Source of the DNA: Natribaculum luteum
GTDB taxonomy: Archaea > Halobacteriota > Halobacteria > Halobacteriales > Natrialbaceae
Length of the DNA stretch: 64,000 nucleotides
Direction: 5' to 3'
NCBI RefSeq assembly: GCF_023008545.1
Contig: NZ_CP095397.1
Coordinates: 2,715,199 to 2,779,198, forward strand
Part shown: in pieces, positions 1 to 64,000 of the stretch
Layout of the letters: each line of letters begins with the position of its first letter
Position numbering within the stretch: position 1 is the stretch's first letter
Made by a program: the position numbers and the translations under genes
The notes under the pieces: model-generated
What the model saw: the letters and a program-made list of their open reading frames with translations, nothing else
Database searches by the model: none
Told to the model about the DNA's origin: nothing

Positions 1-180
1 CTCGGCGATCGCCGCCTCGAGAGTGTCGACGTCGCCGTCGAGCGCGGCGGCAAGGAGCGCGTACACCCGCGAGCGCGACCGGAGGAGCGCGGGGTCGCGT
101 GGCGAGACGTCCGCGGGTCGTCCGCTCGAGTCGGGGGCTGGCTCCCGGACGCGATCGGCAACCGACTCGGGGTCGCTCAC
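1..180 (-). CDS. Partial TorD/DmsD-like redox-enzyme maturation chaperone. It starts at GTG 180..178, overlaps the upstream stop as GTGA, and runs off the window start.
   Basis: The minus-strand translation VSDPESVADRVREPAPDSSGRPADVSPRDPALLRSRSRVYALLAAALDGDVDTLEAAIAE resembles TorD-family N-termini. It lies immediately downstream of a TAT-dependent Mo-enzyme catalytic subunit. Confidence 0.4.
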   Translation of the reverse strand, partial: MSDPESVADRVREPAPDSSGRPADVSPRDPALLRSRSRVYALLAAALDGDVDTLEAAIAE

Positions 181-3100
181 TCGCCGTCACCTCGCTTGCG
201 GACCTCGACGTAAGCGTCGAACTGGGCGTTGCTGCCGCCGACGAGGTCGCTCATTCCGGTGTCGCCCAGTTCGGTGTCGAGCGGCTGGAGATGGTTGACG
301 GCGAAGCCGGCGTCGCGGCCCTTCGCGTAGCCGGCCTCCTCGCGCGTCGGGGTGTCGAACTCGTAGGGGGTGTGGCCGTACCGATCGACCGGCTCTCGAG
401 TCGAGCCGTCGACGGTCTGTGCGGTCGCGCCGTCGCCGGTGCGCCCCCATCCCCACATGGTCCCGACGACACCGGGCCGGATGCCGTTCGTGACCATCGC
501 GGTCGCCTCGACGGTTCGGCGACCGGCGTCGATCTCGATCGCGTCACCGTTCTCGATGCCGCGTTCCTCGGCGTCTCGCGGGTTGATCCACAGGGGATTC
601 TCCGGGCGCGTCTCCCGCAGCCACGGGCTGTTGTGCGTCCGGGTCATCCCCTGGGTGCGTGGCTTCCAGTTTATCAACTGCAGCGGCCGATCGGGTGCGT
701 CCTCGGAGACGACAGGGACCTGCACCGACTCGTCGTAGTGGCGGACGTCGTCGACGCGAGGGAGTGGATCGAACCGTTCGCCGGTGTAGGAGTGTTTGCC
801 CGTCGCCACGACTTCGCTGTAGAAGTTTACCCGCGATCCGAGTTTGTACCGCATATGCTCGCCGTCGTAGGCGTTCGACCGGTCGCCGTACCGGCCGGCG
901 TAATCGTAGTCGTAGCCGTGTTCGGCGAACGCCTCCTCGTAGTCCTCGACCGGTTCCTCGAAGCGACCGCCACGGTTGAGGACGGCGACGACCTTCCGCC
1001 ACTCCTCGTCTCTCACGGCCGCCCGCCAGCGCTCGAGGTCGAAGTGCTCGCCCAGGCCCTTCTCGTGGGCGTTCCGAAACACCGCGAGTTCCTCGTCGCT
1101 GGCGTCGGCGACCGGGTCGCCGTCGTAGGCGACGTTCGCCACGAGCTTGAGGTAGAAGTCCTCGGCCCGGTGGAGCGGCCAGGTCTCGCCGTCGGCGTCG
1201 AGGATGGCGTCTTCACCGACGCCCGGCAGGTCCATGCGCTTCCAGATATCGATCAGTACCTCCTCGAACGGCCGGGCGTCCGGAACGACTTTCACCGTCG
1301 GCTGGCTGATCTTCTCGTCCGCGAGCCGTTTGTTCGGGTAGGTGCCGAAGTTCTCCCAGCGCTCGAGGTAGGTCGGCTCCGGCAGCACGTAGTCGGCGTA
1401 CTGGCTCGTATCGCCGATGACCGTGTCTGCGGCGACCACTAGCGGGATGGCGTCCTCGTCGGCCAACACGTCGGGGATCTCGTCGCCGCCGGCGACCGCC
1501 ATCACGTGGTTGTTGGAGTACGGCCGGATGAACAGCGCCCCGATCGAGTAGGGGTACTCGTCGTCGGCGCTCGCGTAGAGTTCCTGGACCTCGTGTGGCG
1601 GCGCGACGGGGAACCACGGCCGCTTGGCCGGATAGCCGTCGTCGCGGTCGAACAGCGTCGTCTCCTCGTAGGAGACGCCGCCGCGAACGATCGGGATCCC
1701 CCACGGCTCGTACCCGTCGGGGACGGTTCCGAGGTCGTACCGGCCGCTCATCGTGGCGAAGCCGGCGTAGGGCGTGATCTGGCCCCCCTTCCAGTCGTAG
1801 TTGCCGATCAGGTGCTGGAGGGTGGCGACCGCACGCTGGGTGTAGAACCCGTTCGAGTGTTTCGCCGGGCCGCGGTAGGCCATGATCGCCGCGCGCTTGC
1901 CGTGGCTCGTGAACTCGTCGGCCAGTTCCGCGACGTCTGCGACCGAGACGCCGGCCATCTCGGCGTACTCCTCGAGGGTGTACTCGAAGACGCGCTCTCT
2001 GTACAGCGTCCACGCGCTCTTGACGCGCCGTCCGTCGATCGTCAACTCGACGTCCAGGACGCCCTCGTCGGCCTCGCTCGCGGGAACCGGCTCGCCCGTC
2101 GTGGCGTCGACGACCACGAACTCGTCCCCGTCGCCGCCTCCGGCCGTCTCGAGACCGAGGTCCGCGGCTCGAGCCTTCGGCGCGGCCTCCTCGTCGACGA
2201 GGACGAGGTGGGTGGCGTCGCTCCAGGTCGGCTCGCCGTCGTCTGCGGCAGCTGTCTCGGCGGGGTTTCGGAGGTACTCGACGTCGTGGCGGTCGTGCTC
2301 TACGATCCACCGGGCCATTCCCATCGCCAGCGCGGCGTCGCTGCCGGGATCGACCGGAACCCACTTCTCGGCCTTCTCGGCGGTCTTCGACAGCCGCGGG
2401 TCGACGACGTCCATCCGCATGCCGTCCTGGATCGCGTTCGTCAGCTTCGGGGCGAGCCACGTCGGCCCCTTGTTGGCGACCATCGGGTTCGTCCCCCAGA
2501 CGAGGAGGTACTCGCAGTTCTCGACGTCGGGGTACTGGCGTTTCTTCTGCCCGGCGTAGGAACGGACGTTGCCCATCACGCTCGAGAACCCGCAGGTGCC
2601 AGCGTGGTGGTGGCTGTTGATCGACCCCAGTCCCTGGTGCCACAGGCGCGTCCGGATGAAGTTCCGCCGGAAGCCGCCCACGTCGACGATCCGGTTCGCC
2701 TTCGGGCCGAGGTCGGGGTGGTCGGTGTCGATGAGGACGTCCTCGTAGCGCTCGTCGAACTCGCTTCGCTCGAGGTCGCCGTTCTGGACGGCCTCCCAGT
2801 CGGCCATGACCTCGTCTTCGGGGGCGTACGCCCACACGTCCCTGATGCCGGGGTGACCGAGTTCGTCGTCGCCCTCGACGATCTCCTCGATCGCCTGCTC
2901 CCAGGAGATCGTCTGCCACTCGCCGCTGCCTCGCGGCCCGACGCGTTTCATCGGCTTGCGAACGCGGTAGCTGTCGAATGCGGTCTGGATACCCGCCTGT
3001 CCTTTCAGGCACATCCGGCCGCCCGACAGCGACCAGCGCGCGGTGTCGACGTCGCCGGTGCCCTCGAGGTCGCCGGTCGCGACGTCCTCGGGGTCGCTCC

Positions 3101-3473
3101 CGTAGGGAACCTGGGCGAACGGCTGCGTGTTCAGAAACGAGTAGGGGTTGCCCGCCAGTTTGCGCACGAGCGAACTGTACTGGCCGTCTCCGGACTCGTC
3201 GGCGAGTCGCACCGTGATCGGGCAGAACGTGTTGCACTGCCCGCAGGTGGTGTACAGTACGTCGTCGGCGTCGTACTCGCCGTAGTCCGTGCCGACGCCG
3301 TGGTCATCGTCGTCCGTCCAGAGCGAGGACGGGTCGAGGTCGAACGTCGCGTTGCTGGCGGCGGCGACCGCGCCGATTCCGGCGGCCGCCTTGACAAAGT
3401 CGCGTCGATCGAGCGACGGCTGTTCGTCGGAACTGTCGGGTGTCGCGTCTGCGTCTGGATCGTGAGAACTCAC
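177..3473 (-). CDS. Molybdopterin (bis-MGD) oxidoreductase catalytic subunit, TAT-exported. It belongs to the Ttr/Psr/Phs-like family and is about 1098 aa.
   Basis: N-terminal twin-arginine signal (RRDFVKAAAGIGAVAAASNA). Cys motif TTCGQCNTFCP for an N-terminal FeS cluster. The size and the gene order B-C-A resemble tetrathionate reductase. Confidence 0.85.
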   Translation of the reverse strand: MSSHDPDADATPDSSDEQPSLDRRDFVKAAAGIGAVAAASNATFDLDPSSLWTDDDDHGVGTDYGEYDADDVLYTTCGQCNTFCPITVRLADESGDGQYSSLVRKLAGNPYSFLNTQPFAQVPYGSDPEDVATGDLEGTGDVDTARWSLSGGRMCLKGQAGIQTAFDSYRVRKPMKRVGPRGSGEWQTISWEQAIEEIVEGDDELGHPGIRDVWAYAPEDEVMADWEAVQNGDLERSEFDERYEDVLIDTDHPDLGPKANRIVDVGGFRRNFIRTRLWHQGLGSINSHHHAGTCGFSSVMGNVRSYAGQKKRQYPDVENCEYLLVWGTNPMVANKGPTWLAPKLTNAIQDGMRMDVVDPRLSKTAEKAEKWVPVDPGSDAALAMGMARWIVEHDRHDVEYLRNPAETAAADDGEPTWSDATHLVLVDEEAAPKARAADLGLETAGGGDGDEFVVVDATTGEPVPASEADEGVLDVELTIDGRRVKSAWTLYRERVFEYTLEEYAEMAGVSVADVAELADEFTSHGKRAAIMAYRGPAKHSNGFYTQRAVATLQHLIGNYDWKGGQITPYAGFATMSGRYDLGTVPDGYEPWGIPIVRGGVSYEETTLFDRDDGYPAKRPWFPVAPPHEVQELYASADDEYPYSIGALFIRPYSNNHVMAVAGGDEIPDVLADEDAIPLVVAADTVIGDTSQYADYVLPEPTYLERWENFGTYPNKRLADEKISQPTVKVVPDARPFEEVLIDIWKRMDLPGVGEDAILDADGETWPLHRAEDFYLKLVANVAYDGDPVADASDEELAVFRNAHEKGLGEHFDLERWRAAVRDEEWRKVVAVLNRGGRFEEPVEDYEEAFAEHGYDYDYAGRYGDRSNAYDGEHMRYKLGSRVNFYSEVVATGKHSYTGERFDPLPRVDDVRHYDESVQVPVVSEDAPDRPLQLINWKPRTQGMTRTHNSPWLRETRPENPLWINPRDAEERGIENGDAIEIDAGRRTVEATAMVTNGIRPGVVGTMWGWGRTGDGATAQTVDGSTREPVDRYGHTPYEFDTPTREEAGYAKGRDAGFAVNHLQPLDTELGDTGMSDLVGGSNAQFDAYVEVRKRGDGE

Positions 3474-4756
3474 GTGTCGTCACCTCCGTTGGGAGTCGAC
3501 TCGAGCGGTTTCAGGGGCAGTACCTCCGCGCCGAGCGAGTACAGCAGCAGGCCGACGGCGACGATTCCCAGGCTTGTGAGCCACTCGACGGTCGAGGGAA
3601 CGTACGAGCCGTGGGGCAGGCCTTCCATCACCGGAAGGATCTGGGGTGGGACGACGATGTTGAACCGGACGGCCACGATGCCGACCACGACGAACAGCCC
3701 GGCGATCGCCGCCGGGAGCGGCGACCGTCGCCACGAGCGCTTGCTCAAGATGACAAGCGGGAACACCCAGCCGAAGCCGACCATGAACCACCAGAACGAC
3801 CACGACATCTCGCCGAAGAGGATGACGAGCCACGTCTCGAGTTCGTGCGGGTGGAGGCTGTTGATCGCGATGAGTGCCTCGATGGCGGTGAGGGCCGCGT
3901 CGGTGAGGACGAACGCCGCGAGCAGCTGTCCCAGCCGGTCCAGCAGGTCGCGGTCGACGGCGTCGCCGGCGATCAGTTTCGTCCGGACGACGTAGAGGAT
4001 CGTCACGAGCGCGGTTCCCGAGACCACCGCCGAGACGACGAAGATGATCGGGAACAGCCCGCTGTTCCAGTACGGCCGGGCCTTCGCGACGGCGAACAGC
4101 ACGCCCGTCCCGCCGTGGACCATGAAAATCGCCAGCGGGATGCCGACCAGACCGGCGCGTTTGAGCCACCGACGGTCGGTCCGTCCCGATTCTTCGCCCG
4201 TCGACGTGCGTCCGAGGGTCAACAGCCGGCAGAGCGTCGCTCGCCAGCCACGAGCGCGCGCCGCGACGCGTGCGAGGTCGAGGCGCATCGAGAAGTACAG
4301 CTCCGTGACGAGGACGGCGACGTACGCGACGTACGCGTGAACCTCCCAGGACAGCGCCGAGGTCGGCTGTCGCCAGACGAACGGGTAGTACATGCGGTCC
4401 ATCCGGCCGAGGTCGACCCAGACGAACAGCAGCGCCACGATCATGCTGATGACCGCGGCGAACAGCGCGTCCCGGTCGATCTGCTCGAAGCCCTCCATCT
4501 CGAAGACGTTGGCGAGCGTGCTCACGAGGAACGCGCCGGCCGAGAGGCCGACGAAGTAGATGTAGAACGCGACCCACGCGCCCCACGGGGTCACACTCGA
4601 GAGGTTCGTACTCGCCATGCCGACCGTGAGCCGTCGCCACGTCGCCCACCCGCCGACCAGCAGGAGGACGGCGAGGAGGCCGTACCACGCGTACCGGACC
4701 GTCTCGCTCCGGAACCCGGGGTCGTATCGTTCCGTGATGTCCGTTATCGTCGACAT
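3470..4756 (-). CDS. NrfD/PsrC-type polytopic membrane anchor subunit of the Mo-oxidoreductase.
   Basis: 428-aa protein with many predicted TM helices. It sits between the FeS and Mo subunits and overlaps the Mo-subunit start by 4 nt. Confidence 0.85.
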   Translation of the reverse strand: MSTITDITERYDPGFRSETVRYAWYGLLAVLLLVGGWATWRRLTVGMASTNLSSVTPWGAWVAFYIYFVGLSAGAFLVSTLANVFEMEGFEQIDRDALFAAVISMIVALLFVWVDLGRMDRMYYPFVWRQPTSALSWEVHAYVAYVAVLVTELYFSMRLDLARVAARARGWRATLCRLLTLGRTSTGEESGRTDRRWLKRAGLVGIPLAIFMVHGGTGVLFAVAKARPYWNSGLFPIIFVVSAVVSGTALVTILYVVRTKLIAGDAVDRDLLDRLGQLLAAFVLTDAALTAIEALIAINSLHPHELETWLVILFGEMSWSFWWFMVGFGWVFPLVILSKRSWRRSPLPAAIAGLFVVVGIVAVRFNIVVPPQILPVMEGLPHGSYVPSTVEWLTSLGIVAVGLLLYSLGAEVLPLKPLESTPNGGDDT

Positions 4757-4760
4757 GGTT

Positions 4761-5780
4761 CTATTTCAGGTAGTAGACGTTCGGATCGGTCCCTTCGGCC
4801 TCCTTCAGCTGGAAGGCCCGCGAGGAGTCGGCCAGCTTCGACACCTCGCTATCGGGGTCGTTCAGGTCGCCCGCGTTGCGAGCGTCGCCGATGCACGTCT
4901 CGACGCAGGCTGGCTCTTCGCCGCGGTTCAACCGGTGTGTACAGAAGCTACACTTGCGCACGTTGCCGACCGGCGACTCGCCGTCGGTTCGCGGCCCGCG
5001 GTCGACGCCGTACTCCGGGCTCTGGACCTCGCCCGCGCCGTCGACCTCGTCGTAGTTCTCGCCGAAGTCGAAGTAGCGCGCGCCGTACGGACACGCGATC
5101 ATGCAGTACCGACAGCCGATACAGCGGTCGTAGTCGACGTTCACGACACCGTTTTCCATCTTGTACGTCGCCGACACCGGACACACCTGCACGCAGGGCG
5201 GGTTGTCACACTGCATACAGGGCCGGGGGACGTTCGTCCGCGTGACATCCGGGTACGCCCCGTGTTCGTCCTCCATGACGACGTTGTACGTCACGCCGGG
5301 CGGCGTCCGGTTCTCGGCCTTGCACGCGACCGTACACGAATCACAGCCGACGCACTTCTGGAGGTCGATCACCATGCCCCATTTCTCGTCGATCCCGCCC
5401 TCGCTTTCCTCGACCGCCGTCACCTCGAGCGACTCGGCGACGCGTTCCATCGAGCCGACCGAACACGACAGCGACTCGGCGACCTCGTCGTCGATCGTCT
5501 GCTCGCGGTGATCGACGGCGGGATTCGGCGTCTCGCGGTAGTCGTCGCCGAACTCCGCGGCGGCCGCGCGGTCGTACTTCTGCCAGTACGCCTCGCTCGA
5601 CAGTTCGCCGCGACCGACGCGGCGCGCGTCCTCGGCCATCGCAATACCGAGGTCGGTCCGATACGCCGTCTTCTCGAGTTCGTCGCGCGGGTCCAGCGCC
5701 TCCCGGTCTACCATGGCGTCGAGTGCCTCCCGGCTGGGGTCGTCCGGGACGCTCGGCAGCGGCTCGTCGGTGCCGCTCAT
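4761..5780 (-). CDS. 4Fe-4S ferredoxin-type electron-transfer subunit of the Mo-oxidoreductase. The start is placed at internal ATG 5780 (MSGTDEPL).
   Basis: Multiple CxxCxxCxxxCP motifs (CVGCDSCTVACKAEN, CMQCDNPPCVQVCP, CIGCRYCMIACP). It is preceded by an acidic extension of about 130 aa. The longer ORF from 5966 begins with an Arg-rich unlikely segment. Confidence 0.8.
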   Translation of the reverse strand: MSGTDEPLPSVPDDPSREALDAMVDREALDPRDELEKTAYRTDLGIAMAEDARRVGRGELSSEAYWQKYDRAAAAEFGDDYRETPNPAVDHREQTIDDEVAESLSCSVGSMERVAESLEVTAVEESEGGIDEKWGMVIDLQKCVGCDSCTVACKAENRTPPGVTYNVVMEDEHGAYPDVTRTNVPRPCMQCDNPPCVQVCPVSATYKMENGVVNVDYDRCIGCRYCMIACPYGARYFDFGENYDEVDGAGEVQSPEYGVDRGPRTDGESPVGNVRKCSFCTHRLNRGEEPACVETCIGDARNAGDLNDPDSEVSKLADSSRAFQLKEAEGTDPNVYYLK

Positions 5781-6043
5781 CGCGACCCACCGGCCGTCGG
5801 CCGAACCCGTACCCACTGTTTCGAAGTCATACAGGTACAGAGAGGGTCCCCAGGAGGCTGAGCGGACTACCGATACTGTTGGGCACGCTCGCAGGCGCAG
5901 CGTACCCACGACGGTCGGATACCGATACTGTTTGGGACGGTGCGTCGACCTCGAGGTCGCTCTCACCGAAACGGTCGAAATCGACGCCGAGATAGTTCGA
6001 GTCGCCTTTCTCCCGGAATCCGGGACTGCGTGACGGGCTATTT

Positions 6044-8011
6044 GTGTCGACGAGCCGTCCAGTCGCGTATGGTCGTCTTCTGGTCGCGACGAACGGGCCG
6101 TCGGGGGTGGTGGCAGTGAACCCGCTACTCGCGTTATCGATCGCGTTGCGACTCGCGGGGACGGGGTACTCGGTCGCGTTGCTGTACCGCAGTGGCGACC
6201 GGCGGTTCGCCTTCCTGACCGTAATGGTGGGGCTCATGGCGTCGCGCCAGCTCTGGACGGCACAGACGGCCGGCGGGACAGGACTCGAGGAGTTGCCGGG
6301 GCTGGTCGTCAGCGTCCTCGCGGTCGCGACGGTCCACTACCTCGCGCGGTACGTCGCCGAGGAGAGTCGCATCAAGACGGAACTCGAGGAGACGAACGAT
6401 CGCCTGCGGAGTTTCCGAAAGGCCGTCGAACACGCCGGCCACGCCATCTTCCTGACCGACACCGAGGGAACCATCGAGTACGCGAATCCCGCCGTCGAGG
6501 ACGTGACAGGGTACGAACCCGACGAAGTCGTCGGGACGAACCCCCGCCTGTGGAAATCCGGCGAGCACGAGGAGGCGTTCTACGAGGACCTCTGGACAAC
6601 GATCACCGCCGGCGAGGTGTGGGACGGCGAGATCATCAACCGTCGAAAGAACGGCGATCTCTGCTGGGTCGACATGACCATCGCCCCGATCACCGACGCG
6701 GACGGCGACGTCGAGCAGTTCGTCGCGGTCGACACCGACGTCACCGACCGCAAGGAGCGCGAACTGCGCATCCGCGAGCAGAAGACGCGCCTCGAGTTGC
6801 TGAACACGACCAACGAGGTCATCAGGGATGTCAACCGCGAACTGGTGCAAGCCGACTCGAAAGCGGAGGTCGAGGCGGCGGCCTGCGAGCAGTTCGCCGC
6901 GGCCGACCCCTACGAGTCGGCGTGGATCGCGACCCGGAACGTGGTCAACGACGCCGTCCGGGCACAGACGAGTACCGGCGTCGACGACGACACCCTCGAG
7001 GCGGTGATCGCGGCGATCAACGACGCCGATCGCGAGACGGCCGTCGACCGGGCACTCGAGACCGACGCGACCCAGGTCGTGGCAGGGACGGACGAGGGCG
7101 GCGACCGGTACGCGGCGGTCGACGCGGCCGCCACGGTCGCCGTTCCGCTGTCGTACCGCGGTGCACGCTACGGGGCGCTCGTCGTCCACGCGAGCGATCC
7201 CGGCGCTGCCGACGCGGTCGACGTCGACGTCCTCGACGAACTGGGCGAGACCGTCGCGTACGCGATCAACGCCGCCGAGAGCAAGCGGTTGCTCGTGACC
7301 GATCGCGTGACCGCGCTCACGTTCCGGCTCACCGCCGGAGACGACCCGCTGGTGGCGCTCGCCGACGACCTCGAGTGCGAACTCGCCCTCGAGCGCCTCT
7401 CGTCGAGCGGCGACGGCGACCTCGTCGCGTACGTCACCGTCTGCGAGACCGCCGCAGACGACGTCCTCGAGTACGCGGCCGAAAGCGACGGCGTCGACGA
7501 CGCACAGGCCGTCTGCGATCGAGACGACGAGTGCCTGTTCCGGTTCGTCGTCACCGGATCGTCGATCGTCGCCACACTCGCGGAACACGGGGCCGTCGTC
7601 CGGTCGCTCTCTGCCGACGGCGGCGAAGGGCGGCTCACGGCAGAACTCTCCGAAACAGCCGACGTTCGCAGCGTCGTCGAAGCCGTCTCCGGGTCACACC
7701 CGGGTGCCAGCCTCGTCGGACAGCGCGAGCGCGAACGGACGGCGGAGACTCGCGGGGAGTTCCGGACGACACTCGAGGAGCGATTCACCGACCGACAGCG
7801 CGAAGCCATCCAGCGTGCCCACTTCGGTGGCTTCTTCGCGTGGCCGCGGGAGTCGAGCGGCGAGGACCTCGCCGAACAGATGGACGTCAGCCAGTCGACG
7901 TTCCTCCAGCACCTCCGCGCCGGCCAGCGGAAGGTCTTCGAGGAGATCTTCGACGCCGACGAGGCGACCGACGTCGACCGTCGACGCGGCGTCGCCGCCA
8001 GCGCCGACTAA
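6044..8011 (+). CDS. PAS/GAF sensor fused to an HTH_10 (Bat/DmsR-like) transcription regulator with N-terminal TM segments.
   Basis: PAS signature (FLTDTEGTIEYANPAVEDVTGYEPDEVVGTNPRLWKSG...DGDLCWVDMTIAPI). C-terminal HTH_10 (RQREAIQRAHFGGFFAWPRESSGEDLAEQMDVSQSTFLQHLRAGQRKVFEEIF). It is divergent from the Mo-oxidoreductase operon. Confidence 0.8.
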   Translation: MSTSRPVAYGRLLVATNGPSGVVAVNPLLALSIALRLAGTGYSVALLYRSGDRRFAFLTVMVGLMASRQLWTAQTAGGTGLEELPGLVVSVLAVATVHYLARYVAEESRIKTELEETNDRLRSFRKAVEHAGHAIFLTDTEGTIEYANPAVEDVTGYEPDEVVGTNPRLWKSGEHEEAFYEDLWTTITAGEVWDGEIINRRKNGDLCWVDMTIAPITDADGDVEQFVAVDTDVTDRKERELRIREQKTRLELLNTTNEVIRDVNRELVQADSKAEVEAAACEQFAAADPYESAWIATRNVVNDAVRAQTSTGVDDDTLEAVIAAINDADRETAVDRALETDATQVVAGTDEGGDRYAAVDAAATVAVPLSYRGARYGALVVHASDPGAADAVDVDVLDELGETVAYAINAAESKRLLVTDRVTALTFRLTAGDDPLVALADDLECELALERLSSSGDGDLVAYVTVCETAADDVLEYAAESDGVDDAQAVCDRDDECLFRFVVTGSSIVATLAEHGAVVRSLSADGGEGRLTAELSETADVRSVVEAVSGSHPGASLVGQRERERTAETRGEFRTTLEERFTDRQREAIQRAHFGGFFAWPRESSGEDLAEQMDVSQSTFLQHLRAGQRKVFEEIFDADEATDVDRRRGVAASAD

Positions 8012-8568
8012 AGATAGGTGTCGCGCATCGTCTCCTCGAGCAACCCGTCGGGATCGAGGACGATGTAGACGAGCACGAACGGCTCCTGCGGGTCGAGCAC
8101 CCACACCGAGAACGGCGGCGCGGTGGACTCGGCGGCGCGGGCGACCAGCGGCTCGAGGGGTTTGACGCCGTCGCGAAACTCCGCGAAGAGGTCGCGCTGG
8201 CCTGGCTGGTCGGCGAAGGTGTAGACGACGCCGTTCGGTTCGTTGTCCGTGCTGTAGGTGACCCGTGAGTTCATCGCCTCGCCCGCCGACCGCGCCTCCT
8301 CGAAGCAGGCCTGGGCGGCCTGGAAGATCGGCTCGTCGGTGCGGACGAACCGGAATCGCGTCTCCTCGAGCACCTCGCAGTCGGCGACCGTGGGCGTCTC
8401 GTCGTCCCACTCGAGGGACGCCTCTACGCGATTGCCGGGGGTGACGTCCGGCGCGGCGTCCGCCGGAACGTACGTCGGGTCCGCCGACTCGACCTCGAGG
8501 AACAGCCACTCGTCGTCGCGTCGTCCCGGGTACACGCGGAACGTACCCGCCGTCGTGGGGAGCATCAC
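8008..8568 (-). CDS. Hypothetical acidic protein of 186 aa.
   Basis: Long ORF with acidic, haloarchaeal-type composition. I recognise no motif. It overlaps the regulator stop by 4 nt, in convergent orientation. Confidence 0.45.
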   Translation of the reverse strand: MMLPTTAGTFRVYPGRRDDEWLFLEVESADPTYVPADAAPDVTPGNRVEASLEWDDETPTVADCEVLEETRFRFVRTDEPIFQAAQACFEEARSAGEAMNSRVTYSTDNEPNGVVYTFADQPGQRDLFAEFRDGVKPLEPLVARAAESTAPPFSVWVLDPQEPFVLVYIVLDPDGLLEETMRDTYL

Positions 8569-8595
8569 CCGCCGGTTGGTCGGGGGGAAGTAAAT

Positions 8596-8979
8596 ATGTT
8601 CCAGGACGCCCGACGGAGGTCTCGACCCGTCGAGATCGAGACCAGACGATTCATGTCACTCGAGGTGAAACAACCACGCATGGTCACATCTGGACTCCGA
8701 AAGCTCTGGTACGGCTGGATGATCGTGCAGGGTCTCGCCGCCGCCGCGAGCCCCCGGCGAAGCCTCGCTCTCAACCTCCGAATCTGGGGCTGTGGCTTCG
8801 AGAACGTCGCCGACCTCGAGCCCAGGCCGTGGTACGTCCGGCTGGTTCGCGCCGCTGGCGTCGGACTGGTCGCGGCCGGAATCGCTGGCGTCCTGCTGGA
8901 AGACAGAGCCCAGGCCGAACAGATGGCGGAGTCGGAACTCGAGGCGGGCGCGGAGACGGAGACGGAGACCGCGGCCTGA
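8596..8979 (+). CDS. Hypothetical small membrane protein. The start is uncertain; ATG 8653 is an alternative.
   Basis: Two hydrophobic helices (WYGWMIVQGLAAAA; LVRAAGVGLVAAGIAGVLL) and an acidic tail. Confidence 0.3.
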   Translation: MFQDARRRSRPVEIETRRFMSLEVKQPRMVTSGLRKLWYGWMIVQGLAAAASPRRSLALNLRIWGCGFENVADLEPRPWYVRLVRAAGVGLVAAGIAGVLLEDRAQAEQMAESELEAGAETETETAA

Positions 8980-9024
8980 CCGGTCCGATCCGACGGACGA
9001 CTATTTTCGATCTCGGTGACGTCG

Positions 9025-9384
9025 TCAGCGATTGCGTTCTGCGTCGACCCACTCGCGGAGTTCCTCGGCACCGACGAAGCCGTCCGCGCGGCGTGCGACC
9101 GGGTCGCCGTCGGCAAACAGGACCAGCAGGGGGACGCTGCGAACGTCGAAGCGGTCGACGAGCGGCGGATCGTCGCGCGGGTTGACCGTCCCGACGACGG
9201 CATCCGTCGAGCGTGCGACGCCGCCGAGCACTGGTTCCATGCTCTGGCAGATGCCACAGCCTTCGGTATAGAACTCCACCAGCACGAGCGGGTGACTCGA
9301 GACCAGGTCGTCGAGGTCGTCCTCGTCGGCGAGCGACACCGGTCGGTCGGGCGTGTCCGTCGTGGCGTTCGTATCGTCAGTCAC
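9025..9384 (-). CDS. Thioredoxin.
   Basis: Thioredoxin fold with active site EGCGICQ (a CxxC motif) and conserved downstream VPLLVLF / GFVG. Confidence 0.8.
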   Translation of the reverse strand: MTDDTNATTDTPDRPVSLADEDDLDDLVSSHPLVLVEFYTEGCGICQSMEPVLGGVARSTDAVVGTVNPRDDPPLVDRFDVRSVPLLVLFADGDPVARRADGFVGAEELREWVDAERNR

Positions 9385-9595
9385 GCGTCGACGTAGGTGT
9401 CGGAGCTATCTCTGTGTTTCGCTGACAGACGGTACCACGGAACGATTCGTCTCGTCGACCGTCCCCGAACTCGGTCTACTTGCACGACGGTCGTGTTGCA
9501 CCACAAGTGACAGCCTCCCGGCAGTATCGGCGACGAGCGACGGCGGCGAGCGACGGCGGCGAGCGGGACGACAGGACGCGCGAAAACGAGGTGGG

Positions 9596-9745
9596 TCAGT
9601 ACTTGAGTTCCTTGGGCATCACTTCGACGAACGTTTCGCTTCCACAGACGGCACACGCCTTCGGTTTGCCGTGGCGTGCGTAGACGACCCCACAGCTGTC
9701 ACACGCGTAAAACGGCCGTCGTTCGTGTTCGCCGGGTCTGGTCAT
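9596..9745 (-). CDS. Small zinc-ribbon protein of 49 aa. It is absent from the supplied ORF track.
   Basis: Minus-strand ATG...TGA ORF translating to MTRPGEHERRPFYACDSCGVVYARHGKPKACAVCGSETFVEVMPKELKY. It carries two CxxC pairs. Confidence 0.5.
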   Translation of the reverse strand: MTRPGEHERRPFYACDSCGVVYARHGKPKACAVCGSETFVEVMPKELKY

Positions 9746-9828
9746 ACCGGCCGTACACCGCGTCTCGTCAAATGGGTTTCCCCGGACCCCGACTCGAGTC
9801 GGTGAGACGAGGGCGACGACCTCGAGTG

Positions 9829-9918
9829 CCGTCAGACGGACTACTGTCAGTCATTTCCGGTGCAATCGCAACCGTCCTGCGGTTGCACGGGTAAATCGGT
9901 ACAGCAGACCGTATCAGG
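9829..9918. repeat. Family-B palindromic element, copy B1, flipped. The right-arm sequence ggtacagcagaccgtatcag is the complement of the family left arm.
   Basis: Shares the outer arms (ctgatacggtctgctgtacc / ggtacagcagaccgtatcag) with copies at 14.2, 16.4, 43.1 and 56.6 kb. It has an inner stem gcaaccg/cggttgc. The TGA of the minus-strand cTGAtacgg is the stop codon of the quinone-oxidoreductase-like gene. Confidence 0.7.
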
Positions 9919-10867
9919 GAACGACGACGAGTTTCCCGAGGAAGCTCTCCGAGAGGACGTCCTCCTGTGCGTCGGCGACGTCCGCCAGGTCGTACGTTCG
10001 GTCGACGACCGGTTCGACGTCGCCACGTTCGTACAGCCTGGCGAGACGCTCGAGGACGGCCGCGACGTCGGGCGTGTTGAACATGCTGACGTGGTGGACG
10101 GTGAGCGCCTTCCCTCGCGCGGCAGGGACGTTCGGGAACGTCGCCTCGAGGTCCGTGTTACCGATCGCGGCGACGTCCGCGTCGAAGGCCGCGACGCGAC
10201 AGTCCAGCCCGAGGTAGTCGTCGAGTCGGTGATCGAGGATCGCGTCGGGTGCGCCCGCGGCCTCGATCCGTTCCTCGAGGTCGTCGGCCGCGTAGTCGAT
10301 TACGGTCTCGGCACCGAGGTCGGCGAGACGGTCGTGGTACTCGGGGGCGGCGGTCGTCGTCACGTCCGCGCCCGTCGCGGCGGCGAGCTGGACGGCGACG
10401 TGTCCGACGCCGCCGTTGCCGCCGTGGACGAGCGCCCGCTCGCCGGGCTCGAGGTCGCAGGCGTCGACGAGCGACTGCCAGGCGGTGACGCCGACGAGCG
10501 CGCCGGCGGCACCCGTTTCGAAGTCGACCGACGCGGGCAGCGTGGCGGCGAGGTCGTCGGGGACGGCGACGTACTCGGCGCAGGTCCCCGGATCGTCGTT
10601 GCCCAGCCCGGTCGCGAACACGCGGTCGCCGGCCTCGAAGTCGGCGTCCGCGCCCGTCTCCTCGACGACACCCGCGACGTCGGAGCCGGTGATCCAGGGC
10701 AGGTCGCCAGGCGGGTACGACCCCTCGCGGAAGTAGGTGTCGACGGGGTTGACCGCCCCTGCTTCGACGCGAACGAGGAGTTCGTCGGCAGCCGGTTGGG
10801 GTCGGTCGATCTCGTCGACGGTCAGTACCTCGGGTCCGCCGTGGTCGTGGTATCGAACGGCGCGCAT
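9914..10867 (-). CDS. Zn-dependent alcohol dehydrogenase / NADPH:quinone oxidoreductase family protein (MDR superfamily). The start is placed at internal ATG (MRAVRYHD).
   Basis: MRAVRYHDHGGPEVLTVDEIDRPQPAADELLVRVEAGAVNPVD is a typical quinone-oxidoreductase N-terminus. The upstream 49 codons of the ORF are a translation of repeat element A1. Confidence 0.8.
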   Translation of the reverse strand: MRAVRYHDHGGPEVLTVDEIDRPQPAADELLVRVEAGAVNPVDTYFREGSYPPGDLPWITGSDVAGVVEETGADADFEAGDRVFATGLGNDDPGTCAEYVAVPDDLAATLPASVDFETGAAGALVGVTAWQSLVDACDLEPGERALVHGGNGGVGHVAVQLAAATGADVTTTAAPEYHDRLADLGAETVIDYAADDLEERIEAAGAPDAILDHRLDDYLGLDCRVAAFDADVAAIGNTDLEATFPNVPAARGKALTVHHVSMFNTPDVAAVLERLARLYERGDVEPVVDRTYDLADVADAQEDVLSESFLGKLVVVP

Positions 10868-10920
10868 ACGGACACGAAGAACGGCCGTCGTAAAAACGTC
10901 CGCGAGGCGTGCTCGAGTGG

Positions 10921-11040
10921 GTTCATACTGCCGGACAACACGGTTCAGACATCGATCGCACTCGAGACGCTGTCGTCGCTGACGACAGCCGTCGAGACGC
11001 GATCGAGTAGTCACTGACTGTTGTCCGGTAGTATCAGAAC
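10921..11040. repeat. Family-A nested palindromic element, copy A1, about 120 bp.
   Basis: About 90% identical to 29477..29592 in inverted orientation. Outer arms gttcTGAtactaccggacaac / gttgtccggcagtatgaac. Inner perfect 9-bp inverted repeat gctgtcgtc-agc-gacgacagc. The TGA in cTGAtac is the stop codon of fhs. Confidence 0.75.
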
Positions 11041-12758
11041 AGCCCGGTGATCGTCCCGTCCGCCTCGAGGTCGACGTCCGTCGCGGCGGGGTCAGACGGC
11101 AACCCGGGCATCGTCAGCACGTCGCCGGTGAGCGCGACGAGAAAGCCCGCGCCGGCCGCTGGCCGAATCTCGCGGACGGTGAGCGTCCAGTCGGTCGGGA
11201 CGCCCGTTCGTTCGGGGTCGTCCGACAGCGAGTACGGCGTCTTCGAGAGACAGACCGGCAGCTCCTCGAGTCCGAGCCGTTCGATCCGCTCGAGATCGTC
11301 GGGTGCCGAGTCGACGTACTCGACGTCTCGAGCGCCGTAGACCTCGGTCGCGACGGTCTCGATCGCCTCGCGGACCGTCGCAGAGGAGTCGTACAGCGGC
11401 TGTCCCCGTCCCGGTTCGTCGACGGCGTCGGTCACCAGCTGGGCGAGTTCCGTGCCACCCTCGCCGCCGTCCCGGTGGACCGTCGATTCGGCGGCCGGAA
11501 TCCCCCGCTCGGCGAACGCCTCGAGGACGGCGTCGACCTCCTCGTCTGTATCCTGGGGGAAGCGGTTGAGCGCGACGACGACGGGCATCCCGAGGCGCTC
11601 GAGGATCTCGACGTGGGCGAGCGCGTTCTCGAGGCCGTCCAGGGCGGCCTCGACGTCGGGTTCGGCCAGTCGCTCTGTCTCGCTCGGCCACATCGACAGC
11701 CCCTGGCGTTTCAGCGCGCGGACGGTGACGACCAGCACCGCGGCCTCGGGTGCGAGCCCCGTCTGGCGGGTGACGACGTCGACGAACTTCTCCGCACCGA
11801 GTTCCGAGCCGAACCCGCCCTCGGTGACGAGGTACTCGGCACCCGCGAGTCCGACGCGGTCGGCGATCGCCGTGTTCGTCCCGTGGGCGATGTTGGCGAA
11901 CGGGCCGCCGTGGACGAACGCGGGGACGCCCTCGATCGTCTGGACGAGGTTCGGACGCAACGCGTCGCGAAGCAGAGCGGCGACGGCACCGCCGACCTCG
12001 AGGTCGGCGACCGTGACGGGGTCGCCGTCGCGGTCGTAGGCCACGACGATGCGCTCGAGTCGCGCCTTCAGGTCCGCGTAGTCCTCGGCGAGGCCGAGCG
12101 TCGCCATCAGTTCCGAGGCGGCGGTGATCTGGAAGCCGCCTTCCCGCGGGACGCCGTTTGCCTGCCCGCCGAGACCCAGGACGATCTCCCGGAGTGCGCG
12201 GTCGTTGACGTCGAGCGCTCGAGGCCAGGTGACCGATCGCGAATCGATCGGCGGATCGGCTCCGTGGTGGAGGTGTGCGTCGACCGCGGCGGCGACGAGG
12301 TTGTGAGCCGACGTGAGCGCGTGGATGTCACCGGTGAAGTGGAGGTTGATGTCCTCCATCGGGAGGACCTGCGAGTAGCCGCCGCCGGCAGCGCCACCCT
12401 TGATGCCGAAGACGGGGCCGAGGGAGGGCTCTCGAATCGCGACCGCCGCCGACTCGCCGCGTTTGGCGAGTGCCTGGCCGAGTCCGACCGTCGTGACGGT
12501 CTTTCCCTCGCCCTGGGGCGTCGGCGTCATGGCCGTGACGAGGACGAGGTTCCCCGTCGCTTCGCGCTCGAGCGCCCGCTGGAGCGCGTCGACCGACGGC
12601 TTCGCGACGTGGTCTCCGTAGCGCTCGAGGTCGTCCGGCTCGAACCCAAGCTTCGCTGCGACGTCGGAGATCGGGCTGGGCGCTGCCGCACGTGCGATCT
12701 CGAGGTCGTCCGGTACGCTCTCGTCTTCGTCTTCCGGGTGGGGATCTGGTGGCGACAT
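11034..12758 (-). CDS. fhs: Formate--tetrahydrofolate ligase. The start is at ATG 12758 (MSPPDPHPEDE).
   Basis: Hallmark motifs GEGKTVTTVGLGQAL and PSLGPVFGIKGGAAGGGYSQV, and end-to-end similarity to FTHFS. Confidence 0.95.
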   Translation of the reverse strand: MSPPDPHPEDEDESVPDDLEIARAAAPSPISDVAAKLGFEPDDLERYGDHVAKPSVDALQRALEREATGNLVLVTAMTPTPQGEGKTVTTVGLGQALAKRGESAAVAIREPSLGPVFGIKGGAAGGGYSQVLPMEDINLHFTGDIHALTSAHNLVAAAVDAHLHHGADPPIDSRSVTWPRALDVNDRALREIVLGLGGQANGVPREGGFQITAASELMATLGLAEDYADLKARLERIVVAYDRDGDPVTVADLEVGGAVAALLRDALRPNLVQTIEGVPAFVHGGPFANIAHGTNTAIADRVGLAGAEYLVTEGGFGSELGAEKFVDVVTRQTGLAPEAAVLVVTVRALKRQGLSMWPSETERLAEPDVEAALDGLENALAHVEILERLGMPVVVALNRFPQDTDEEVDAVLEAFAERGIPAAESTVHRDGGEGGTELAQLVTDAVDEPGRGQPLYDSSATVREAIETVATEVYGARDVEYVDSAPDDLERIERLGLEELPVCLSKTPYSLSDDPERTGVPTDWTLTVREIRPAAGAGFLVALTGDVLTMPGLPSDPAATDVDLEADGTITGLF

Positions 12759-12915
12759 ACCCGATCGTACGAGGGCCGGGGACAAACGTTCTGGCTGCCG
12801 TTCTCGTTCGACGGGAACGACGACCGAATCGGCCACGCGGACAGTCGCTTTCGTCGACTCGTGTGAACCCTTTTGGCCGTTCGAGGCGAAGATCGGCTGT
12901 ACAGCGGGTGTAAGT

Positions 12916-13128
12916 ATGGAAAAGAACGTGGGCGGGATCGATCGAACCACACGCATCGTCGTCGGAGCGTTCCTCACTGTCGCCGGAGTCGCCGGACTGG
13001 CCGGCTACTGGGCCGTCGGCATCGCGATCGGTGTCGCAGCGCTTCTGGTCGGAGTGATCCTCGTCGTGACCGGTACGACCCAGAAGTGCCCGATCAACGA
13101 AGCCGCAGGCGTCGACACGACTCGGTGA
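12916..13128 (+). CDS. DUF2892 (YgaP-like) small membrane protein.
   Basis: GGIDRTTRIVVGAFLTVAGVAGL signature followed by two TM helices. 70 aa. Confidence 0.65.
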   Translation: MEKNVGGIDRTTRIVVGAFLTVAGVAGLAGYWAVGIAIGVAALLVGVILVVTGTTQKCPINEAAGVDTTR

Positions 13129-13251
13129 CGGATCGACGGCGCGTCGGCGCTCGAGAGCGCTCGAGACGCACCGAATAGACGTAGTCGGCAGACGGCCAAT
13201 CGAATCGCCGGGGACCACAGATTCTTGCCCGATCGTTGCGAGTGTCCGTGC

Positions 13252-14220
13252 ATGGCCGACGAGTTCGACGTCCTCGTGCTCCGCAAGGGGACGCACGGAA
13301 CGCCAGTCGAGGAGTACGCAGCGGCGATCAGAGAGCGACTGCCCGAGACGGACGTTCGCCTCGCACGGACGCCCGCCGAGGAGCGCGAGGCGATCCGGGA
13401 CGCGCGGTTCGTCACCGGCATGACTCTCGAGGAGGAGCTGCTCGAGACCGCCGCCGACCTCGAGGTCTTCGCGTGTGCCTACGCGGGGACGGGTCACCTC
13501 CCGCTCGAGCGCCTCCGGGAACGGGGCGTCACGGTGACGAACGCCTCGGGCGTCCACGGGCCGAACATGGGCGAGCACGTCCTCGGGTCGATCCTCTCGT
13601 TCACCCGTCGGTTCCACGTGGGCGCGCGCCGACAGCGACGCCGGGAGTGGCGCCACTACCGGGCCCACGAACTCCAGGGATCGACCGTCACCGTGGTCGG
13701 ACTCGGCGCGATCGGGCGGGCGGTCGTCGAGCGCCTCGAGCCCTTCGGCGTGGAGACGATCGGCGTCCGGTACACCCCCGAGAAGGGTGGGCCAACCGAC
13801 GAGGTGGTCGGCTTCGACGACGACGCCGTCCACGACGCGCTCGCACGAACGGATTACCTCGTGCTCGCGTGTCCGCTGACGGACGCGACGCGCGGGTTGA
13901 TCGACCGCGAGGCGTTCGTCACGCTGCCGCCGGAGTCGGTGCTCGTGAACGTCGCTCGCGGCCCCGTCGTCGACACCGACGCACTCGTCGAGGCGCTTCG
14001 GTCGAACTGGATCCGCGGGGCCTCTCTCGACGTCACCGATCCCGAACCGCTGCCCGAAGACCACCCGCTGTGGACGTTCGAGAACGTCCAGATCACGCCA
14101 CACAACGCCGGACACACGCCGAAGTACTACGAACGACTGGCCGACATCGTCGCCGAGAACGTCGACCGGATTCGCGAGACCAGCGAGACGGACGGTCTCG
14201 AAAACCAGGTCCTGCCCTGA
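13252..14220 (+). CDS. D-isomer-specific 2-hydroxyacid dehydrogenase (NAD-binding) family.
   Basis: NAD-binding VVGLGAIGRAVVERL and a catalytic-domain arrangement typical of the D-2-hydroxyacid dehydrogenase family. ATG 13252 gives MADEFDVLVL. Confidence 0.85.
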   Translation: MADEFDVLVLRKGTHGTPVEEYAAAIRERLPETDVRLARTPAEEREAIRDARFVTGMTLEEELLETAADLEVFACAYAGTGHLPLERLRERGVTVTNASGVHGPNMGEHVLGSILSFTRRFHVGARRQRRREWRHYRAHELQGSTVTVVGLGAIGRAVVERLEPFGVETIGVRYTPEKGGPTDEVVGFDDDAVHDALARTDYLVLACPLTDATRGLIDREAFVTLPPESVLVNVARGPVVDTDALVEALRSNWIRGASLDVTDPEPLPEDHPLWTFENVQITPHNAGHTPKYYERLADIVAENVDRIRETSETDGLENQVLP

Positions 14221-14229
14221 CTCGCGGGT

Positions 14230-14317
14230 TCATATCGCCTGCTGTACCTGTTTCCCGGCGCACCCGCAAGCCGTCCGGCGGTTGCCCCAGAACTGACGTA
14301 CAGCAGACGGTATCAGG
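14230..14317. repeat. Family-B palindromic element, copy B2.
   Basis: tcatatcgcctgctgtacctg...cccgcaagccgtccggcggttgcccc...gtacagcagacggtatcagg. It begins 9 nt after the stop of the 2-hydroxyacid dehydrogenase. Confidence 0.7.
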
Positions 14318-14477
14318 CTCCGGTCTCGCTTCCGGCGCGCTCGAGTCGACGCGGGTTTATCACATTCGAGGCCGAACCCTCGGCCAGCATGGATTCACCA
14401 CGAGTTCGTCGCGTCTCGAGGCGACACGAGAGGGCTGCACACGAGAACGACGGCGTCCACCGGGCGGTGACCTCGCG

Positions 14478-14909
14478 ATGACGCTCTCGTTCGACGGGCG
14501 GGTGATCGTCCCCGTCGCCGATCCGGACGACGCCGAACGGACCGCGGCCACGCTCGCACCGAAGATCGAACCGACGGGTACTGCCGTCGTCGTCTACGTC
14601 GTCGAGAAAGCCGGCGGCGGCATCGACAAGGCGTCGGTCGAACAGCGCGAGGGGTACGCCGAGCGGATCTTCGAGCGCGCCCGCCAGCCGCTCGAGGCGG
14701 CGGACGTCCCGGTCGAGACCGAGATTTTGTACGGGACCGACGTCGTGGAGACGATTTTCGACGGGGCGATCGACTGGGACGCGGACGCGGTGGCGTTCGT
14801 ACCGCGACAGAGCAATCGTCTCGTGGAACTGCTGACGGGCGACGTGGCCCGAAAACTGGTCAGGAACGCAGAGATACCCGTCGTCGCTCTCCCGCAGGAC
14901 GGCGAGTGA
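14478..14909 (+). CDS. Universal stress protein (UspA).
   Basis: MTLSFDGRVIVPVADPDD...AVAFVPRQSNRLVELLTGDVARKLVRNAEIPVVAL is the typical Usp fold signature. Confidence 0.8.
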   Translation: MTLSFDGRVIVPVADPDDAERTAATLAPKIEPTGTAVVVYVVEKAGGGIDKASVEQREGYAERIFERARQPLEAADVPVETEILYGTDVVETIFDGAIDWDADAVAFVPRQSNRLVELLTGDVARKLVRNAEIPVVALPQDGE

Positions 14910-14910
14910 G

Positions 14911-15945
14911 CTAGAGGTAGCCCTTCTCGAGCAAGAGTTCGCCGTTCAGGACGCTCGCGCCGGCAGCCCCGCGGATCGTGTTGTGGGCGAGACAGTTGTA
15001 CTGGAGACCGAACGTCGACTCGCGGATGCCGCCGGCGGCGATGGCCATGCCGTCGCCGAGCGTGCGGTCGAGTCGCGGCTGTGGGCGGTCGGGTTCGTCG
15101 AAGACCTCGATGAGCTGGTCGGGCGAGGACGGCAGGTCGATCGAGGGGTACTCCCGCATCGCATCGGCGGCCTCCACGGGAGTGAGTTCGTCTTCGGTCT
15201 CGACGAAGACGTTCTCGAGGTGGCCGTCGATCGTCGGGATGCGGTTACACGAGGCCCCGACCTCGACGTCGTTCAGCTCGAGTTCGGCCCCGTCGAACGT
15301 GCCGAGCAGTTTGCGCGATTCGGTCTCGAGTTTGTCCTCCTCGCCGCCGATGTAGGGGATGGCGTTGTCGATGATCTCCATCGAGGTGACGCCGTCGTAG
15401 CCCGCACCGGAGACTGCCTGCAGGGTGGCGACGTGGACGGTCTCGAGGCCGTACTCGGCGAGGGCGGCGAGCGTGGGGACGAAGGTGATCGTCGAGCAGT
15501 TCGGGTTCTTCACCATCGCGCCGTCCCAGCCGCGTTCGTCGCGCTGGACCTCGAGCAGGTCGATGTGGTCGGCGTTGACCTCGGGGATGACCAGCGGCAC
15601 GTCTTCTGCCATCCGCGCGTTCGAGGAGTTCGAGGAGAGCACGTAGCCAGCCTCACAGAAGCCGGGTTCGACCTCGGCACCGACGCTCGAGGGAAGCGAC
15701 GAGAAGAGCAGATCGACGTCGTCGGGAACCTCGTCGGGATCAGTCGCCGTGACGGTCATCTCGGCGACGTCCTCGGGAATGGGGCTGTCGACGCGCCACT
15801 TGGCCACGTCGCGGTACTGTTCGCCCGCGCTCGAGTCGCTCGCGGTGAGTGCGGCGATCTCGAAGTCGGGGTGTGGGTCGAGGAGTCCGATCAATCGCTG
15901 TCCGACGGCGCCGGTCGCGCCAAGTACGCCAACTCGTACTGCCAT
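14911..15945 (-). CDS. asd: Aspartate-semialdehyde dehydrogenase.
   Basis: MAVRVGVLGATGAVGQRLIGLL (NAD(P)-binding) and the archaeal Asd-type catalytic domain, including the active-site Cys region GASCN. Confidence 0.9.
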   Translation of the reverse strand: MAVRVGVLGATGAVGQRLIGLLDPHPDFEIAALTASDSSAGEQYRDVAKWRVDSPIPEDVAEMTVTATDPDEVPDDVDLLFSSLPSSVGAEVEPGFCEAGYVLSSNSSNARMAEDVPLVIPEVNADHIDLLEVQRDERGWDGAMVKNPNCSTITFVPTLAALAEYGLETVHVATLQAVSGAGYDGVTSMEIIDNAIPYIGGEEDKLETESRKLLGTFDGAELELNDVEVGASCNRIPTIDGHLENVFVETEDELTPVEAADAMREYPSIDLPSSPDQLIEVFDEPDRPQPRLDRTLGDGMAIAAGGIRESTFGLQYNCLAHNTIRGAAGASVLNGELLLEKGYL

Positions 15946-16121
15946 TGACGGCCCTCGGTGACGGTGGTCTAAAACCATTTGGGTCGTGTCACGGTTTGCA
16001 TCGGCCGGAACGCCGCGGTCGGCACTCGCCGGACACGAGGCGGTGGCCGACGCTCGCGATCGGCGTCGACGGGGGACGGCGTCGCAACTCGAGGGACGGA
16101 GAATCGAGACGAGAATCCAGT

Positions 16122-16313
16122 TTACGCCGGAACCTGTGCGCCCTTCTTGCGGGTGACGTAGCCCGCGATCCGGTTGCGAACGCCCTTCGAGTCGATGTTG
16201 GTCAGCTTCTCGACGCTGTCTTTGTTCTGTTCGAAGTCGGTCGTAAACGCGTCCGGGTATCGCTCGAGCAGGATGTTCCCGGTCTTCTTGACGTAGGCCG
16301 GTTTGATTGCCAT
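16122..16313 (-). CDS. rps17e: 30S ribosomal protein S17e.
   Basis: MAIKPAYVKKTGNILLERYPDAFTTDFEQNK is the classic S17e N-terminus. 63 aa. Confidence 0.9.
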   Translation of the reverse strand: MAIKPAYVKKTGNILLERYPDAFTTDFEQNKDSVEKLTNIDSKGVRNRIAGYVTRKKGAQVPA

Positions 16314-16335
16314 ACAGAGTGGTTCCGTCTAGAGG

Positions 16336-16345
16336 CCCTTATAAC
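16336..16345 (-). promoter_or_regulatory. Candidate TATA box (ccTTATAAcg) for rps17e, at about -27 from the start codon.
   Basis: The only AT-rich hexamer in a GC-rich spacer. The spacing suits a leaderless archaeal mRNA. Confidence 0.4.
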
Positions 16346-16375
16346 GCACCATTTCTGCTGATCGACGACCCGGGT

Positions 16376-16462
16376 TCATACGGACCGCTGTAAGTACTTA
16401 CCGCAGCGACCGCCCGACGGGACGCGGTCGCTGCGGAAAATAGTTACAGCAGACCGCATCAG
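16376..16462. repeat. Family-B palindromic element, copy B3.
   Basis: ttcatacggaccgctgtaag ... perfect 13-bp inner stem ccgcagcgaccgc/gcggtcgctgcgg ... ttacagcagaccgcatcag. The minus-strand cTGAtgcgg supplies the stop of the antiporter gene. Confidence 0.75.
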
Positions 16463-17688
16463 TCGTCCGACTGGATCACGCCGAGTGCGGCCGCGATCTG
16501 TCTCGCGAAGCCCGCCTCGACGACGACCGTCACGAGGATGACCAGAAAGACCGTGCCGAGCAGGACCTCCGCACCCGCGGGATCGGAGGGCGGCGTCTCC
16601 GTCTCGAGGCGGATGGCAAAGAGGGTCGCGACCGATGCGGGGACGATCCCCCGAGGCCCGACGAAGCTGATGAACAGCCGTTCGTGGGTCGAGAACCCTC
16701 CACCGGCCGTCGAGACGAAGACGAGCAGCGGGCGAAGCAGCAGCGTCAACACGGCGACGACCGCGAGGCCGGCGACGCCGAGCGCGAGGAGTTCCGAGAA
16801 CTCGAGCAACGCCGCGAGCGTGATGAAGACGAACGAGAGGACGAGCAGCGTCACGTCCTGGTTGAACTGCAGGATGCTCTCCCGGTGGGGGAGTTCGAGG
16901 TTCCCGAGGGTAAAGCCCGCGGTGGCTGCGGCCGCGATGCCGGCCTCCGAGAACACCGAGTCCGCGATCGCAAAGGCGACGACTGCTCCGGCCAGCGCGA
17001 GTAACCGGGCCGTCTGTGGTGCCGCCTGCTCCGGGAGGTCGACCCGCGTGAGGAGATACCAGACGACGCCCGCGATCGCGAGGCCGGTGAGGATTCCCAT
17101 CCCGAGGCGCTGTGCGAACAGGAAGACGTACCCTCTTGGCGCGAGTTCCTGGGCCGTCATCGCCTTGAAGAGGACGATCGCGAGGATCGCCGCGGTGACG
17201 TCGTTGACGATCCCTTCTGTCTCGAGCGTCGTCGCGACCTCCTCGCGGACGGGAACGACCGCGAGGATCGGCGTGATGACCGTCGGCCCGGTCGCGACCA
17301 GCAGCGCGCCGACGAGAAGCGAGACGTCCAGACTCGCCCCGAGCAGGAGCCGGACGGTCAGGGCGGTCCCGACGAACGCCATCGCCGCGCCGACCGTGAT
17401 CAACCACCAGACCGCCCGCGGTGCGTTTCGGACGGTCTCGTGCTCGAGTCGGAACGATCCCTCGAAGACGATGATGGCGACGCTCACCCCGACGATCGTC
17501 GAGAGCGCCTCCCCGAAGGTGTCGGTCGTGATGACGCCGAGTCCCTCGGGGCCGATGGTGACGCCCGCGACGATGAGAAACAGCACGCTGGGGACGCGGT
17601 ACTTCGCGGCGAGAAACTGGGCTGTGACGCCGAATGCGACGATGGCCGCGACGAGCGCGATGAGGTCGAGGTCGACGTGGACGGACAC
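16459..17688 (-). CDS. Na+/H+ (monovalent cation:proton) antiporter, CPA1/NhaP-like.
   Basis: 409-aa polytopic membrane protein with motifs typical of the sodium/hydrogen exchanger family (GPEGLGVI, FEGSFRL). Confidence 0.75.
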   Translation of the reverse strand: MSVHVDLDLIALVAAIVAFGVTAQFLAAKYRVPSVLFLIVAGVTIGPEGLGVITTDTFGEALSTIVGVSVAIIVFEGSFRLEHETVRNAPRAVWWLITVGAAMAFVGTALTVRLLLGASLDVSLLVGALLVATGPTVITPILAVVPVREEVATTLETEGIVNDVTAAILAIVLFKAMTAQELAPRGYVFLFAQRLGMGILTGLAIAGVVWYLLTRVDLPEQAAPQTARLLALAGAVVAFAIADSVFSEAGIAAAATAGFTLGNLELPHRESILQFNQDVTLLVLSFVFITLAALLEFSELLALGVAGLAVVAVLTLLLRPLLVFVSTAGGGFSTHERLFISFVGPRGIVPASVATLFAIRLETETPPSDPAGAEVLLGTVFLVILVTVVVEAGFARQIAAALGVIQSDD

Positions 17689-17900
17689 CGGTTCACCGAC
17701 CCCCTCGACTGCGACGTTCGACGTGGTACTCGTCGGACGAACTGCCGATCCGCCATCGCGAACCGTGCGTCACGGCCGCCCGGCGCTGGCCGGATGTCGC
17801 GACCGACATGGCCCGTGCTACGACACCCACCGACAAAATCCTCATCCCCTTCCGCACGTGGGGGTCCACCTGCAGTCGATCCACCGCGGTCGCGGGAACT

Positions 17901-19307
17901 ATGTACGCGCCGCCCCGACCACACGACGTGGCTCCGATCGAACTCGAGTACGAAGACGGGACGATCCGCGTCGACGGCGGCGACGCACTCGAGGCGATCC
18001 CGTGGCTCGAGGCCGACCAGCGAACGGGAGGCCGTCGCGCGCCGGCGTACCGATACGCCGACCTCCGCGCAACGCTGGACGACAGCGGCCTCGAGTACGT
18101 CGATCGCGTCCTCGACCTCGATTCCCTCTCGGCGCTTCACTCGGCGTACGAACTGCGGTCCTACCAGCGCGAGGCGCTCGACGACTGGCTCGCGACCGAT
18201 CGCTGGGACGGCCGCGAGACCTCGACGCGAGCGCCAGCGGGCGTGCTCGAGTTGCCGACCGGCAGCGGGAAGACGGTCGCCGCGCTGAAGGCGATCGAAC
18301 GGCTCGCCGTGCCGACGCTCGTGGTCGTTCCCACGATCGACCTGCTAGAGCAGTGGGCACGCGAACTCGAGCGGGAGTTTTCGCTCCCGGTGGGACGGTT
18401 CGGCGGCGGCGAACAGCGACGCGAGGCGATCACGGTCTCGACGTACGACTCGGCGTACCTGAAAGCCGACGTCGTCGGCGACCGGTTCGGCTGCGTCGTC
18501 TTCGACGAGGCCCACCACCTCGGCGGCGAGGGCTACCGGGAGATCGCCCGCCTGCTCGCCGCTCCCGCACGGCTGGGTCTCACCGCGACGTTCGAACGCC
18601 CCGACGGTGCACACGAGGTGATCGAGGACGTCGTCGGGCCGCGCTGTCACCGCGTCGCCGTCGACGAACTCGCCGGCGACCACCTCGCCGACTACGACGT
18701 CAAGCGACTCGAGGTGTCGCTGATGCCCGAAGAACGCGAGGAGTACGACCGGAACCAGGAGGTGTTTACGAACTACCTCGCACGGTCGAACCTCCAGCTT
18801 CGAAGCGGCTCGGACTACCGGGAACTGGTCAAACGCTCCGGCTCCGATCCCAGGGCGCGCGAGGCCCTGCTCGCCAAACAGCGCGCCCGCGAGATCGTCT
18901 TCGGCAGCGAGGCGAAAGTCGACGCGCTCGAGGAGATCCTCGACGACCACCGCGACGATCGGACCATCGTCTTCACCGCGTACAACGACCTCGCGTACGA
19001 CGTCGCCGAGCGGTTCCTGATCCCGGCGATCACCCACCAGACGGGGGCGAGCGAGCGCCGAGAGATCTTGGAGCGGTTCCGCGAGGGAACCTATTCGCGC
19101 GTGGTGACCTCGAACGTACTCGACGAGGGCGTCGACGTACCCGACGCCAACGTCGCGGTCGTGCTCTCGGGCAGCGGCAGCGAGCGCGAGTTTACCCAGC
19201 GCCTCGGTCGCATCCTCCGGCCGAAAGCCGACGGCGGCCGCGCCCTGCTGTACGAGGTCGTCAGCGGCGATACCGCCGAGGAACGCGTCGCCGACCGCCG
19301 TCACTGA
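17901..19307 (+). CDS. XPB/Rad25-type SF2 DNA repair helicase.
   Basis: Helicase motif I (LPTGSGKT), motif II (DEAHH), and LTATFERPDG. An N-terminal damage-recognition-like domain is present. A Bax1 gene follows. Confidence 0.85.
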   Translation: MYAPPRPHDVAPIELEYEDGTIRVDGGDALEAIPWLEADQRTGGRRAPAYRYADLRATLDDSGLEYVDRVLDLDSLSALHSAYELRSYQREALDDWLATDRWDGRETSTRAPAGVLELPTGSGKTVAALKAIERLAVPTLVVVPTIDLLEQWARELEREFSLPVGRFGGGEQRREAITVSTYDSAYLKADVVGDRFGCVVFDEAHHLGGEGYREIARLLAAPARLGLTATFERPDGAHEVIEDVVGPRCHRVAVDELAGDHLADYDVKRLEVSLMPEEREEYDRNQEVFTNYLARSNLQLRSGSDYRELVKRSGSDPRAREALLAKQRAREIVFGSEAKVDALEEILDDHRDDRTIVFTAYNDLAYDVAERFLIPAITHQTGASERREILERFREGTYSRVVTSNVLDEGVDVPDANVAVVLSGSGSEREFTQRLGRILRPKADGGRALLYEVVSGDTAEERVADRRH

Positions 19308-19423
19308 TCCGACTGCCGGACTACTCGAGTATCGTGCCGACTGCACCAGCCGCACAGCAACCGTGCTCGTCGAACGGCCGCGTCCGGGTGACTTTTGGCG
19401 ACGTCGCTCCCACCAGTGAGTAG

Positions 19424-20965
19424 ATGCTGACGAAGGACCTGTTGCGCGTCTCTCGGGCCGGCGGTGGCTTCCACCCGCAGTTCGCCGGACGCGAACACCG
19501 GCCGCTTGCCGCCCGGGTCATCGGAACGTTCCAGGGCCACGTCGGCGAATCGCGCGAGCGCCTCGAGTCCGCGCTCGCCGATCTGGAGCGCGACGCGGAC
19601 GACTACAAACTCGTCCGCGGCTTCGCGGCGCTGCTCGAGCGCGAGTCGACTTTCGAGACGCGGGCAGCGATCGATCCCGTCCGGGCGCGCCGAGCGACGT
19701 TCCGGGCGGCCGAGGCCGTCGGCGTCGTGACGGCCGACGAGCGGGAGACGGCACTCGAGCAGGTGGGCGAGTCACTCGGCGTCTCGGCAGACGACCTCGA
19801 GGCGTCGCTGTACGCCGACCTCGACGAGCGACAGGTCCTCGCGGCGGTCGACTCCCGGTGGGACCCCGACGGCCTGGTCGCCCAGTACAACCTCTCGCTG
19901 GCCCAGACGGCGCTGTTCGACGCGACCGAAGTCCGGGTACGCTCGAGCGATCCGAAGGCGCTCGTCTCGGCGATCAAGCGCCTCCGGCTGATGTACGAGA
20001 TTCGAAAGACGGCAGCCGGACGCGAGGTCGTCGTCACGGGCCCGACGCACCTCTTTCGGGCCACGCGCCGGTACGGGACGCGCTTCGCTCGCCTGCTCCG
20101 GACGGTAGCCAGAGCCGAGGAGTGGCACCTCGAGGCGACGATCGACGACCGGGGCACCGAACGTCCGCTCGACCTCTCCCACGAGGATCCGATTCGCGTC
20201 CCCGACGCCGCCCCCGTCGCGACGGTGTCGTTCGACAGCGGCGTCGAGGCCGACTTCGCCGCTCGATTTTCGAACCTCGATCTCCCGTGGGACCTCGTTC
20301 GCGAACCCGAACCGCTCGCGACGGGAACCCGGGTGATGATCCCCGACTTCGCGTTCGACTACCGCTACGGGCGTCCCGACTCGAGCGCAGCGAACGAGTC
20401 ATGCGACGGCGACTTTCGCGTCTACTTCGAGATCATGGGCTTCTGGACGCCCGAGTACGTCGAGAAGAAGCTCTCGCAACTCGAGTCGGTCGAAGACGTG
20501 GACCTGCTTGTGGCCGTCGACGAGTCGCTGGGCGTCGGCGAGGAGATCGCGGCTCGCGACCACCGGGCGATCCCCTACACCGACACCGTCCGCGTCAAGG
20601 ACGTCGTGGACGTTCTCCGGGAGTACGAACGGGACCTGGTCGCCGAAAGCGCCGCCGCCCTGCCCGACGAACTCGTGCCCGACGAGGACGTGATCTCCCT
20701 CGCCGACCTCGCGGCCCGACGCGGCGTCAGCGAGGAGGCGCTCGCGGACGCGTCGTTTCCCGATCACGAACTCGTCGGCCGGACGCTGGTCCGCCCTCGC
20801 GTCCTCGAGGACCTGGCCGACGACCTCGAGGCGGGAATGGCACTCGGGGACGCCGAGGCGATCCTCGACGACGCCGGCCTGACGGATTCGAGCGCGGCGC
20901 TGTCGCGGCTCGGCTACCGCGTCGAGTGGGAGGGGCTGTCGGGCGGGACCGTCCGCGAACGTTGA
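19424..20965 (+). CDS. Bax1-like (DUF790) nuclease partnering XPB.
   Basis: 513-aa protein directly downstream of XPB. Its N-terminal region MLTKDLLRVSRAGGGFHPQFAG resembles archaeal Bax1. Its size fits. Confidence 0.7.
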   Translation: MLTKDLLRVSRAGGGFHPQFAGREHRPLAARVIGTFQGHVGESRERLESALADLERDADDYKLVRGFAALLERESTFETRAAIDPVRARRATFRAAEAVGVVTADERETALEQVGESLGVSADDLEASLYADLDERQVLAAVDSRWDPDGLVAQYNLSLAQTALFDATEVRVRSSDPKALVSAIKRLRLMYEIRKTAAGREVVVTGPTHLFRATRRYGTRFARLLRTVARAEEWHLEATIDDRGTERPLDLSHEDPIRVPDAAPVATVSFDSGVEADFAARFSNLDLPWDLVREPEPLATGTRVMIPDFAFDYRYGRPDSSAANESCDGDFRVYFEIMGFWTPEYVEKKLSQLESVEDVDLLVAVDESLGVGEEIAARDHRAIPYTDTVRVKDVVDVLREYERDLVAESAAALPDELVPDEDVISLADLAARRGVSEEALADASFPDHELVGRTLVRPRVLEDLADDLEAGMALGDAEAILDDAGLTDSSAALSRLGYRVEWEGLSGGTVRER

Positions 20966-21066
20966 TCTGACGGCGCGGCCGATCGGCAGCGAGTTCGACT
21001 CGAGCAACCACGACTGGGCCTTTTTGGTCGTTGCCGGTGTACGACGGTCGACGAGGGAGATCTCGA

Positions 21067-21906
21067 ATGGATACTTCGCGACCCGAACGAGGCCAGTTGC
21101 TGGACGAGTTTCCGTACGTTCGAGTCGGCGACGGCCCACGCACGCTCCTCCTGATTCCCGGCATCGGCGACGCGCTGTTCGACGGCGAGTACGGTCAGCT
21201 CGCCTCCTGGGGTCTCCGGGCGTTTCTCCGTGAGTACGTCGACGACCACACGGTGTATCTGGTGAGTCGACCGCGTGGACTCGCCAAGGGAACGTCGATC
21301 CGGGACATGGCACGCGACTACGGCCGCGTCCTCGACGAGGAGCTCGGCCCCGCGTCGGTGATCGGGGCCTCGATGGGCGGACTGATCGCACAGGACCTCG
21401 CGATCGACCGACCGGATCTGGTCGATCGGCTCGTCCTCGCCGTCTCCGGCTGTCGGGTCGCAGCCGAGAGCGTGCCGACGATCCGTCGGAACCGCCGACG
21501 GGCGCTCGAGCACGACTGGACGGCGCTTCGCAGCGAACTGCTCCGGGAACTTTACACCGGCTGGCGGCGCGCGGTCTATCCGCGACTCTCGCGGACGATC
21601 GGCCGCGTTCGACCGCCGAACCCCGCCGATCCGCTCGACGTCGTCGTCTCGATCGACGCCGTCCTCGAGTTCGACAGCCGGGAGCGACTCGAACGGATCC
21701 ACGCACCGACGCTGGTCATCGGGGGGACCGACGATCTCTACTTTCCAGAGCCGATCCTCCGAGAAACCCACGAGGAGATCCCTGACGCACAGCTAGCGAT
21801 GTTTCGCGAGGTCCGCCACGGTGCGTTCCTCGAGCGGAAGGCGGGGTTCGACAACTGGGTCACTCGATTCCTCACGAGCGAGCCGACGCAGGTCTCCTAC
21901 GGGTGA
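21067..21906 (+). CDS. Alpha/beta-fold hydrolase.
   Basis: Nucleophile elbow GASMGG and an alpha/beta-hydrolase domain order with Asp/His downstream. Confidence 0.75.
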   Translation: MDTSRPERGQLLDEFPYVRVGDGPRTLLLIPGIGDALFDGEYGQLASWGLRAFLREYVDDHTVYLVSRPRGLAKGTSIRDMARDYGRVLDEELGPASVIGASMGGLIAQDLAIDRPDLVDRLVLAVSGCRVAAESVPTIRRNRRRALEHDWTALRSELLRELYTGWRRAVYPRLSRTIGRVRPPNPADPLDVVVSIDAVLEFDSRERLERIHAPTLVIGGTDDLYFPEPILRETHEEIPDAQLAMFREVRHGAFLERKAGFDNWVTRFLTSEPTQVSYG

Positions 21907-21916
21907 GGTCTCGCAC

Positions 21917-23182
21917 TCAGCCTTCGTCGATCGAGAGCACGCGACCCGCGGCGACCGTCTGGCCCATGTCGCGAATGGCGAAACTCCCGAGTTCGGGGAT
22001 CTCGCTCGAGGGCTCGACGCTGAGCGGTTTCTGCGGGCGGACGGTCACGATGGCGGCGTCGCCCGACTGGATGAAGTCGGGGTTCTCCTCTTCGACCTCG
22101 CCGCTCGAGGGATCGATCTTCTGGTCGATCGTCTCGAGCGTGCAGGCGACCTGTGCCGTGTGGGCGTGGAAGACCGGCGTGTACCCCGCGGTGATGACCG
22201 AGGGGTGTTGCATGACGACGATCTGGGCCTGGAAGGTCCGTGCCACGGTCGGCGGGTCGTCGGCCGGACCGCAGACGTCGCCGCGACGAATGTCGTCTTT
22301 GCCGATGCCGCGGACGTTGAACCCGACGTTGTCGCCGGGTTCGGCGCGGGGAATCTCCTCGTGGTGCATCTCGATCGTCTTGACCTCGCCGCCGACATCG
22401 CTGGGCTGGAAGGAGACGGTGTCGCCGATTTCCATGACGCCAGTCTCGACCCGCCCGACGGGAACGGTACCGATGCCCGAGATGGTGTAGACGTCCTGGA
22501 TCGGCAAGCGAAGCGGCGCGTCTGTCGGGGGTTCCGTCTCCGGCAGGTCGTTCAGGGCGTCGAGGATCGTCGGCCCGTCGTACCACGGCGTGTTCTCGGA
22601 GAGTTCGGCGACGTTGTCGCCCTCGAACGCCGAGATCGGGATGAAACTCGCGTCCTCGGTGGCGAAACGGACCTGATCGAGCAGGGCCTTGACCTCCTCG
22701 ACGACCTCGCGATAGCGGTCCTCGTCGTAGTCGACGACGTCCATCTTGTTGACGCCGACGATCAGTTCGTCGATGCCGAGCGTCCGTGCCAGGAAGACGT
22801 GCTCCTGGGTCTGGGGTGCGACGCCGTCGTCTGCGGCGACGACGAGGACGGCGTTGTCCGCCTGCGACGCCCCTGTGATCATATTCTTCACGAAGTCGCG
22901 GTGGCCGGGCGTGTCGACGACCGTGAAGTAGTAGACGTCGGTTTCGAACTCCTGGTGGGCGATGTCGATCGTCAGGCCGCGTTCTCGCTCTTCGGCCAGA
23001 TTGTCCATCACGTAGGCGAACTCGAAGCCGCCCTTGCCTTTCTCCTCTGCTTCCTCGCGATGCTGTTCGATGACGTGCTCGGGGATGCTCCCCGTCTCGA
23101 ACAGCAGTCGGCCGACCAGCGTCGACTTTCCGTGGTCGACGTGGCCGATGATCGCCAGGTTCTGGTGTGGTTTATCTACCAT
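21917..23182 (-). CDS. tuf: Translation elongation factor 1-alpha (aEF-1alpha).
   Basis: [27 protein letters not shown]. Near-identical across its length to haloarchaeal EF-1alpha (421 aa). Confidence 0.97.
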
Positions 23183-23270
23183 TTCGATCCCCTCGAGTAC
23201 TATGGTACGTGACACCAGGGCAAAACGCTTGATGGACACCCAACATATTTGAAGGGATTGTCGCGGCCGG

Positions 23271-24164
23271 TTAGGGCTCCCCGTCGGCCATCGGCACGCA
23301 CAACACCGGCACAGAGGCGTTGCGAACGACGTTCTCGGTGACGCTTCCGAGAAGGCGTTGTTTGACGCCGGACCGCCCGTGGGTACCCATAACGACGAGG
23401 TCGACGTCTTCGTCCTCGACGTACGTCAGGATCACCCGCGATGGGGGACCGCTGGCCACCGTTCCCGTGACGCTGACGTCTGCCTCGAGCGCGCGTTCTC
23501 GCACCGTCGCGAGCGCACCCTTCCCCTGTAACTCGAGCGCCTCGAAGATCTCGTCTGCTCCCTCGCCGCTCACCAGCCGGCTCGTGTCGGCCGAGTACAG
23601 CGCGTGGACCATCGCGTCGAACGCGTCCGCCAGCGTGACGCCCCACTCGACTGCGACCGCTGCCGTCTCGCTCCCGTCGGTCGGCAACAGAACGTCGTCG
23701 TAGTCGTAGCCGTCTGCTGGCGTGTCGCCTGCTGCTGGCGGGACCGCGAGTACCGGCGAACTCGTCGTCCGGAGAACGTTCTCGGTGACGCTGCCGAGTA
23801 GGACCCGCTCGAGGCCTGTCCGGCCTTTCGTCCCCATCGCGACGACGTCGACGTCGTGCTCGTCGGCGTACGCGCCGATGATCTCGAACGGAACGCCGCG
23901 CTCGACTGCTGTGGTGGCGTCGACGCCCGCGTCCCGGGCGAGCGTCGCGACCGCGTCGACCGCTCGCTCGGCCTCGCGCTCGAGCGGCGACTGGCCGTCA
24001 CCGTCGAACTCGAGGGCTTCGGCGGCGTGGGTCACGTCGACGACCGAGAGGACGTGGACGTCTGCGTCGACCGTGCTCGCGAGGTCGATCCCCCGCCTCG
24101 CACCGGCGAGTGCGCCCTCGCTCCCGTCGGTGGGGATCAGGACCGACTCGATGGATCGGTTCAT
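23271..24164 (-). CDS. Tandem-domain universal stress protein.
   Basis: Two Usp domains ([16 protein letters not shown]...; [13 protein letters not shown]...). Confidence 0.8.
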
Positions 24165-24238
24165 GTCACGACGGTACGACGTCGACGTACAAGATACTAC
24201 GTGGCGACGTCACGTCGGCCGAACGGCGAGCCGCTCCG

Positions 24239-24781
24239 CTACGTTCGACCGGCGAGGTCGCGCCGTCTCCCTTTCGGTACCAGCGAGCGCAACTCGCCGT
24301 GGAGGTAGAGTCCGACGCCGAGCGGTTCGCGCTCGCCTGCGACCGTGTGGGCGGCGATCAGGTACCCCCAGTCGCCGTCCCACTCGAGGTCCTGGTCCTC
24401 GCCGGCGACGAACCGCCGCGCCTGCTCGCGGGTCAGGTCGATCACGCAGTCGGTCGCGTGTCCGCCAAAGCGCTGGACGAAGTCGGTCGTCGGCTTCCAG
24501 TGTTCCTGGCGCGTCCGCAGGCAGGTCATCCCGAGTGCCTCGAGTTCGACCGGCGTCGGCGACTCGCCCGCGTAGATCCAGATCTTTCCTGCTCCTTTCT
24601 CCCAGAACGTGTGGTCGTCGAAGGTTTCTGGCGGAATGCCGAACCGGTCCGCGAAGTACTCGAGGGTCTCCGCACGGCTCACCCGTCCCTCGACGGTCCG
24701 CTCGTCGGCCGTCGCCGGCAGTCGATCGAACCGCTGGCCGACGTTCTCCTCGAGGTCGCCGTCGCCCGCGTCACCCGACAT
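24239..24781 (-). CDS. RsmF-type methyltransferase C-terminal (PUA-like) domain, encoded as a separate protein.
   Basis: Its start codon overlaps the Sun-family methyltransferase stop as ATGA. The sequence (WEKGAGKIWIYAGESP...LEWDGDWGYLIAAHTVAG) resembles the C-terminal RNA-binding domain normally fused in RsmF-like enzymes. Confidence 0.45.
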   Translation of the reverse strand: MSGDAGDGDLEENVGQRFDRLPATADERTVEGRVSRAETLEYFADRFGIPPETFDDHTFWEKGAGKIWIYAGESPTPVELEALGMTCLRTRQEHWKPTTDFVQRFGGHATDCVIDLTREQARRFVAGEDQDLEWDGDWGYLIAAHTVAGEREPLGVGLYLHGELRSLVPKGRRRDLAGRT

Positions 24782-25689
24782 CAGGCGGTCACCTCCAGTT
24801 TCGCGACGAAGAAGCCGCCCGTGTCGTTGTGGTGTGGGTAGATTCGCATCGCCCGCTCGAGGCTCGAGTCGTACGCCTCGTCGTCCCACTCGGTGAGTCC
24901 GGGCGCGTACTCGAGGTCGGCGTCGGCGTCGACGACGCGACAGTCCTCCTCCTCGAGGACGTAGTCGACGACGGCCTCGTTCTCCTCGGGGGCGAACGTA
25001 CAGGTCGAGTAGACGACGGACCCGCCCTCGCGGGTGGCCTGGACCGCCCGCCGGAGGATCCCCTTCTGGATGCCCGAGACGGACTTGACGTGACCGACGG
25101 ACCAGTCACAGAGCGCGTCGGGGTTCTTCCGGATCGTTCCCTCGCAGGAACACGGCGCGTCGACGAGCGACCGGTCGAACTCGTCGAACGCGAGGGGCTT
25201 CATCGAGAAGTTGCGCGCGTCCTGGTTGGTCACTGCGATCGAGGTCACACCGAGGCGTTCGGCGTTGAACCGCAGCGCCGAGAGTCGCCCGAGGTTGCTG
25301 TCGTTGCCCACGACGGTTCCCCGGTCGTCCATCAGTGCCGCGAGCTGGGTCGTCTTCCCGCCCGGAGCGGCACAGGCGTCCCAGACCCGGTCGCCGGGCT
25401 CGGGGTCGAGGACGACCGGCGGCACCGCCGACACCTCCTCCTGTCCGTGCGTGAACCCGTGGTACGACGCCCAGGTCGACCCCGGCGAGTCGGTCTCGAG
25501 ACGCAGGACCCGCGGGTTCCACGCTGCCTGGTCGTACTCGACGCCCTCCTCGTCCAGCGTGGCCGTCGCCCGCTCGACGCTCGCCTTGATCGTGTTCACG
25601 CGGACGGCGTTGCCGAGCGGTCGCCGACACGCCTCGAGGAAGGCCTCGAAGTCGTCGACGATCGGTCGGTACCGCTCGAGTGGCTCCAT
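24781..25689 (-). CDS. NOL1/NOP2/Sun-family RNA (cytosine-C5)-methyltransferase.
   Basis: SAM-binding motif DACAAPGGKT, DAPCS, and the catalytic Cys in STCT. Confidence 0.85.
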   Translation of the reverse strand: MEPLERYRPIVDDFEAFLEACRRPLGNAVRVNTIKASVERATATLDEEGVEYDQAAWNPRVLRLETDSPGSTWASYHGFTHGQEEVSAVPPVVLDPEPGDRVWDACAAPGGKTTQLAALMDDRGTVVGNDSNLGRLSALRFNAERLGVTSIAVTNQDARNFSMKPLAFDEFDRSLVDAPCSCEGTIRKNPDALCDWSVGHVKSVSGIQKGILRRAVQATREGGSVVYSTCTFAPEENEAVVDYVLEEEDCRVVDADADLEYAPGLTEWDDEAYDSSLERAMRIYPHHNDTGGFFVAKLEVTA

Positions 25690-25951
25690 TGCTCGCCTGT
25701 TCGGTCGCTCGCCGTTTGTGGGTTTCGAAGCGGGGGCGGTCCGACGTCCCAGGAGTAGCGCCCGCGCCGTCGACGGCGTGACCTCGAGAACGGGCACGAG
25801 AGTGGTGACCGGCACCGAACCGAGGCTGGCGACGCGAGACGGTGACTGATGACGTGGCAGGTCGTCTCGTGACCCGTTTCTCGTCGTTTTTCCGGCGTCA
25901 GAACGGATCCTGCCCATTTTTTATCGTGGGACCGCTCCGGGAGCGATAGAG

Positions 25952-27322
25952 ATGTCTACGGAAAGTCACGACGTAGTGGTCATCGGCGGCGGAACCGCCG
26001 GCTGCTTCGCCGCGGCGACCGCTGCCCAGGAAGGGGTCGACGTCGTCCTCCTCGAGCGCAAGACCGAGGAGGAGGCGGGACACATCGCCTGTGGCGACGG
26101 AATCAAGGGCGCGAGTGCGTTTCCCGACGTCGTCGACCGCGACCGGCTCGACGAGGAGGCGTTTACCAACCGGAACATCAGCAGGGCGATCTTCGAGAAT
26201 CCCCAGACCGGCGAGTCGATCGACGTCCCGTTCGACGAGTCCGGCGGCGTCGTCGACCGCTGGACGTACGGGCGGGTGCTCCTCGACGAGGCCGACCGTG
26301 CCGGCGCGGAGATCCACTACGAGACGGTCGTTCAGGACGTCGTCCAGCCCGACGATCGGGTCGAGGGCGTGACGGCGATGCGGAACGGAGAGCCAGTCAC
26401 GTACGAGGCCGACGTCGTCGTCGACGGGGCGGGATCGCTCTCGTTGCTCCAGGACAGGATCGACTTCTCCGGGTCGACGTTCGACACCAACGTCACCTAC
26501 CAGCAGTTCTGCTCTGCCTATCGTGAGATCCTCGAGGTCGACGACCCCGTCGACTGGGACGACGCGCTGGTGTTCAAGCCCACCGAGGAACTGGGCTACC
26601 TCTGGTACTTCCCGCGCTCCTCGACGGAGATCAACGCCGGGCTGGGCTTTCAGATGAACAAGCCGCCGATGAAACTCGTCGAGGACCTCAAACGCGACCT
26701 CGAGACCCGACCCGAGTTCCGGAACGCGACAGTGACGGACAAACTGGGTGCCGCTCTCCCGACCCGGCGGCCCTACGACTCGGCCGTCCATCCGGGGTAC
26801 GTCGCCGTCGGCGACGCCGCAGCCCACGTCAATCCCTGTACCGGCGGCGGGATTCCGGGCGCGGCGAAGGCGGGCCACTGGGCGGCGGAGGTCGCCATCG
26901 AGGCGATCGGCGACGGCGACGTCGGCGAGGCCGCGCTGTGGGAGTACAACCGACGCGTCCAGACCGGCTTCGGCAAGCGCTTCGCCGCGATGGACCTCTA
27001 CAACATTTTCGGCGGCGCTCACGACGTCGACGAACTGGTCTCGGTGATCACCTCGTTGCCCGGCCAGCAACTCGTCGACGCCATCGGGAAACGGGGCACT
27101 GCCTCCATGGGGCTCGGCCTGAAGCTCAAGACGATCCTGAAGACGTTCGGCCACTGGGACGTCCTCTACGAACTCTACAGGGTCCAGAGTCTCGCCGCCG
27201 ATCTCAAAGACGTCTACGACTCCTACCCGGGCGACCCGGCCTACTTCGACGCCTGGCAAAAAGAGCGCGACGCCGTCATGGACCGACTGTACGACGTCAC
27301 GGGTGCGGAGCCGAAGTACTGA
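25952..27322 (+). CDS. Geranylgeranyl reductase family FAD-dependent oxidoreductase (digeranylgeranylglycerophospholipid reductase-like).
   Basis: FAD-binding VVVIGGGTAGCFAA and GD motif. The 456-aa length is typical of haloarchaeal GGR. Confidence 0.8.
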   Translation: MSTESHDVVVIGGGTAGCFAAATAAQEGVDVVLLERKTEEEAGHIACGDGIKGASAFPDVVDRDRLDEEAFTNRNISRAIFENPQTGESIDVPFDESGGVVDRWTYGRVLLDEADRAGAEIHYETVVQDVVQPDDRVEGVTAMRNGEPVTYEADVVVDGAGSLSLLQDRIDFSGSTFDTNVTYQQFCSAYREILEVDDPVDWDDALVFKPTEELGYLWYFPRSSTEINAGLGFQMNKPPMKLVEDLKRDLETRPEFRNATVTDKLGAALPTRRPYDSAVHPGYVAVGDAAAHVNPCTGGGIPGAAKAGHWAAEVAIEAIGDGDVGEAALWEYNRRVQTGFGKRFAAMDLYNIFGGAHDVDELVSVITSLPGQQLVDAIGKRGTASMGLGLKLKTILKTFGHWDVLYELYRVQSLAADLKDVYDSYPGDPAYFDAWQKERDAVMDRLYDVTGAEPKY

Positions 27323-27345
27323 TACTATCTGACAATAGCCAGTAC
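27316..27345. repeat. Short hairpin starting with cTGAtac at the geranylgeranyl reductase stop. It is a minimal family-A/B-like terminus.
   Basis: gtacTGAtactatctgacaatagccagtac, with arms gtactg/cagtac. The TGA is the stop codon of the geranylgeranyl reductase. Confidence 0.5.
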
Positions 27346-27432
27346 GTACTCGAGAGCGACTCGCCCTGTCGGACGGCGAACCGCTGGCCGCGATCCCAAC
27401 CCCTTTTCCCACCGGTCGACTACCCGTCGGCG

Positions 27433-28266
27433 ATGACAGACGAGATCCCCGTCGATCGCTACCCGACAGCCAACGGCATGCCGGTCCTCGGACTCGGCAC
27501 GTGGCAGAACACCGACCCCGAGCAGTGCGCCGAGAGCGTCCAGACCGCACTCGAGGTCGGCTACCGCCACGTCGACACCGCACAGGCCTACGACAACGAG
27601 GAGGCCGTCGGTGACGGACTCGCGGCTGCCGACGTCGATCGCGAGGACGTCTTCCTCGCGACGAAGGTCTGGAACTCGAACCTGGCGTCCGACGACGTCC
27701 TCGAGACGGCGCGGGCGAGTCTCGATCGGCTCGGCGTCGATTACGTCGACCTGCTGTACGTCCACTGGCCGGCGGGTCCGTACGACGCCGAGGAGACGCT
27801 GCCGGCGTTCGAACAGCTGTACGACGAGGGGCTGATCGAACGGGTCGGTGTCAGCAACTTCACGCCCGACCTCCTCGAGGAAGCGGTCGACGTCTGCGAC
27901 GTGCCGATCTTCGCCAACCAGGTCGAGCTACACCCGCTGCACCCTCAGGAGGAGCTTCGCGAGGCGTGCGAGCGCCACGACGTCGAGGTCGTCGCCTACT
28001 CGCCGCTGGCGCGCGGCGAGGTCTTCGACGTGCCCGAGATCCAGGAAATCGCGGCCAAACACGACGCGAGCGAGGCGCAGGTCAGTCTCGCCTGGCTCCG
28101 CGAGAAAGGCATCACTGCGATCCCCAAGGCGACGAGTCAGGCCCACGTCGAGGACAACTGGCGGTCGCTCGACCTCGAGCTAGACGACGAGGATGTCGAG
28201 ATGATCGACGCGATCGACCGCACGGATCGCCAGGTCGATCCGGACTTCGGTCCCTGGAACCGATGA
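27433..28266 (+). CDS. Aldo/keto reductase.
   Basis: LGLGTWQ...GYRHVDTAQAYDNEEAVG...VSNF motifs characteristic of the aldo/keto reductase superfamily. Confidence 0.85.
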   Translation: MTDEIPVDRYPTANGMPVLGLGTWQNTDPEQCAESVQTALEVGYRHVDTAQAYDNEEAVGDGLAAADVDREDVFLATKVWNSNLASDDVLETARASLDRLGVDYVDLLYVHWPAGPYDAEETLPAFEQLYDEGLIERVGVSNFTPDLLEEAVDVCDVPIFANQVELHPLHPQEELREACERHDVEVVAYSPLARGEVFDVPEIQEIAAKHDASEAQVSLAWLREKGITAIPKATSQAHVEDNWRSLDLELDDEDVEMIDAIDRTDRQVDPDFGPWNR

Positions 28267-28342
28267 ACAGTCAGTCGACGTGACTGTCTTCGTGCCGAGA
28301 AAAGCCGGAACGTTAACGGTACGCCGGTGTCACGGGTTCGGT

Positions 28343-29113
28343 ATGGCTACCCGCGCACGCAACAGCGGTGGCATCGTCGGCGCGGTGAAAGTCGACTTGC
28401 AGCGGTTACACGGCGCGTGGATGGAGATCGTTTTCCCTCGCCAGCGTGGCCGCGGCCACTCCGTGATGGGCAAGTGGCGACCCGAGACGCTTCCACAGAA
28501 GATTGGCTACCACTTCTGGAGCGTCCTCGGGACGGTCGGCTTGCTCCTCCTCTACCCGCTGACCGTCATCGGCTTCGCGACCCGCTTTTACGCGGCGAAA
28601 CTCGACTCGACGACGACTCGTCTCGGCATCCTCGGTGTCACGGGTGTCGCACTGCTCGGCTGGGGACTGTTGACGGTCGCCTGGGGGGCGATGTCGTACA
28701 TGGAACAGATCGACATCCCCCTCGACGCGGTCGTCGCGGTCGCGGCGGCCAGCGGCGTCGCGACGGTCGCGACCGCACTCGCCGCGACGTTCTCGAAAGT
28801 CGGCGGCCGGGGCACGTCGGTCGCCCTCGCGTACCCGTTCGCGATGACGGCCCTGTTCCTCCCGCCGGTCGTCGCGGCGCTCGTCACGCCGTCGCTCGAG
28901 GGGTACGTCCTCGAGCCGAGTTACGACCTCGCGGCGTGGTTGCTCGACAACGTGTTGTTCGTCGGCGGGGTCAACGAGTTCCTCCGGACGAACTACACGC
29001 TCGAGGGAGCCGCCTACGCGGGGATGTGGCTCGGCTTCTCGTTCCCGCTGGGCTGGTTCTTCGGCGTCGTCGTCGCGCTGGCGAACCTCGTCAGACCGTC
29101 CGAGCGAGGGTAA
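28343..29113 (+). CDS. Hypothetical polytopic membrane protein. The start is uncertain among ATGs at 28343, 28421 and 28466.
   Basis: At least five hydrophobic helices. I recognise no motif. Confidence 0.4.
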   Translation: MATRARNSGGIVGAVKVDLQRLHGAWMEIVFPRQRGRGHSVMGKWRPETLPQKIGYHFWSVLGTVGLLLLYPLTVIGFATRFYAAKLDSTTTRLGILGVTGVALLGWGLLTVAWGAMSYMEQIDIPLDAVVAVAAASGVATVATALAATFSKVGGRGTSVALAYPFAMTALFLPPVVAALVTPSLEGYVLEPSYDLAAWLLDNVLFVGGVNEFLRTNYTLEGAAYAGMWLGFSFPLGWFFGVVVALANLVRPSERG

Positions 29114-29181
29114 TGGACGGTTTTCCCTATGGACTCTCCGCTGTCGATACCATTAGGTAGGCTACCTCCTAACCTCGAGAT

Positions 29182-29373
29182 ATGGAACTCGACGTAGCCA
29201 AGACGGCCATCGCGTTCGTCGTCGTGATCGGGATCGGCGTCGGTGGCCTCCTCGCCGCGCCGATGATGACCGCCGACACCGTGTTGATGATGGTTGCGCC
29301 GTCGATGATCGTATTCGGGCTGATTATGCTGGGTATCGGCGTCGCACACGGCCAGTACCGCGCGACGCACTGA
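29182..29373 (+). CDS. Small hydrophobic protein of 63 aa.
   Basis: Two TM helices. Support is weak. Confidence 0.3.
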   Translation: MELDVAKTAIAFVVVIGIGVGGLLAAPMMTADTVLMMVAPSMIVFGLIMLGIGVAHGQYRATH

Positions 29374-29476
29374 TTATCCGTCGAACGCGTTCGCGACCGT
29401 CCGTATCGCGTTCGGAACTCCACCGAGCGTTTCTATCCGGACGTACTCGCCGTACGCGTCGGCGATCGCCGCGATC

Positions 29477-29592
29477 CTGTTACTACTGGACAACGGTCAG
29501 TGACTACTCGATCGCGTCTCGCCGTCTGTCGCCGCTGGCGACAGCGTCTCGAGTGCGATCGATGCCTGAACCGTTTTGTCCAGCAGTATGAC
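29477..29592. repeat. Family-A nested palindromic element, copy A2.
   Basis: About 90% identical to the reverse complement of 10921..11040. The terminal TGA is degenerate here (ctgttac). Confidence 0.75.
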
Positions 29593-29789
29593 TGCTCACA
29601 GTCCAGTGGCGTCAGACGGGACGAACTCCGTGGCCGTGGCGTCCTCGTCCCGTTCGTGACCGTTCTCGACGGTTTCGGTCGGCGAAGGGGGAACGACACG
29701 GCCGTCGACACGGCCGTCGACACGACCGACTCGAGACCGCTCTATGCGAAGAGAATCGTCGCTTTCGAACCGGAGGAGTCCAGTTTGGG

Positions 29790-30761
29790 TTACATGTAAC
29801 CCAGGTCGCGCAGCCGCTCCATCAGGTCCTCTTTGTCCTGTGCACGACCCGCACGTTCGGTCGTGCTCTCGAGGTCCTGCAGCCACGCGGGTTCGGTGTC
29901 GGACTTCTCGGTCGAGACTTCGCTGCCCAGCGAACGGAAGCCGGCGAAGTACTTCGGCGAGACGGGGATGTCGTCCTGGGTGAGGTCGTTCGGCAGGTCG
30001 TCGTCGCCCTGTGGGACGTAGCCGTCGTCGGGGTACGCCTCGACGGTGTCGGGGACGACGTAGTTCCAGAAGGCCTCCCAGACGGCGGCCTCGTCGAACT
30101 GGAGGATGGGCTGGATGCGGTCGTGGGGCGGGTAGATGTCCGGATCGTGACGGGGCGAGAAGAACGTCTCGTCGGCGCGAGCCTCCTGCTCGTCCCAGCG
30201 GACGCCGGAGATAACGCCGTCGACGCCTAAGTCCTCGAGGGCGTCGTTCAGCGCCACCGTCTTCAGCAGGTGGTTGCCCGCGTAGGTGTCGAGCAGGAAC
30301 GGGAAGGTGTCCTCTTCGTACTCGAGGATCTCGCGGACGTGGTGCTGGTTGTGCTCCGAGAGGTCGGCGACGGGGACGTCGTCGCCCGGTTCGAGACCGT
30401 GTTCGTCGACGTAGTCGCCGATATCCTCGTTGCGGGCGTAGACGACCTCGAGGTCCCATTCGTCGGCCCACTTCTCGACGAAGCCGTGGATCGCATCGAA
30501 GTGCTGGAAGTGATCGATGAAGATCGCCGTCGGGAGGTCGTAGCCGTGTTTCTCGGCGACTTCCTTGACGAAGTAGAGCGTGAGCGTCGAGTCCTTGCCG
30601 CCGGTCCACATCACGGCGGGGTTCTCGTACTCCTCGAGGCCCTTCTGGGTGACCTCGATCGCCTTCTCGATTTTGTCTTCGAGACGCGGGTAGTCTGCCG
30701 GATCTTCGCCGTCGCCATCGTCGTAGTCGACGTCGACGTACTCGGGGAAGTTCTCGGACAT
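29790..30761 (-). CDS. Phosphoadenosine-phosphosulfate reductase family protein (PAPS reductase-like).
   Basis: PP-loop-like region WTGGKDSTLTLYF and a CysH-like fold. 323 aa. Confidence 0.75.
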   Translation of the reverse strand: MSENFPEYVDVDYDDGDGEDPADYPRLEDKIEKAIEVTQKGLEEYENPAVMWTGGKDSTLTLYFVKEVAEKHGYDLPTAIFIDHFQHFDAIHGFVEKWADEWDLEVVYARNEDIGDYVDEHGLEPGDDVPVADLSEHNQHHVREILEYEEDTFPFLLDTYAGNHLLKTVALNDALEDLGVDGVISGVRWDEQEARADETFFSPRHDPDIYPPHDRIQPILQFDEAAVWEAFWNYVVPDTVEAYPDDGYVPQGDDDLPNDLTQDDIPVSPKYFAGFRSLGSEVSTEKSDTEPAWLQDLESTTERAGRAQDKEDLMERLRDLGYM

Positions 30762-30770
30762 AGGGTGTAA

Positions 30771-30790
30771 TTAGATATAATTAGTAGGCT
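30771..30790 (-). promoter_or_regulatory. AT-rich BRE/TATA candidate (ttagatataattagtagg) at about -27 relative to the PAPS-reductase-like start.
   Basis: The strongest AT-rich island in the local 1 kb, correctly spaced for a leaderless transcript. Confidence 0.45.
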
Positions 30791-30911
30791 TAAACTCTTT
30801 TTGCCGGCGGAAACCTCTGACGGGAGTTAATGCGTTAACGCTTGTCGGTCGCTGGGGCGCTCTCACGATCAGCACGCGACGACAAACAGAATCGATCGGC
30901 TCGAGGACCCG

Positions 30912-31352
30912 TTACTCGTCGCTCGCGTCTCGCACGACGAAGACGGGAACCGACGCGTTGTCGACGACCCGCTCCGAGACGCTGCCCATCGAAATCTGTT
31001 TCTCCCGTGGGCTCTTCCCCTGTGTCCCGATGACGATCAGGTCGGCGTCCACGTCGTCGGCATACCTGAGAATCTCCTTGTCCGGCGTGCCGTGTCTGAC
31101 CTCCTCGACCGTCTCGAGGCCGGCCTCGCTCGCCCGGTCAGCGACGTCTGCGACGGCGTCTCGGCCTTCTCCCTCGAGGTTGGCTTCGATCTCCGCTCGC
31201 GTTCCGTCGGTCGCCGCCTGCAGGAGGCGCGTGTCGACGACGTAGAGCGCGTGGACGGTCGCGTCGTTGGTCTCGGCGATCGGGAGCGCGTGCTCGAGCG
31301 TCTGGCGAACGGTGCTGCTGCCGTCTGTCGGGACGAGAACGTTGTCGTACAT
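30912..31352 (-). CDS. Universal stress protein (UspA).
   Basis: MYDNVLVPTDGSS...ATVHALYV...LIVIGTQG is the Usp signature. Confidence 0.8.
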   Translation of the reverse strand: MYDNVLVPTDGSSTVRQTLEHALPIAETNDATVHALYVVDTRLLQAATDGTRAEIEANLEGEGRDAVADVADRASEAGLETVEEVRHGTPDKEILRYADDVDADLIVIGTQGKSPREKQISMGSVSERVVDNASVPVFVVRDASDE

Positions 31353-31432
31353 CGATCTGGGACCTCTCGCTCGGCTACGTGTCCCCTCTCACTCCGTGGT
31401 CAGAAGTGTTTCGACTCCGCAGGTGGTGGCGT

Positions 31433-32569
31433 TCAGCGTCGCTTCGATCCGGGTTCGGGCCCGTCGTCGGGTGCCGACACGTCGCTACTGCCGGCATCGT
31501 CGGTCCGCACGTCCTCGCCCTCCTGGATCGCCTTCGCCTCCCGTTCCATCGCCTCGAGGTCCACCTCTGCTTCTCGATCGATCTCGCCGATGATCTCGGC
31601 GATGTCGTCCAGCCCGATCAGTTCGCGCGTCTCCTCGTCGAACTCGAGACTCTCGAGCCGAGCGCCGTCACCCTCGACGTCGCTGCCGGTGAGGCGTTTG
31701 CCGTAGCGGCCGACCATCGACGACAGTTCCTGCGGGAGGACGTACGTCGTCGACTCGCTGTGGCCGATGTCCGCGAGCGTCTCCAAACCCCTGTCGATGA
31801 CGGCGCGTTCGCCCATCGACTCCGCCGAACGGGCTCTGAGGACGGTCGAGATCGACTCTCCCTGCGCCTCGAGGATCTGACTCTGTTTCTCGCCCTGCGC
31901 GCGGATGATCCGGCTCTGTTTGTCGCCTTCGGCCCGTTCGACGGCGCTGCGGCGTTCGCCCTGTGCCTCGAGGATCATCGCCCGTCGCCGCCGTTCGGCG
32001 GCGGTCTGCTGTTCCATCGCTCCCGTCACGTCACGGGACGGCGTCACTTCTCGAACTTCGACGCTCTCGACGCGGATCCCCCACTCGTCGGTGGGTTCGT
32101 CGAGTTCCTCGCGAATCCGCGCGTTGATCCGCTCGCGCTTGCTGAGCGTCTCGTCGAGTTCCATGTCACCCAGGACGGCACGCAGCGTCGTCTGGGCGAG
32201 GTTCGAAACCGCCCGCCTGTAGTCGTCGACCTCGAGGAACGCACGTCTGGCGTCCATTACCCTGATGTAGACGACGGCGTCGGCGGTCACGGGCGAGTTG
32301 TCGCGCGTGATCGCCTCCTGGGTCGGTACGTCGAGCGTCTGGGTTCGCATGTCGAAGGTGTACACTCGCGAGACGAACGGGGGTACGACGTTCAGTCCCG
32401 GCTGGAGGAGTTTGCGATACTCACCGAAGACGGTGAGGGCACCCCTGTCGTACGCGTCGACGATCTCGACCATCTGCCAGACGGTGATGGCCACGACCGC
32501 GACGGCGAGCGCTCCGACGGCGAGTGCCGGGTCAGCGAGTTGCAGGGGAACGAGTGCCGAAGCGTTCAT
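31433..32569 (-). CDS. SPFH/band-7 (stomatin/prohibitin-like) membrane protein with a C-terminal coiled-coil acidic extension.
   Basis: N-terminal TM helix, then an SPFH domain (TVFGEYRKLLQPGLNVVPPFVSRVYTFDMRTQTLDVPTQEAITRDNSPVTADAVVYIRV). The C-terminus carries A/EAQGE repeats. Confidence 0.8.
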   Translation of the reverse strand: MNASALVPLQLADPALAVGALAVAVVAITVWQMVEIVDAYDRGALTVFGEYRKLLQPGLNVVPPFVSRVYTFDMRTQTLDVPTQEAITRDNSPVTADAVVYIRVMDARRAFLEVDDYRRAVSNLAQTTLRAVLGDMELDETLSKRERINARIREELDEPTDEWGIRVESVEVREVTPSRDVTGAMEQQTAAERRRRAMILEAQGERRSAVERAEGDKQSRIIRAQGEKQSQILEAQGESISTVLRARSAESMGERAVIDRGLETLADIGHSESTTYVLPQELSSMVGRYGKRLTGSDVEGDGARLESLEFDEETRELIGLDDIAEIIGEIDREAEVDLEAMEREAKAIQEGEDVRTDDAGSSDVSAPDDGPEPGSKRR

Positions 32570-32687
32570 TACGTATACAGGAGGGGCCCGGCCAGATAAC
32601 CTTTGGTACATAGTCACACATCACGACCAGTTCGTCGGTTCCGGCGGGTCGCGCGGACGAGGCGATCGGATCGGGACGTCTCGCCGC

Positions 32688-32993
32688 TCACGACGGTAGC
32701 CGCCCGAGACAGTTCCGGCAGTACCTCGCGTTCGACGTATTCGATTCGCCACACCCCGGGCACCTGAGACTCGAGGAACCATCGGCCTCGACGTCGATTC
32801 CGATCGCCAGCGCGGTCAGCACGTCGTCCTCGAGTTCGTGGCCCTGTTCGTGCAGCCACCGCTCGACGAACGCGTCGTCGCGCAGTCGCTCGAGCCCTCG
32901 TACCAGGCCGAGAAAGAGCAGCGTCGGGGCGATCATGACGAGCGCTGCGACGGCGAGTCGCCAGATCGTTTCCACCGTTCCGGGATCGTCCAT
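32688..32993 (-). CDS. Small membrane protein with a C-terminal zinc ribbon.
   Basis: Two TM helices followed by CPGCG...CRNCLGRLPS. The start is assigned to ATG 32993. The upstream TTG-initiated extension is doubtful. Confidence 0.45.
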   Translation of the reverse strand: MDDPGTVETIWRLAVAALVMIAPTLLFLGLVRGLERLRDDAFVERWLHEQGHELEDDVLTALAIGIDVEADGSSSLRCPGCGESNTSNARYCRNCLGRLPS

Positions 32994-33149
32994 GGTAGAT
33001 CTGGAACACGGCGAGAATAAAACAGTATCACCCGGAAATCCTCGCCGGCCGTTCCGACGAGAGACGGCGAGCGATGGTGGCGGCCAAATACCGGAGCCGA
33101 ACCGCTCGAGACGGACGGACCCGTCGTACGTACGATCCGCTCCGCCCAA

Positions 33150-34136
33150 CTACGTTCGTTCCCTGAGAAAGCGCTCGGCGCGTCGCGTTCCCCGCTGCAG
33201 CAACCGATCGACGAACTCCGGATCCCGGTCGACTTTCGACGGTACGGAGAGGTCACTGCCCAGGTCGATGAACTCGACGTCGATCGGCTTGTACTGTTCC
33301 GGAAGACTCCCGCTCTCGATCAGGTCGTTGATCTTTTCGATGAAGTAGACCTCCTGGTACAGCGAGAGATTGCCCGCCAGTTCGTTACGTCGGTCGACGA
33401 CGTCCTCTACCGACTTTGGCACCTCCTCGCGGTGTCTGGGGTTGATCTGGACGATCCAGATCTCGTCTGGTTTCTCCGCCGCGTCGTCTGGCATCGTCAG
33501 AAAGTCTCGAATCGGCGGATTCTGCGAAAAGAGGCCGTCCCAGTACCAGTGGTCGTCGATCTCGACCGCTTCGAACAGCGTCGGAATCGCTGCCGACGCG
33601 AGAACCGTCTCCGCAGTGACTGCCTCGTTGTGGAAGGTTGCGAACTCGCCTTCGGTGACGTCCGCCGCCCCGACGATCAGATCCACGGACGCACCGCCGG
33701 CGAGTTCGGGAATGTGATCGAACCCGATGTGCGTCTCGAGCGTGTCGAGAAACCGATCACGTCCGGCGTCGGTGTACGGTACCTCGTACGGACTGAACAA
33801 CGGCAACGGCCCACCGCGGGCAGCGAACGTTGCCAGCGCGACGGCCCACTCGTTGGCGATCCTGTCGACCGGCGACCGGGCCGAGAAATCCCGCCAGATC
33901 CCCTCGAGCGCCTCGACGGCACGCTCCGTCCCACCTGCGAGCAGGCCATACCACGCGGCGGTCGCGCAAACGGCCCCGCCGGACGTCCCGCTCAGGCCGA
34001 CGAGTTCGTACGAGCGCGTGTCACACTCGCGGAGAAGTCGTTTGAGCACGCCAGCGGTGAACGCAGTGTGGCTACCGCCTCCCTGGCAGGCGATCGCGAC
34101 TCGAGTGGTACTGTCGACGTCGGCACCGGTGCTCAT
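33150..34136 (-). CDS. Patatin-like phospholipase.
   Basis: Oxyanion motif CQGGGSHTAFTAG, nucleophile elbow GLSGTSGG, and catalytic Asp in WDGLF. Confidence 0.85.
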   Translation of the reverse strand: MSTGADVDSTTRVAIACQGGGSHTAFTAGVLKRLLRECDTRSYELVGLSGTSGGAVCATAAWYGLLAGGTERAVEALEGIWRDFSARSPVDRIANEWAVALATFAARGGPLPLFSPYEVPYTDAGRDRFLDTLETHIGFDHIPELAGGASVDLIVGAADVTEGEFATFHNEAVTAETVLASAAIPTLFEAVEIDDHWYWDGLFSQNPPIRDFLTMPDDAAEKPDEIWIVQINPRHREEVPKSVEDVVDRRNELAGNLSLYQEVYFIEKINDLIESGSLPEQYKPIDVEFIDLGSDLSVPSKVDRDPEFVDRLLQRGTRRAERFLRERT

Positions 34137-34290
34137 GTGCCGATGTCAACGTATTTTACCTTAGTGTTCCGGGAAGCGATCACGTGACGAAGGCGTCGAG
34201 AAGCGTGGCCGTGTGGATTCTGTCGCGAAGGCGTCTATCCGCGATGGACCCCGCTATTCGCTGCTCGTCGTAGAACGCTTTCAGATGCCG

Positions 34291-34869
34291 TTACGAGATG
34301 AACTTGTTGTCTCGCCAGTTGACCCCACCCTGCGAACTCTGCCGGTCGCGTGGCCCTTCGACGACCTCGACGTCGGCCGGCCGAGCTTCGCCGTCGACGA
34401 TGCGGGTCGCCTCGAGGTCACCGTCGTTCTCGGAGATCGCGGTCAGCGTCCCCTTCTCGGTCTGCTCGGCGATGCCACAGAGGACGAGGAACATCTCGTA
34501 CTGCAGCAGCGAGTTCTGGAGGACGGTCTCGCGGTCGCCTTTGAACGCGGCGAACTCGACGAGTTCGGACTCGATTTCCTCTTCCTCCTCTTCGTCCCAG
34601 CGGAACGAACTCCGTCGTTCGTCGGGGTCTTCCTCGTAGACCCGGTTTTCGGTGATGCTCGCTTTGAGCTGGGCCGTCGGCGTGTACTTGCTGACGTTCT
34701 CGTCCTCGGCGACGGCCTTGAGGATCAGCGTGTTGTTCCTGCGTGTGATCTCCACGTCGGCGATCCCGTCCGGGTAGGTCGCGTCACCGATGTATTCGCG
34801 GAGGTCTTCGAGTGGCAGTTCGAGCGTCGAGTGAAGTCGATATACGTGTCTGGATTCCTCTGTTGACAT
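34291..34869 (-). CDS. Hypothetical acidic protein of 192 aa.
   Basis: Long ORF with a poly-Glu stretch (WDEEEEEEIESE). An upstream ttatat element suggests it is expressed. Confidence 0.45.
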   Translation of the reverse strand: MSTEESRHVYRLHSTLELPLEDLREYIGDATYPDGIADVEITRRNNTLILKAVAEDENVSKYTPTAQLKASITENRVYEEDPDERRSSFRWDEEEEEEIESELVEFAAFKGDRETVLQNSLLQYEMFLVLCGIAEQTEKGTLTAISENDGDLEATRIVDGEARPADVEVVEGPRDRQSSQGGVNWRDNKFIS

Positions 34870-34992
34870 GGTGGGAAGGTGTGTGCGGCGACAGTCGTCT
34901 GGTTTGTAGTACGGGAGCGTCGCTTATATGACCTGCTGTTAAATTCCCATTCCGGTGGGGTGGATGAATGATCGGTCGGATCGAACGGTCGA

Positions 34993-35337
34993 TCACGACG
35001 TCTCGAGCGTCTCCGCGAGTTCGCCTCGATCCTCGAGTTCGGCGAGGACGTCCGACCCGCCGACGAACTCGCCGTCGACGAACGTCTGGGGGATCGTCTC
35101 CCAGCCGCTGTGTTCCGCGAGTGCGGTCCGGTACTCGTCGAGGGACTCGAGGACGTCTACCGTCTCGTACTCAGTCCGGTGGTTGCCGATCAACTCGAGT
35201 GCTCGCTGGGAGTAGCCACACTGGGGCATAAGTTCGGTTCCCTTCATGAACAGAACGACCTCGTTCGTCTCGATAGCCCCCGCGACGATCTCGTCGACTT
35301 CCTCCTGCTCGAGGCTGCTGTCTGGCTGGAACGTCAT
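34993..35337 (-). CDS. Monothiol glutaredoxin (Grx4 family).
   Basis: CGYS active site in the monothiol Grx context (VVLFMKGTELMPQCGYSQRALELI ... WETIPQTFVDGEFVGGSD). Confidence 0.8.
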   Translation of the reverse strand: MTFQPDSSLEQEEVDEIVAGAIETNEVVLFMKGTELMPQCGYSQRALELIGNHRTEYETVDVLESLDEYRTALAEHSGWETIPQTFVDGEFVGGSDVLAELEDRGELAETLETS

Positions 35338-35388
35338 GCATCCACATACGAGCGTCCGTCGGATAGACTTTGCGTCCTCGAGCGGTCG

Positions 35389-36696
35389 TCAGGTGGGCTC
35401 GAGACGAAGCAGTCGGTCGTCGCCGTCTCGAGGGAACTCACCGCTTGCTCGCCCGTCGCGGTTCGACGTCAACAGGTAGAGCGCTCCGTCCGGTCCCTGT
35501 TCGACGTGGCGCAGCCGACCGAACTCGCCGTCGTAGAACGGATGGGCGGTCGCGGTGAAGCGATCGTCGAGCCAGTCGGCGTCGTATCTGACTGCGTCGC
35601 CCTCGAGCGGCGGCTCCTCGCCATCGTGGGTCAGCGTGACGGCGAACAGCGTCTCCGATGCGAGTCCGCAGACGAACAGGCGGTGTCGCCAGGCTGGAAT
35701 CGCGTCGGCGGTGTAGAAGGCGATGCCGGAAGGAGCCCACGTGACGTCCGGGCTCGTGTTCAGGATCGGCGGCGTGACCGCCTCGTACTCGCCGTAGGCG
35801 TCGTACTGCGGGTCGTCGGGGCCGCCGCGGACGACGTCCCAGCCGTAGTTTGCGCCCGCCCGCAGGACCGACACCTCGTCGCGGGCGCTCGGTCCGTGTT
35901 CGGCGGCGATCGGCACGTCGGCCGGTGTGAACGCGAGCCCCTGCGGGTTGCGGTGGCCGAGCGTATACGTCCGTGGATCGCTCTCGTCGCCGAAGTCGGG
36001 ATTGTCCGGTGCCGGGTCGCCGTCGGGCGTGATCCGCAAGACGGCTCCGGCGAGCGAGGACGGGTCCTGGGCGAGCGCGGGATCGTCGGCGTCGCCGGTC
36101 GTCACCCACAGCGCGTCGTCGGGGCCGAACGCGAGGCGGCCGCCGTCGTGGATCATCGCGCCGGGAACCCCCTCGAGGATCGGCTCGAGGTCGCCGTCGT
36201 CGACGTCGTAGCGCACCACCCGGTTCTCGAGGTTCCCGTCGTCGGCGGTGTAGTAGATAAACAGGTCGGGAACGTCTGGATAGTCGGGGTGGGTCGCGAC
36301 GCCGAGGGTGCCGCCTTCGCCGTGGGCCGCCTGGTCGGGGAGTTCGTCGCGAGCGAGGACGACCTCGGCGTCGGACGGCTCGAGTCCGTCCCGATCGGTC
36401 ACGGCGTCGCGGTCGAATCGCAAGACGCCACCGTCTCGTTCGGTCACGAAGACGTCGGGTCCGGCAAACGAGAGACTCCAGGGGATCTCGAAGCCGGAGA
36501 CGACGGTCGTCGCCTCGACGGCTGCGTCGTAAGGCGACCCCTCGGCCGGCTCCCACTCCGGCACCGGCAGGCCGTCGCCCGGCGCGTCGCCGGGGTCTGC
36601 CAGCTGGGGTTCGCTGCCGTCCGTAAGACAGCCAGCGACGGGAAGCGAGAGCGACGCCGTCGCCGCAAGAACGCGTCTGCGCGTCGTGTCGAGCAC
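35389..36696 (-). CDS. PQQ-dependent sugar (glucose/sorbosone) dehydrogenase-like beta-propeller lipoprotein with a TAT signal.
   Basis: RRRVLAATASLSLPVAGC (TAT motif plus lipobox) and the SGDH-family beta-propeller repeats. Confidence 0.75.
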   Translation of the reverse strand: MLDTTRRRVLAATASLSLPVAGCLTDGSEPQLADPGDAPGDGLPVPEWEPAEGSPYDAAVEATTVVSGFEIPWSLSFAGPDVFVTERDGGVLRFDRDAVTDRDGLEPSDAEVVLARDELPDQAAHGEGGTLGVATHPDYPDVPDLFIYYTADDGNLENRVVRYDVDDGDLEPILEGVPGAMIHDGGRLAFGPDDALWVTTGDADDPALAQDPSSLAGAVLRITPDGDPAPDNPDFGDESDPRTYTLGHRNPQGLAFTPADVPIAAEHGPSARDEVSVLRAGANYGWDVVRGGPDDPQYDAYGEYEAVTPPILNTSPDVTWAPSGIAFYTADAIPAWRHRLFVCGLASETLFAVTLTHDGEEPPLEGDAVRYDADWLDDRFTATAHPFYDGEFGRLRHVEQGPDGALYLLTSNRDGRASGEFPRDGDDRLLRLEPT

Positions 36697-36744
36697 GGTC
36701 GGAGTACGCGGCGAAAGCGTATAGAAATGCGGGAACGGTCGACG

Positions 36745-37380
36745 CTACTCTTCTTTGCCGACGCTGATGACCTGCAACAGCGAGTAGACGGGGACGCCCT
36801 CGAGTTCGTCGAGACCCTGTTTGTCCGCGAGGACAACGCAGGCAAGCGGCTCGCCGCCTTCGGCGCGGATCGCCTGGATCGTCTCGCGCATGGTCGTCCC
36901 GCTGGTGATGGTGTCGTCGACGACGTAGCACTCGCGGTCGCGGATGCCGGCGAAGTTCCGCGAGAAGGTGCCGCCGAGTTCCTCGATGTCGCCTTCCTCC
37001 CACTGGTGTTTCGAGGGGGTGTACGTCGAGAGGTCGGTCTCGAGTTCGCGGGCGACGAGGGTCGCAATCGGGCCGCCGGCTTTCTCGATGCCGACGGTGA
37101 GGTCGACGTCCTCGCCGTGTTTCGCCAGGAGGTCTGCCATCGCTTCCGCGATCGCGCCCATCCGCTTGCTGTCCCGGCCGACAGCCGACCAGTCGACGTG
37201 GATGTCCTGTGGGCCGCCGGTCGCCGATCGGTTCTGTGCCTGGGTCGCCGCGCCGCTGCGCTCGACGAGCCAGCTCGCAGTCTCCCGGGAGACGTTCAGT
37301 TCGTCCGCAATCTCGCCCTTCGAGAGGCCGCGATCCGCGAGTTCCGCCGCACTCTCGATCAAGTCGTCGACGTTTTTCAT
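36745..37380 (-). CDS. GfcR-like transcription regulator: an HTH fused to a phosphoribosyltransferase (PyrE-like) domain.
   Basis: N-terminal HTH (GLSKGEIADELNVSRETASWLVER) plus PRTase PRPP-binding loop (YVVDDTITSGTTM). 211 aa. Its start overlaps the glucose-dehydrogenase stop as ATGA. Confidence 0.7.
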   Translation of the reverse strand: MKNVDDLIESAAELADRGLSKGEIADELNVSRETASWLVERSGAATQAQNRSATGGPQDIHVDWSAVGRDSKRMGAIAEAMADLLAKHGEDVDLTVGIEKAGGPIATLVARELETDLSTYTPSKHQWEEGDIEELGGTFSRNFAGIRDRECYVVDDTITSGTTMRETIQAIRAEGGEPLACVVLADKQGLDELEGVPVYSLLQVISVGKEE

Positions 37381-38468
37381 ATGGACGTGAATTCGACCGC
37401 CGTTTTTATAGTCGTGTCGTCGTCTGCAAACGTCGACTCCTCGGCAAGCGAGAACGCCCGCTCGAACTCCTCGAGTCCGTAGACGCCGGTCACGAGGTCG
37501 TCGGTGAACCACGTCGGCAGGGCTGCGAGCGTCTCGATGGCCGACTCGAAGTGGCCGCGGTGGGAGTTGACGCTGCCGACCAGCGCCTTGTTCTGCAAGA
37601 CGAGTTCCCGGTGGAGTCGGCCGCCGTCGACCTCGAACGTCCAGTCTTCGGGGACGCCGAGCAGTGCGCCGACGCCGTTGGGGGCGAGCGCGTCGATCGT
37701 CTCGAAGGCGTGTTTCGCGTACCCCGTCGCCTCGTAGACGACGTCCATCCCCTCGTATGCGTCGGCGACCTGCGAGACCGGCGTCTCCCTCGAGTCGACG
37801 TACGTCGCGCCCAGGTTCTCGATGATGTCGATCGTCGGGTCTGGCCTGTCCCGTCGGCCGAGGCAGTAGGTGCGATCGTACTCGAGGACCTCCTCGAACA
37901 TCGCCAGCGTCAACAGTCCGAGCGAGCCGTTCCCGAGGACGAGCGCGGATTCGGGTCGCCAGTCGAACGCCGAGCGGGTGGCGTAGGCGTGCTCGATGGC
38001 CTTCTCCGAGATGCTGATGGGTTCGACGAGGAAGCCAAGCGGTGCGAGTTCCTCGGGGATCGAAACGAGGTACTCGGCGGGGCTGGTGAAGTACTCGGCC
38101 ATGAAGCCGTGAGCACCGACGATGCCACGTTCGACGTACTCGCCCGCTGGGGCCATGTCCGGCTGGCCGCGCTCGAAGTGCTCGGTCGGCCCGTCCAGGG
38201 GCCGCCGAACCGTCGGTACGACGACCGTCCCCTCCTCGAGGTCGGTCCCGTTCGCGTCTTCGACGACGCCGACGGCTTCGTGTCCCAGCACGAGGTGGTC
38301 GTCGCCGTCGGGGACGTCGCCGTGGCGTCCCTCGATCACTTCGCGGTCGGTGCCGTCGACGCCGACGCGAAGCGTCCGGACGAGAGCCTCGCCCGGCGCT
38401 GGTTCGGGGACGGGCTTCTCGAGTACAGTGGGCTCGCCCGACCCTGGTTCGACTGCGATCACGTTCAT
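37377..38468 (-). CDS. Zn-dependent MDR-family dehydrogenase, probably a haloarchaeal-type glucose 1-dehydrogenase.
   Basis: MNVIAVEPGSGEPTVLEKPVPEPAPGEALVRTLRVGVDGTDREVIEGRHG and the GHEAVGVV zinc site. It is co-oriented with and overlaps the GfcR-like regulator. Confidence 0.7.
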   Translation of the reverse strand: MNVIAVEPGSGEPTVLEKPVPEPAPGEALVRTLRVGVDGTDREVIEGRHGDVPDGDDHLVLGHEAVGVVEDANGTDLEEGTVVVPTVRRPLDGPTEHFERGQPDMAPAGEYVERGIVGAHGFMAEYFTSPAEYLVSIPEELAPLGFLVEPISISEKAIEHAYATRSAFDWRPESALVLGNGSLGLLTLAMFEEVLEYDRTYCLGRRDRPDPTIDIIENLGATYVDSRETPVSQVADAYEGMDVVYEATGYAKHAFETIDALAPNGVGALLGVPEDWTFEVDGGRLHRELVLQNKALVGSVNSHRGHFESAIETLAALPTWFTDDLVTGVYGLEEFERAFSLAEESTFADDDTTIKTAVEFTSI

Positions 38469-38490
38469 ACCGTGTCAGTTGGAGCCAGAG

Positions 38491-38506
38491 GGTTAAAGAT
38501 TTATTC
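38491..38506 (-). promoter_or_regulatory. TATA-like element (ggttaaagatttattc) for the glucose-dehydrogenase-like gene.
   Basis: AT-rich, at about -27 from the ATG at 38468, in a divergent intergenic region. Confidence 0.4.
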
Positions 38507-38570
38507 TTTATTGAGTAAAATTGTCCGTATCGGCGAACGGGACTGCGCTGGAAGCGAGGATCGAGACGGA

Positions 38571-38587
38571 AAACGATTATCTCTCTG
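38571..38587 (+). promoter_or_regulatory. TATA-like element (gaaaacgattatctctc) for the HAD-family gene starting at 38606.
   Basis: AT-rich, at about -27 from the ATG. Confidence 0.35.
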
Positions 38588-38605
38588 CCCTTCGGTGTTC
38601 GTGCC

Positions 38606-39853
38606 ATGGAACGATACGACCTCGTCTATCAGCTCTACGACGAGTTCGACACCCAGCGGCTTCGGGAGTACCAGGAGTTCGTCGACGTCTTCCCGGCGAT
38701 CGACTCCCGGGTCGCACTCGAGCACTGGCAGAGCGCGAGCGAGGAACTGGAGCGCCGAAAGGACGAGATCCGAAACGAGTTCGCGGCGGGCGAGACCTTC
38801 GCGGAGGTCGCCGCTCACACGACGCGTGATCAGGCGTTCACCGCACTCGACCTCGAGGCAAAGTACGGTCGCCCGGTGAACGTCCTCGTGTTAGACGTCG
38901 ACGAGACGCTGCGCTCTGCTGGCGGGACGGACAACGAGATTCCCCGCGAGACGCTTCACATCCTCACGGAGTTTCACGAGGCGGGCGTCCCGATCGTCAT
39001 CTGTACAGGACAGACACTCGAGAACGTCAAGGGCTTTGCCATCCAGGGACTCGGCAGCGAGATCGTCCACTCCGGAGAGCTCTCGATCGTCTACGAGGCG
39101 GGAACGGGCGTGTTCACGCCGGGCCACGGCGCGGACACGAAGCAACTGCTCTACGAGGACCTCGAGGGCGACATCCGCGACGTCTTCGACGACGTCCGCT
39201 CTCGCGTCTTGCCCGAAGCCCCGGAAGACCTCCGGCGTGGGTGTCACCTGCAGGGCAACGAGTTCAACGTCACGATGAAGCCCAACTACGAGACGGGCTC
39301 CGGACGCGCTCGCGAGATCATCGACGAGGCGCTGGTCTACCTCGTCGATCTGCTGGCCGACGCGGTCGCCACCGCCATCGAGGTAGAGACCGACGAGGCC
39401 GTCGCCTGGACCCGTGCGTTCTACGCCGACCAGGACCCCGAGATCAGGGGCGTCCTCGAGCAGGAAGGGGCCTATCCCGAGGTGTCTCCGGCCGACGTTC
39501 CCGACGACCTCACAGCCGTCCTCGAGCGGATCGACGTCGCCTACTACGAGGCCGACGCCGCCGAGATCGGCAGCCTCGAGCTGAACAAGGTCGTCGGCGT
39601 CGAGCGGGCGCTGGACGTGCTGGGCGTCGACGACCCGTTCGCGCTGGTGATGGGCGACTCCAAGAGCGACCTGCGCGTGATGGAGTGGGCCGCCGAGAAC
39701 GACGCGGGCATCGCCGCCGCGCCGGAGCACGCCTCGCGCGAGACGCTCGATCACGTCATCCACACCGACGAACTCGTCTTCGACCGCGGCAAGAGCGTCG
39801 ACGTCCTGCGAACGATCTACGCGCTCAACCGCTTCGCACGCCTCGGGCAGTAG
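38606..39853 (+). CDS. HAD-superfamily hydrolase (Cof/IIB-like) with an N-terminal extension.
   Basis: HAD motif I VLVLDVDETL and motif IV MGDSKSDLRVM. Confidence 0.7.
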   Translation: MERYDLVYQLYDEFDTQRLREYQEFVDVFPAIDSRVALEHWQSASEELERRKDEIRNEFAAGETFAEVAAHTTRDQAFTALDLEAKYGRPVNVLVLDVDETLRSAGGTDNEIPRETLHILTEFHEAGVPIVICTGQTLENVKGFAIQGLGSEIVHSGELSIVYEAGTGVFTPGHGADTKQLLYEDLEGDIRDVFDDVRSRVLPEAPEDLRRGCHLQGNEFNVTMKPNYETGSGRAREIIDEALVYLVDLLADAVATAIEVETDEAVAWTRAFYADQDPEIRGVLEQEGAYPEVSPADVPDDLTAVLERIDVAYYEADAAEIGSLELNKVVGVERALDVLGVDDPFALVMGDSKSDLRVMEWAAENDAGIAAAPEHASRETLDHVIHTDELVFDRGKSVDVLRTIYALNRFARLGQ

Positions 39854-39926
39854 TCGACGATCGACACGAGAGAGGCGCGTGCGCGTCGCCGATCGTCTCG
39901 TCGAAGGGTAACTGCCGTCGCGTCCA

Positions 39927-40478
39927 TCAGGGACACTCGGCTGTCTCGAACGACTGGTTCTCGCTTCCCTGCCGGACCGCCCGCGTCGCACCGGTCTCGA
40001 GGGTCACGAGCATCGCCTGGCCGCCGTACGCGTGGGTCTGGTCGTGTCCGCGGACCACGACACAGGTCGCGTCCGACGGAACCGAAACGGTCGCGGATCG
40101 GGTGAACTCCTGCGTTCCGTGGGCGTGTGCGAGGTCCCGCCGTCCCAGCCGGTCCCCCTCGAGCGTCTCGACTTGCCACCAGTTCGCGTAGCCGTCCTCG
40201 CCGTCGTCGTCGTGGTACAGCGTGACGTCGAATCGGTATCCGTCGTCGTTCTGCTCGACGGCGACGGCGGTGACGTTCGCTTCGCGGAGGTCGAGGTCCG
40301 TTTCGTCCGAAGCCGTCGAGTCGCCAGCATCGGAGTCGTTCGGCTGGCCGTCGGTCGTCTGCGCTCCGCCGTCGTCTTCGTCGGCACCGTCGTCCTCGTC
40401 AGTATCGTCGAGACAGCCCGCGATTCCGATCGTCCACAGCACCCCTCCGACCAGGAGGTCCCGTCTGGCGACGTGCAT
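39927..40478 (-). CDS. Acidic secreted lipoprotein (TAT signal plus lipobox), function unknown.
   Basis: MHVARRDLLVGGVLWTIGIAGCLDDTDEDDG... followed by an Asp/Glu-rich low-complexity region. Confidence 0.45.
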   Translation of the reverse strand: MHVARRDLLVGGVLWTIGIAGCLDDTDEDDGADEDDGGAQTTDGQPNDSDAGDSTASDETDLDLREANVTAVAVEQNDDGYRFDVTLYHDDDGEDGYANWWQVETLEGDRLGRRDLAHAHGTQEFTRSATVSVPSDATCVVVRGHDQTHAYGGQAMLVTLETGATRAVRQGSENQSFETAECP

Positions 40479-40828
40479 ACGTCGTCTGGCGGTCGAAATT
40501 GCCAAAAACGTTGGGTTCGTTCTCGTTCGAAAGCTGGCAAAAAGCAGGTATGAACCGCTCTCGCGGTCGTTCGGTAGTCGAGCCTCTCGATCGGCACTTA
40601 AGCGGTCGGAACAAACAGGCCCGAAGGCCAATGCTATCGACGGCCAACCGTTGCGTACCCGCCGACGGTCCATCGGGATGGCCGTTTTTTCTGACCCTCA
40701 CCATCCGTGGACCCGAGGCTGAAACACCACACTGCCCCACGAACCATGCAACTTCACGTATCCACGCCCGTAGACAGTCGCACCGCCCGCGACCGACTCA
40801 CAGACGTCCCGCGAGGGGGAGAGGTACT

Positions 40829-41503
40829 ATGACGACCGTCGCCGAGATCACGCTGTCCGCGGCAGACCTCGCGCTCGAGGAGACGATCACCTCGTTTCCG
40901 GACGCCGAGTTGCGCGTCGAGAGCGTCGTCGCCGAAGGGCCGTTGCGACCGATGCCGCTGGTCTGGATCGGCGGCGTCGACGTCGACGACCTCGAGGACG
41001 GCCTCGAGGCCGATCCCTCGGTCGAGACGTTCACGCGACTGCTCGAGGAGCCTGACCAGCGGGAGTGGCTGTACCGATTCGAGTACGCCGACGTCGTCAC
41101 CGACCGCTGTGGAATCGTCTTCGAGCACGACGGCACGGTCCTCGACGCGGAGTGTTCGTCGGGTCGCTGGACGCTTCGGCTGCTGTTCCCCGACCGGGAC
41201 TCCCTCTCGAGTGCGATCGCCGATCTCGAGGACCTGGACGTCCGCATCGACGTCAAGCGGATGATCGACGCCGGGCGCGACGGCGATCTCGAGGTCAGTG
41301 CGGCGCTGACCGAGGCCCAGGAGGAGGCGGTCAGCGAGGCCTACAGGCGCGGTTACTACGACGTCCCGCGGGAGATTTCGCTCGAGGAACTCGCCGACGA
41401 ACTGGGGATCTCCCACCAGGCGCTGTCCGAACGGCTTCGACGGGCGAACAAGGTGCTCGCCGGCGAGCAACTCGACGAACCGACGCCCGAGCTGGCCCAC
41501 TGA
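40829..41503 (+). CDS. HTH_10 (Bat-like) family transcription regulator.
   Basis: C-terminal TEAQEEAVSEAYRRGYYDVPREISLEELADELGISHQALSERLRRANKVL. It is a paralog of 59112..59816. Confidence 0.75.
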   Translation: MTTVAEITLSAADLALEETITSFPDAELRVESVVAEGPLRPMPLVWIGGVDVDDLEDGLEADPSVETFTRLLEEPDQREWLYRFEYADVVTDRCGIVFEHDGTVLDAECSSGRWTLRLLFPDRDSLSSAIADLEDLDVRIDVKRMIDAGRDGDLEVSAALTEAQEEAVSEAYRRGYYDVPREISLEELADELGISHQALSERLRRANKVLAGEQLDEPTPELAH

Positions 41504-41615
41504 CGAGCCGATCGGCGACGTGTGCCGACGCGGCCACTCGAGCCTGTCGGCCGATTTCGAGAGTCGCCATTCACCCGACGTGGGTGTTTATGGCTGTACC
41601 GACGCAAGACCCGAC

Positions 41616-42527
41616 ATGGCTTACCACGACCCCGGGGAAGCCGATCCCCTCTCGCTTCACGGCGTCGTTCCACCGACCGTCACCGCGTTCGCGGAAGACG
41701 AGTCAGTCGACTACGAGCAGACGGCGGCCCACGCCCGGTTCGTCGTCGACCGCGGCGTCCACGGCGTCTTCCCGCTTGGAACCAACGGGGAGTTCGCCTT
41801 GCTGACCGACGACGAGCGCGACCGCGTCGTCGAGGCCGTCGTCGACGAGGTCGGCGACGAGGTCCCCGTCATCGCCGGTGTCGGTGCACCGAGCACCCGC
41901 CGGACCGTCGCCCGCGCCGAACACGCCGAAGCCGTCGGCGCGGACGGCGTCGTCGTCGTCACGCCCTACTACTATCCGTTAGACGACGAGGCCTACCTCG
42001 AGCACTACCGCCAGGTCGCCGACGCCGTCTCCCTCCCGGTCTACGTCTACCACATTCCGAGCCGAACCGGCAACGCGATCCCCCTGTCGACGCTCGACGA
42101 ACTCGCCGCCATCGACAACGTCGTCGGGGTGAAAGACTCGAGCAAGGACGTCCCGTGGCTCGCACAGGCGATCGACGCCAACCCCGACATGACCTTCCTC
42201 GCGGGGTCTGACTCGCTTTGCTTCACCGGCCTCGAGATCGGCTGTTCGGGGATGGTCAGCGCCGTCGCGAACGCCGTCCCGGAACTCGTCGTCGACCTCT
42301 ACGAGGCGTACGACGGCGGCGACGAAGAGCGCGCTCGCGAACTCCAGAGTCGGACGTTCGCGGTCCGTGACGCGTTCAAGTCCGGCGGCGGCTACATGTC
42401 TGGGGTCAAAAGCGCCCTCGAGTTGCGCGATTTCGACGCCGGCCCGCTGCGAAGTCCCCTGCGGGCCATGACCGACGACGAGCAGGCGACCCTTCGGGAT
42501 CGACTCGAGGAACTCGAGGTGCTCTAG
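41616..42527 (+). CDS. Dihydrodipicolinate synthase / N-acetylneuraminate lyase family protein (DapA-like; possibly a KDG-type aldolase).
   Basis: GVFPLGTNGEFALL, and a Schiff-base Lys within GVKDSSKD. 303 aa. Confidence 0.75.
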   Translation: MAYHDPGEADPLSLHGVVPPTVTAFAEDESVDYEQTAAHARFVVDRGVHGVFPLGTNGEFALLTDDERDRVVEAVVDEVGDEVPVIAGVGAPSTRRTVARAEHAEAVGADGVVVVTPYYYPLDDEAYLEHYRQVADAVSLPVYVYHIPSRTGNAIPLSTLDELAAIDNVVGVKDSSKDVPWLAQAIDANPDMTFLAGSDSLCFTGLEIGCSGMVSAVANAVPELVVDLYEAYDGGDEERARELQSRTFAVRDAFKSGGGYMSGVKSALELRDFDAGPLRSPLRAMTDDEQATLRDRLEELEVL

Positions 42528-42574
42528 GTCCGTCGACTGGTTGACGGACCATCCTGTAGTGAGTTACCGAAGTC

Positions 42575-43144
42575 TTGAATCGTCCCGCCGCCGTATCGGC
42601 GAACGTGACAGAGTACGACGCAGTCGTCTACGACCTCGACGGGACGCTCGTCCGCCTCGACGTCGACTGGGACGCGGCGGCCGTCGACGTCCGCGAGGTG
42701 TACGAGGAGGCGGCCATCGACCCGCCCAGCGACGACCTCTGGGACCTGCTCGCGCTCTCGGAGGAGGTCGGCCTGGACGAAGAAGTCGAGGCGGTACTCG
42801 CCGCCCACGAACGCGACGGAGCGCGCACCTCGGAGCAACTCGCACACGCAGACGAGTTACTCGCCCGCGAGGGGCCCGTCGGCGTCTGTTCGCTCAACTC
42901 CGAGGCAGCCTGTCGCCTCGCCCTCGAGAGACACGGCTTGCTCGAGGCGGTCGACGTCGTTGTCGGACGGGACACGGTCACCAACCGGAAACCGCACCCG
43001 GAGCCGCTACTCGTGGCCGTTCGCGCGCTGTCGGTCGAACCGGAGCGGACGCTGTTCGTCGGCGACTCCGCGCGCGACGAGGAGACGGCGAAACAGGCGG
43101 GGACGGATTTCGAGTACGTCGGCGACGGTCCCTCCGGCCACTGA
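42575..43144 (+). CDS. HAD-family phosphatase.
   Basis: DAVVYDLDGTLV motif I and VGDSARDEETAKQAG motif IV. Confidence 0.75.
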   Translation: MNRPAAVSANVTEYDAVVYDLDGTLVRLDVDWDAAAVDVREVYEEAAIDPPSDDLWDLLALSEEVGLDEEVEAVLAAHERDGARTSEQLAHADELLAREGPVGVCSLNSEAACRLALERHGLLEAVDVVVGRDTVTNRKPHPEPLLVAVRALSVEPERTLFVGDSARDEETAKQAGTDFEYVGDGPSGH

Positions 43145-43230
43145 TACGGTCTGCTGTACCTGTGTACCGGGGCGGCCGCAAGACGGTGCGCGGTTGTCCC
43201 GGTACTGACGTACAGCGGTCCGTATGATAC
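43141..43230. repeat. Family-B palindromic element, copy B4.
   Basis: cTGAtacggtctgctgtacc tgtgta ccggggcggccgc aagacggt gcgcggttgtcccgg tactgac gtacagcggtccgtatga. The TGA is the stop codon of the HAD-family gene. Confidence 0.8.
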
Positions 43231-43256
43231 TGTCGGCCGACGGGACGACTGGACGA

Positions 43257-44051
43257 TCAGTCGTCGACCGCGAGCCGCTGCTGTCGTGCCTCCCGGAGGC
43301 CGTCGCAGATGCCACCCTGCCCGGACATGTTGACCGTCGCCAGTCGGCCGCGCCGGTGGACCAGATCGAACGACTCGGGATCGATCGGTTCGCCCTCCGG
43401 CGTTCTGAACAGCGCGTCGTCGGGAGTCGAGACGACGCCCGTCGCCTCGGCCTTCTCGAGGTAGGACTCGATCGGCTCCATCGGGACCGTCACCGCGAGC
43501 GCGCGGTCGCGCAGGTAGACGGCCGCGACGTCTCCCGTCTCGTCGGCCGGTTCGACGTCCGCCACCCGCAAGGCAGCGATCTGGGCTGGCTCGAGGCCGG
43601 CCTCGAGCAGCCGCTCGACGGCGTCGTACTGTCTGGCGATGCGCGCTTTCTCGTCTAACTCCGCACGGACGGCGTCGACGCCGCCGTCGGCGTCGGGGAA
43701 CGTCTCCTCGAACGACAGTCGCTCGTTTACTCCGCGGTTGATCACCTCGTCGTGCATGTGATCGCGGAGGATCACCCGCGTCTCCGTGACGCCGGGTAGC
43801 GCTTCGATCCCGTCGCGGGCGTCGACTGCCATCATCCAGGCAAAGGCCGGCGAACACCACGCCGTCGGGAGGGTGAACGCGACCGTCACGCGCTCGTCGT
43901 CGATCTCGATCGCGTCGACGTACTCGAGTTCGACGATCGAGCGGTCGAGTTCGGGATCGGTCACGTCGTCCAGGGCTTCGCGTACCCGCTCTCGGTTTGG
44001 CGCGTCGGCGCGTCGGTCGATCGTCTCGTCCGTATCGCGTGCGTCGGTCAT
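43257..44051 (-). CDS. DUF59 (MIP18-family) domain protein, probably related to FeS-cluster assembly.
   Basis: VREALDDVTDPELDRSIVELEYVDAIEID is the DUF59 signature. Its start overlaps the amidohydrolase stop as TGATG. Confidence 0.6.
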   Translation of the reverse strand: MTDARDTDETIDRRADAPNRERVREALDDVTDPELDRSIVELEYVDAIEIDDERVTVAFTLPTAWCSPAFAWMMAVDARDGIEALPGVTETRVILRDHMHDEVINRGVNERLSFEETFPDADGGVDAVRAELDEKARIARQYDAVERLLEAGLEPAQIAALRVADVEPADETGDVAAVYLRDRALAVTVPMEPIESYLEKAEATGVVSTPDDALFRTPEGEPIDPESFDLVHRRGRLATVNMSGQGGICDGLREARQQRLAVDD

Positions 44052-45109
44052 CAGTCGTCCGCTGCCGCGGGTTCGCCGTAGTGGTCCGTGAGGTCGAACT
44101 GCTGGCTGATCTCGTCCTCGCGGAACTGTCGTTTCTTCTCCTCGACGTCGATGTCGTAGAGTTCGGCAGCGTTCTCGCCCATCACCTTCTTTTTCGTCTC
44201 GAGGTCCCACTCGACGCCGTACTCCGCACGGTGTTCCTCGGTCAACTCGGCCTCTATGACCTCTTCGACGAGCCAGTCGGGGTTCCACAGCGCGTAGTCC
44301 GAGCCAAAGAGGAGCCGATCTTCCCCAAGCCACCACAGCAGTTCGGACACGATCTCCGAGAACTTCCCCGGCCGGTTCTGGGCGAACGGAGCGGCGACGG
44401 CCAGCCCGCCGTAGACGTTCGTCTCCTGGGCGGCGATCCAGCAGAAGTCGTCGAGTCGGGGCAGCCCGACGTGTTCGACGACGAAGTTGAGCTCCGGGAA
44501 CGACGACGCGGCGTCGTCGACGTCTTTCACGTCGAAGGCGTCGCGGTTCAGCGGCCGGATCGTCGGCCCCTTGTGGGCGTGGATGTTCTCGATCCCGAGG
44601 TCGGAACACCGCTCGAGGAAGCGAAACGCCTCCTCGTCGTCGAGTCGCCACCCTTTCGACTCGTCGCGCCACTCGGCGGTGTAGAGCTTGACGCCCTGGA
44701 TGTCGTAGGTGTCGTGGAGTTCCTCCAGGTACTCGAGTCCCTCTTTGCCGTCACGCGGATCGAACGTGCCGTTGAGGACGAACCGTTCGGGATACTCGAG
44801 TGCGAGTTCGGCGTTCTGTTCCGTCGTATTGAACCCCTCGTCGTAGAAGTCGGTCAGGTACGTCGGCTGGAAGATGGCCACGTCCGCGGCGGCGTTCCCG
44901 AACAGGTCCTCGACCATCCGCTCTTGGCCGTACTTCCGATACTCGTCCATGTCCCACTGCCGATCGTCGGGCGTGAACGTCGTGTGATAGTCGTAGAAAC
45001 ACTGGATGAACTGTTCTCCCCCGTCGTGTGTGATGTTCTCCTCGGACGCGTCCCACAGGTGAACGTGGGCGTCGATGACGAACACGTCCTCGCCGTCGTG
45101 CTGGTACAT
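44051..45109 (-). CDS. Amidohydrolase-2 family metal-dependent hydrolase. The start is 45109 or 45139.
   Basis: VIDAHVHLWD ... HxH/His/Asp pattern of the PF04909-type TIM-barrel hydrolases. Confidence 0.7.
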   Translation of the reverse strand: MYQHDGEDVFVIDAHVHLWDASEENITHDGGEQFIQCFYDYHTTFTPDDRQWDMDEYRKYGQERMVEDLFGNAAADVAIFQPTYLTDFYDEGFNTTEQNAELALEYPERFVLNGTFDPRDGKEGLEYLEELHDTYDIQGVKLYTAEWRDESKGWRLDDEEAFRFLERCSDLGIENIHAHKGPTIRPLNRDAFDVKDVDDAASSFPELNFVVEHVGLPRLDDFCWIAAQETNVYGGLAVAAPFAQNRPGKFSEIVSELLWWLGEDRLLFGSDYALWNPDWLVEEVIEAELTEEHRAEYGVEWDLETKKKVMGENAAELYDIDVEEKKRQFREDEISQQFDLTDHYGEPAAADD

Positions 45110-45272
45110 CTCACCATGGTAATATATACCATGGAACATCTGTGTTTTCCCGCATCGGATAGAATGTCTAGACAGAATGCAGGTCCGAAGCCGACGCGCC
45201 GGCCGTCATCGACCGGTTCCGGTTCCGCTGCGAGGATTTTTATCACAGTGTGGTGTGTTATGAGTCGACACT

Positions 45273-46316
45273 ATGCAAGCAGCACGTCTCCACGAGTACA
45301 CCGAGGACATGACCGGTGCCCTCTCGATCGACGACGTCGATCGGCCAACGGTCGAGCGGTCCGATCACGTGATCGTCGAGGTCGAGGGTGCCGGCTGGTG
45401 CCAGACGGACAATCACATCATCGAGGGAATGTGGGAGGGGTACGTCCCACAGGAACTCCCCATGACGCTCGGTCACGAGAACGCGGGCGTCGTCACGGAG
45501 GTCGGCGACGAGGTGACGCTGGTCGAGGAGGGCGATCCAGTCATCTGCCACCCCGTCCAGACCTGCGGTATCTGTCGTCCCTGCCGGCTCGGCGAGGACA
45601 TGTACTGCGAGAACAGCGAGTTCAACGGTCTCACGGCCGACGGCGGCTTCGCCGAGTACCTGCAGACGAACGAACGAGCGGTCATCCCACTCCCCGAGGG
45701 CGTCGATCCCATCGACATCGCGCCACACGCGGACGCGGGCATCACCGCCTACCACGCCGCCAAGAAGGCCGTCCGCGAGTTGAACCCCGGCGACACCGCC
45801 GTCGTGATCGGCATCGGCGGCCTGGGCCACATCGGACTGCAGTGTCTCGAGGCGATGAGCGCCGTAAATATTGTTGCCGCCGACGTCAAAGACGAGGCGC
45901 TCGAGTTGGCCGAACAGCTGGGCGCTCACCACACGGTCGACTCGAGCGAGGCAGATCTGCCGTCGGTCGTGGCAGATCTCACCGACGACGTGGGTGCCCA
46001 GCAGGTGCTCGATTTCGTCGGGGCCGACGAAACGACCGGCTACGCGCCCGATCTCGTCGCGGACGGCGGCGACCACCACGTCGTCGGCTACGGCGGCCAC
46101 ATCCACGAGCCATGCCAGGCGCTGGTAGACGGCGAGTTCTCGTTCAGGGGGACGCTCGTCGGCCGCTATACCGAACTCCAGGAACTCGTCTCGCTCGTCG
46201 ATCGCGGCGACGTCGAACTCCGCACCGAACGCCACGATTTCGACGAGATCAACGCGGTCGCCGAACAACTCGAGCACGGGGAGATCGAGGGTCGTGCGGT
46301 CGTGCTTCCGCCCTGA
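45273..46316 (+). CDS. Zn-dependent alcohol dehydrogenase (MDR family).
   Basis: GHENAGVV, the structural-zinc Cys cluster CGICRPCRLGEDMYC, and NAD-binding GIGGLGHIG. Confidence 0.85.
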   Translation: MQAARLHEYTEDMTGALSIDDVDRPTVERSDHVIVEVEGAGWCQTDNHIIEGMWEGYVPQELPMTLGHENAGVVTEVGDEVTLVEEGDPVICHPVQTCGICRPCRLGEDMYCENSEFNGLTADGGFAEYLQTNERAVIPLPEGVDPIDIAPHADAGITAYHAAKKAVRELNPGDTAVVIGIGGLGHIGLQCLEAMSAVNIVAADVKDEALELAEQLGAHHTVDSSEADLPSVVADLTDDVGAQQVLDFVGADETTGYAPDLVADGGDHHVVGYGGHIHEPCQALVDGEFSFRGTLVGRYTELQELVSLVDRGDVELRTERHDFDEINAVAEQLEHGEIEGRAVVLPP

Positions 46317-46337
46317 GCGGCCACGTCTGGATCACTC

Positions 46338-46637
46338 CTACTCCTGGTGGCGTTTCGCGTACGCGAAGACGACGAGCGCCGTCAAAAACCAGATGACTGC
46401 GCCGACGCGGACGGCGAATCCGACGCGCGAACCCCACGTCGGGAGCGTGAACACTGTCGACAGCAGGGCGACGACGGGCGCGCCGACGGCGATCGTGGTG
46501 ACGAACGTCACCTGCATGACCCAGCCGTAGTCGACGCCCTCCGGATTCGTCGTCTCGACGGGTTCTGGCACGACTGCCGTTCGCGCGTCTGTCGTATTAA
46601 GCACCCCGTTTCCCCGATCGAACGCCGCGCGCGCCAA
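46338..46637 (-). CDS. Hypothetical small membrane protein.
   Basis: Two TM helices in a 99-aa ORF. Confidence 0.35.
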   Translation of the reverse strand: MARAAFDRGNGVLNTTDARTAVVPEPVETTNPEGVDYGWVMQVTFVTTIAVGAPVVALLSTVFTLPTWGSRVGFAVRVGAVIWFLTALVVFAYAKRHQE

Positions 46638-46685
46638 TCGGCAGAAGAACGGTGAGGTTTAATCGTCAGAGACGAACGTGTGTGT

Positions 46686-47498
46686 ATGCCATCCGTGCGG
46701 GACGTGCGAACGAAAGCCGGCGAGGAACCGATCACGATGCTGACGGCCTACGACGCGCCGACGGCGAAGATCGTCGACGAAGCGGGCGTCGACGTGATTC
46801 TCGTGGGCGACAGCGTGGGCAACGCCACGCTGGGCTACGAGACGACGCTCCCGGTCACCGTCGACGACGTGGCGAGACACGTCGGTGCCGTCTCCCGGGC
46901 GACCGAATCGGCGCTCGTCGTCGCCGACATGCCCTTCCTCAGCTACGGCACGGACGAACGGACCAGCCTCGAGAACGCCGGTCGAATGCTCAAAGAAGAG
47001 GGCGCACAGGCGGTCAAACTCGAAAGCGGGCCACACACCGTCGACCTCACGGAGACGATGGTCCAGCTCGGCATCCCGGTGATGGCCCACCTCGGACTCA
47101 CGCCCCAGCACGTCAACCGGTACGGCGGGTACCCGCGACAGGGGACCGACCAGGAGGCCGCAGAGCACATTCTCGAACTCGCACGCGCACACGAGGAGGC
47201 GGGCGCGTTCTCGCTCGTCTTAGAGCATGTCCCCTCGAACCTCGCGGCGGACGTGACCGACGCACTCGACATTCCGACCATCGGCATCGGTGCGGGTCCC
47301 GACTGTGACGGACAGGTGCTCGTCTTCAACGACGCCGTCGGCCTGAGCGAGTGGAGTCCGTCGTTCGCAAAGCAGTTCGGAAACGTCCGGGCGGAGATGG
47401 AGCGGGCCGTCGAGGGGTACGTCTCCGCGGTCGAACGCGAGGAGTTCCCGGCCGACGAGCACAGCCACGAGGAGACGGATCTCGACAGCCTCTACTGA
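46686..47498 (+). CDS. panB: 3-methyl-2-oxobutanoate hydroxymethyltransferase (ketopantoate hydroxymethyltransferase).
   Basis: ITMLTAYDAPTAKIVDEAGVDVILVGDSVGN and the catalytic region GIPVMAHLGLTPQ. Confidence 0.9.
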   Translation: MPSVRDVRTKAGEEPITMLTAYDAPTAKIVDEAGVDVILVGDSVGNATLGYETTLPVTVDDVARHVGAVSRATESALVVADMPFLSYGTDERTSLENAGRMLKEEGAQAVKLESGPHTVDLTETMVQLGIPVMAHLGLTPQHVNRYGGYPRQGTDQEAAEHILELARAHEEAGAFSLVLEHVPSNLAADVTDALDIPTIGIGAGPDCDGQVLVFNDAVGLSEWSPSFAKQFGNVRAEMERAVEGYVSAVEREEFPADEHSHEETDLDSLY

Positions 47499-47504
47499 GA
47501 CTTT

Positions 47505-48281
47505 TTAGCCTTCGACGGCCTCGAGAAACGACGTCACCGCCTCGTTGAACGCCTCCGGTTGCTCGAGCATCGCCAGGTGTGCCGCGTCGTCGATCTCCTC
47601 GAGGGTGCCGTCGGCGACGTTCTCTGCGATGTACTCGTGGTACCACGGTGGCGTCAGCTGGTCGTACTCGCCGTAGACTGCGAGGACGGGGACGTCGATC
47701 TCGTCGAGCTGGTCGCGGACGTCGAACTGATGGCTGGTGAGAAAGTCCCGGCGCGTGATCTCCTGTCCGGTCTCGCGCATCGTCTCCATCGAGAGGTCGC
47801 GAATCCGCGGGTCGGGGTCGTGGAAGAAGCGATTCTCGCCGTGGAGGAACTCGAGCGCCCGCTCGAAGTCGTTTTTGAGCCACTCGAGGAGGTCCTCCAG
47901 AACGCCGAGTCGTGCCCCGGTGCCGGTGAGGACGGCCGCGTCGGCATCGAACTCGCGCTCGAGCAAGACGTGCATCACGATGGCACCGCCGAGCGAGTTA
48001 CCGACGAGAACTCGCGCGTCCGTCGCCTCGGCGACAGCCAGAACGTCGTCGGCGTACGCCGAGAGCGTGGTGAAGCCGGGACTGGCGTCGACGTCGTCGG
48101 ACTCGCCGTGACCGCTGAGGTCGAGCGCGGCGACGGGCCGTTCGTCCGAGAGACGGTGCTGGGACTTCCAGACGGCGTGTGTCCCGCCGCCGCCGTGAAC
48201 CAACAGCGCTGGCGCGCCGCCACCGCCGCGGTCCGAGTAGTCGTAGGCGATCTCCCGCCCGAAATTCGTCGTCGTCTCCAT
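47505..48281 (-). CDS. Alpha/beta-fold hydrolase.
   Basis: ALLVHGGGG oxyanion region, nucleophile elbow GNSLGG. 258 aa. Confidence 0.75.
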   Translation of the reverse strand: METTTNFGREIAYDYSDRGGGGAPALLVHGGGGTHAVWKSQHRLSDERPVAALDLSGHGESDDVDASPGFTTLSAYADDVLAVAEATDARVLVGNSLGGAIVMHVLLEREFDADAAVLTGTGARLGVLEDLLEWLKNDFERALEFLHGENRFFHDPDPRIRDLSMETMRETGQEITRRDFLTSHQFDVRDQLDEIDVPVLAVYGEYDQLTPPWYHEYIAENVADGTLEEIDDAAHLAMLEQPEAFNEAVTSFLEAVEG

Positions 48282-48550
48282 GCATATGCAAACTACCGTT
48301 CCAAAGATAAACCCTCGAGTCGGTCAACCGCCAGTGTACTCAAAGGCGTCTGGACCCTGTCGACTTGCTCGGGCGAGGATCGACGCGCCGTCGACGACGT
48401 GACTCCGTTTGGAGGCGACCGGCGATCGTCCGCTATCGCCCGCGACGCGCCCGCCGACTCGTCTACGTACTGACCGATTGGCGGCGCTGGAGACTGTGAA
48501 CCGCGAACATCGTTATTTCTCCGTACCCACTCACGTCCTTCGATTAGTGG

Positions 48551-48570
48551 GCAAAAGATTTAAATATGAA
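48551..48570 (+). promoter_or_regulatory. BRE/TATA candidate (gcaaaagatttaaatatgaa) upstream of the small-ORF plus cdc48 operon.
   Basis: Strong AT-rich box about 30 nt upstream of ATG 48598. Confidence 0.45.
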
Positions 48571-48597
48571 TGGAACTTACCTCGAGTTAGTTGAACC

Positions 48598-48846
48598 ATG
48601 AATCTCGAACGATTCGTCCGCGACGACGGACGACTGGCGCGGCAGTACGACTACGGTGACGAGACGGTACTGGCCGTCGACTTCGGCCCGGCCGGTGCAG
48701 ACGCGTCGGTCGACGTCGTCGACGGCACCGTAATCGTCGTCTTCGACGACGAGCAGCGGGAGCTCGAGCTCCCGGCCGACGTCGAGGACGCGCAAGCGTT
48801 TATCAGAAACGGCGTGCTCACTATCGAGATGGAGGTAGACGCATGA
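48598..48846 (+). CDS. Small acidic protein of 82 aa, translationally coupled to cdc48. It may be a beta-sandwich Hsp20-like protein.
   Basis: Its stop overlaps the cdc48 start as ATGA. Composition is haloarchaeal. Confidence 0.4.
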
Positions 48847-51104
48847 AACTCACCGTCAAACCCCTCAAGCAGAAAGATGCGGGGCGCGGACTCGCGGCGA
48901 TCGATCGCGCGTCGATGCGCGAACTCGACCTCGAGAACGGGGACTACATCCTCATCGAGGGCAACGGCGACGGGCAAGCGGTCGCTCGGGTCTGGCCCGG
49001 CTACCCCGAGGACGAGGGCCGCGGCGTCGTTCGGATCGACGGTCGCCTTCGACAGGAGGCCGGCGTCGGGATCGACGACCGCGTCACCGTCGAACCGGCC
49101 GACGTCAAACCCGCCACGTCCGTGACCGTCGCGCTCCCCCAGAATCTGCGCATTCGGGGGGACATCGGACCGCTCGTGCGCGACAAACTGAGCGGTCAGG
49201 CCGTCACCGAGGGACAGACGGTGCCGTTCTCGCTGTCGTTCGGGCCGATGACCAGCTCCGGTCAGTCGGTCCCGCTGAAGATCGCGAGCACCTCGCCGAG
49301 CGGGACGGTCGTCATCACCGACTCGACGAACATCGAGATCAGCGAGACCCCCGCCGAGCAGATCAGCGCCGCCGGTCGTGAGTCGCCCGAGGGCGTCCCG
49401 AACGTCACCTACGAGGACATCGGCGGCCTGGACGACGAACTCGACCAGGTCCGTGAGATGATCGAGTTGCCGATGCGCCACCCCGAGCTGTTCCAGCAAC
49501 TCGGCATCGAGCCGCCCAAAGGCGTCCTCCTGCACGGCCCACCGGGGACCGGCAAGACGCTGATGGCGAAAGCCGTCGCCAACGAGATCGACGCTGACTT
49601 CCAGACGATCTCCGGGCCGGAGATCATGTCGAAGTACTACGGCGAGTCCGAAGAGCAGCTCCGCGAGGTCTTCGAGGAGGCCGAGGAGAACGCACCCGCG
49701 ATCGTCTTCATCGACGAGATCGACTCCATCGCGGCAAAGCGCGAGGAAGCCGGCGGTGACGTCGAACGGCGCGTCGTCGCCCAGCTGCTCAGCCTGATGG
49801 ACGGTCTCGAGGAGCGCGGTCGCGTCACGGTCATCGCCGCGACGAACCGCGTGGACGCGCTCGATCCCGCACTCCGCCGTGGCGGTCGCTTCGACCGCGA
49901 GATCGAGATCGGCGTCCCGGACAAGGACGGACGCAAGGAGATCCTGCAGGTCCACACCCGCGGGATGCCGCTGTCGGACTCGATCGACCTGGATCAGTAC
50001 GCCGAGAACACCCACGGCTTCGTCGGGGCCGACCTCGAGAGTCTGACCAAGGAGGCCGCGATGACCGCCCTGCGGCGCATCCGCCCCGAACTCGACCTCG
50101 AGAGCGATGAGATCGACGCCGAGGTCCTCGAGTCGCTGCAGGTCACGGAGGCCGACTTCAAGGAGGCACTCAAGGGCATCGAACCGTCCGCGCTTCGCGA
50201 GGTCTTCGTCGAGGTCCCCGACGTCACCTGGAACGACGTCGGCGGCCTAGAGGACACCAAAGAGCGACTGCGCGAGACGATCCAGTGGCCGCTCGACTTC
50301 CCCGAGGTGTTCGAGCAGATGGACATGCAGGCCGCCAAGGGCGTCCTCATGTACGGGCCGCCGGGAACCGGCAAGACGCTGCTCGCGAAAGCCGTCGCCA
50401 ACGAGGCCCAGTCGAACTTCATCTCGATCAAGGGCCCCGAACTGCTGAACAAGTACGTCGGCGAGTCCGAGAAGGGCGTCCGCGAGGTCTTCGAGAAGGC
50501 GCGGTCGAACGCACCGACCGTGATCTTCTTCGACGAGATCGACTCCATCGCGGGCGAGCGCGGCCGGCGAACCGGCGACTCCGGCGTTGGCGAACGCGTC
50601 GTCTCGCAACTGCTGACCGAACTCGATGGGCTAGAGGAGCTCGAAGACGTCGTCGTCGTCGCCACCACGAACCGGCCGGACCTCATCGACTCCGCGCTGC
50701 TCCGTCCCGGACGACTGGACCGGCACGTCCACGTGCCCGTCCCCGACGAGGACGGCCGCAAGAGGATCTTCGAAGTCCACACCCGGGACAAGCCGCTGGC
50801 CGACGCGGTCGACCTCGAATGGCTCGCCAGTGAGACCGACGGCTACGTCGGTGCCGACATCGAGGCGGTCTGTCGCGAGGCGTCGATGGCAGCCACCCGG
50901 GAGTTCATCAACTCCGTCGATCCGGACGACGTGGACGACACCATCGGCAACGTCCGCATCAGCCGCGAACACTTCGAGCACGCACTCGAGGAGGTCAGCC
51001 CGAGCGTGACCCCCGAGACCCGCGAACGCTACGAGGAGATCGAAGAGAAGTTCACGACGTCCGAACCCGAGACCGAGGCTGAAGTCGGCCGGACGTTCCA
51101 GTGA
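48843..51104 (+). CDS. cdc48: CDC48/VCP-type AAA+ ATPase with two AAA domains and an N-terminal CDC48 domain.
   Basis: Two Walker A motifs (GPPGTGKTL twice), SRH regions and an N-domain. 753 aa. Confidence 0.95.
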
Positions 51105-51149
51105 TGTTCCAGCCGGTCTGACTACCGCGTAGCGGTCCCCCGAGACGTC

Positions 51150-51160
51150 GATTTTTCCGA
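51150..51160 (+). terminator. Oligo-T (T5) archaeal-type terminator downstream of cdc48.
   Basis: cgatttttccg about 50 nt after the stop. Confidence 0.4.
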
Positions 51161-51189
51161 TCGACCGAGACGACCGCCGGACACGAGTC

Positions 51190-51663
51190 TCAGTGAGCCG
51201 CCGGTGCCGACTCGAGTTCCGCGAGGATCTCGTCGGCGTGACCCTCCGGTGAGACGTCCTCGTAGACGGCCTCGACGCATCCGTCCGCGTCGATCACGTA
51301 CGTGTTACGGAAGACGCCGTCGAAGGTGTTGCCGAACATCTGTTTCTCGCCGTAGGAATCGTACAGTGTCGACACCTCGCCGTGTTCGTCCGAGAGCATG
51401 TCGAAGGGAATGTCGTGGTCGTCGGCGAACGCCGCCAAGTCGTCGACGGGGTCGTCACTGATCCCGACGACAGCCACGTCCAGGTCGTCGAACGCGGCTC
51501 TGGCGTCGCGAAAGCTCTTGGCCTCAATGGTACAGCCGCGCGTGTTCGCACGGGGATAGAAGTAGACGACGACTCGCTGCCCTTCGAACTCCGAGAGTCG
51601 GATCGTCTCGCCGTGCTGGTTGGGCAGTTCGAACTCCGGTGCGTCCGCCCCTACGTCAAGCAT
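51190..51663 (-). CDS. bcp: Peroxiredoxin (Bcp-type thiol peroxidase, AhpC/TSA family).
   Basis: Peroxidatic Cys in FYPRANTRGCT. 157 aa. Confidence 0.85.
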   Translation of the reverse strand: MLDVGADAPEFELPNQHGETIRLSEFEGQRVVVYFYPRANTRGCTIEAKSFRDARAAFDDLDVAVVGISDDPVDDLAAFADDHDIPFDMLSDEHGEVSTLYDSYGEKQMFGNTFDGVFRNTYVIDADGCVEAVYEDVSPEGHADEILAELESAPAAH

Positions 51664-51753
51664 AGCCGTGAATTCGACTGATCGAAGGTATGTTTATCGG
51701 TATCAACCGAGTGAAAACTTCGCATACGTTGTTGGCCGTTTACTCGAGGTCGC

Positions 51754-52641
51754 TCACTCGAGCGGTTCCGCCGCGTCGCGGTCGACGAGCGGCGTCGCGT
51801 TCGCCTGGGGGAGCGTGACGACGTCGTCGCTCTCGAGGGTGTACTCGCGATCGTCGACGCCGAGGATCGAACCGACGTCTCGGGTAATCCGGACGGTGAC
51901 GCGATCGACGCTTCGGTCCGGGTCGTCGGCGTCGGTGTGTTCGCCGTCCGTTTCTGTCCCGTCGCTGTCGGCCGATTCGTCGTCGGGGGTACGGGTCGTC
52001 GCCGGGTCGGGAGGTGACGGCGGGGCGTCCGCGGACGGCTCGGGTTCCGTGGGGACGTCCCCGGCCATGACGTCGGCTGCCGAGACCGACGACGGCTCCG
52101 CGTCGCCGGTGGCAGCGCCCGGGTCTGTAGGTCGGTCGTCCGGCGGTTCTTCCGGCGGTACTGGCGGTACGTCGTCGGCAGGTGCCGTCGCCGCGCTGTC
52201 GGTCCCGGTGGGGTCGTCCGTCGAGTCGTCGGCCGCATCCGACTCGTCGGGACGCTCCCCCTCGAGGACGTCGAGGACGCGCCCCTTGTTCGTCTGGATG
52301 CGGTCGACGAGGTCGGAAAAGAGATCCTGTTCCTCCGCGGTCAGGCCGTCGTCGTCGGCCGGCATCCCCGCGGCGGCCAGACTCGCCTGCTTGACGAGTT
52401 TGCCCATTCGCCGCTCGTAGATCGCCTCGACGACGTCTCGAGCGGCTTCGATCTCGTCCGTGAGCCGCCCCACCTCGGGCGAGGCGAACGGATCGTCGGC
52501 GCGTTCGGCGGCGCGGTTGCGTTCGTCCTCGAGATCGGCGATGTACTCGCCGACCTCCTGGTAGAACGAGGGGCGCAGGTTCTGGAGGCTGTCTTTCTGG
52601 CGCTCCTTGCTCTGGACCGTGCGCAACTCGTCTAGGTTCAT
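51754..52641 (-). CDS. GINS-like (Gins15/51-type) replication protein with a long acidic disordered insert.
   Basis: The N-terminal region MNLDELRTVQSKERQKDSLQNLRPSFYQEVGEYI is GINS A-domain-like. It is translationally coupled to priS (ATGA), as in other archaea. The middle region of about 110 aa is Asp/Pro/Thr-rich. Confidence 0.55.
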   Translation of the reverse strand: MNLDELRTVQSKERQKDSLQNLRPSFYQEVGEYIADLEDERNRAAERADDPFASPEVGRLTDEIEAARDVVEAIYERRMGKLVKQASLAAAGMPADDDGLTAEEQDLFSDLVDRIQTNKGRVLDVLEGERPDESDAADDSTDDPTGTDSAATAPADDVPPVPPEEPPDDRPTDPGAATGDAEPSSVSAADVMAGDVPTEPEPSADAPPSPPDPATTRTPDDESADSDGTETDGEHTDADDPDRSVDRVTVRITRDVGSILGVDDREYTLESDDVVTLPQANATPLVDRDAAEPLE

Positions 52642-53816
52642 CGTTCTTTCTCCTTTTCTGCCCTGCCACGCGCCATGAGAAACGTCGCGACGTACTCCGG
52701 GAGTGACTGGTCACCCTCCGGAACTGTAAAGATGTCGCCGTCGAGTTCGACCTCGCCGCCGCGAGTGACGTCGACCGCGATCTCGTGGCTGCGGAACGTC
52801 TCGGGGACGGCGTCGACCAGCGGATCGAACGCGTCGAGTTCGTCCCGGTCGATGCGACGCACCTCGAGGGCGCTCCCGCCGTGGAGGCTCCCCGGCAGCC
52901 GGATGAGCCGGTTGGTGTCGGTCGTCACCGGCTCGTCGATCGGCGCGTTGTCGCGCTCGACCGCCCGCGTCGCGAATCGTTCTGCGAGCTGGGCGACGGC
53001 CGTGTGTACGGTGACGTTGCCCGCCTCGAGCTCCTCGCGGTTGTTCCGGGCGGCGTTGAGTGTGGCGGTCGCCTTCCCCTCGCCGATGCCGTCGAACGCC
53101 TGGAGGCGCTCGAGGGCCGCTGCTTCCTCGAGTTCGAGCAACTCGTCGACGAACGCGACGAACCGCCGGTGAGTTCGGCGGCCCCAGCCGCCGTCGGTCC
53201 GCAGGGTGCGTCGCTCCGTCGGCGTCTTCCGTCCCAGTCCGGCGACGGTCTCGGTCTCGACCAGTTCGTCGAACTCGAGGCCGATGCCGCGGACGTAGTC
53301 GACGATCTCGCGGCGGTGCTCGCGGTCGAGGTGGCGGACGCTCTCGTCGCGAACGTGGACGTGGTAGCCGCGACCGCCGGAGAAGACGACCTCGAGGTCC
53401 TCGAACGCGAAGTCGTCTTCGAGGAAGTCGAGCAGTCGACAGAGGGCGTCTTTGCACTTCGCGAGCATCTCGGCGTAGCTGTCCTCGCCGAGCGTAACTG
53501 CGGGCAGGTGATCCGCGTCGAGGTCGAAGACCAGGTCGGAGGAGCGCCAGCCTTTCTCGCTCATCGAGCTCGCGCCGGGATCGTCGTACCGGCCGGCGGA
53601 GAAGTAGACGTGCCGGGGGCGTTCGCGCTCGAGGAACTCCTCGACGGCGCCGAGCTCGAGCAGCGAGCGGTGACGGACCATCGTCGTTCCCGGTCCGTCC
53701 GTCCACGGGATGTATCCCCACTCGCGTTCGTTGGCTGCGGGTGGCAGCGTGATCTCCGTCCGGCGGTAGTGATCTCGAAATCGCCCACGTAGGTAGGCTC
53801 TCGTTCGCTCCTCCAT
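52638..53816 (-). CDS. priS: DNA primase small (catalytic) subunit PriS.
   Basis: DLVFDLDADH metal site, SGGRGYHVHV, archaeo-eukaryotic primase fold. Confidence 0.9.
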   Translation of the reverse strand: MEERTRAYLRGRFRDHYRRTEITLPPAANEREWGYIPWTDGPGTTMVRHRSLLELGAVEEFLERERPRHVYFSAGRYDDPGASSMSEKGWRSSDLVFDLDADHLPAVTLGEDSYAEMLAKCKDALCRLLDFLEDDFAFEDLEVVFSGGRGYHVHVRDESVRHLDREHRREIVDYVRGIGLEFDELVETETVAGLGRKTPTERRTLRTDGGWGRRTHRRFVAFVDELLELEEAAALERLQAFDGIGEGKATATLNAARNNREELEAGNVTVHTAVAQLAERFATRAVERDNAPIDEPVTTDTNRLIRLPGSLHGGSALEVRRIDRDELDAFDPLVDAVPETFRSHEIAVDVTRGGEVELDGDIFTVPEGDQSLPEYVATFLMARGRAEKEKER

Positions 53817-53844
53817 GCGCCTCGCTTACTCGGCCTGCCGATGG

Positions 53845-53860
53845 TATAATATTGCCGGAC
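53845..53860 (-). promoter_or_regulatory. TATA candidate (gatggtataatattgc) for priS.
   Basis: At about -27 from ATG 53816. Confidence 0.4.
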
Positions 53861-54050
53861 TGTCGTCGCCGCTCGAGAGTCGTTCGCATTCGACTGTCGC
53901 CGGCGAGGGTCAGTCGCTCTCGTCTGACGTTCTCGAACGAGGGTCGTTCGGACGGGATCGACTGTCGACACTGCGAACCGTTCTGAGGCGACGAGGAGCG
54001 TTCCACCGACGCGTCGCTCGGGGGAATGGGAGGTCGTGACTGGACCGGGC

Positions 54051-54524
54051 CTACCGCCGTACCAGGTCCGAGATCCGATCCGTGATGCCGCCGTCGCCGA
54101 GTTTGAGGTAGTAGGCGTCGCCGCCATCCTCGTAGTAGTTGTCGATCCGGCGTTTGATCTCGAAGCCGAGGTGTTCGTAGAACTGGAGGGCGTTCTCGTT
54201 ACTCGTCCGGGCGTGGCAGGTGATCGTGTTGTGATCCTCCGCGACGCAGGCGATCAGTCGCTTGCCGATCCCCTCGCCGCGATACTCCGGCGAGACGGCC
54301 AGAAAGAGGATGTATCCGTCGCGACGGACGGCCGCGAAGCCGACCAGTTTCTCGTCCTCGAGCGAGCAGTGGACCGTCGCGCGGCGGTAGGCGTCCGTGA
54401 AGAAGCCGCGTCGCTGTTTGAGCACGCCCTCGCGTTGGTGGATGCGCTCTTTGAGCTCCCAGGCGTCTTCGACGTACTCGTCACTGCCCGGGGCGACGAC
54501 ACGGCTGTCGACGTTGACGCTCAC
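54051..54524 (-). CDS. GNAT-family N-acetyltransferase.
   Basis: Acetyl-CoA-binding motif RGEGIGKRLI. Confidence 0.8.
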   Translation of the reverse strand: MSVNVDSRVVAPGSDEYVEDAWELKERIHQREGVLKQRRGFFTDAYRRATVHCSLEDEKLVGFAAVRRDGYILFLAVSPEYRGEGIGKRLIACVAEDHNTITCHARTSNENALQFYEHLGFEIKRRIDNYYEDGGDAYYLKLGDGGITDRISDLVRR

Positions 54525-54660
54525 TACCCTCGAGTAACAGCGACGTCAATATAATTCCACCGGCAACTGCTCGCAAGTCCGTCGATTTCGAAGCCGATCA
54601 CGAAGCCGCGGTCCACTGCGGCGATGGACCTACTACCCCTGCCGTCGAACCCACTGTCGA

Positions 54661-55083
54661 ATGCGTACGAGTTTCGAACTCCGCGAGCACACAGCCGACG
54701 TCGCCGTCGCCGCGACGGGACCGACGCTCGAGGCAGTCTTCGCCGCCGTCGCCGACGGCCTCGCGGCAGCCAGTTGCGACGACGTGCCCGAAGAAGGCGC
54801 CCGGTTCGACGTCGACGTTCGCGCCGAAAGTCGAGAGGCGCTGCTGTTCGACTACCTCGACGAACTGATCTACCTGCGCGACGTTCGCGGCGAACTCCCC
54901 GTCGACAACCACGCGACGATCACGGAACCCGATGGCGACGACGAGTGGCACCTCGAGGGAAGCGCCCGCGGGGTCCCGCTCGAGGCCGTCGACGCCCGCG
55001 ACGTGAAAGCCGTCACCTACTCCGAGATGCGCCTCGAGGAGACCGGGGAGGGGTGGGAGGCGTACGTCGTCTTCGACGTGTAG
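54661..55083 (+). CDS. Archease (RtcB activator).
   Basis: FELREHTADVAV ... VKAVTYSEMRLEE are the archease signatures. It sits directly upstream of rtcB. Confidence 0.9.
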   Translation: MRTSFELREHTADVAVAATGPTLEAVFAAVADGLAAASCDDVPEEGARFDVDVRAESREALLFDYLDELIYLRDVRGELPVDNHATITEPDGDDEWHLEGSARGVPLEAVDARDVKAVTYSEMRLEETGEGWEAYVVFDV

Positions 55084-55131
55084 CCGCGTTGCAGGAACAG
55101 GTCTTTCACCGATGCTCGCGGACGGTCGAGT

Positions 55132-56592
55132 ATGACCACGTTCGACGCAGACGGCATCACGCTCGAGCAGGTATCGGAGTACGTCTGGGAGATTCCACGG
55201 GAGGGGGACATGCGCGTTCCCGCTCGCGTGTTCGCGAGCGAACTCCTGCTCGAGGAGATCGCCGGTGACAAGACCCTAGAACAGTTGAAAAACTCGACGC
55301 AGCTGCCGGGAATGACGAAGTACGGGATCTGCATGCCCGACGGCCACCAGGGCTACGGCTTCCCGGTCGGCGGTGTGGGGGCGCTCGATGCCGAAGACGG
55401 CTGTATTTCTCCGGGAGCGGTCGGCTACGACATCAACTGCGGCGTCAGGATGATGAAAACTAACCTGGCCTACGACGACGTACAGGGCACCGAACAGGAG
55501 CTCGTCGACGCCCTGTTCGAGAACATTCCGTCGGGGCTGGGCGGCGGCGGCGTCGTCGAGACGGACGTCGACACCATCGACGAGATCCTCGAGGGTGGCG
55601 TCCGGTGGGCGCTCGAGAACGGCCACGCCGTCGAGGACGACCTGGCCCACTGTGAAGACGAGGGCTTCCGCGCGGAGGCCGACGCCTCGAAGATCTCCCA
55701 GAAGGCGAAAGACCGCGGGAAGAATCAGGTCGGCTCGCTGGGATCGGGCAACCACTTCCTCGAGGTCCAGCGAGTCACGGACGTCTTCGACGAGACGATC
55801 GGCGACGCGTACGGACTCGAGGAGGATCAGATCGTCGTCCTCATCCACTGTGGGTCGCGAGGGCTGGGTCACCAGACGTGTAACGATTACCTGCGAAAGA
55901 TCGAAAAACAACACCAGGGGCTGTTGAACCAGCTCCCGGACAAGGAACTCGCGGCCGCACCCGCGGGCTCACAGCTCGCAGAGGACTACTACGGCGCGAT
56001 GAACGCAGCGATCAACTTCGCGTGGGTCAACCGCCAGCTCATCATGCACCGCACGCGGCAGGTGTTCGAGCAGGTCTTCGATCGGCCGTGGCAGGAGATG
56101 GGGATGGAACTGCTCTACGACGTCGCCCACAACATCGCGAAAAAGGAGACGCACACCGTCGACGGCGAGGAGGGCGAGTACTTCGTCCACCGCAAGGGAG
56201 CGACACGGGCGTTTCCGGCGGGCCACCCCGAGGTACCAGAGGCCTACCGCAGCGTCGGCCAGCCGGTCATCATCCCGGGCAGCATGGGGTCGGGCAGTTA
56301 CGTCCTCTCCGGTGGCGACAACTCGATGGAACTCACGTTCGGCTCGACGGCCCACGGCGCGGGTCGAGTGATGAGTCGCACGCAGGCGAAGAAAGACTAC
56401 TGGGGCGGCGACGTCCAGCAGGAACTGCGCGACCAGCAGCAGATCTACGTCAAAGCCCAGTCGGGTGCGACCGTCGCCGAGGAAGCGCCGGGGGTCTACA
56501 AGGACGTCGACGAAGTCGTCCGCGTCTCGGACGAACTCGGCATCGGCGACAAGGTGGCGCGGACGTTCCCCGTCTGTAACATCAAGGGCTGA
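55132..56592 (+). CDS. rtcB: RNA-splicing ligase RtcB.
   Basis: MPDGHQGYGFPVGG, DINCGVRM, and the HGAGR nucleotidylation site. Confidence 0.95.
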   Translation: MTTFDADGITLEQVSEYVWEIPREGDMRVPARVFASELLLEEIAGDKTLEQLKNSTQLPGMTKYGICMPDGHQGYGFPVGGVGALDAEDGCISPGAVGYDINCGVRMMKTNLAYDDVQGTEQELVDALFENIPSGLGGGGVVETDVDTIDEILEGGVRWALENGHAVEDDLAHCEDEGFRAEADASKISQKAKDRGKNQVGSLGSGNHFLEVQRVTDVFDETIGDAYGLEEDQIVVLIHCGSRGLGHQTCNDYLRKIEKQHQGLLNQLPDKELAAAPAGSQLAEDYYGAMNAAINFAWVNRQLIMHRTRQVFEQVFDRPWQEMGMELLYDVAHNIAKKETHTVDGEEGEYFVHRKGATRAFPAGHPEVPEAYRSVGQPVIIPGSMGSGSYVLSGGDNSMELTFGSTAHGAGRVMSRTQAKKDYWGGDVQQELRDQQQIYVKAQSGATVAEEAPGVYKDVDEVVRVSDELGIGDKVARTFPVCNIKG

Positions 56593-56678
56593 TACGGTCT
56601 GCTGTACCTGTGTCCCGGGGCGACCGCAAGACGGTTCGCGGTTGCCCCGGTACTTGACGTACAGCGGTCCGTATGAGA
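56589..56678. repeat. Family-B palindromic element, copy B5.
   Basis: cTGAtacggtctgctgtacc tgtgt cccggggcgaccgc aagacggtt cgcggttgccccgg tacttgac gtacagcggtccgtatga. The TGA is the rtcB stop codon. It is about 90% identical to B4. Confidence 0.8.
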
Positions 56679-56727
56679 GGGTCTCTCGCCCGACTCTTGC
56701 TTCGAGAGCGCAGCCCGTCGTCGCTCG

Positions 56728-57996
56728 CTACGTCCGCTCTCGCACGACGTCGACGTCCTCGACGTGCCGCGTACCGGACGCCGGTGCGTCCGCGATCGAC
56801 CACCAGAGCGACGCCGCGAACAGGGTCCAGGCGACCGCGATCAGGGCGTACCCGCCGAGCGTCAGCGCGTCGCCGACGCCCTCGAGCGGCGGCAGCGCAC
56901 TCAGCCAGAGCGCGAGCACCCCGACGTTCACGCTCCCCACCTGGAGCCAGGACGGCCGCGGAACGGCGTCGGCAGCCGCGACGACGTTCTCGAGAAATCG
57001 ATCGCCGTCGGTCCGGTCGAGTGCGACAGCCGCGACCGGGAGGAACGCCATCGCGAGCTGGAGCATCCACCCGAAGACGAGACCGTCGATGGCCGCGACC
57101 TCGATCGCCCCGGCGGGGACGACGTCCGGAAGCAGCAACACGAACGGCGCCCACGGCACCGGGAAGACGAGCCACAGGTACGCCCCGAGGACGAGCGCGA
57201 CGCGACTGTTCGGGCTGCGATCGCTGGCCCGGCAGGTGCCGACGACGTTCGCGAGGAGCGCGACGGTCCCGCCGACGTAGACGACGAGTCCGAGCATCGT
57301 GAGCGCGTGGCGGGCGAGCCACGGACCGGCGACGAGTCCGCCAGCGCCGAGCGTCAGTCCCCAGAACGTGACCGGGACCAGGTGCGGATAGCGGAGGTCC
57401 GTCTCGAGGAGGACGGGGAGGACCAGGAGGAGCGTCGCGGCGACGACGAGCGCGAGGAAGCCCCAGACGTTGGCGTGGACGTGCGCTTCGATCGAGCCGA
57501 AGTAGCCGCCGGGCCCGTGGACGTTCGACAGCATGCCGAGCGCCGCGAGGAGCCCTGCGACGAGGAACCACGGGGCGATCCGGTAGTAGCGAAGCAGTTC
57601 GTGACCGCCCGCGCTCGTCCGGTAGACAGTCACCGCGAGGAGTGCGAGCGCCACCAGGACCCCCGTCGCACCGACGACTGCAGTGATGGTCGACCCGGCC
57701 GCCATGCCGATCAGGACGAGCGGATAACTGGCGTTCAGCACCAGCCACTGCAGCCATCGAGAACCCTCGTTGATGTCCGCTCTCGAGCCGTCCGCCGCGC
57801 CGACGAGAGACGGCAGGAGGCCGAACAACGCCTGTGTCATCCCGCCGATGGTGACGAAGTGGATCGTCAGCCACCGGAGTCGGGGGAGCGATTCGATTAG
57901 CCCTGCCTCGAACGCCAGCCGGCCGCCGACGGCGAGCAGTCCGACCGTCAGGTACAGTCCGGCGACGAGCAGGAACGGGTCCTTGCGCATTTGCAT
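56728..57996 (-). CDS. Polytopic membrane protein of about 12 TM helices. It may be NnrS-like.
   Basis: 422 aa from ATG 57996 (MQMRKDPFLL). It has conserved His residues in TM segments (EAHVHANVWGF). Family assignment is tentative. Confidence 0.45.
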   Translation of the reverse strand: MQMRKDPFLLVAGLYLTVGLLAVGGRLAFEAGLIESLPRLRWLTIHFVTIGGMTQALFGLLPSLVGAADGSRADINEGSRWLQWLVLNASYPLVLIGMAAGSTITAVVGATGVLVALALLAVTVYRTSAGGHELLRYYRIAPWFLVAGLLAALGMLSNVHGPGGYFGSIEAHVHANVWGFLALVVAATLLLVLPVLLETDLRYPHLVPVTFWGLTLGAGGLVAGPWLARHALTMLGLVVYVGGTVALLANVVGTCRASDRSPNSRVALVLGAYLWLVFPVPWAPFVLLLPDVVPAGAIEVAAIDGLVFGWMLQLAMAFLPVAAVALDRTDGDRFLENVVAAADAVPRPSWLQVGSVNVGVLALWLSALPPLEGVGDALTLGGYALIAVAWTLFAASLWWSIADAPASGTRHVEDVDVVRERT

Positions 57997-58136
57997 CTTG
58001 GAACGACCTCGTACCTCCCAGTTGTCGCGCCCGTCGGTTGGCGGTTCGGCCGAACACATCGGCGGAGCGCAAACGAGTTCGTCCGTTCGAACATGTTCGC
58101 ACTCGTCCTCAGGGACCCTCGGGAGCAAGAACGAGT

Positions 58137-58784
58137 ATGCCGCGCGCGAAGCTGTCGATCACCGTTCCTCGAGAAACGTGGATTCACGACGTCTCGACGA
58201 CGTATCCGGACGCCGTTTTCCGGGTCGTCACGCTGCTGGCCGGCGAACGAACGGGCATCGGGCTCGTCGAAGTGCGGACGGACGAGTCACTCCCGGTCAT
58301 CACCGCCATCGATCGGAGCGAAGACGTCGTCGAGTTGGACCTCCTCTGGAAGCACGACGAGACCGCGCTGTTGCAACTCGAGACGACGAGCCCGCCGCTG
58401 CTCCTGCCGGTGTGGCAGGCGAGCGTCCCGATCGAGATGCCCTTCGAGATCCGGGACGGCACGGCGACGTGGCAGCTGACGACGTCGTCGGCGCGTCTGT
58501 CCGACCTCGGAACGCGACTCGAGGACGCCGGCATTTCGTACGACATCGAGTACGTCCACGAACTCGGGACCAACCAGGCCGATCGAATCCTGACGGACAG
58601 ACAGCGAGAACTCCTCCTGGCGGCAGTCGACGGCGGATACTACGCGACGCCTCGGGAGACGACCCTCACCGGGGTGGCGGACGACCTCGGCATCTCGAAG
58701 GCGACCTGTAGCGACGTCCTCCACCGCGCAGAGGGGAGTATCATCTCCTGGTTCGTCGACGAATATCTCCTGAACGTGAGTTAA
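58137..58784 (+). CDS. HTH_10 (Bat-like) family transcription regulator.
   Basis: C-terminal TDRQRELLLAAVDGGYYATPRETTLTGVADDLGISKATCSDVLHRAEGSII. Confidence 0.75.
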   Translation: MPRAKLSITVPRETWIHDVSTTYPDAVFRVVTLLAGERTGIGLVEVRTDESLPVITAIDRSEDVVELDLLWKHDETALLQLETTSPPLLLPVWQASVPIEMPFEIRDGTATWQLTTSSARLSDLGTRLEDAGISYDIEYVHELGTNQADRILTDRQRELLLAAVDGGYYATPRETTLTGVADDLGISKATCSDVLHRAEGSIISWFVDEYLLNVS

Positions 58785-58814
58785 TCCGCGTCTCGAGTCG
58801 GATCGCGGCTGCGA

Positions 58815-59042
58815 TCACTTCACCCGGAACGGGTTGTCGTCCTGGTCTTCGTCCTCGTCGCCGCCTTCGTCCGCCTCGCTCTCGTACGTCTTTCGCGCCG
58901 TAATGGTCACCGTCGCTTCGGGATTGCTCTCGTCGGCCCAGGGACTGTCGTACGCCGAGAGCTCGACGTCCGTCACCTCCCAGTCGTCCGCTTCGACGAG
59001 TTCGACCAGGCGATGCTGGTCTGCGAGCATGTCGTCGTCCAT
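58815..59042 (-). CDS. Small highly acidic protein of 75 aa.
   Basis: The ORF lies between two convergent HTH_10 regulator genes. It carries a DEDEDQDD tail. Support is weak. Confidence 0.3.
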   Translation of the reverse strand: MDDDMLADQHRLVELVEADDWEVTDVELSAYDSPWADESNPEATVTITARKTYESEADEGGDEDEDQDDNPFRVK

Positions 59043-59111
59043 AGGCGTCGTTAGACGTCACGAGGGGTAGCTGTTGTGCCAGCGACGAGGACTGCCGACT
59101 CCGAACCGCGG

Positions 59112-59816
59112 CTAGCGTTGGCCACTCTGGAAGCGGTCGCTCGAGTCGCCCTCGTCCGGGGGACCGACCTCGATCGCGTCTTCGACGAGCGTCCGGTGTG
59201 CGCGCCGAAGCCGTTCGGACAGCGCCTGGTGAGAGATCCCGAGTTCGTCGGAGAGGCCTTCCATGTCGACCTCGCGCGGGATCTGGTAGTAGCCTCGCTG
59301 GAGTGCCGTCACGAGCGTCTCGTGTTGGGCGTCGGTGAGCCCGTACCGGCCGTGTCGATCCTCGTTCAGTTCGTGGATCTTCTCGATGTCGAGCTGGAGG
59401 CCCCGGTCGGTCACGAAGTCGTAGGTCCGCGAGAGTGCGTCACGCTCGGGAAAGAGGATCCGGAGCCGCCACCGGTGGGCGTTGCCCGAGGCGTCGAGGA
59501 TCGTCGCTTCCTCCTCGGTGAGCACGTGGACGATCACCGCGACGTCTTCGACCCAGCTCATCCGGTAGAGGCGCTCGTCGTCGAGGTCGGTGAGCAGTTC
59601 CATGTCTTCGACGCTCGGATCTGCCTCGAGCACCTCGTCGAGGTCGGCCAGGTCCGACTCGCCGTCCGAGAACCAGACGTACGGCATGACGCGGTCCTGT
59701 TCGTGGGCGACGACTCGCTCGACCTCGACGTCGATCCCGGATACCGACTCGAGCGTTCGTCGGAGCGCGAACTCCTCGGTCGGGATCGCGAGTTCGGCGA
59801 TCGTACTCGTTCCCAT
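59112..59816 (-). CDS. HTH_10 (Bat-like) family transcription regulator.
   Basis: TDAQHETLVTALQRGYYQIPREVDMEGLSDELGISHQALSERLRRAHRTL. It is a paralog of 40829..41503. Confidence 0.75.
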   Translation of the reverse strand: MGTSTIAELAIPTEEFALRRTLESVSGIDVEVERVVAHEQDRVMPYVWFSDGESDLADLDEVLEADPSVEDMELLTDLDDERLYRMSWVEDVAVIVHVLTEEEATILDASGNAHRWRLRILFPERDALSRTYDFVTDRGLQLDIEKIHELNEDRHGRYGLTDAQHETLVTALQRGYYQIPREVDMEGLSDELGISHQALSERLRRAHRTLVEDAIEVGPPDEGDSSDRFQSGQR

Positions 59817-59960
59817 CGGGCACGTACGACCACGCCTGCGAATAAAGAGCCACGGGGCCGATCCGTCCGGACGCCCCGACCGTCCCGATTCGAACACCGT
59901 CAGATCTGCCGACTATTTCGAAACCAGTTTCGGTTATCGAAGTGCGGGTTCCCCCAACGT

Positions 59961-59970
59961 ATTTAATTAG
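59961..59970 (+). promoter_or_regulatory. TATA candidate (atttaattag) for moaA.
   Basis: Centred at about -27 from ATG 59992. Confidence 0.4.
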
Positions 59971-59991
59971 TTTCGACTGCAACAGGGTGAC

Positions 59992-60951
59992 ATGCTCACC
60001 GACGACTTCGGGCGCGAGGTGACCGGGGTTCGCGTCTCGCTCACCGATCGGTGTAACTTCGATTGCGTCTACTGTCACAACGAGGGACTGGGGGACACGC
60101 GCGGTCCGATGGAACCACAGGACGACGAGATGAGCACCGACGACGTCGTTCGCTTCCTCGAGGTCGCCGCCGAGTTCGACGTCGACGCGGTCAAGTTCAC
60201 CGGCGGGGAACCGATGCTCCGGGAGGACCTGGAGGAGATCATCGAACGCACGCCGGACTCGATGGAGGTATCGCTGACGACCAACGGGACGTTCCTGCCG
60301 GGCCGCGCGGAGGCGCTCGTCGACGCCGGACTCGAGCGGGTCAACGTCTCCCAGGACGCCCTCGAGCCCGAGGCGTTCGCCGAGATCACCAAGAGCGGGG
60401 CCTACGACAGGGTGATCGAGGGCGTGGAGGCGGCACTCGAGGCGGGGCTCGACCCCGTGAAGCTCAACATGGTTGTCTTCGAGCACACGGCGGGCTACGT
60501 GCCGGGGATGGTCGACCACGTCGCAGAGAACGACGGCCTCCAGCTCCAGCTCATCGAGTACATGCCCGAACTGACCGGCAAGCCGGAGTGGGCGATCGAC
60601 ATCGAACGCGTCCACGACTGGCTCGCCGAGCAGGCCGACGAGGTCGAACACCGGGAGATGCACGACCGAAAGCGCTACTGGGTAAACGGGGGTATGGTCG
60701 AGATCGTCGATCCCGTCGAGAACCCCACCTTCTGTGCGAACTGCCACCGCGTCCGGGTGACGCACAACGGCTACCTGAAGGGCTGTCTCAACCGCAACGA
60801 CGACCTGCGCCCGATGGGCGAGATGACCAAACCGGAGATCCGCGAGGCGTTCCGCGAAACCGTGGCCAATCGCGTCCCCTACTACGGCGAGTACATGGTC
60901 CGCGGCGACGACGGCGAGTGGGAACTCAACGACGAGTACATCGGCGTCTAG
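59992..60951 (+). CDS. moaA: GTP 3',8-cyclase (molybdenum cofactor biosynthesis protein A), radical SAM.
   Basis: CNFDCVYC radical-SAM cluster and C-terminal [19 protein letters not shown] auxiliary cluster. Confidence 0.9.
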
Positions 60952-61048
60952 TTCTGTTCCGATTCAGTTACGCCCCCGGACGTCTCGGCTACTGGCCGTC
61001 CGTTATCGACGGCGCGGACGTCCCGGTCCGCTACCGACGACGCGAGTC

Positions 61049-61573
61049 CTACCGGCGAGCGCCGTCGCGCCGAACGCGATCCGTGCCCAGGCCGATCGTG
61101 ACGAGGATCGCCGCGGTCAACAACAGGACGACAGCCGCGACCGGCTGGCCGCCGCCGGCGACGACGTACGCCGCGTACCCGATCGTCGCCGACGCCAGCC
61201 CGACCAGCAGACTCGAGCCGGCGTGGACGGCCTCGAGTCGCCACGTGTCCGCCTCGCGGCCGAGTTGCTCGCCGAGGTCGACCGCACTCTGACCGCAGTC
61301 CCACGCGAGGACCGTTCCGACGGTTCCGAGCAAGGTCGCCTCGACGGAGCCTCCGGCGAGCCCACCCGTGACGACGCCGAGAAAGAGCGCGAGAGCGCCG
61401 ATGTCGACGGCACGCCGGCGTCCTCGAGTCACCCCGACGGTAACGACGCCGACGCCGGCGAACCCGAAAACGAGCCCGGACGTCGAACTGGCGCTGGCGG
61501 CGAGGGCGACGACCGCCGCGACGACCGCGACCGCGCTCCCGACTGTCGTCGGCCGGCGGGTGATCTCGCTCAC
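61049..61573 (-). CDS. Hypothetical membrane protein, the third gene of the DUF4129-DUF58 module.
   Basis: Four or five TM helices. It overlaps the DUF58 gene stop by 4 nt. Confidence 0.4.
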   Translation of the reverse strand: MSEITRRPTTVGSAVAVVAAVVALAASASSTSGLVFGFAGVGVVTVGVTRGRRRAVDIGALALFLGVVTGGLAGGSVEATLLGTVGTVLAWDCGQSAVDLGEQLGREADTWRLEAVHAGSSLLVGLASATIGYAAYVVAGGGQPVAAVVLLLTAAILVTIGLGTDRVRRDGARR

Positions 61574-63537
61574 CGGCGACCACCGGCGTTCGTCCGGGCG
61601 AACGCCTCGTCGATCGTCTCGTCGGCCTGCCAGTCGACGACCGGAACGCCGGCGCGCTGGAGGTCGAACCGCCGGATGCGACGGCCGACGCGCGCGAGTT
61701 GCTGGCTCGTCGTCCGGTCTGTCGTCGGATCGGGACTGACGACCGTGACCGCGTGCCCGCGAGCGTCGAGCCGTCTCGCTACGTCCACCGATCCCTGGTC
61801 ACAGAGCGGCGTGAGCAAGACGATCTGTGTCCCGGCCGACAGCCGCCGACGGATCGCCCGCAACTGCCCGAGCCAGTTCGACTGGCGCACGGGCGGTAGC
61901 GTCGAGAACTGCGGATGGGTCGCAAGCGACTCGCGCAGCCGTTCCCGGTGGTGGCGACCCGACGACGGCGCGAGCCAGCACGGTTCGTCCGCGTCGGAGC
62001 CGTCCGGACGTGACGTCGGTCCGAGCGCCGCGAGACCGACCGCGTCGCCGTCCTCGAGCAGCGAGGCCGCGATGCGACCCGCGGCCTCGACCGAGCGGTC
62101 GACCGCGTGGGCGGCGTCGGGTTCCGGGGCGAGGTAAGCCGCCTCGCGCGCGTCGACGAGGACGAGCACGCGGGCCGCCCGTTCCTCGTGGAACTCGAGG
62201 GTCGCGAGGTCGCCGGTCCGGGCGTGGCGGTTCCAGTCGACGCGGTTCAGCGGATCGGTCTTGCGGTACTCCCGGACGGAGTGAAACTCGGTCCCGGAGC
62301 CGCCGTCGGCGGTCGAGAGCCGACCGGCGAACGTCGCCGCCGCAGCCCGGAGCGGGACCGGTGTCGCCGTCGGACGCGAGACCGGTTCGCTGACGAGCGT
62401 CGTCTCCTCGGCGACGAGCGTCTCGCGCTCGGTCGCACGCGAGAGGTCGCGGGTGAGTACGAGCGCTGGATCGAACGTGTGCCTGCCGCGGCGGGCGGTG
62501 ACGGTGTACTCGAGCGTGACCGACTCGCCGGGACGGAGGGCGGTGCCGAGTCGCGCGGAGCCGTCGGTCACGGACAGGCCGGACGGAACGCCGTCGACGA
62601 ACCGGAGGTCTGGCAGCAGCGTCCCGCCCTCGTTGGTGATCGTCACCGTAACCGCGACCTCGTCGCCGGGTTCCGGCGAGTCGTCGCCCGTCGTCCGCTC
62701 GAGGTCGATCTCGGGGACCGGCGGTTCGCTCGTCCGCGCGAAGCCCGCGTAGCCGATGCCGACGACGCCTGCGAGGACGACCGCCGACGATTCGGCGAGC
62801 GCGCCGAGACCGATCGCGAGGAGGGCGACGGTCCCGATCCCGACCCAGTAGCCCGTCGACCGACTCGTCCGGGTCGCCGTCCCGGTGACGGCGTCGGACG
62901 TCGTTCGAGTGGTGACCGACTCGCGTTCGGCGTCGTACCGGGGGAGTGTCACCGTCCCGGGCGACTCGTCGCGACTGGCGTCGGCGTACCCGATCGACGC
63001 GACGGCGGCGGCGGTCCGTCGCACGCCGGTCCGGAACGTCGACGTCCTGCCGAGCGTCGCGGCGATTCGCTCTCGAAGCGGACGTCCTGGCTCCTCGAGG
63101 GTCGGCGAGAGGAAAGCCGCGGCGTGTGGGTCGTCGGTCCACGTCCCGTCTTCGATCCGTTCGCGGGCTTCGTCGGCCGAGAGCCCTTCGAACCGCGTCA
63201 GGACGGCGGCAGCCGCGCTGCGCAGTCCGGCGGTGATCCGGCGAGTCGTGGGCGTGAACCCGAACTCGCTCGAGCGAAACTGGTCGACCGTCTCGAGGAG
63301 GTCGTCACCGGGGACCGGAACGTGCCGCCGACGCTCGGGATCGGGCGTCTCGGTCCGATCGACGGTCGTCCGTCGCCGGAACGTCGCGCTCGCCGCCACG
63401 AAGACGGCAAGGATACCGACGAGCGGAATCGTTCCCTGGACCATCCCGACCGCGACGACGCCCGCGAGGACGGCGACGGCACCGGCGAACGCGAGGACGC
63501 CGCCCAGGAGGGCGAGCGAGCGGCGACTCGCGCTCAC
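61570..63537 (-). CDS. DUF58 domain protein (MoxR-associated, VWA-like) with N-terminal TM helices.
   Basis: EFHSVREYRKTDPLNRVDWNRHARTGDLATLEFHEERAARVLVLVD is the DUF58 signature. Confidence 0.75.
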   Translation of the reverse strand: MSASRRSLALLGGVLAFAGAVAVLAGVVAVGMVQGTIPLVGILAVFVAASATFRRRTTVDRTETPDPERRRHVPVPGDDLLETVDQFRSSEFGFTPTTRRITAGLRSAAAAVLTRFEGLSADEARERIEDGTWTDDPHAAAFLSPTLEEPGRPLRERIAATLGRTSTFRTGVRRTAAAVASIGYADASRDESPGTVTLPRYDAERESVTTRTTSDAVTGTATRTSRSTGYWVGIGTVALLAIGLGALAESSAVVLAGVVGIGYAGFARTSEPPVPEIDLERTTGDDSPEPGDEVAVTVTITNEGGTLLPDLRFVDGVPSGLSVTDGSARLGTALRPGESVTLEYTVTARRGRHTFDPALVLTRDLSRATERETLVAEETTLVSEPVSRPTATPVPLRAAAATFAGRLSTADGGSGTEFHSVREYRKTDPLNRVDWNRHARTGDLATLEFHEERAARVLVLVDAREAAYLAPEPDAAHAVDRSVEAAGRIAASLLEDGDAVGLAALGPTSRPDGSDADEPCWLAPSSGRHHRERLRESLATHPQFSTLPPVRQSNWLGQLRAIRRRLSAGTQIVLLTPLCDQGSVDVARRLDARGHAVTVVSPDPTTDRTTSQQLARVGRRIRRFDLQRAGVPVVDWQADETIDEAFARTNAGGRR

Positions 63538-64000
63538 GGCTCGTCACCACGCGTTCCCGTCGGTTCGTCGTCTTCGTCGGCGTACGTCGCCTCGATCTCC
63601 CGCAGGACGGCGATGGCCCGCGACTCCAGCTCTGCGGTCGGTTCCGCGTGGCCGTATCGGACGTCCTCGAACAGCCGAGTGAGTTCGTTCACGTGCGCGC
63701 GATCCATCCCTGCTTCGACTGCAGCGGTCGCGAACTCGCCTGGCGTGCTCGTCTCGGGTCGGTCGACCTCGAGGAGTCGAGTCATGTCGCGCCAGGTGCG
63801 GTAGATCTCGTTGTCGAGGGTATCGGACGCGTCGTCGCCCTCGATCCGTTCGGCCGCCTGGCCGGCGGCGGCACCGACTGCGGCGACGTCCTCGTCCGTG
63901 AGGTCTGAGTCGGTGTCGACGGTCACGTCTCGTTCGTCGTCGCGACTGACGACGAGCGCGCCTGCGAAGATTGCGGCGACGACCGCGAGGACGGCGAAGA
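63534..64000 (-). CDS. DUF4129-like domain protein. It is partial: the N-terminus lies beyond the window end.
   Basis: YRTWRDMTRLL ... LFEDVRYG motif pair. The reading frame stays open to the window edge, with hydrophobic residues suggesting N-terminal TM segments. Confidence 0.45.
   Translation of the reverse strand, partial: FAVLAVVAAIFAGALVVSRDDERDVTVDTDSDLTDEDVAAVGAAAGQAAERIEGDDASDTLDNEIYRTWRDMTRLLEVDRPETSTPGEFATAAVEAGMDRAHVNELTRLFEDVRYGHAEPTAELESRAIAVLREIEATYADEDDEPTGTRGDEP

Follow-up and report, generated by a model that had tools for sequence, protein, structure and literature searches.

The small mobile repeats (SMRs) described in Haloquadratum walsbyi (HqIRS42, 43, 55 and HqIRS40, 41; Dyall-Smith et al. 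2011, PMC3119063) are haloarchaeal, non-coding elements of 80–120 bp, with prominent terminal inverted repeats (TIRs) that are unrelated to those of known transposons; they lack a transposase, are present in dozens of copies and have a strong target preference. The authors call their mobiliser "enigmatic" and describe a "switch", in which the same positions are occupied, in two strains, by different families or by the same family flipped (PMC3119063). The hairpin element described here, which we call family B, shares all these traits and resembles the SMRs most; the switch is comparable to the swaps between families A and B and to the loops in both orientations reported below. SMRs differ from family B in that they are reported without target duplication, while a 3-bp duplication is indicated for family B, and in that their targets are not TGA stops but the palindromes near the ends of IS605-type elements and PATEs. 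They come from a different genus and are set against family B by description only, not by sequence.

The transposases of the IS5-family IS1031 group (3-bp TNA) and of the related PIF/Harbinger–Tourist elements (TWA) duplicate a T-N-A triplet. MITEs of this type are similar to family B in being short and non-coding, with a TIR of 14–15 bp, a 3-bp T-N-A repeat, many copies and nesting. On the contrary, family B has no matching autonomous insertion sequence in our sample, its hairpin spans the whole element and is kept by compensatory changes, and its target is extended on one side only (GAC-TGA). PATEs, which derive from IS200/IS605 elements, have no TIRs, a separate subterminal hairpin at each end and a target of 4–6 nt on the 5' side only, which is not duplicated. 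The one-sided target preference (GAC) is the sole feature that family B shares with them, and the TIRs, the single whole-length hairpin and the indicated duplication led us to reject this identity.

The bacterial REPs and REPINs are extragenic palindromes that number in the hundreds and mainly occupy the spaces between convergent or tandem genes, a few bases from their 3' ends, and their families are set by a short conserved tag and a variable stem; in these respects family B is like them. GTAG-tagged REPs often provide the TAG stop codon of the flanking ORF (PMC3733652). However, REPs are 20–40 nt long (REPINs are pairs of REPs), so that the units of families A and B are 2–4 times longer, and REPs have no target duplication, while one is indicated for family B. 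The REP–RAYT system is also defined by a RAYT gene flanked by REPs, and none was seen with family B in an incomplete sample of blocks. Last, the attC sites of integrons (59-base elements) are, like family B, imperfect palindromes (57–141 nt) in which the structure, but not the sequence, and some unpaired bases are conserved, and which are found at the stop codon of the ORF before them or overlapping it; they differ by their IntI gene, their cassette arrays and their AAC/GTT core, whereas family B flanks core syntenic genes.

Five copies of family B in the window

The window is the whole 64,000-nt stretch of Natribaculum luteum DNA that was analysed. A covariance model made from five copies, and run over the whole window with filters off, detects these at 84–104 bits. 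The next best match has only 15 bits (E 0.15), so the window contains exactly five copies:

B1: 9832..9917, minus strand, 83.8 bits; 5' TGA on the minus strand (plus-strand positions 9914-9916), which is the stop of an ADH-like gene, 9914..10867/11014 (minus); 3' TGA at 9832-9834.
B2: 14230..14316, minus strand, 86.5 bits; end TGAs at 14313-14315 and 14230-14232, both on the minus strand.
B3: 16376..16462, minus strand, 98.2 bits; 5' TGA at 16459-16461, the stop codon of a Na+/H+ exchanger gene, 16459..17688 (minus); 3' TGA at 16376-16378.
B4: 43141..43227, plus strand, 103.8 bits; 5' TGA at 43142-43144, the stop codon of a HAD hydrolase gene, 42575..43144 (plus); 3' TGA at 43225-43227.
B5: 56589..56676, plus strand, 104 bits; 5' TGA at 56590-56592, the stop codon of rtcB, 55132..56592 (plus); 3' TGA at 56674-56676.

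The initial annotation had placed the same five copies to within 1–3 nt, and there are no others in the window; this is about one copy per 13 kb. The copies are 86–88 bp long, self-complementary over their whole length, and each forms one long hairpin, with a stability down to -58 kcal/mol (folding z-scores from -2.9 to -8.9; none of 200 shuffled sequences is as stable). As initially proposed, there is an outer stem, of 6+9 bp around one conserved mismatch, and an inner stem of 11–13 bp. The outer arms had been said to be mutually complementary, which is true of the stem but not of the outermost triplets: these are direct repeats, TGA at both ends. B4 and B5, for which an identity of about 90% was claimed, are indeed close (4 substitutions and 1 indel). 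The orientation must be revised for B1, B2 and B3, which are better read on the minus strand; that of B4 and B5 is plus.

In their natural orientation all five copies read C-TGA-TACGGTCTGCTGTA...CCGTA-TGA, and the 5' arm, CTGAT(A/G)C(G/C)GTCTGCTGTA, is near-invariant in 5/5. The element proper, about 81 bp, runs from TACGGTCTGCTGTA to TACAGC(A/G)G(T/A)CCGTA; its TIR, in which TACGGTCTGCTGTA pairs with TACAGCRGWCCGTA, is 14–15 bp long with one conserved mismatch. The spaced pattern CTGTA...TACAG has 4 matches in the window, against 0.05 expected. No ORF was found to read into or through a family-B element, which is therefore non-coding.

That the element is always immediately 3' of a gene was right but imprecise: in four of the five copies (B1, B3, B4 and B5) the gene upstream uses the 5' TGA of the copy as its stop codon, and B2 is not on a gene stop but 10 nt past that of a 2-hydroxyacid dehydrogenase gene, 13225..14220 (plus), the two being tail to tail on opposite strands. 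The defining feature, an element on a TGA stop codon with TGA on both sides, had been missed. The interior of B2 is flipped with respect to that of the other four copies, and its N. breve orthologue lacks about 23 nt and is strongly diverged. B3, located 63 nt upstream of rps17e (16122..16313, minus), is kept in N. breve and N. longum, and B4 is kept in N. breve (L070).

Distribution and association with stop codons

A scan with the pattern of the 5' arm matched at least 120 blocks of 8 kb. Among the matches listed, family B is present in 113 blocks, which hold 138 copies, from about 35 haloarchaeal genomes and more than 12 genera, nearly all of them Natrialbaceae. A separate search of plasmids gave 57 family-B places on 18 haloarchaeal plasmids. 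Compensatory double changes are seen in 19 of 30 stem pairs. Most copies were gathered with a pattern that demands CTGA at one end, so that the dominance of the 5' TGA is partly built in. We did not find a description of family B in the literature searched.

In 57 of the roughly 108 full copies a gene-like ORF stops exactly at the 5' TGA, versus 8–15% by chance if any tolerated TGA site is assumed to be used, the genes being called with a crude filter on the GC content of third codon positions. Nine apparent matches to ORF ends in other frames are, all nine, shadow ORFs of the same genes. In 73 of 91 cases (80%) the upstream gene is directed towards the element, at a median distance of -2 nt, and in the other 18 it points away; about 40% of the copies are away from gene ends. 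A GAC just before the TGA is found in 58% of the copies located on gene stops and in 43% of the remaining ones, compared to 11% of the element-free genes that end in TGA. This preference is one-sided, GAC being found on the 5' flank only, and the target motif GAC-TGA mostly corresponds to gene stop codons, but also to the same motif inside other copies.

Target duplication and empty sites

The flanks are TGA..TGA in 84 of 122 copies, one of the two ends being forced by the search pattern, and from these cases alone a true duplication cannot be separated from a 3' TGA carried by the element. Evidence for a 3-bp duplication that is independent of the search pattern comes from a nested copy, from reversed copies and from the gap–pgk junction. 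In the nested insertion L117, the sequence of the host copy is ..AACGAC-TTA-[insert]-TTA-CACCAGACCGTA, compared to only one GACTTACAG in the consensus of the family. Two whole elements inserted in reverse (L103 and L066) are flanked by TCA..TCA. At the gap–pgk junction, N. breve has ..TGA-[element]-TGA-CGCC.. and Natrinema caseinilyticum has the empty site ..TGA-CGCC... Two further host copies of family B contain GAC-TGA-[insert]-TGA (L082 and L019).

The initial annotation had suggested a comparison with orthologous loci devoid of the element. Besides the empty gap–pgk site, such loci are provided by metagenomic orthologues of RtcB: 80/80 end in ..KG (most in CNIKG) followed by the stop codon, and none of the 80 has the element.

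A second hairpin family and the turnover of sites

The window also contains a second hairpin family, family A:

10923..11036, minus strand: full family-A copy of 114 nt, with ends TGA-TACTACCGGACAA...TTGTCCGGCAGTA-TGA; the formate–tetrahydrofolate ligase gene stops at its 5' TGA (11034-11036).
27320..27360, plus strand: truncated family-A copy, 3' limit approximate; gene 25952..27322 (plus) stops at its 5' TGA (27320-27322).
29478..29591, plus strand: second full family-A copy, flanked by TGT...TGA, on no recognised gene stop.

Families A and B have in common the ends TGA-TAC...GTA-TGA, hence a TGATAC tag, and a stem/mismatch/stem layout, the mismatch of family A being equivalent to the conserved mismatch of family B and at the same place; they share no long inverted repeat. 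The two families are swapped between the window and its sister genomes, which are about 95% identical. The ADH-like stop codon carries B1 in the window and a different hairpin family in N. breve and N. longum; the formate–tetrahydrofolate ligase stop codon carries family A in the window and family B in N. breve and N. longum. The hairpin family at these two gene ends in the sister genomes has the same TGA-TAC...GTA-TGA ends. The central loop is found in both orientations, and the orientation of the interior with respect to the TGA strand is biased, about 19:6, in a sample that was not chosen by the search pattern.

A probable mobile element at TGA stop codons

We consider it probable (roughly 0.6) that family B is a non-autonomous transposable element of Natrialbaceae, MITE-like or SMR-like. 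The nested copies, the gap–pgk site, the 80 RtcB orthologues and the two switched gene ends show that the element is mobile, that a T-N-A triplet of 3 bp is duplicated and that GAC-TGA is the preferred target. The element would insert at a T-N-A triplet, overwhelmingly TGA, preferably in GAC-TGA, and the triplet would end up on either side of it as a 3-bp target duplication. TGA is the stop codon used most often in these genomes, whose proteomes are acidic and whose genes commonly end with GAC-TGA (Asp-stop). An insertion on a stop codon would rebuild that stop, leave the protein unchanged and survive, while insertions in coding TGA triplets would be lost, and the tight apposition of the copies to gene 3' ends may be explained in this way. 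The putative enzyme would be a trans-acting transposase that cuts and pastes the element with 3-bp staggered cuts. The hairpin may be maintained either because this enzyme needs it, or because long palindromes self-correct during replication.

Of the readings offered initially, the MITE-like one is supported, by hundreds of dispersed copies in many genera, nesting with a 3-bp duplication, filled and empty sites, and family replacement. Using for MITEs a size of 50–800 bp and the inability to encode a transposase, we find in family B a short non-coding element with TIRs of at least 10–15 bp, a target-site duplication, and dispersed copies that differ in presence or absence. An autonomous insertion sequence with homologous ends was not found in about 1 Mb of sequence flanking the element in element-bearing blocks (a sample), nor was a recurrent transposase gene or a recurrent small protein across blocks. 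The genes located between inverted pairs of copies code for an IclR-type regulator (a label read from the translation alone), riboflavin-related functions, Sir2 and AtpD; none is a transposase.

The single T.T mismatch of the outer stem is kept in 66 of 84 scorable copies. We note that a transposase which recognises only TIRs needs no whole-length hairpin, yet compensatory changes are seen, and this counts against the MITE reading. The upkeep of the hairpin, the one-sided GAC, the orientation bias and the likeness of families A and B, limited to ends and layout, would better fit an enzyme that reads structure or single strands. Families A and B might then form an archaeal superfamily recognised by shape (a terminal stem of 5–6 bp, one conserved unpaired position, a stem of 9–10 bp, an internal loop, a GC-rich inner stem and the TGATAC/GTATGA tags), moved as folded single strands by an enzyme that homes to (GAC)TGA stops, a proposal that we make only tentatively.

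Alternative explanations

A related but distinct possibility is that family B is the archaeal counterpart of REPs and REPINs and moves as a single-strand hairpin, by means of an HUH/Y1 enzyme (IS200/IS605 TnpA or RAYT-like). The top strand would fold, the enzyme would read the hairpin with its conserved mismatch and paste it 3' of (GAC)TGA, and the 3' TGA would be the element's own cleavage site, not a duplication. Consistent with this are the compensatory changes that keep the whole-length hairpin, the T.T mismatch and its equivalent in family A, the target preference on the 5' flank, the orientation bias and the precise re-use of the same target by different families. In bacteria, GTAG REPs frequently provide the stop of the ORF next to them and are found within 20 bp of 3' ends (PMC3733652), and IS200-type and many IS1341-type genes are present in Natrialbaceae (PMC3403918). 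However, the nested TTA..TTA copy and the reversed copies flanked by the same triplet would each require two coincident changes, when they are simply accounted for by duplication. IS200/IS605 elements share with their PATE derivatives the separate subterminal hairpins and the lack of TIRs, and no RAYT or Y1 (HUH) transposase gene flanked by copies was seen in an incomplete sample of blocks. We regard this explanation as rather unlikely.

It is less likely still that the hairpin is kept mainly for a role at mRNA 3' ends, whether it terminates transcription, blocks 3' exonucleases or binds a protein, its spread being secondary. The copies directly 3' of a co-oriented gene (80%) would be co-transcribed with it, the hairpins are very stable, and double changes preserve pairing. 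On the TGA strand, G:T mismatches outnumber A:C mismatches in the stems (97 vs 57), but this excess was traced to one inherited variant; the difference is not significant in the inner stem (44 vs 30), and an independent count gives 178 vs 179. None of the window copies is followed, within 15 nt, by a run of at least four T, and T never exceeds 35/107 at any of the first 14 positions of the flank profile; an archaeal intrinsic terminator, which calls for an oligo-T tract, was rejected on this basis. The copies off gene ends, the upstream genes that point away and the RtcB and gap–pgk orthologues devoid of the element are also difficult to reconcile with such a role, as is the fact that, between genomes that are about 95% identical, copies are swapped for unrelated sequence or decay fast. 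No Rfam family matches at the gathering threshold anywhere in the window, and the presence of the element is not conserved across genera. The RNA readings initially put forward (REP-like mRNA stabilisation, ncRNA, terminator) have thus gained no support; the hairpin may nonetheless have a secondary influence on the 3' ends of mRNAs.

We find it very improbable that family B is a structure-specific recombination site, in which folded single-stranded DNA would be processed by a tyrosine recombinase as in attC, with TGA as the crossover core. The size range (87–118 nt), the imperfect whole-length palindrome, the architecture that families A and B have in common despite a variable sequence, the conserved unpaired base, which recalls the extrahelical bases of attC, and the position exactly at the ORF stop codon are all reminiscent of attC. 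Identity with integron attC was nevertheless rejected: the copies form no cassette arrays but are dispersed over both strands, next to syntenic housekeeping genes, no integrase gene is nearby, the cores are TGATAC/GTATGA instead of AAC/GTT, and copies are nested inside copies.

An independent family of small RNA genes is hardly credible despite the stable and conserved fold, given the absence of an Rfam match in the window and of a conserved flank resembling a promoter (on the 5' side there is a coding periodicity), the loop in both orientations, the flipped interiors of some copies and the rapid turnover.

Implications for haloarchaeal genomes

Family B is widespread among Natrialbaceae genomes and is relevant to their annotation. 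Read as a mobile element, it directly affects how genes end, the stop codon of dozens of housekeeping genes doubling as a transposon flank, and such hairpins can mislead the prediction of terminators, small RNAs and gene ends in these genomes. The swaps of families at the same site between genomes that are about 95% identical, and the loops in both orientations, are useful strain markers. If the superfamily recognised by shape is real, it would be an archaeal analogue of REP–RAYT or attC–IntI chemistry, and would explain both the "enigmatic" mobilisation of haloarchaeal SMRs and the switching of families at the same site. The element gives a handle on how small mobile repeats are moved in haloarchaea. 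From the point of view of evolution, it would illustrate how a mobile element can become abundant in a compact genome, through the use of a target whose duplication restores the only essential triplet there.

Five copies of one hairpin element

The five related stretches described in the initial annotation are real, and each of them forms a single long hairpin (z-scores for folding between -2.9 and -8.9, with 0 of 200 shuffles folding equally well). From the five copies of this family, referred to as family B, a covariance model was built; run over all 64 kb without filters, it gives these five 84-104 bits, recovers the same five with lower scores on the opposite strand, and scores every other match at 15 bits or less, so that the window contains exactly five copies. 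Rfam gave no match anywhere in the window.

The strand of the element is not obvious because it is nearly palindromic. All five copies had been read on the + strand, which gives 74% column identity, worse than the reversed alternatives: 79% when B1 alone is reversed and, when B1-B3 are reversed, 78% over flanked windows and 84% after trimming to the element. The + strand orientation for all five was dropped, since the 5' arm is nearly invariant only with B1-B3 reversed; the first 18 bases, CTGAT(A/G)C(G/C)GTCTGCTGTA, then hardly vary. In this natural orientation all copies read C-TGA-TACGG...CCGT(A/C)-TGA. At the very ends the triplets form a direct repeat, and the inverted repeat spans TAC to GTA only.

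Family B copies in the window, with the gene context of the 5' TGA (read in the element's own orientation)
9832-9917, - strand: B1, stop codon of an ADH-like gene
14230-14316, - strand: B2, end of a 25-codon ORF only; tail to tail, 10 nt past a 2-hydroxyacid dehydrogenase gene
16376-16462, - strand: B3, stop codon of a Na+/H+ exchanger gene
43141-43227, + strand: B4, stop codon of a HAD hydrolase gene
56589-56676, + strand: B5, stop codon of the RtcB gene

The genes were found by third-position GC together with Pfam. The statement that the element always lies 3' of a gene can be sharpened for B1, B3, B4 and B5, whose 5' TGA is the stop codon itself; B2 is the exception, being located beyond a gene and not on its stop. 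None of the five copies is followed by a T-run. B1 and B3 are also in the upstream region of the next gene, which is rps17e in the case of B3. In the case of B1, it is a 49-codon ORF (9596-9745, - strand) that starts 86 nt downstream of the element and codes for a zinc-ribbon-like small protein with two CxxC pairs; it has no Pfam match and is gene-called in the sister genomes Natribaculum breve and N. longum.

Distribution of family B

The family is not restricted to the window. A degenerate 5'-arm pattern matched at least 120 8-kb blocks of a species-representative genome collection, and 113 of the listed blocks come from about 35 haloarchaeal genomes: Natrinema, Natronorubrum, Natrialba, Haloterrigena, Halostagnicola, Natribaculum, Salinadaptatus, Natrarchaeobius, Natronosalvus, Natronococcus, Halobiforma and Haloarchaeobius, together with several metagenome-assembled genomes. 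Seven listed blocks are chance matches in bacteria, and the matches in two viral contigs (L001, L002) are chance 19-mers within coding sequence of low-GC phages. A profile search of the listed blocks gives at least 138 copies, and with BLAST of the consensus, a check proposed at the outset, 18 haloarchaeal plasmids show matches at 57 places. The genome to which the window belongs is a third one of Natribaculum, with an identity of about 95.5% to N. breve and N. longum. We found no description of family B in the literature searched, and the Natrialba magadii genome paper mentions neither MITEs nor palindromic repeats.

Stop codons and the GAC-TGA target

A long, high-GC3 ORF ends in frame at the 5' TGA in 57-59 of the 108-109 full-length copies that have such a TGA. 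If all TGA outside coding sequence were equally usable, 8-15% would be expected, and the true expectation is perhaps about twice that, since crude gene calls overstate the non-coding fraction. Among 91 classifiable cases, 73 have the upstream gene directed into the element (median distance -2 nt); the downstream gene is convergent (n = 44) or tandem (n = 47). The 5' flank has codon periodicity and the consensus C-G-A-C directly before TGA: the gene ends with the codon GAC in 58% of gene-stop copies, and GAC precedes TGA in 43% of the other copies, versus 11% in element-free TGA-stop genes. No ORF reads into a family B element; nine matches to next-frame (+1) ORFs entering it are high-GC shadow frames of genes ending at TGA.

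Nested copies and empty sites

Copies inserted into other copies were seen in three of the blocks used for comparison. In L117, the sequence of the host copy is ..GGTAACGAC-TTA-(complete insert)-TTA-CACCAGACCGTA-TGA and the family consensus has a single GACTTACAGCAG at this point, which shows that TTA was duplicated. In L082 and L019, the inserts are at CACTGAC-TGA within host copies, with TGA on either side. In all three cases GAC belongs to the host, and it is therefore a target preference, not part of the element. Two whole elements inserted in reverse (L103, L066) are flanked by TCA..TCA, and their sites are GAC-TGA on the other strand.

Comparison with orthologous loci, as the initial annotation had suggested, revealed sites that lack the element. 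All of the 80 metagenomic RtcB orthologues (80/80) are without it and end in ..KG (mostly CNIKG) followed by TGA, TAG or TAA, so that B5 is exactly at the native stop. The plasmid gap-pgk junction is filled in N. breve (..CGC-TGA-(element)-TGA-CGCCGTCC), empty in Natrinema caseinilyticum (..CAC-TGA-CGCCCCGACC) and in N. magadii as well, and occupied in Natronorubrum bangense, at the same TGA, by a different copy that has diverged. Two further candidates were rejected: L102 and L104 are paralogous exchanger loci, not empty sites for B3, and the L041/L027 pair has 51 extra nt and a different stop codon. For the B4/B5 region of the sister genomes, exact-protein look-ups matched no record.

Of a copy that is complete in Natrialba taiwanensis, only the first 28 nt are left in N. 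aegyptia, where 9 nt of flank are gone too (L055 7627-7712 versus L109 1625-1710); this is an imprecise deletion rather than a clean excision.

A second family and turnover at the same sites

The window also contains a second hairpin family, family A, of the form TGA-TACTACCGGACAA...TTGTCCGGCAGTA-TGA (about 114 nt). Two of its three window copies are on gene stop codons.

Family A copies in the window
10923-11036, - strand: on the FTHFS stop codon
27320-~27360, + strand: on a gene stop codon
29478-29591, + strand: third copy

Family A folds with the layout of family B (stem, mismatch, stem), and the ends TGA/TAC...GTA/TGA are common to both. The ADH stop carries B1 in the window and a 118-nt hairpin of unrelated sequence, TGA-TACTACTGGACAAAA...TTTTGTCCGGCAGTA-TGA, in N. 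breve and N. longum. The two families are swapped at the adjacent FTHFS stop, where the window has family A and the sister genomes have family B. The boundaries of these swaps are identical TGA triplets (window 9832-9917 and 10923-11036 versus L205/L206 16343-16460 and 15251-15337). The same ADH and FTHFS stop codons are used repeatedly.

At the B2 site, identity to the N. breve orthologue (L034 6694-6778) is about 67% inside the element and about 95% in the flanks, and about 23 nt are gone from the N. breve copy, a loss by which the stop codon of the gene is joined to the interior of the element. These palindromes decay or convert much faster than the sequence around them.

In Natrinema limicola (L015 84-369), a family B copy adjoins a 203-bp family-A-like element (TACTACAGGACAG...CTGTCCAGCAGTA), one TGA being shared. 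It may be that the element ends (GTA-TGA) are themselves targets. Two metagenome contigs (L164, L166) have a different palindromic element directly after the rtcB TAA stop (..ggctgtacgtctgtgacgaatttcgccactccggggtggcgaat..atagttacag..), which may represent a related family of another haloarchaeal genus. In a soda-lake brine contig (L126), the rtcB 3' flank contains two units of a tandem direct repeat, gtggtcgctgtagggagtcggccgtcgggg.

Upkeep of the palindrome

Covariation in the stem, which the initial annotation proposed to look for, is present: across 147 aligned sequences, 19 of 30 pairs have double (compensatory) changes (205 cells) and 93% of cells are paired, no measure being reached by any of 500 shuffles. 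Pairing falls to 27-44% when the partners are slid. One inner-stem pair, for example, is UA in 57 copies, CG in 38, AU in 24 and GC in 6. The palindrome is kept; the cause may be RNA, single-stranded DNA or replication self-correction.

On the TGA strand, G:T versus A:C mispairs number 178 versus 179 in the arm alignment. In the model alignment they number 97 versus 57, an excess that is due to one inherited variant (28 copies); in the inner stem by itself the numbers are 44 versus 30. This strand test gives no evidence of an RNA role.

The central loop is GCAGGACGGTCGC or its exact reverse complement GCGACCGTCCTGC in otherwise near-identical copies (52 versus 30 overall), even within one genome (L027 6643-6728 versus L064 3870-3955, and many further copies), and one subfamily has its entire interior flipped relative to its ends. 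The flip-flop of the loop may come from arm recombination, template switching or a hairpin intermediate.

Mechanism of mobility

Nested copies, empty sites and turnover between families support the MITE-like reading among those first offered. We consider that movement by cut-and-paste with a 3-bp duplication is the most probable mechanism (probability of about 0.62). The enzyme would make a 3-bp staggered cut at T-N-A, as the nested TTA..TTA copy, the TCA..TCA reversed insertions and the terminal inverted repeats of 14-15 bp suggest.

Alternatively, the enzyme could read the hairpin of a folded single strand, which we find rather unlikely. Such a mechanism would agree with the one-sided target preference, the hairpin over the whole length, the conserved T.T mismatch of the outer stem (family A has an equivalent one), the orientation bias (about 19:6 in 25 copies outside pattern selection), and the lack of anything in common between families A and B beyond the TGATAC/GTATGA tags and architecture. 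However, a pure IS200/IS605-type process is unable to yield reversed copies with the same triplet on both sides, and we therefore rank the duplication mechanism first. For the readings as terminator, stabiliser or ncRNA there is no support, and we regard them as unlikely, considering the lack of T-runs in the window, the lack of Rfam matches and a strand test that does not favour RNA.

The search of about 1 Mb of element-bearing sequence yielded neither an autonomous partner nor a recurrent transposase, and all-against-all clustering of 900 flanking proteins gave no such transposase either. Apparent long elements with matching ends are only separate copy pairs around ordinary genes, in L046 (Sir2, AtpD), L109 (IclR-type regulator) and L076.

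Relation to known systems

Among classes already described, the nearest is that of the "small mobile repeats" in Haloquadratum walsbyi, which are 80-120 bp in length, with conspicuous inverted terminal repeats that have no relation to known transposons, a strong target preference and an "enigmatic" mobiliser (PMC3119063). They also "switch": at an identical position, two strains have different families, or one family in opposite orientations (PMC3119063). Unlike family B, they target IS605-type palindromes, reportedly without duplication (PMC3119063). Bacterial GTAG REPs often supply the flanking ORF with its stop codon and are located within 20 bp of 3' ends (PMC3733652), but they are shorter than family B, cause no duplication and rely on RAYT, and no RAYT genes were seen in the element-bearing blocks (about 1 Mb). 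Integron attC sites resemble family B in architecture only.

With a mobiliser that was not found in about 1 Mb, family B is noteworthy for its abundance, its turnover at the same sites and its use of the stop codon as a target.

Follow-up and report, generated by a model that had tools for sequence, protein, structure and literature searches.

Two near-palindromic copies of a short element, here called family A, lie inverted relative to each other in a 64-kb stretch of the Natribaculum luteum genome (the whole stretch analysed, hereafter the window), and they raise the question of whether such a strongly folding repeat is a gene for a structured RNA or a piece of mobile DNA. We argue that family A is probably ordinary selfish DNA, and not a new RNA gene, with an IS630-type transposase as its mover; we assign a probability of roughly 0.85 to its being a non-coding, almost fully palindromic MITE on which a transposase of the IS630/Tc1-mariner type acts in trans.

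Borders and folding of the two copies

The window copies (108-bp near-palindromes; Table 1) are 89% identical over 115 nt (blastn E = 2e-38), in agreement with the ~90% over ~115 bp and the mutual inversion reported in the initial annotation. As their likeness collapses immediately beyond the element borders, no larger segmental duplication is involved. At its termini the element carries inverted repeats of 14 nt (TACTRCCGGACAAC), and the 3-bp sequence TNA stands as a direct repeat on both sides; 'cTGATAC...GTATGA', the form in which the termini were previously given, combines the duplicated target TGA with the TAC at the tip of the element itself. Either strand of each copy gives an extended hairpin in three tiers (folding energy -60 to -68 kcal/mol, z = -6 to -8.6), and none of 200 shuffled sequences folds as well. 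The outer arms, middle stem and 9-bp inner hairpin described earlier hold for copy 1, whereas the inner hairpin of copy 2 measures 8 bp. Structural comparison of the two, a check proposed in the initial annotation, yielded a pair of compensatory changes: one in the inner hairpin (GTC/GAC to GCC/GGC in copy 2) and the other in the outer arm (CCGG/CCGG to CTGG/CCAG).

Table 1. Family A, family A-like and family B elements in the window, with their target duplications
Feature	Coordinates	Strand	Remarks
Family A copy 1 (putative MITE)	10926..11033	-	108 bp; inverted repeats TACTACCGGACAAC / TACTGCCGGACAAC (13/14 matches); nhmmer E = 3e-44
Target-site duplication of copy 1	10923..10925	-	TCA on +, TGA on -
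Second target duplication of copy 1	11034..11036	-	TCA on +, TGA on -; is the TGA stop of the ligase gene
Family A copy 2 (putative MITE)	29481..29588	+	108 bp, intergenic; nhmmer E = 8e-41
Left target duplication of copy 2, decayed	29478..29480	+	TGT, differing from TGA by one base
Right target duplication of copy 2	29589..29591	+	TGA
Degenerate left half of a family A-like element	~27323..27371	+	TGA at 27320-27322, then TACTATCTGACAATAGCCAGT...; 76% over 58 nt; nhmmer E = 2e-5
Family B (putative MITE)	9835..9913	.	TCA/TCA flanks; right TCA (9914-9916) doubles as the dehydrogenase stop codon (gene 9914..10867(-))
Family B (putative MITE)	14233..14312	.	80 bp, TCA/TCA duplication
Family B (putative MITE)	16379..16458	.	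80 bp, TCA/TCA duplication
Family B (putative MITE)	43145..43224	.	80 bp, TGA/TGA duplication
Family B (putative MITE)	56593..56673	.	81 bp, TGA/TGA duplication

A dispersed family with a three-base target duplication

By nhmmer and terminus finding we recovered 59 family A copies complete at both ends, along with truncated ones; they come from at least 10 haloarchaeal genomes, whose hosts (Natribaculum, Natrinema, Haloterrigena, Natronorubrum, Natrialba, Natrononativus and Haloarchaeobius) are mostly Natrialbaceae. Blastn against plasmids placed the family at 26 positions (7 records, 4 genera), and an exact-pattern scan of representative genomes returned 61 loci, 59 of them haloarchaeal; in viral contigs, a scan for the inverted repeat produced 120 isolated matches, apparently due to chance, and no element-like paired ends. 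The copies occupy unrelated loci with unrelated flanks, and the identity between fetched loci and the window reaches at most ~76%. The initial annotation, which had postulated a dispersed palindromic repeat family and proposed a BLASTN check, had also weighed the case of only two copies within a larger segmental duplication; dozens of copies across many genomes speak for the former. Likewise, although the window holds only two full copies, it is hardly credible that their resemblance arose by chance or as part of a larger segmental duplication in the N. luteum genome, given the blastn E value, the loss of identity at the borders and the copies in other genomes.

The terminal inverted-repeat pattern is the same in the 59 copies, 41 of which have identical flanking 3-mers (a perfect duplication is absent in 18). 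Where TNA stands on both sides, the middle base is concordant in 41 of 42 copies, a value reached in none of 100,000 permutations; this base varies (TGA, TCA, TTA and TAA are all present), left and right co-varying, and the target context shows C at -1 in 26/41 and G at +1 in 22/41. A TA-only duplication was considered and rejected: the target would have to read TNA-TA-TNA with the same middle base twice, which is contradicted by the lone TGA of empty and uninterrupted sites.

Evidence of mobility

A family A copy is present at one locus (L044) and the orthologous site in another (L009) is empty (the flanks are 79% identical and the junction is hence approximate). For a sister family that shares this inverted repeat, comparison of L019 with L044 shows a clean empty site bearing just one TGA. 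Furthermore, at another locus (L043) a family A copy is itself interrupted at an internal TGA by another MITE, which has TGA on both sides. On account of these target duplications, empty sites and nested insertions, we consider that the copies arise by transposition and not by gene descent. Moreover, a 78-bp derivative of family A (11 copies in two genera, matching duplications in 8) lacks the 30 bp between two GCGTCTCGA direct repeats, the inner hairpin included, and the spread of this deletion derivative favours mobilisation in trans. Taken together, family A displays the hallmarks of MITEs: it is short and non-coding, has inverted repeats, a duplication of constant length and many dispersed copies, and shows insertion polymorphism (at loci other than the window copies, namely L044/L009, the sister-family empty site and the nested insertion). 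Its duplication is TNA, and not the TA dinucleotide of Stowaway-like elements.

Structured RNA or mobile DNA

If family A were, or had become, a structured RNA with a function, be it as a small RNA or as a hairpin that stabilises or terminates transcripts in the 3'-UTR, selection acting on the RNA would preserve its palindrome. This reading is favoured by the very stable folds, by the two compensatory changes between the window copies and by the location of about a quarter of the copies exactly at gene 3' ends. Across the family, 92% of the cells are paired (RNAalifold alone predicted only the inner two helices, and the outer helix was added by hand for pair counting); changes on both sides affect 39 cells versus 14.8 in shuffles (0/500 shuffles reach 39), and G-U exceed A-C mismatches (110 vs 34 cells), both comparisons ignoring the kinship of the copies. 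Against it stand the inheritance of most changed stem cells within subfamilies, the transpositional origin of the copies and a spread for which the inner hairpin is dispensable (as the 78-bp variant illustrates). Orientation relative to the upstream gene is also random: among copies whose duplication lies on a stop codon, the gene enters from the left in 8 and from the right in 7. Rfam, which the initial annotation had named as a possible source of an explanation, returned no hit at the gathering threshold for the whole window and none at E <= 1 for copy 1. We thus consider a functional RNA distinctly unlikely; the discrete small RNA of ~110 nt that had been suggested finds no support in copies that show target duplications and empty sites, lie equally in both gene-end orientations and have spread in a hairpin-less 78-bp form. 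The internal hairpin would probably be without host function. Decay of selfish DNA alone does not obviously predict the excess of double-sided stem changes, nor that of G-U. It is conceivable, if improbable, that some copies were co-opted as 3'-end RNA structures (transcript stabilisers or terminators), with the hairpin often exactly on the stop codon and the stems under selection; if true, such co-option would explain both excesses.

A candidate transposase partner

Under the MITE reading, a DDE transposase of the IS630/Tc1-mariner type would cut out family A and paste it, in trans, into a TNA trinucleotide (preferred context C/TNA/G) that would then be duplicated at both sides, and the most likely partner would be a clade of 1070-bp haloarchaeal IS630-family insertion sequences with the same TNA duplication. 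This candidate, found by self-megablast of a Natribaculum breve plasmid without using the inverted-repeat sequence, resides on N. breve plasmids and in related haloarchaea. It has TACT... ends (TACTGTCAGCCAAAAA / TACTCACGGACATAAG) and codes for an HTH_33/HTH_32 ORF and a DDE_3 ORF (Pfam; DDE_3 E = 1.4e-32) joined at an A7G slippery site; its transposase (DD34E by our own count) scores 104.6 and 149 bits against NCBIfam transpos_IS630 (cut-off 100). The TNA duplication is concordant in 7 of 10 copies, from 5 genera. By our own comparison, the family A inverted repeat matches the ends of the candidate at 12/16 positions (14/16 for the Natrononativus copy), and the 1070-bp element accordingly offers both the ends and the duplication length that a MITE shares with an autonomous element; the interior of family A is unrelated to it. 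Co-residence was seen in N. breve only, which holds at least 20 family A pattern matches and at least 12 places matching the IS630 transposase, and no such transposase was found in the window or in 66 loci around family A copies. From these sequence comparisons we infer that family A is mobilised by the 1070-bp clade or a close relative; the actual partner may be a more similar element outside the set sampled. Pairs of the general form TNA-TAC...GTA-TNA, 300-5000 bp apart, were also sought in the 66 loci and in the initial 300 kb of an N. breve plasmid. Nothing real emerged, and the scan missed insertion sequence copies actually present because their two ends match each other poorly.

TNA/TWA duplications of 3 bp are classically the work of IS5-family (IS1031/IS427-type) and PIF/Harbinger transposases, and an IS5/Harbinger partner was our first guess from the TNA duplication alone, dropped in favour of the IS630-family element with matching ends and duplication. 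That family A is a Tourist-like MITE, moved by an IS5-family (IS1031/IS427-type) or PIF/Harbinger-like transposase, would agree with its 3-bp TNA and with the IS5-family transposases annotated beside some of the fetched IS630 copies. We regard it as very unlikely, since a non-exhaustive search of ~1 Mb of fetched haloarchaeal DNA revealed no IS5-type-coding element with TAC... ends or TNA flanks, and the sole autonomous element found with TACT... ends and TNA duplication belongs to the IS630 family.

Family A is also short, intergenic and strongly palindromic, and PATEs are abundant in haloarchaea (PMC3119063), which together could point to a PATE, a REP/BIME-like or an IS200/IS605-derived palindrome moved as single-stranded DNA by a Y1 (HUH) transposase recognising subterminal hairpins. 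However, PATEs and IS605-type elements are devoid of terminal inverted repeats and make no target duplication (PMC3119063), whereas family A has such repeats, a symmetric 3-bp duplication and no conserved one-sided flanking tetranucleotide, and we judge this origin to be exceedingly improbable.

Related families in the window

All five family B copies of the window bear the same TNA duplication signature. The kinship of families A and B, proposed in the initial annotation on the basis of their termini, stands as regards the ends, but the 'cTGA...TGA' part belongs to the target duplication and not to the element. Since only the terminal TAC/GTA is shared as element sequence, the 'superfamily' is best read as a set of MITE families that would use the same kind of transposase. 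Families C and D (names given here) share more of the family A inverted repeat than family B does. At 43228, after the fourth family B element, we observed a solo end similar to the family A-type repeat (TACTGTCGGCCGA).

Neighbouring genes and spurious reading frames

The stop codon adjoining copy 1 ends the formate-tetrahydrofolate ligase gene (11034..12977(-); Pfam FTHFS, E = 8.5e-233; 657-codon ORF, end ...TITGLF*, offset 0). Since TGA and TAA both fit the TNA target, which is duplicated upon insertion, an element landing exactly at a stop codon would keep the gene intact, as for this copy, and do no harm. Copy 2 sits ~200 nt past the 3' end of a PAPS-reductase-like gene (29790..30761(-)).

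Both copies yield the same pseudo-peptide, as previously noted (VTTRSRLDGCRQRRQRLECDRCLNR... in copy 1, VTTRSRLAVCRRWRQRLECDRCLNR... in copy 2), and the false N-terminal extension of the adjacent dehydrogenase was correctly recognised: ORF 9914..11014(-) reaches into copy 1 by an extension of 49 codons ahead of the probable start codon (ATG at 10867) of a gene (9914..10867(-)) for a zinc-type alcohol dehydrogenase/quinone oxidoreductase. Neither form of this protein, long or short, matched a database record. The frames through family A are spurious 'VTTRSRL...' frames only, and its 108 bp have no transposase coding capacity. Among the copies examined in annotated records, none carried a repeat or mobile-element feature. 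One plasmid copy underlies a 'hypothetical protein' call.

Known systems and significance

MITEs of the IS630/Tc1-mariner type include the 107-bp RUP of Streptococcus pneumoniae (attributed to IS630-Spn1), the cyanobacterial Nezha and the plant Stowaway. Family A resembles them in its ~100-bp, non-coding and intergenic nature, its hairpin potential over the whole element, its many copies, its inverted repeats (similar to IS630-type ends) and the duplication of a short T..A-containing target; it differs from them in duplicating 3 bp (C/TNA/G) instead of TA, in its haloarchaeal hosts and in its unrelated interior. IS630 itself targets CTAG, which the T..A target symmetry of the candidate partner recalls. 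Moreover, the candidate is typical of the IS630 family (ISfinder/NCBIfam NF033545) in length (~1.07 kb), helix-turn-helix and DDE_3 domains, ORFA/ORFB organisation, A7G slippery site and short inverted repeats. It duplicates TNA, in contrast to the ISNpe3/ISNma7-like haloarchaeal IS630 clade, which has TAGTAACCGTTAGA ends, looks TA-flanked and shares ~42% amino-acid identity with it.

Haloarchaeal MITEs were catalogued by Pfeiffer, Dyall-Smith et al. in Haloquadratum (HqIRS; PMC3119063) and Halobacterium (MITEHsal1-14; PMC7002104), and their definition (the inverted repeats and duplication length of a resident transposon, without its transposase) fits family A. Where assigned, these elements are of ISH4, ISH8, ISH9 or ISH11 type, with duplications mostly of 7-9 bp or longer (PMC3119063, PMC7002104); no IS630-type MITE is listed in these catalogues, and the Haloquadratum IS630-type elements have no listed duplication (Table S8). 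A literature search for the inverted-repeat strings of families A and B gave unrelated primer matches only.

Elements of the IS630/Tc1-mariner group classically duplicate TA, not TNA (PMC7386202). The Fot/Fot-like (pogo) elements of this group, with TAA/TAAA duplications, constitute a precedent for departure from the 2-bp rule (PMC7386202), but they are eukaryotic, belong to other transposase lineages and have a fixed TAA in place of a TNA with a free middle base. A 3-bp C/TNA/G target appears to replace the canonical TA in the archaeal IS630 clade and in no fewer than four MITE families, and a 3-bp duplication implies a staggered cut of 3 nt instead of 2 nt; in the literature searched (ISfinder being outside its scope), no description of a TNA duplication by IS630 or archaeal elements was encountered. 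The TNA rather than TA duplication is the one notable feature of family A among IS630-associated MITEs. Harmless landing on stop codons may help these elements to persist in compact, GC-rich genomes in which TNA sites are scarce. Furthermore, as family A yields a conserved pseudo-peptide and wrong ORF extensions, masking it together with its sister families would clean the gene calls of Natrialbaceae.

Insertion anatomy and target-site duplication

The two copies of family A found in the window (10921-11040 on the reverse strand and 29477-29592) share 89% identity over 115 nt (blastn, E = 2e-38), and since this identity drops abruptly at both element ends, they do not form part of a longer duplication. 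Alignment of family A copies together with their flanks revealed that conservation starts at TAC and stops at GTA, which delimits an element of 108 bp (TACTRCCGGACAAC...GTTGTCCGGCAGTA), and that the three bases outside each end constitute a direct rather than an inverted repeat. The flanking 3-mers were identical in 41/59 copies; TNA was found on both sides in 42 copies (as TGA, TCA, TTA or TAA), with the middle base concordant in 41 of them, an agreement that none of 100,000 permutations reached. Within the reconstructed targets C occupied position -1 in 26/41 and G position +1 in 22/41 (T at +1: 0), an excess that points to C/TNA/G as the preferred site. The termini proposed in the initial annotation (cTGATAC...GTATGA) do resemble those of family B, as it had stated, but are not element sequence throughout, since in them the target duplication is joined to the terminal TAC.

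Comparisons of filled and empty sites further indicate that copies arise by insertion (slashes mark junctions). At the site orthologous to that of a Natrinema hispanicum copy (locus L044), Haloterrigena sp. H1 (L009) has no copy, and for a sister family (TACTGCCGGACAGAAC..., 108 bp, same inverted repeat) the comparison is clean, with TGA present once at the empty site (empty L044: ...GTGTGA/GAGATG...; filled L019: ...GTGA/element/TGA/GGTG...). Nested insertions were observed as well: in locus L043 a 78-bp element of another sister family lies at an internal TGA of a family A copy (TGA on both sides), and in L035 another copy is broken by a family-B-type element. Moreover, we identified a 78-bp variant of family A itself (11 copies in Natribaculum breve and Natrinema hispanicum, 8/11 with matching duplications), from which precisely the 30 bp separating two GCGTCTCGA direct repeats are missing, inner hairpin included; its spread indicates that the inner hairpin is unnecessary for this process. 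By every sequence-level criterion tested, family A is a MITE, of which no description was found in the searchable literature (ISfinder lying outside this scope).

Related families and distribution

TAC... ends (TACGGTCTGCTGTAC) characterize each of the five window copies of family B, 2/10 of these ends being degenerate, and the fetched loci yielded two further families (78-bp TACTRYCGGACGTAAC and 108-bp TACTGCCGGACAGAAC) with TNA flanks and inverted repeats near that of family A. The earlier suggestion of a superfamily with different cores is thus right in the sense of several families with similar repeats and TNA flanks. Families A and B together account for 8 TNA-type MITE copies or remnants in the 64-kb window. 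A solo family-A-type end (TGA followed by TACTGTCGGCCGA) is situated at window 43228-43240, directly after a family B copy, and may be the remnant of a further element that had entered at this TGA.

Coordinates of MITE copies, remnants and IS630 elements
Feature	Location	Strand	Flanks and remarks
Family A copy 1	window 10926-11033	-	TGA/TGA on minus strand
Family A copy 2	window 29481-29588	+	TGT/TGA, one side decayed
Degenerate left half, family-A-like	window 27323-27371		TGA before it; inside listed ORF 26938..28266(+)
Family B MITEs, ~80 bp	window 9835-9913, 14233-14312, 16379-16458, 43145-43224, 56593-56673		concordant TNA in 5/5 (TCA in three, TGA in two)
78-bp MITE family, Natribaculum breve, TACTRYCGGACGTAAC ends	L002 25747-25824, L018 4902-4979, L025 3400-3477		TNA
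78-bp MITE family, Natribaculum breve, TACTRYCGGACGTAAC ends	L187 2603-2680, L189 1693-1770 and 28816-28893		
78-bp MITE family, Natribaculum breve, TACTRYCGGACGTAAC ends	L192 12226-12303 and 37951-38028		
106-108-bp MITE family, TACTGCCGGACAGAAC ends, different core	L019 1091-1198, L064 4620-4726, L033 3558-3663, L015 2624-2798		
ISNpe3/ISNma7-like IS630 elements	L194, L195, L197, L198		TAGTAACCGTTAGA ends; TA

Among plasmid records, blastn located family A at 26 places, distributed over 7 plasmids from Natribaculum, Natronorubrum, Natrialba and Natrononativus, and a repeat or mobile-element annotation was present at none of these places; phage records gave no match. With a degenerate 21-mer taken from the right terminus of family A, a scan covering a single genome for each species recovered 61 loci, 59 of them haloarchaeal (the other 2 being bacterial chance matches). 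Natribaculum breve contributed at least 20 matches, and the further hosts were two Natrinema hispanicum strains, N. limicola, Haloterrigena sp. H1, Haloarchaeobius amylolyticus, Natronorubrum and Natronolimnohabitans. When searched with an HMM, these loci, which exclude the window's own genome (best similarity to the window ~75%), delivered ~60 copies of full length and, in addition, several truncated copies, alignment columns 88-108 being invariant because the scan demanded an exact right end. In Natronorubrum aibiense (NZ_CP045490.1, 310501-310615) a family A copy lies under an annotated 'hypothetical protein', an entry that probably reflects gene calling on the MITE pseudo-peptide.

Gene context

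The initial annotation described family A accurately with regard to identity, three-stem fold and the pseudo-peptide shared by both copies, and ORF 9914..11014(-) is indeed prolonged into copy 1. The ORF encodes a zinc-type alcohol dehydrogenase/quinone oxidoreductase, whose true start is likely the ATG at 10867, with copy 1 situated 58 nt upstream. The TGA duplication of copy 1 (11034-11036) serves as stop codon for formate-tetrahydrofolate ligase, and the stop codon of the dehydrogenase (TGA, 9914-9916) doubles as duplication of the family B copy at 9835-9913, so that MITEs border the dehydrogenase gene on both sides. Copy 2 is intergenic (~200 nt past a PAPS-reductase-like gene) and is abutted by ORF 29596..30609; this ORF matched no family and is likely to be spurious.

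The duplication coincides with the exact stop codon of a long, GC3-biased ORF in 15/59 family A copies (two orthologous pairs included, hence ~13 independent events), 8 of which were entered from the left end and 7 from the right. This lack of orientation bias relative to genes counts against a strand-specific RNA role, and together with the lack of any Rfam match leaves the earlier idea of a small RNA unsupported.

Conservation of the palindromic fold

Either strand of each window copy adopts a long hairpin fold built of an outer, a middle and an inner stem (-60 to -68 kcal/mol, z = -6 to -8.6, 0/200 shuffles equally stable), and the two copies differ in a compensatory manner in the inner hairpin (GTC/GAC to GCC/GGC) and in the outer arm (CCGG/CCGG to CTGG/CCAG). 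A three-helix model, whose outer helix is the inverted repeat itself, showed 92% of cells paired across 43 full-length copies, and pairing fell to 25-48% when partners were slid out of register. Double-sided changes affected 10 pairs and 39 cells, as compared to 14.8 in shuffles (0/500 reaching the observed value, with the subfamily kinship of the copies ignored); with kinship likewise ignored, G-U pairs outnumbered A-C mismatches (110 vs 34 cells, or 67 vs 34 minus one invariant pair). The excess of double-sided changes could stem from master-copy inheritance, from correction of imperfect palindromes during replication, or from weak selective pressure on a hairpin of RNA or DNA.

Two further repeat pairs reported by the repeat finder in the window, one inverted (41305-41462 vs 59183-59340, 158 nt, 72% complementary) and one direct (49452-49743 vs 50271-50562, 292 nt, 74%, 819 nt apart), probably represent coding sequence that is paralogous or duplicated internally.

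Candidate source of transposase

The TNA duplication had first suggested a partner of IS5/Harbinger type; a scan at insertion-sequence size turned up no TNA-TAC...GTA-TNA pairs. Self-comparison of 340 kb of the N. breve plasmid CP095391.1 disclosed a 1076-bp repeat (99.9% identity), which was resolved to a 1070-bp element (TACTGTCAGCCAAAAA...CTTATGTCCGTGAGTA); one copy has TCA/TCA as flanks, a second one TGA/TGA. It carries two overlapping ORFs, the first with HTH_33/HTH_32 and the second with DDE_3 (E = 1.4e-32), both exceeding the curated cut-off of NCBIfam transpos_IS630; by our reading of the sequence, an A7G slippery site joins the frames and the catalytic spacing is DD34E. Its transposase is present in 61 haloarchaeal plasmids (tblastn), and concordant TNA flanks were found in 7/10 IS copies (Natribaculum, Haloarcula, Halorubrum, Halovenus, Natrinema).

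The same plasmid harbors a 2.2-kb repeat beginning TTAC/AGCGATAGCGAGGCGAAAGCCCACCCGTTTACGG (166722-168959, L002; 140424-143732, L189), the latter copy being split at 141871-142940 by the IS630 element; the start of the 2.2-kb repeat resembles the 5' end of ISNph18, an IS605-type element (Table S9, PMC3119063). A 1243-bp repeat (133832-135074 and 319029-320271) has a GC-rich hairpin at its end, and one copy abuts a MITE end.

By our comparison, each end of the IS630 element matches the family A inverted repeat at 12/16 positions, agreement with one end rises to 14/16 in the family A copy of Natrononativus, and the TACTRYCGGACGTAAC repeat is the closest of all families to one end (13/16); the MITE interior is unrelated to the element. 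As IS630-type transposase is absent from the window and from the surroundings of family A copies, the pairing rests on matching ends, matching duplication and co-residence in N. breve. The classical duplication of the IS630-type transposon group is TA, with TAA/TAAA in Fot elements (PMC7386202), and the Haloquadratum catalogue gives none for IS630-type elements (Table S8, PMC3119063). A second haloarchaeal IS630 clade (ISNpe3/ISNma7-like, ~42% identity) has different ends (TAGTAACCGTTAGA) and TA on both flanks in 4/4 copies, so that two clades of the same organisms appear to make duplications of unequal length (TA vs TNA). Judging from these sequence comparisons, family A is most likely driven by a haloarchaeal IS630-family clade that duplicates TNA, not TA.

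Follow-up and report, generated by a model that had tools for sequence, protein, structure and literature searches.

Palindromic, probably mobile elements at TGA stop codons of Natribaculum luteum, and the apparent truncated copy at the end of a geranylgeranyl reductase gene

The stretch of DNA analyzed here, referred to as the window, covers 64 kb of the genome of Natribaculum luteum (Natrialbaceae). It contains seven full copies of two families of palindromic elements, designated A (108 nt) and B (~80 nt), and both families are bounded in the same way, TGA-TAC...GTA-TGA. The window also contains a geranylgeranyl reductase (GGR) gene and an XPB helicase gene, at whose ends a preliminary description had reported short hairpins starting with cTGAtac or cTGAtcc. 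Both sequences lie where that description placed them, at positions 27316 to 27345 (GTACTGATACTATCTGACAATAGCCAGTAC) and 19303 to 19340 (ACTGATCCGACTGCCGGACTACTCGAGTATCGTGCCGA), and each includes the TGA stop codon of its gene. The cTGAtac starts proved to be part of the two full-length families, whose copies are listed in Table 1 together with the features of the GGR and XPB gene ends.

Table 1. Positions in the window of the family-A and family-B copies and of the features at the GGR and XPB gene ends
Feature	Position	Strand	Context
Family-B copy	9830..9916	-	Left TGA is the stop of ORF 9914-11014
Family-A reference copy A1	10923..11036	-	TGA (stop of ORF 11034-12977), 108-nt palindrome 10926-11033, TGA
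Family-B copy	14227..14315	-	8 nt downstream of the stop of + strand gene 13129-14220
Family-B copy, TGATGC start	16373..16461	-	At the stop of a Na+/H+ exchanger gene
XPB stop (19305-19307) and 14-nt post-stop spacer (tccgactgccggac)	19305..19321	+	Kept in N. breve and N. longum
N. luteum-specific filler, tactcgagtat	19322..19332	+	Junction of a ~560-nt deletion
GGR stop TGA	27320..27322	+	Stop of ORF 25952-27322; left flank and presumed insertion target
Apparent truncated 5' part of a family-A element	27323..27384	+	Secure alignment 27323-27371, model positions 1-51 of 108
Ancestral GGR-AKR intergenic spacer	27385..27433	+	Not element derived; homologous to the Natrononativus amylolyticus spacer
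Family-A reference copy A2	29478..29591	+	TGT, 108 nt, TGA; between convergent genes
Family-B copy	43142..43230	+	At the stop of a HAD hydrolase gene; N. breve has one too
Second family-A terminus stub (TACTGTCGGCCGAC)	43228..43243	+	Exactly after the right TGA of the family-B copy at 43142..43230
Family-B copy	56590..56678	+	At the stop of ORF 55132-56592

The elements of both families, which are 80 to 108 nt long (107 to 108 nt in each full copy of family A), are noncoding. They have terminal inverted repeats that extend to the very ends, and each element forms one long hairpin along its whole length. Reference copy A1 scored 124.5 bits with the covariance model and folded at -63.3 kcal/mol (z = -6.7), and the family-B copy at the HAD hydrolase gene folded with z = -7.5. 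In family B, fold stability and G-U pairs are also weakly biased toward the sense strand. A scan of the window against Rfam 15 returned nothing at gathering thresholds and, for positions 9780 to 11080 and 27280 to 27460, nothing at an E value of ≤1.

Copies of the two families were found in at least 10 genera, megaplasmids included, and truncated and nested forms also occur. The family-A stub nested behind the copy at the HAD hydrolase gene scored 13.5 bits with a position-specific scoring matrix (PSSM) for the terminus, ranking 7th in the window, and its counterpart in N. breve is TACCGCCGGCC. A stub of family B is present in Natrononativus (L094), and none was found at the other stops in the window. 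Occupancy varies among the species, and different families sit at the same orthologous sites in N. luteum and in N. breve and N. longum. At the ortholog of the family-B site at 9830 both relatives carry a family-A copy, the family-B copy at 14227 is represented in both by a truncated version, and copy A2 is missing at the orthologous N. longum site. The family-B copy at the exchanger gene is common to all three Natribaculum species, with the apical loop inverted in N. longum. The four elements that lie upstream of XPB were also checked for empty sites; synteny there was limited to N. breve and N. longum, in which all four sites were occupied.

By itself, the heptamer CTGATMC shows no enrichment (14 matches versus 9.1 ± 3.0 expected). 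Among the 50 called genes, 30 have TGA stops; TAC follows in 5 of these, all five of which belong to family A or B when the GGR end is counted. A TGA stop followed by TCC was found once in the 30, at XPB, and about one such case is expected by chance (3.3% × 30). The preliminary description had counted seven cases of cTGAt(a/c)c at stops; the seventh of these, at 14316 on the minus strand, is the flank of an element and not the stop of any credible gene. A long GC3-rich open reading frame ends in frame at the left TGA in 16 of 30 full copies, and in 14 of the 20 that belong to family B; the share expected for harmless TGAs is ~18 to 30%.

Two pairs of filled and empty sites from other genera were clean, and these two were the only ones; in both, the empty site has one TGA, and TGA stands on both sides of the element when the site is filled. 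In the first pair, the filled site of Natrinema hispanicum (L016) reads ...cccgtTCA-element-TCAatcgat and the empty site of Haloterrigena (L015) reads ...cccacTCAatcgat. In the second, the filled site of Natronococcus (L004) reads gacgacTGA-element-CGAac and the empty site (L007) reads gacgacTGAac. A third pair, A2 versus N. longum, was not clean; the empty site shows CAA. Families A and B insert at TGA, and the TGA used is very often a gene's stop codon; insertion leaves TGA on either side, so that the host gene keeps its stop. Two other ways of reading the boundaries were rejected. Under an IS630/mariner-like parse the target duplication would be TA (TGA-TA-C...G-TA-TGA), but in the empty sites a lone TGA/TCA is present, without TA. 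The GTA-TGA terminus could also have been a supplier of the ATG of a downstream gene, but a plausible open reading frame was present in just 3 of 30 copies.

Such insertions would be explained most simply by a transposase supplied in trans whose staggered cut at TGA spans 3 bp. Among the plasmid-record matches to both families, only ordinary coding sequence ends were present, and neither an autonomous element nor a transposase with A or B termini was found. It is also conceivable, if unlikely, that a single-strand enzyme of the HUH type, similar to those of IS200/IS605 or to RAYT, recognizes the folded hairpin and that the element carries its own terminal TGA and is inserted beside a TGA. This would suit an element that forms one long hairpin in its entirety, and IS200/IS605 elements, together with their noncoding derivatives, abound in haloarchaea (PMC3119063). 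An element that brings its own TGA and lands beside a TGA fits the empty and filled pairs as well as a duplication does, and the orientation of family B relative to TGA is nearly uniform. However, relative to TGA...TGA the interior of family A faces either way (6 versus 3), an argument for true duplication that is weakened because a flip of the internal loop was seen within an orthologous copy. The elements also have true terminal inverted repeats, unlike the subterminal hairpins that are typical of IS200/IS605 elements and PATEs (PMC3119063), and the base that follows TGA varies (T, G, or A), so that the target does not appear to be a fixed tetra- or pentanucleotide.

Judged by its sequence, the end of the GGR gene carries a real but truncated copy of family A, consisting of the front half of the palindrome, with the 3' arm lost. 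The alignment begins at model position 1 with base 27323, directly 3' of the stop codon; from 27371 to ~27384 the similarity to the family-A apex is weak, and beyond this the 3' arm is absent. With nhmmer the match had an E value of 1.1e-5 (21.1 bits), and the next background match stood at 0.1. The terminus PSSM gave 14.3 bits, rank 6 of ~128,000 positions, and this gene end was the best noncanonical match of two independent sequence models and of the PSSM. A flank-free hidden Markov model (HMM) built from nine copies scored the N. luteum sequence at 9.9 bits (E = 0.058) and those of N. breve and N. longum at 12.8 bits (E = 0.007). A chance match would be favored by the shortness of the region and by the E value of 0.058 that this diverse model gives for the N. 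luteum copy alone. We regard chance as a most improbable explanation, since it would have to account for the gap between 1.1e-5 and 0.1 in nhmmer, for the first place among noncanonical matches in three different models, for an alignment in which model position 1 falls on the base that directly follows a TGA stop, and for the versions in N. breve and N. longum, which are closer to the consensus than that of N. luteum.

The remnant is common to the three Natribaculum species and is the leftover of a family-A insertion that predates the divergence of N. luteum, N. breve, and N. longum. In other genera the reductase ends in PKY followed by TAA, TAG, or TGA, and the element is absent. The first ~50 to 60 nt have survived, and deletion of the 3' arm has brought the remnant next to the original spacer between GGR and the aldo-keto reductase (AKR) gene. 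This spacer is homologous to the 3' ~47 nt of the 67-nt, element-free GGR-AKR spacer of Natrononativus amylolyticus, and it holds a T-rich box, CCTTTTCC, at ~27401 to 27408, about 29 nt before the AKR start codon at 27434. Comparison of positions 27385 to 27433 with the family-A 3' arm gave no significant similarity (P = 0.13 to 0.24). The possibility that the whole GGR-AKR spacer is a decayed full copy was rejected, its 3' part being unlike the A arm and homologous to the element-free Natrononativus spacer. There is no second TGA at this gene end that could serve as a right boundary; the one TGA in the vicinity overlaps the start codon of AKR (ATGA, 27434 to 27437), and the AKR ATG is ancestral, as it is also present in Natrononativus. 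Between N. luteum and N. breve the remnant differs at 3 of 62 nt, and its conservation is not above neutral. Lacking its partner arm, the remnant would be unable to form the family hairpin and is probably drifting neutrally.

The preliminary description had taken both gene ends to be degenerate or minimal members of the families; on this reading they would be functional hairpins associated with the stop codon, such as signals for transcript 3' ends or stability, for which a short stem after cTGAt(a/c)c would suffice. Both sequences do directly follow a TGA stop, the intact family-B copies show the weak sense-strand bias described above, and the fold of the GGR 30-mer is slightly more stable than those of its shuffled versions (-6.9 kcal/mol, z = -2.4, with 5 of 200 shuffles folding equally well). 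The hairpin claimed at the GGR end was thus weakly supported, but its inner stem depends on two substitutions specific to N. luteum, and the same 30-mer in N. breve folds at -4.3 kcal/mol with a z score of only -0.8. At the XPB end no hairpin beyond chance was detected (z = +0.63 for the 38-mer and +0.32 for the whole spacer). The whole spacer at the GGR end gave z = +0.5, so that both whole spacers have positive z scores versus -6.7 and -7.5 for full copies of the families. A scan for hairpin-plus-T-run terminators that used a bacterial-type consensus, and thus left archaeal oligo-T termination outside its reach, found no sites at 27200 to 27500 or at 19200 to 19480, and no excess conservation was seen. 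That description had proposed a covariance model built from both families as the means of recognizing such members; the full-hairpin model scored the GGR end at background (10.7 bits, E = 2.9) and gave no match to the XPB end at an E value of ≤10, which by that description's own standard refutes the membership of the latter. With the XPB motif moreover a product of a lineage-specific deletion, as described below, functional hairpins at these two gene ends are very unlikely. What had been called a minimal member at GGR is better described as the truncated 5' part of a 108-nt palindrome, and sites of the GGR type are relics rather than minimal functional hairpins.

At the XPB end, the sequence after the stop codon evidently combines an ancestral spacer with a short filler left by a deletion specific to N. 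luteum. The deletion, of ~560 nt, removed a 168-amino-acid glyoxalase-family gene that is retained in N. breve and N. longum. The likeness to the family-A core that had been noted earlier, ccggac...actactcga, turns out to be composed of two unrelated pieces joined by this deletion, the first coming from the ancestral spacer and the second from the filler at its junction. It rests on CCGGAC and on the hyperabundant word CTCGAG, which is 13-fold overrepresented (578 observed versus 44 expected); TACTCGA was likewise observed 33 times versus 3.7 expected.

A more specific proposal is that the XPB end preserves a family-A terminus stub of ~14 to 17 nt, T[ccg]ACTGCCGGAC, which remained when the rest of the element was lost before the three Natribaculum species diverged. 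The 10-mer ACTGCCGGAC (19312 to 19321) recurs exactly in the family-A terminus, the cross-genus terminus consensus is matched at 12 of 14 positions (post hoc P of ~0.03 to 0.05), and N. breve and N. longum have kept the sequence; comparable stubs are seen at other stops, namely, at 43228 and in Natrononativus. The best terminus match, however, starts at 19311, 4 nt past the stop, and the 10-mer is offset 3 nt from it, whereas the verified copies and stubs all begin immediately after TGA. The PSSM score of 9.7 bits ranks only 13th, and six hits that appear to be random score equally well or better in 128 kb. HMM scores were at background (0.8 to 2.7 bits, E = 10 to 21), as was the result with the covariance model, and no relative among the 80 loci compared has a family-A copy at the XPB stop. 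We therefore consider a stub at this position unlikely. The XPB end is probably not a remnant, and chance resemblance is the most likely source of its similarity to family A.

Together, these results make it probable that families A and B are small palindromic mobile elements located at TGA stops, that an eroded front half of a family-A copy survives at the GGR end, and that the XPB end is not a member. Among known systems, miniature inverted-repeat elements (MITEs) come close: they too are short, noncoding, and multicopy, have terminal inverted repeats and a short direct target repeat at both ends, are present or absent polymorphically between relatives, and include truncated and nested copies. 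Families A and B differ from them in being palindromic throughout rather than consisting of two short terminal inverted repeats around unrelated DNA, and in a duplication that is a fixed trinucleotide, TGA, usually a stop codon, where published haloarchaeal MITEs have variable duplications of 5 to 8 bp or longer. The plasmid-record matches also yielded no transposon with related termini, and "MITE" is therefore used here as an analogy and not as a demonstrated relationship. MITEs of IS5-family (IS1031/IS427-type) and PIF/Harbinger-type transposons have 3-bp TNA duplications, and their termini typically begin with GA or GG. The 3-bp T-N-A duplication is shared with families A and B, but such termini are unlike TAC...GTA, and no transposase of this type was linked to the elements.

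The attC sites of integrons are imperfect palindromes of 57 to 141 nt that directly follow the open reading frame of a cassette and are recognized as folded single strands. A palindrome right after an open reading frame is common to both, and different attC sequences may occupy equivalent positions; by inspection, however, the R''/R' cores (RYYYAAC and GTTRRRY) are absent from the ends of families A and B, whose neighbors are housekeeping genes in conserved synteny and not cassettes. SMR-A elements are similar in being about 110 bp long, with prominent inverted terminal repeats, many copies, a strong target preference, and no related transposase known. They differ in leaving the target unduplicated and in inserting at near-terminal palindromes of IS605-type elements and PATEs rather than at stop codons, and they are presumably unrelated in sequence. 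REP/REPIN-RAYT systems, which have been described for bacteria, likewise involve extragenic palindromes that lie mainly at gene 3' ends, and REPINs are long hairpins of ~100 nt (PMC3116915, PMC3733652). They carry a GTAG or CGTC tetranucleotide at the foot of the palindrome and have fully inverted termini, whereas the elements described here have TAC...GTA with TGA flanking in direct orientation. PATEs, which derive from IS200/IS605, have subterminal palindromes with neither terminal inverted repeats nor target duplication (PMC3119063); families A and B differ in both respects and have TGA on both sides. A literature search for a described haloarchaeal repeat that targets stop codons found none.

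Taken singly, the GGR and XPB sites are of small importance, the one a neutral fossil and the other probably noise, but they help to define the element family. Relics of this kind are missed by covariance models of the intact hairpin and are found by sequence models and terminus PSSMs. We tentatively suggest that families A and B represent a previously undescribed class of haloarchaeal mobile hairpins that target the TGA stop (often GAC-TGA) and regenerate it by duplication, which would allow the ends of essential genes to be colonized harmlessly. Turnover would be fast, so that different families may occupy the same orthologous site in species that are about 95% identical; the GGR end, the stub at 43228, and possibly the XPB end would be fossils. 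The sense-strand bias of family B leaves room for selection at the RNA level on intact copies, some of which may have been exapted as 3' untranslated region structures. If confirmed genome-wide, the two families would constitute a clear archaeal mobile element with a "safe-harbor" target at gene ends. They would then explain many conserved-looking 3' hairpins of haloarchaea that might otherwise be annotated as terminators or small RNAs, and would provide a dated series, from intact copy through half copy to terminus stub, with which decay could be measured.

The cTGAtac starts that the preliminary description had taken for short hairpins are instead the left ends of long palindromic elements of two families. 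Family A elements have a length of 108 nt, and those of family B span ~80 nt, with 36-nt arms and a 10-nt loop. All copies have the form TGA-TAC...GTA-TGA except the family-A copy A2, which has TGT at its left, and the TGA flanks form a direct repeat that lies outside the inverted repeat. Folding energies of full copies range from -57 to -63 kcal/mol (z=-6.7 to -7.5). A covariance model (CM) built from nine diverse family-A copies (37 pairs, 13 of them with compensatory changes) also detected four of the five family-B copies in the window at 17.5 to 24 bits, and the architecture is therefore common to A and B; the remaining family-B copy (9835-9913) scored 11.2 bits (E=2.1). Family A occurs in Natribaculum, Natronorubrum, Natrialba, Natrononativus, Natronolimnohabitans, and Natrinema, and family B in all of these lineages and in Haloterrigena, Halobiforma, Natronococcus, Halomontanus, Haloarchaeobius, and Haloarcula. 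The elements had no match in Rfam, and no description of them was found in the searchable literature. The apical segment of the family-B copy at 16373-16461 is GCGTCCCGTCGGGC in N. luteum and N. breve; in the N. longum ortholog (L089 8393-8480) it is CCCGACGGGACGC, the reverse complement, the loop being flipped within the palindrome.

Positions of element copies and of sites that differ between Natribaculum species
Feature	Window	Strand	Locus L002	Locus L089 (N. longum)
Family-B copy	9830-9916	-		
Family-B copy	14227-14315	-		
Family-B copy	16373-16461	-		
Family-B copy	43142-43230	+		
Family-B copy	56590-56678	+		
Family-A copy	10923-11036	-		
Family-A copy A2	29478-29591	+		
Element-swap sites	9830-9916, 10921-11036		~2050-2163, 3169-3255	1879-1986, 2995-3081
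Glyoxalase gene loss	19322-19343		11596-12185	11424-11930

The A/B elements are demonstrably insertions with TGA on both sides; stop codons are strongly preferred, and copies turn over and decay. Two clean pairs of filled and empty orthologous sites were found, both showing insertion at TGA. The filled site in Natrinema hispanicum reads ...cccgtTCA[element]TCAatcgatcg, where TCA is the stop of a minus-strand gene, and the empty site in Haloterrigena sp. H1 reads ...cccacTCAatcgatcg; the filled site in Natronococcus roseus, gacgacTGA[element]CGAacgcg, is matched by the empty site gacgacTGAacccgg in N. jeotgali. A2 lies between convergent genes rather than at a stop (gatccTGT[element]TGActgctc), and N. 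longum, which lacks A2, has an empty site (L083 ~6515-6539) reading gatccCAActtctc, with CAA, which is not a clean duplication. The elements may be mobilized in trans by a transposase making a 3-bp staggered cut; an alternative is single-strand HUH-type insertion beside TGA by an enzyme recognizing the hairpin. No transposase linked to the A/B elements was found among the plasmid-record matches to both families. Of 30 full copies, 16 (14 of the 20 from family B) have as their left TGA the in-frame stop codon of a long, GC3-rich open reading frame, while stops constitute only ~18 to 30% of harmless TGAs. The target may extend beyond TGA, since GAC is the last codon (gacgacTGA) before about half of the B copies in the window and loci L002-L031 versus 2 of the window's 30 TGA stops.

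N. breve and N. longum are sister species. N. breve is colinear with window positions 7775-25734 at ~95% DNA identity. Two orthologous gene ends with identical flanks differ in the family they hold: at one, B occupies the site in N. luteum and A in both sister species; at the other, N. luteum has A and the sisters have a B variant. TGA bounds each element exactly on both sides, and the pattern is one of site-specific replacement or repeated stop-codon reuse. Upstream of the geranylgeranyl reductase gene (GGR) in N. longum (L083 2637-2815), a family-A copy halts at an internal TGA (...GATCGATGTC-TGA), where a B variant begins that ends in another TGA; the rest of the A copy is absent. This is a nested or chimeric insertion. 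At the stop of a HAD hydrolase gene, TACTGTCGGCCGAC (43228-43243) abuts the right TGA of the B copy and ranks seventh by a terminus weight matrix (PSSM), and N. breve has TACCGCCGGCC in the same place. It is a family-A terminus stub at a reused stop, which suggests successive insertions into one stop codon. In Natrononativus amylolyticus (L094 1738-1760), GACGGTTTGCTGTGCC follows the HAD hydrolase TGA; it is a family-B terminus of ~19 nt, truncated by the next gene (DUF5822), which begins 20 nt past the stop. Here a solo-terminus relic occupies the same stop at which Natribaculum has a full B copy. It is therefore normal for this system to have truncated remnants at stops.

Across the window (64 to 72% G+C), the heptamer CTGATMC shows no overall enrichment (14 observed versus 9.1 +/- 3.0). 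At stop codons the signal is strong: TAC follows 5 of 30 TGA stops and TCC follows one, that of the XPB helicase gene; chance would place T[AC]C after ~1 of 30. Repeat elements account for all five TGATAC stops. Of the seven cases of cTGAt(a/c)c at stops counted earlier, five are intact elements, one is a relic, and one is a chance case. The GGR-end and XPB-end sequences are indeed present as described, abutting TGA stops at 27320-27322 and 19305-19307.

The GGR end is a truncated relic of a family-A element. The GGR protein is 100% identical to WP_265781585.1 (Natribaculum luteum, Natrialbaceae). A profile HMM from the window's own A copies matched 27320-27371 (E=1.1e-5; next background match, 0.1). 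A flank-free HMM from nine diverse family-A copies scored the N. luteum sequence at 9.9 bits (E=0.058) and its orthologs in N. breve and N. longum at 12.8 bits (E=0.007), aligning in all three species at model positions 1-49/51 directly after the GGR stop; the latter two versions (TGATACTATCGGACAACAGCCAGT...) are nearer the family-A consensus. By the PSSM, which covers the terminal 16 nt and was made solely from copies outside the window, position 27323 ranked sixth among ~128,000, behind four true termini and position 8891, the best match adjoining no stop. The sequence at 8891-8906 (TCCTGCTGGAAGACAG, within the region 8565-9257) scored 14.5 bits. The spacer between GGR and the downstream aldo-keto reductase gene (AKR) is 97% conserved among the three Natribaculum species. 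Its last ~47 nt bear no resemblance to the A arm (P=0.13-0.24); they are homologous to the GGR-AKR spacer of Natrononativus, which measures 67 nt and lacks an element, and the homology takes in a T-rich box ~29 nt upstream of the AKR start. In other genera, GGR genes end PKY-TAA/TAG/TGA with no element.

Kinship with family A, as the preliminary description supposed, is upheld by HMM and PSSM; the hairpin is not. Because the 3' arm is absent, the hairpin-aware CM scored at background (10.7 bits, E=2.9) and the spacer folded no better than its shuffles (z=+0.5). The proposed 30-nt hairpin does fold in N. luteum (-6.9 kcal/mol, z=-2.4), but only at z=-0.8 in N. breve, and its inner stem requires two N. 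luteum-specific substitutions. The remnant differs between N. luteum and N. breve at 3 of 62 nt, against a neutral third-position identity of 0.908, and therefore gives no evidence of constraint (P=0.17). The relic is apparently neutral.

The XPB end is not a supported family member. HMMs scored it at background (0.8 to 2.7 bits, E=10-21), the CM gave no match at E<=10, and its hairpin folds no better than chance (z=+0.6). XPB itself shares 97% identity with its N. breve counterpart. In N. breve and N. longum, a 168-amino-acid Glyoxalase_4-family gene lies convergent to XPB, before a DUF790 (Bax1-like) gene; N. luteum has lost ~560 nt of this interval, including the glyoxalase gene, and retains only an 11-nt filler. 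The supposed echo of the family-A core (ccggac...actactcga) is a juxtaposition, since the sequence common to the three species stops at ...ccggac and the filler tactcgagtat sits at the deletion junction. CTCGAG occurs 578 times in the window versus 44 expected from base composition (13-fold overrepresentation), and ACTCGAG occurs 120 times versus 7; short motifs containing CTCGAG are therefore unreliable in this genome. It is unlikely that the XPB end is a family-A terminus stub: ACTGCCGGAC (19312-19321) is identical to 10 nt of the terminus (12 of 14 positions overall), but the match is displaced from the stop, and by PSSM it comes only 13th, six apparently random matches scoring at least as high. 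In Natrinema (L054 11490-11600, L005 ~2900-3010), the gene convergent to XPB ends with GAC-TGA and is followed by a diverged family-A copy, ~100 nt downstream of the XPB stop.

Neither the GGR nor the XPB end has a terminator-like feature. A weak sense-strand bias is seen in family B and not in family A: in 15 of 21 family-B copies the sense strand is the more stable, with 58 versus 35 G-U pairs (p ~0.04, the copies being not all independent). Exaptation of intact copies at the RNA level is a possible, unproven outcome. The GGR and XPB sites are ordinary fossils, and it is the element family behind them that is the object of interest.
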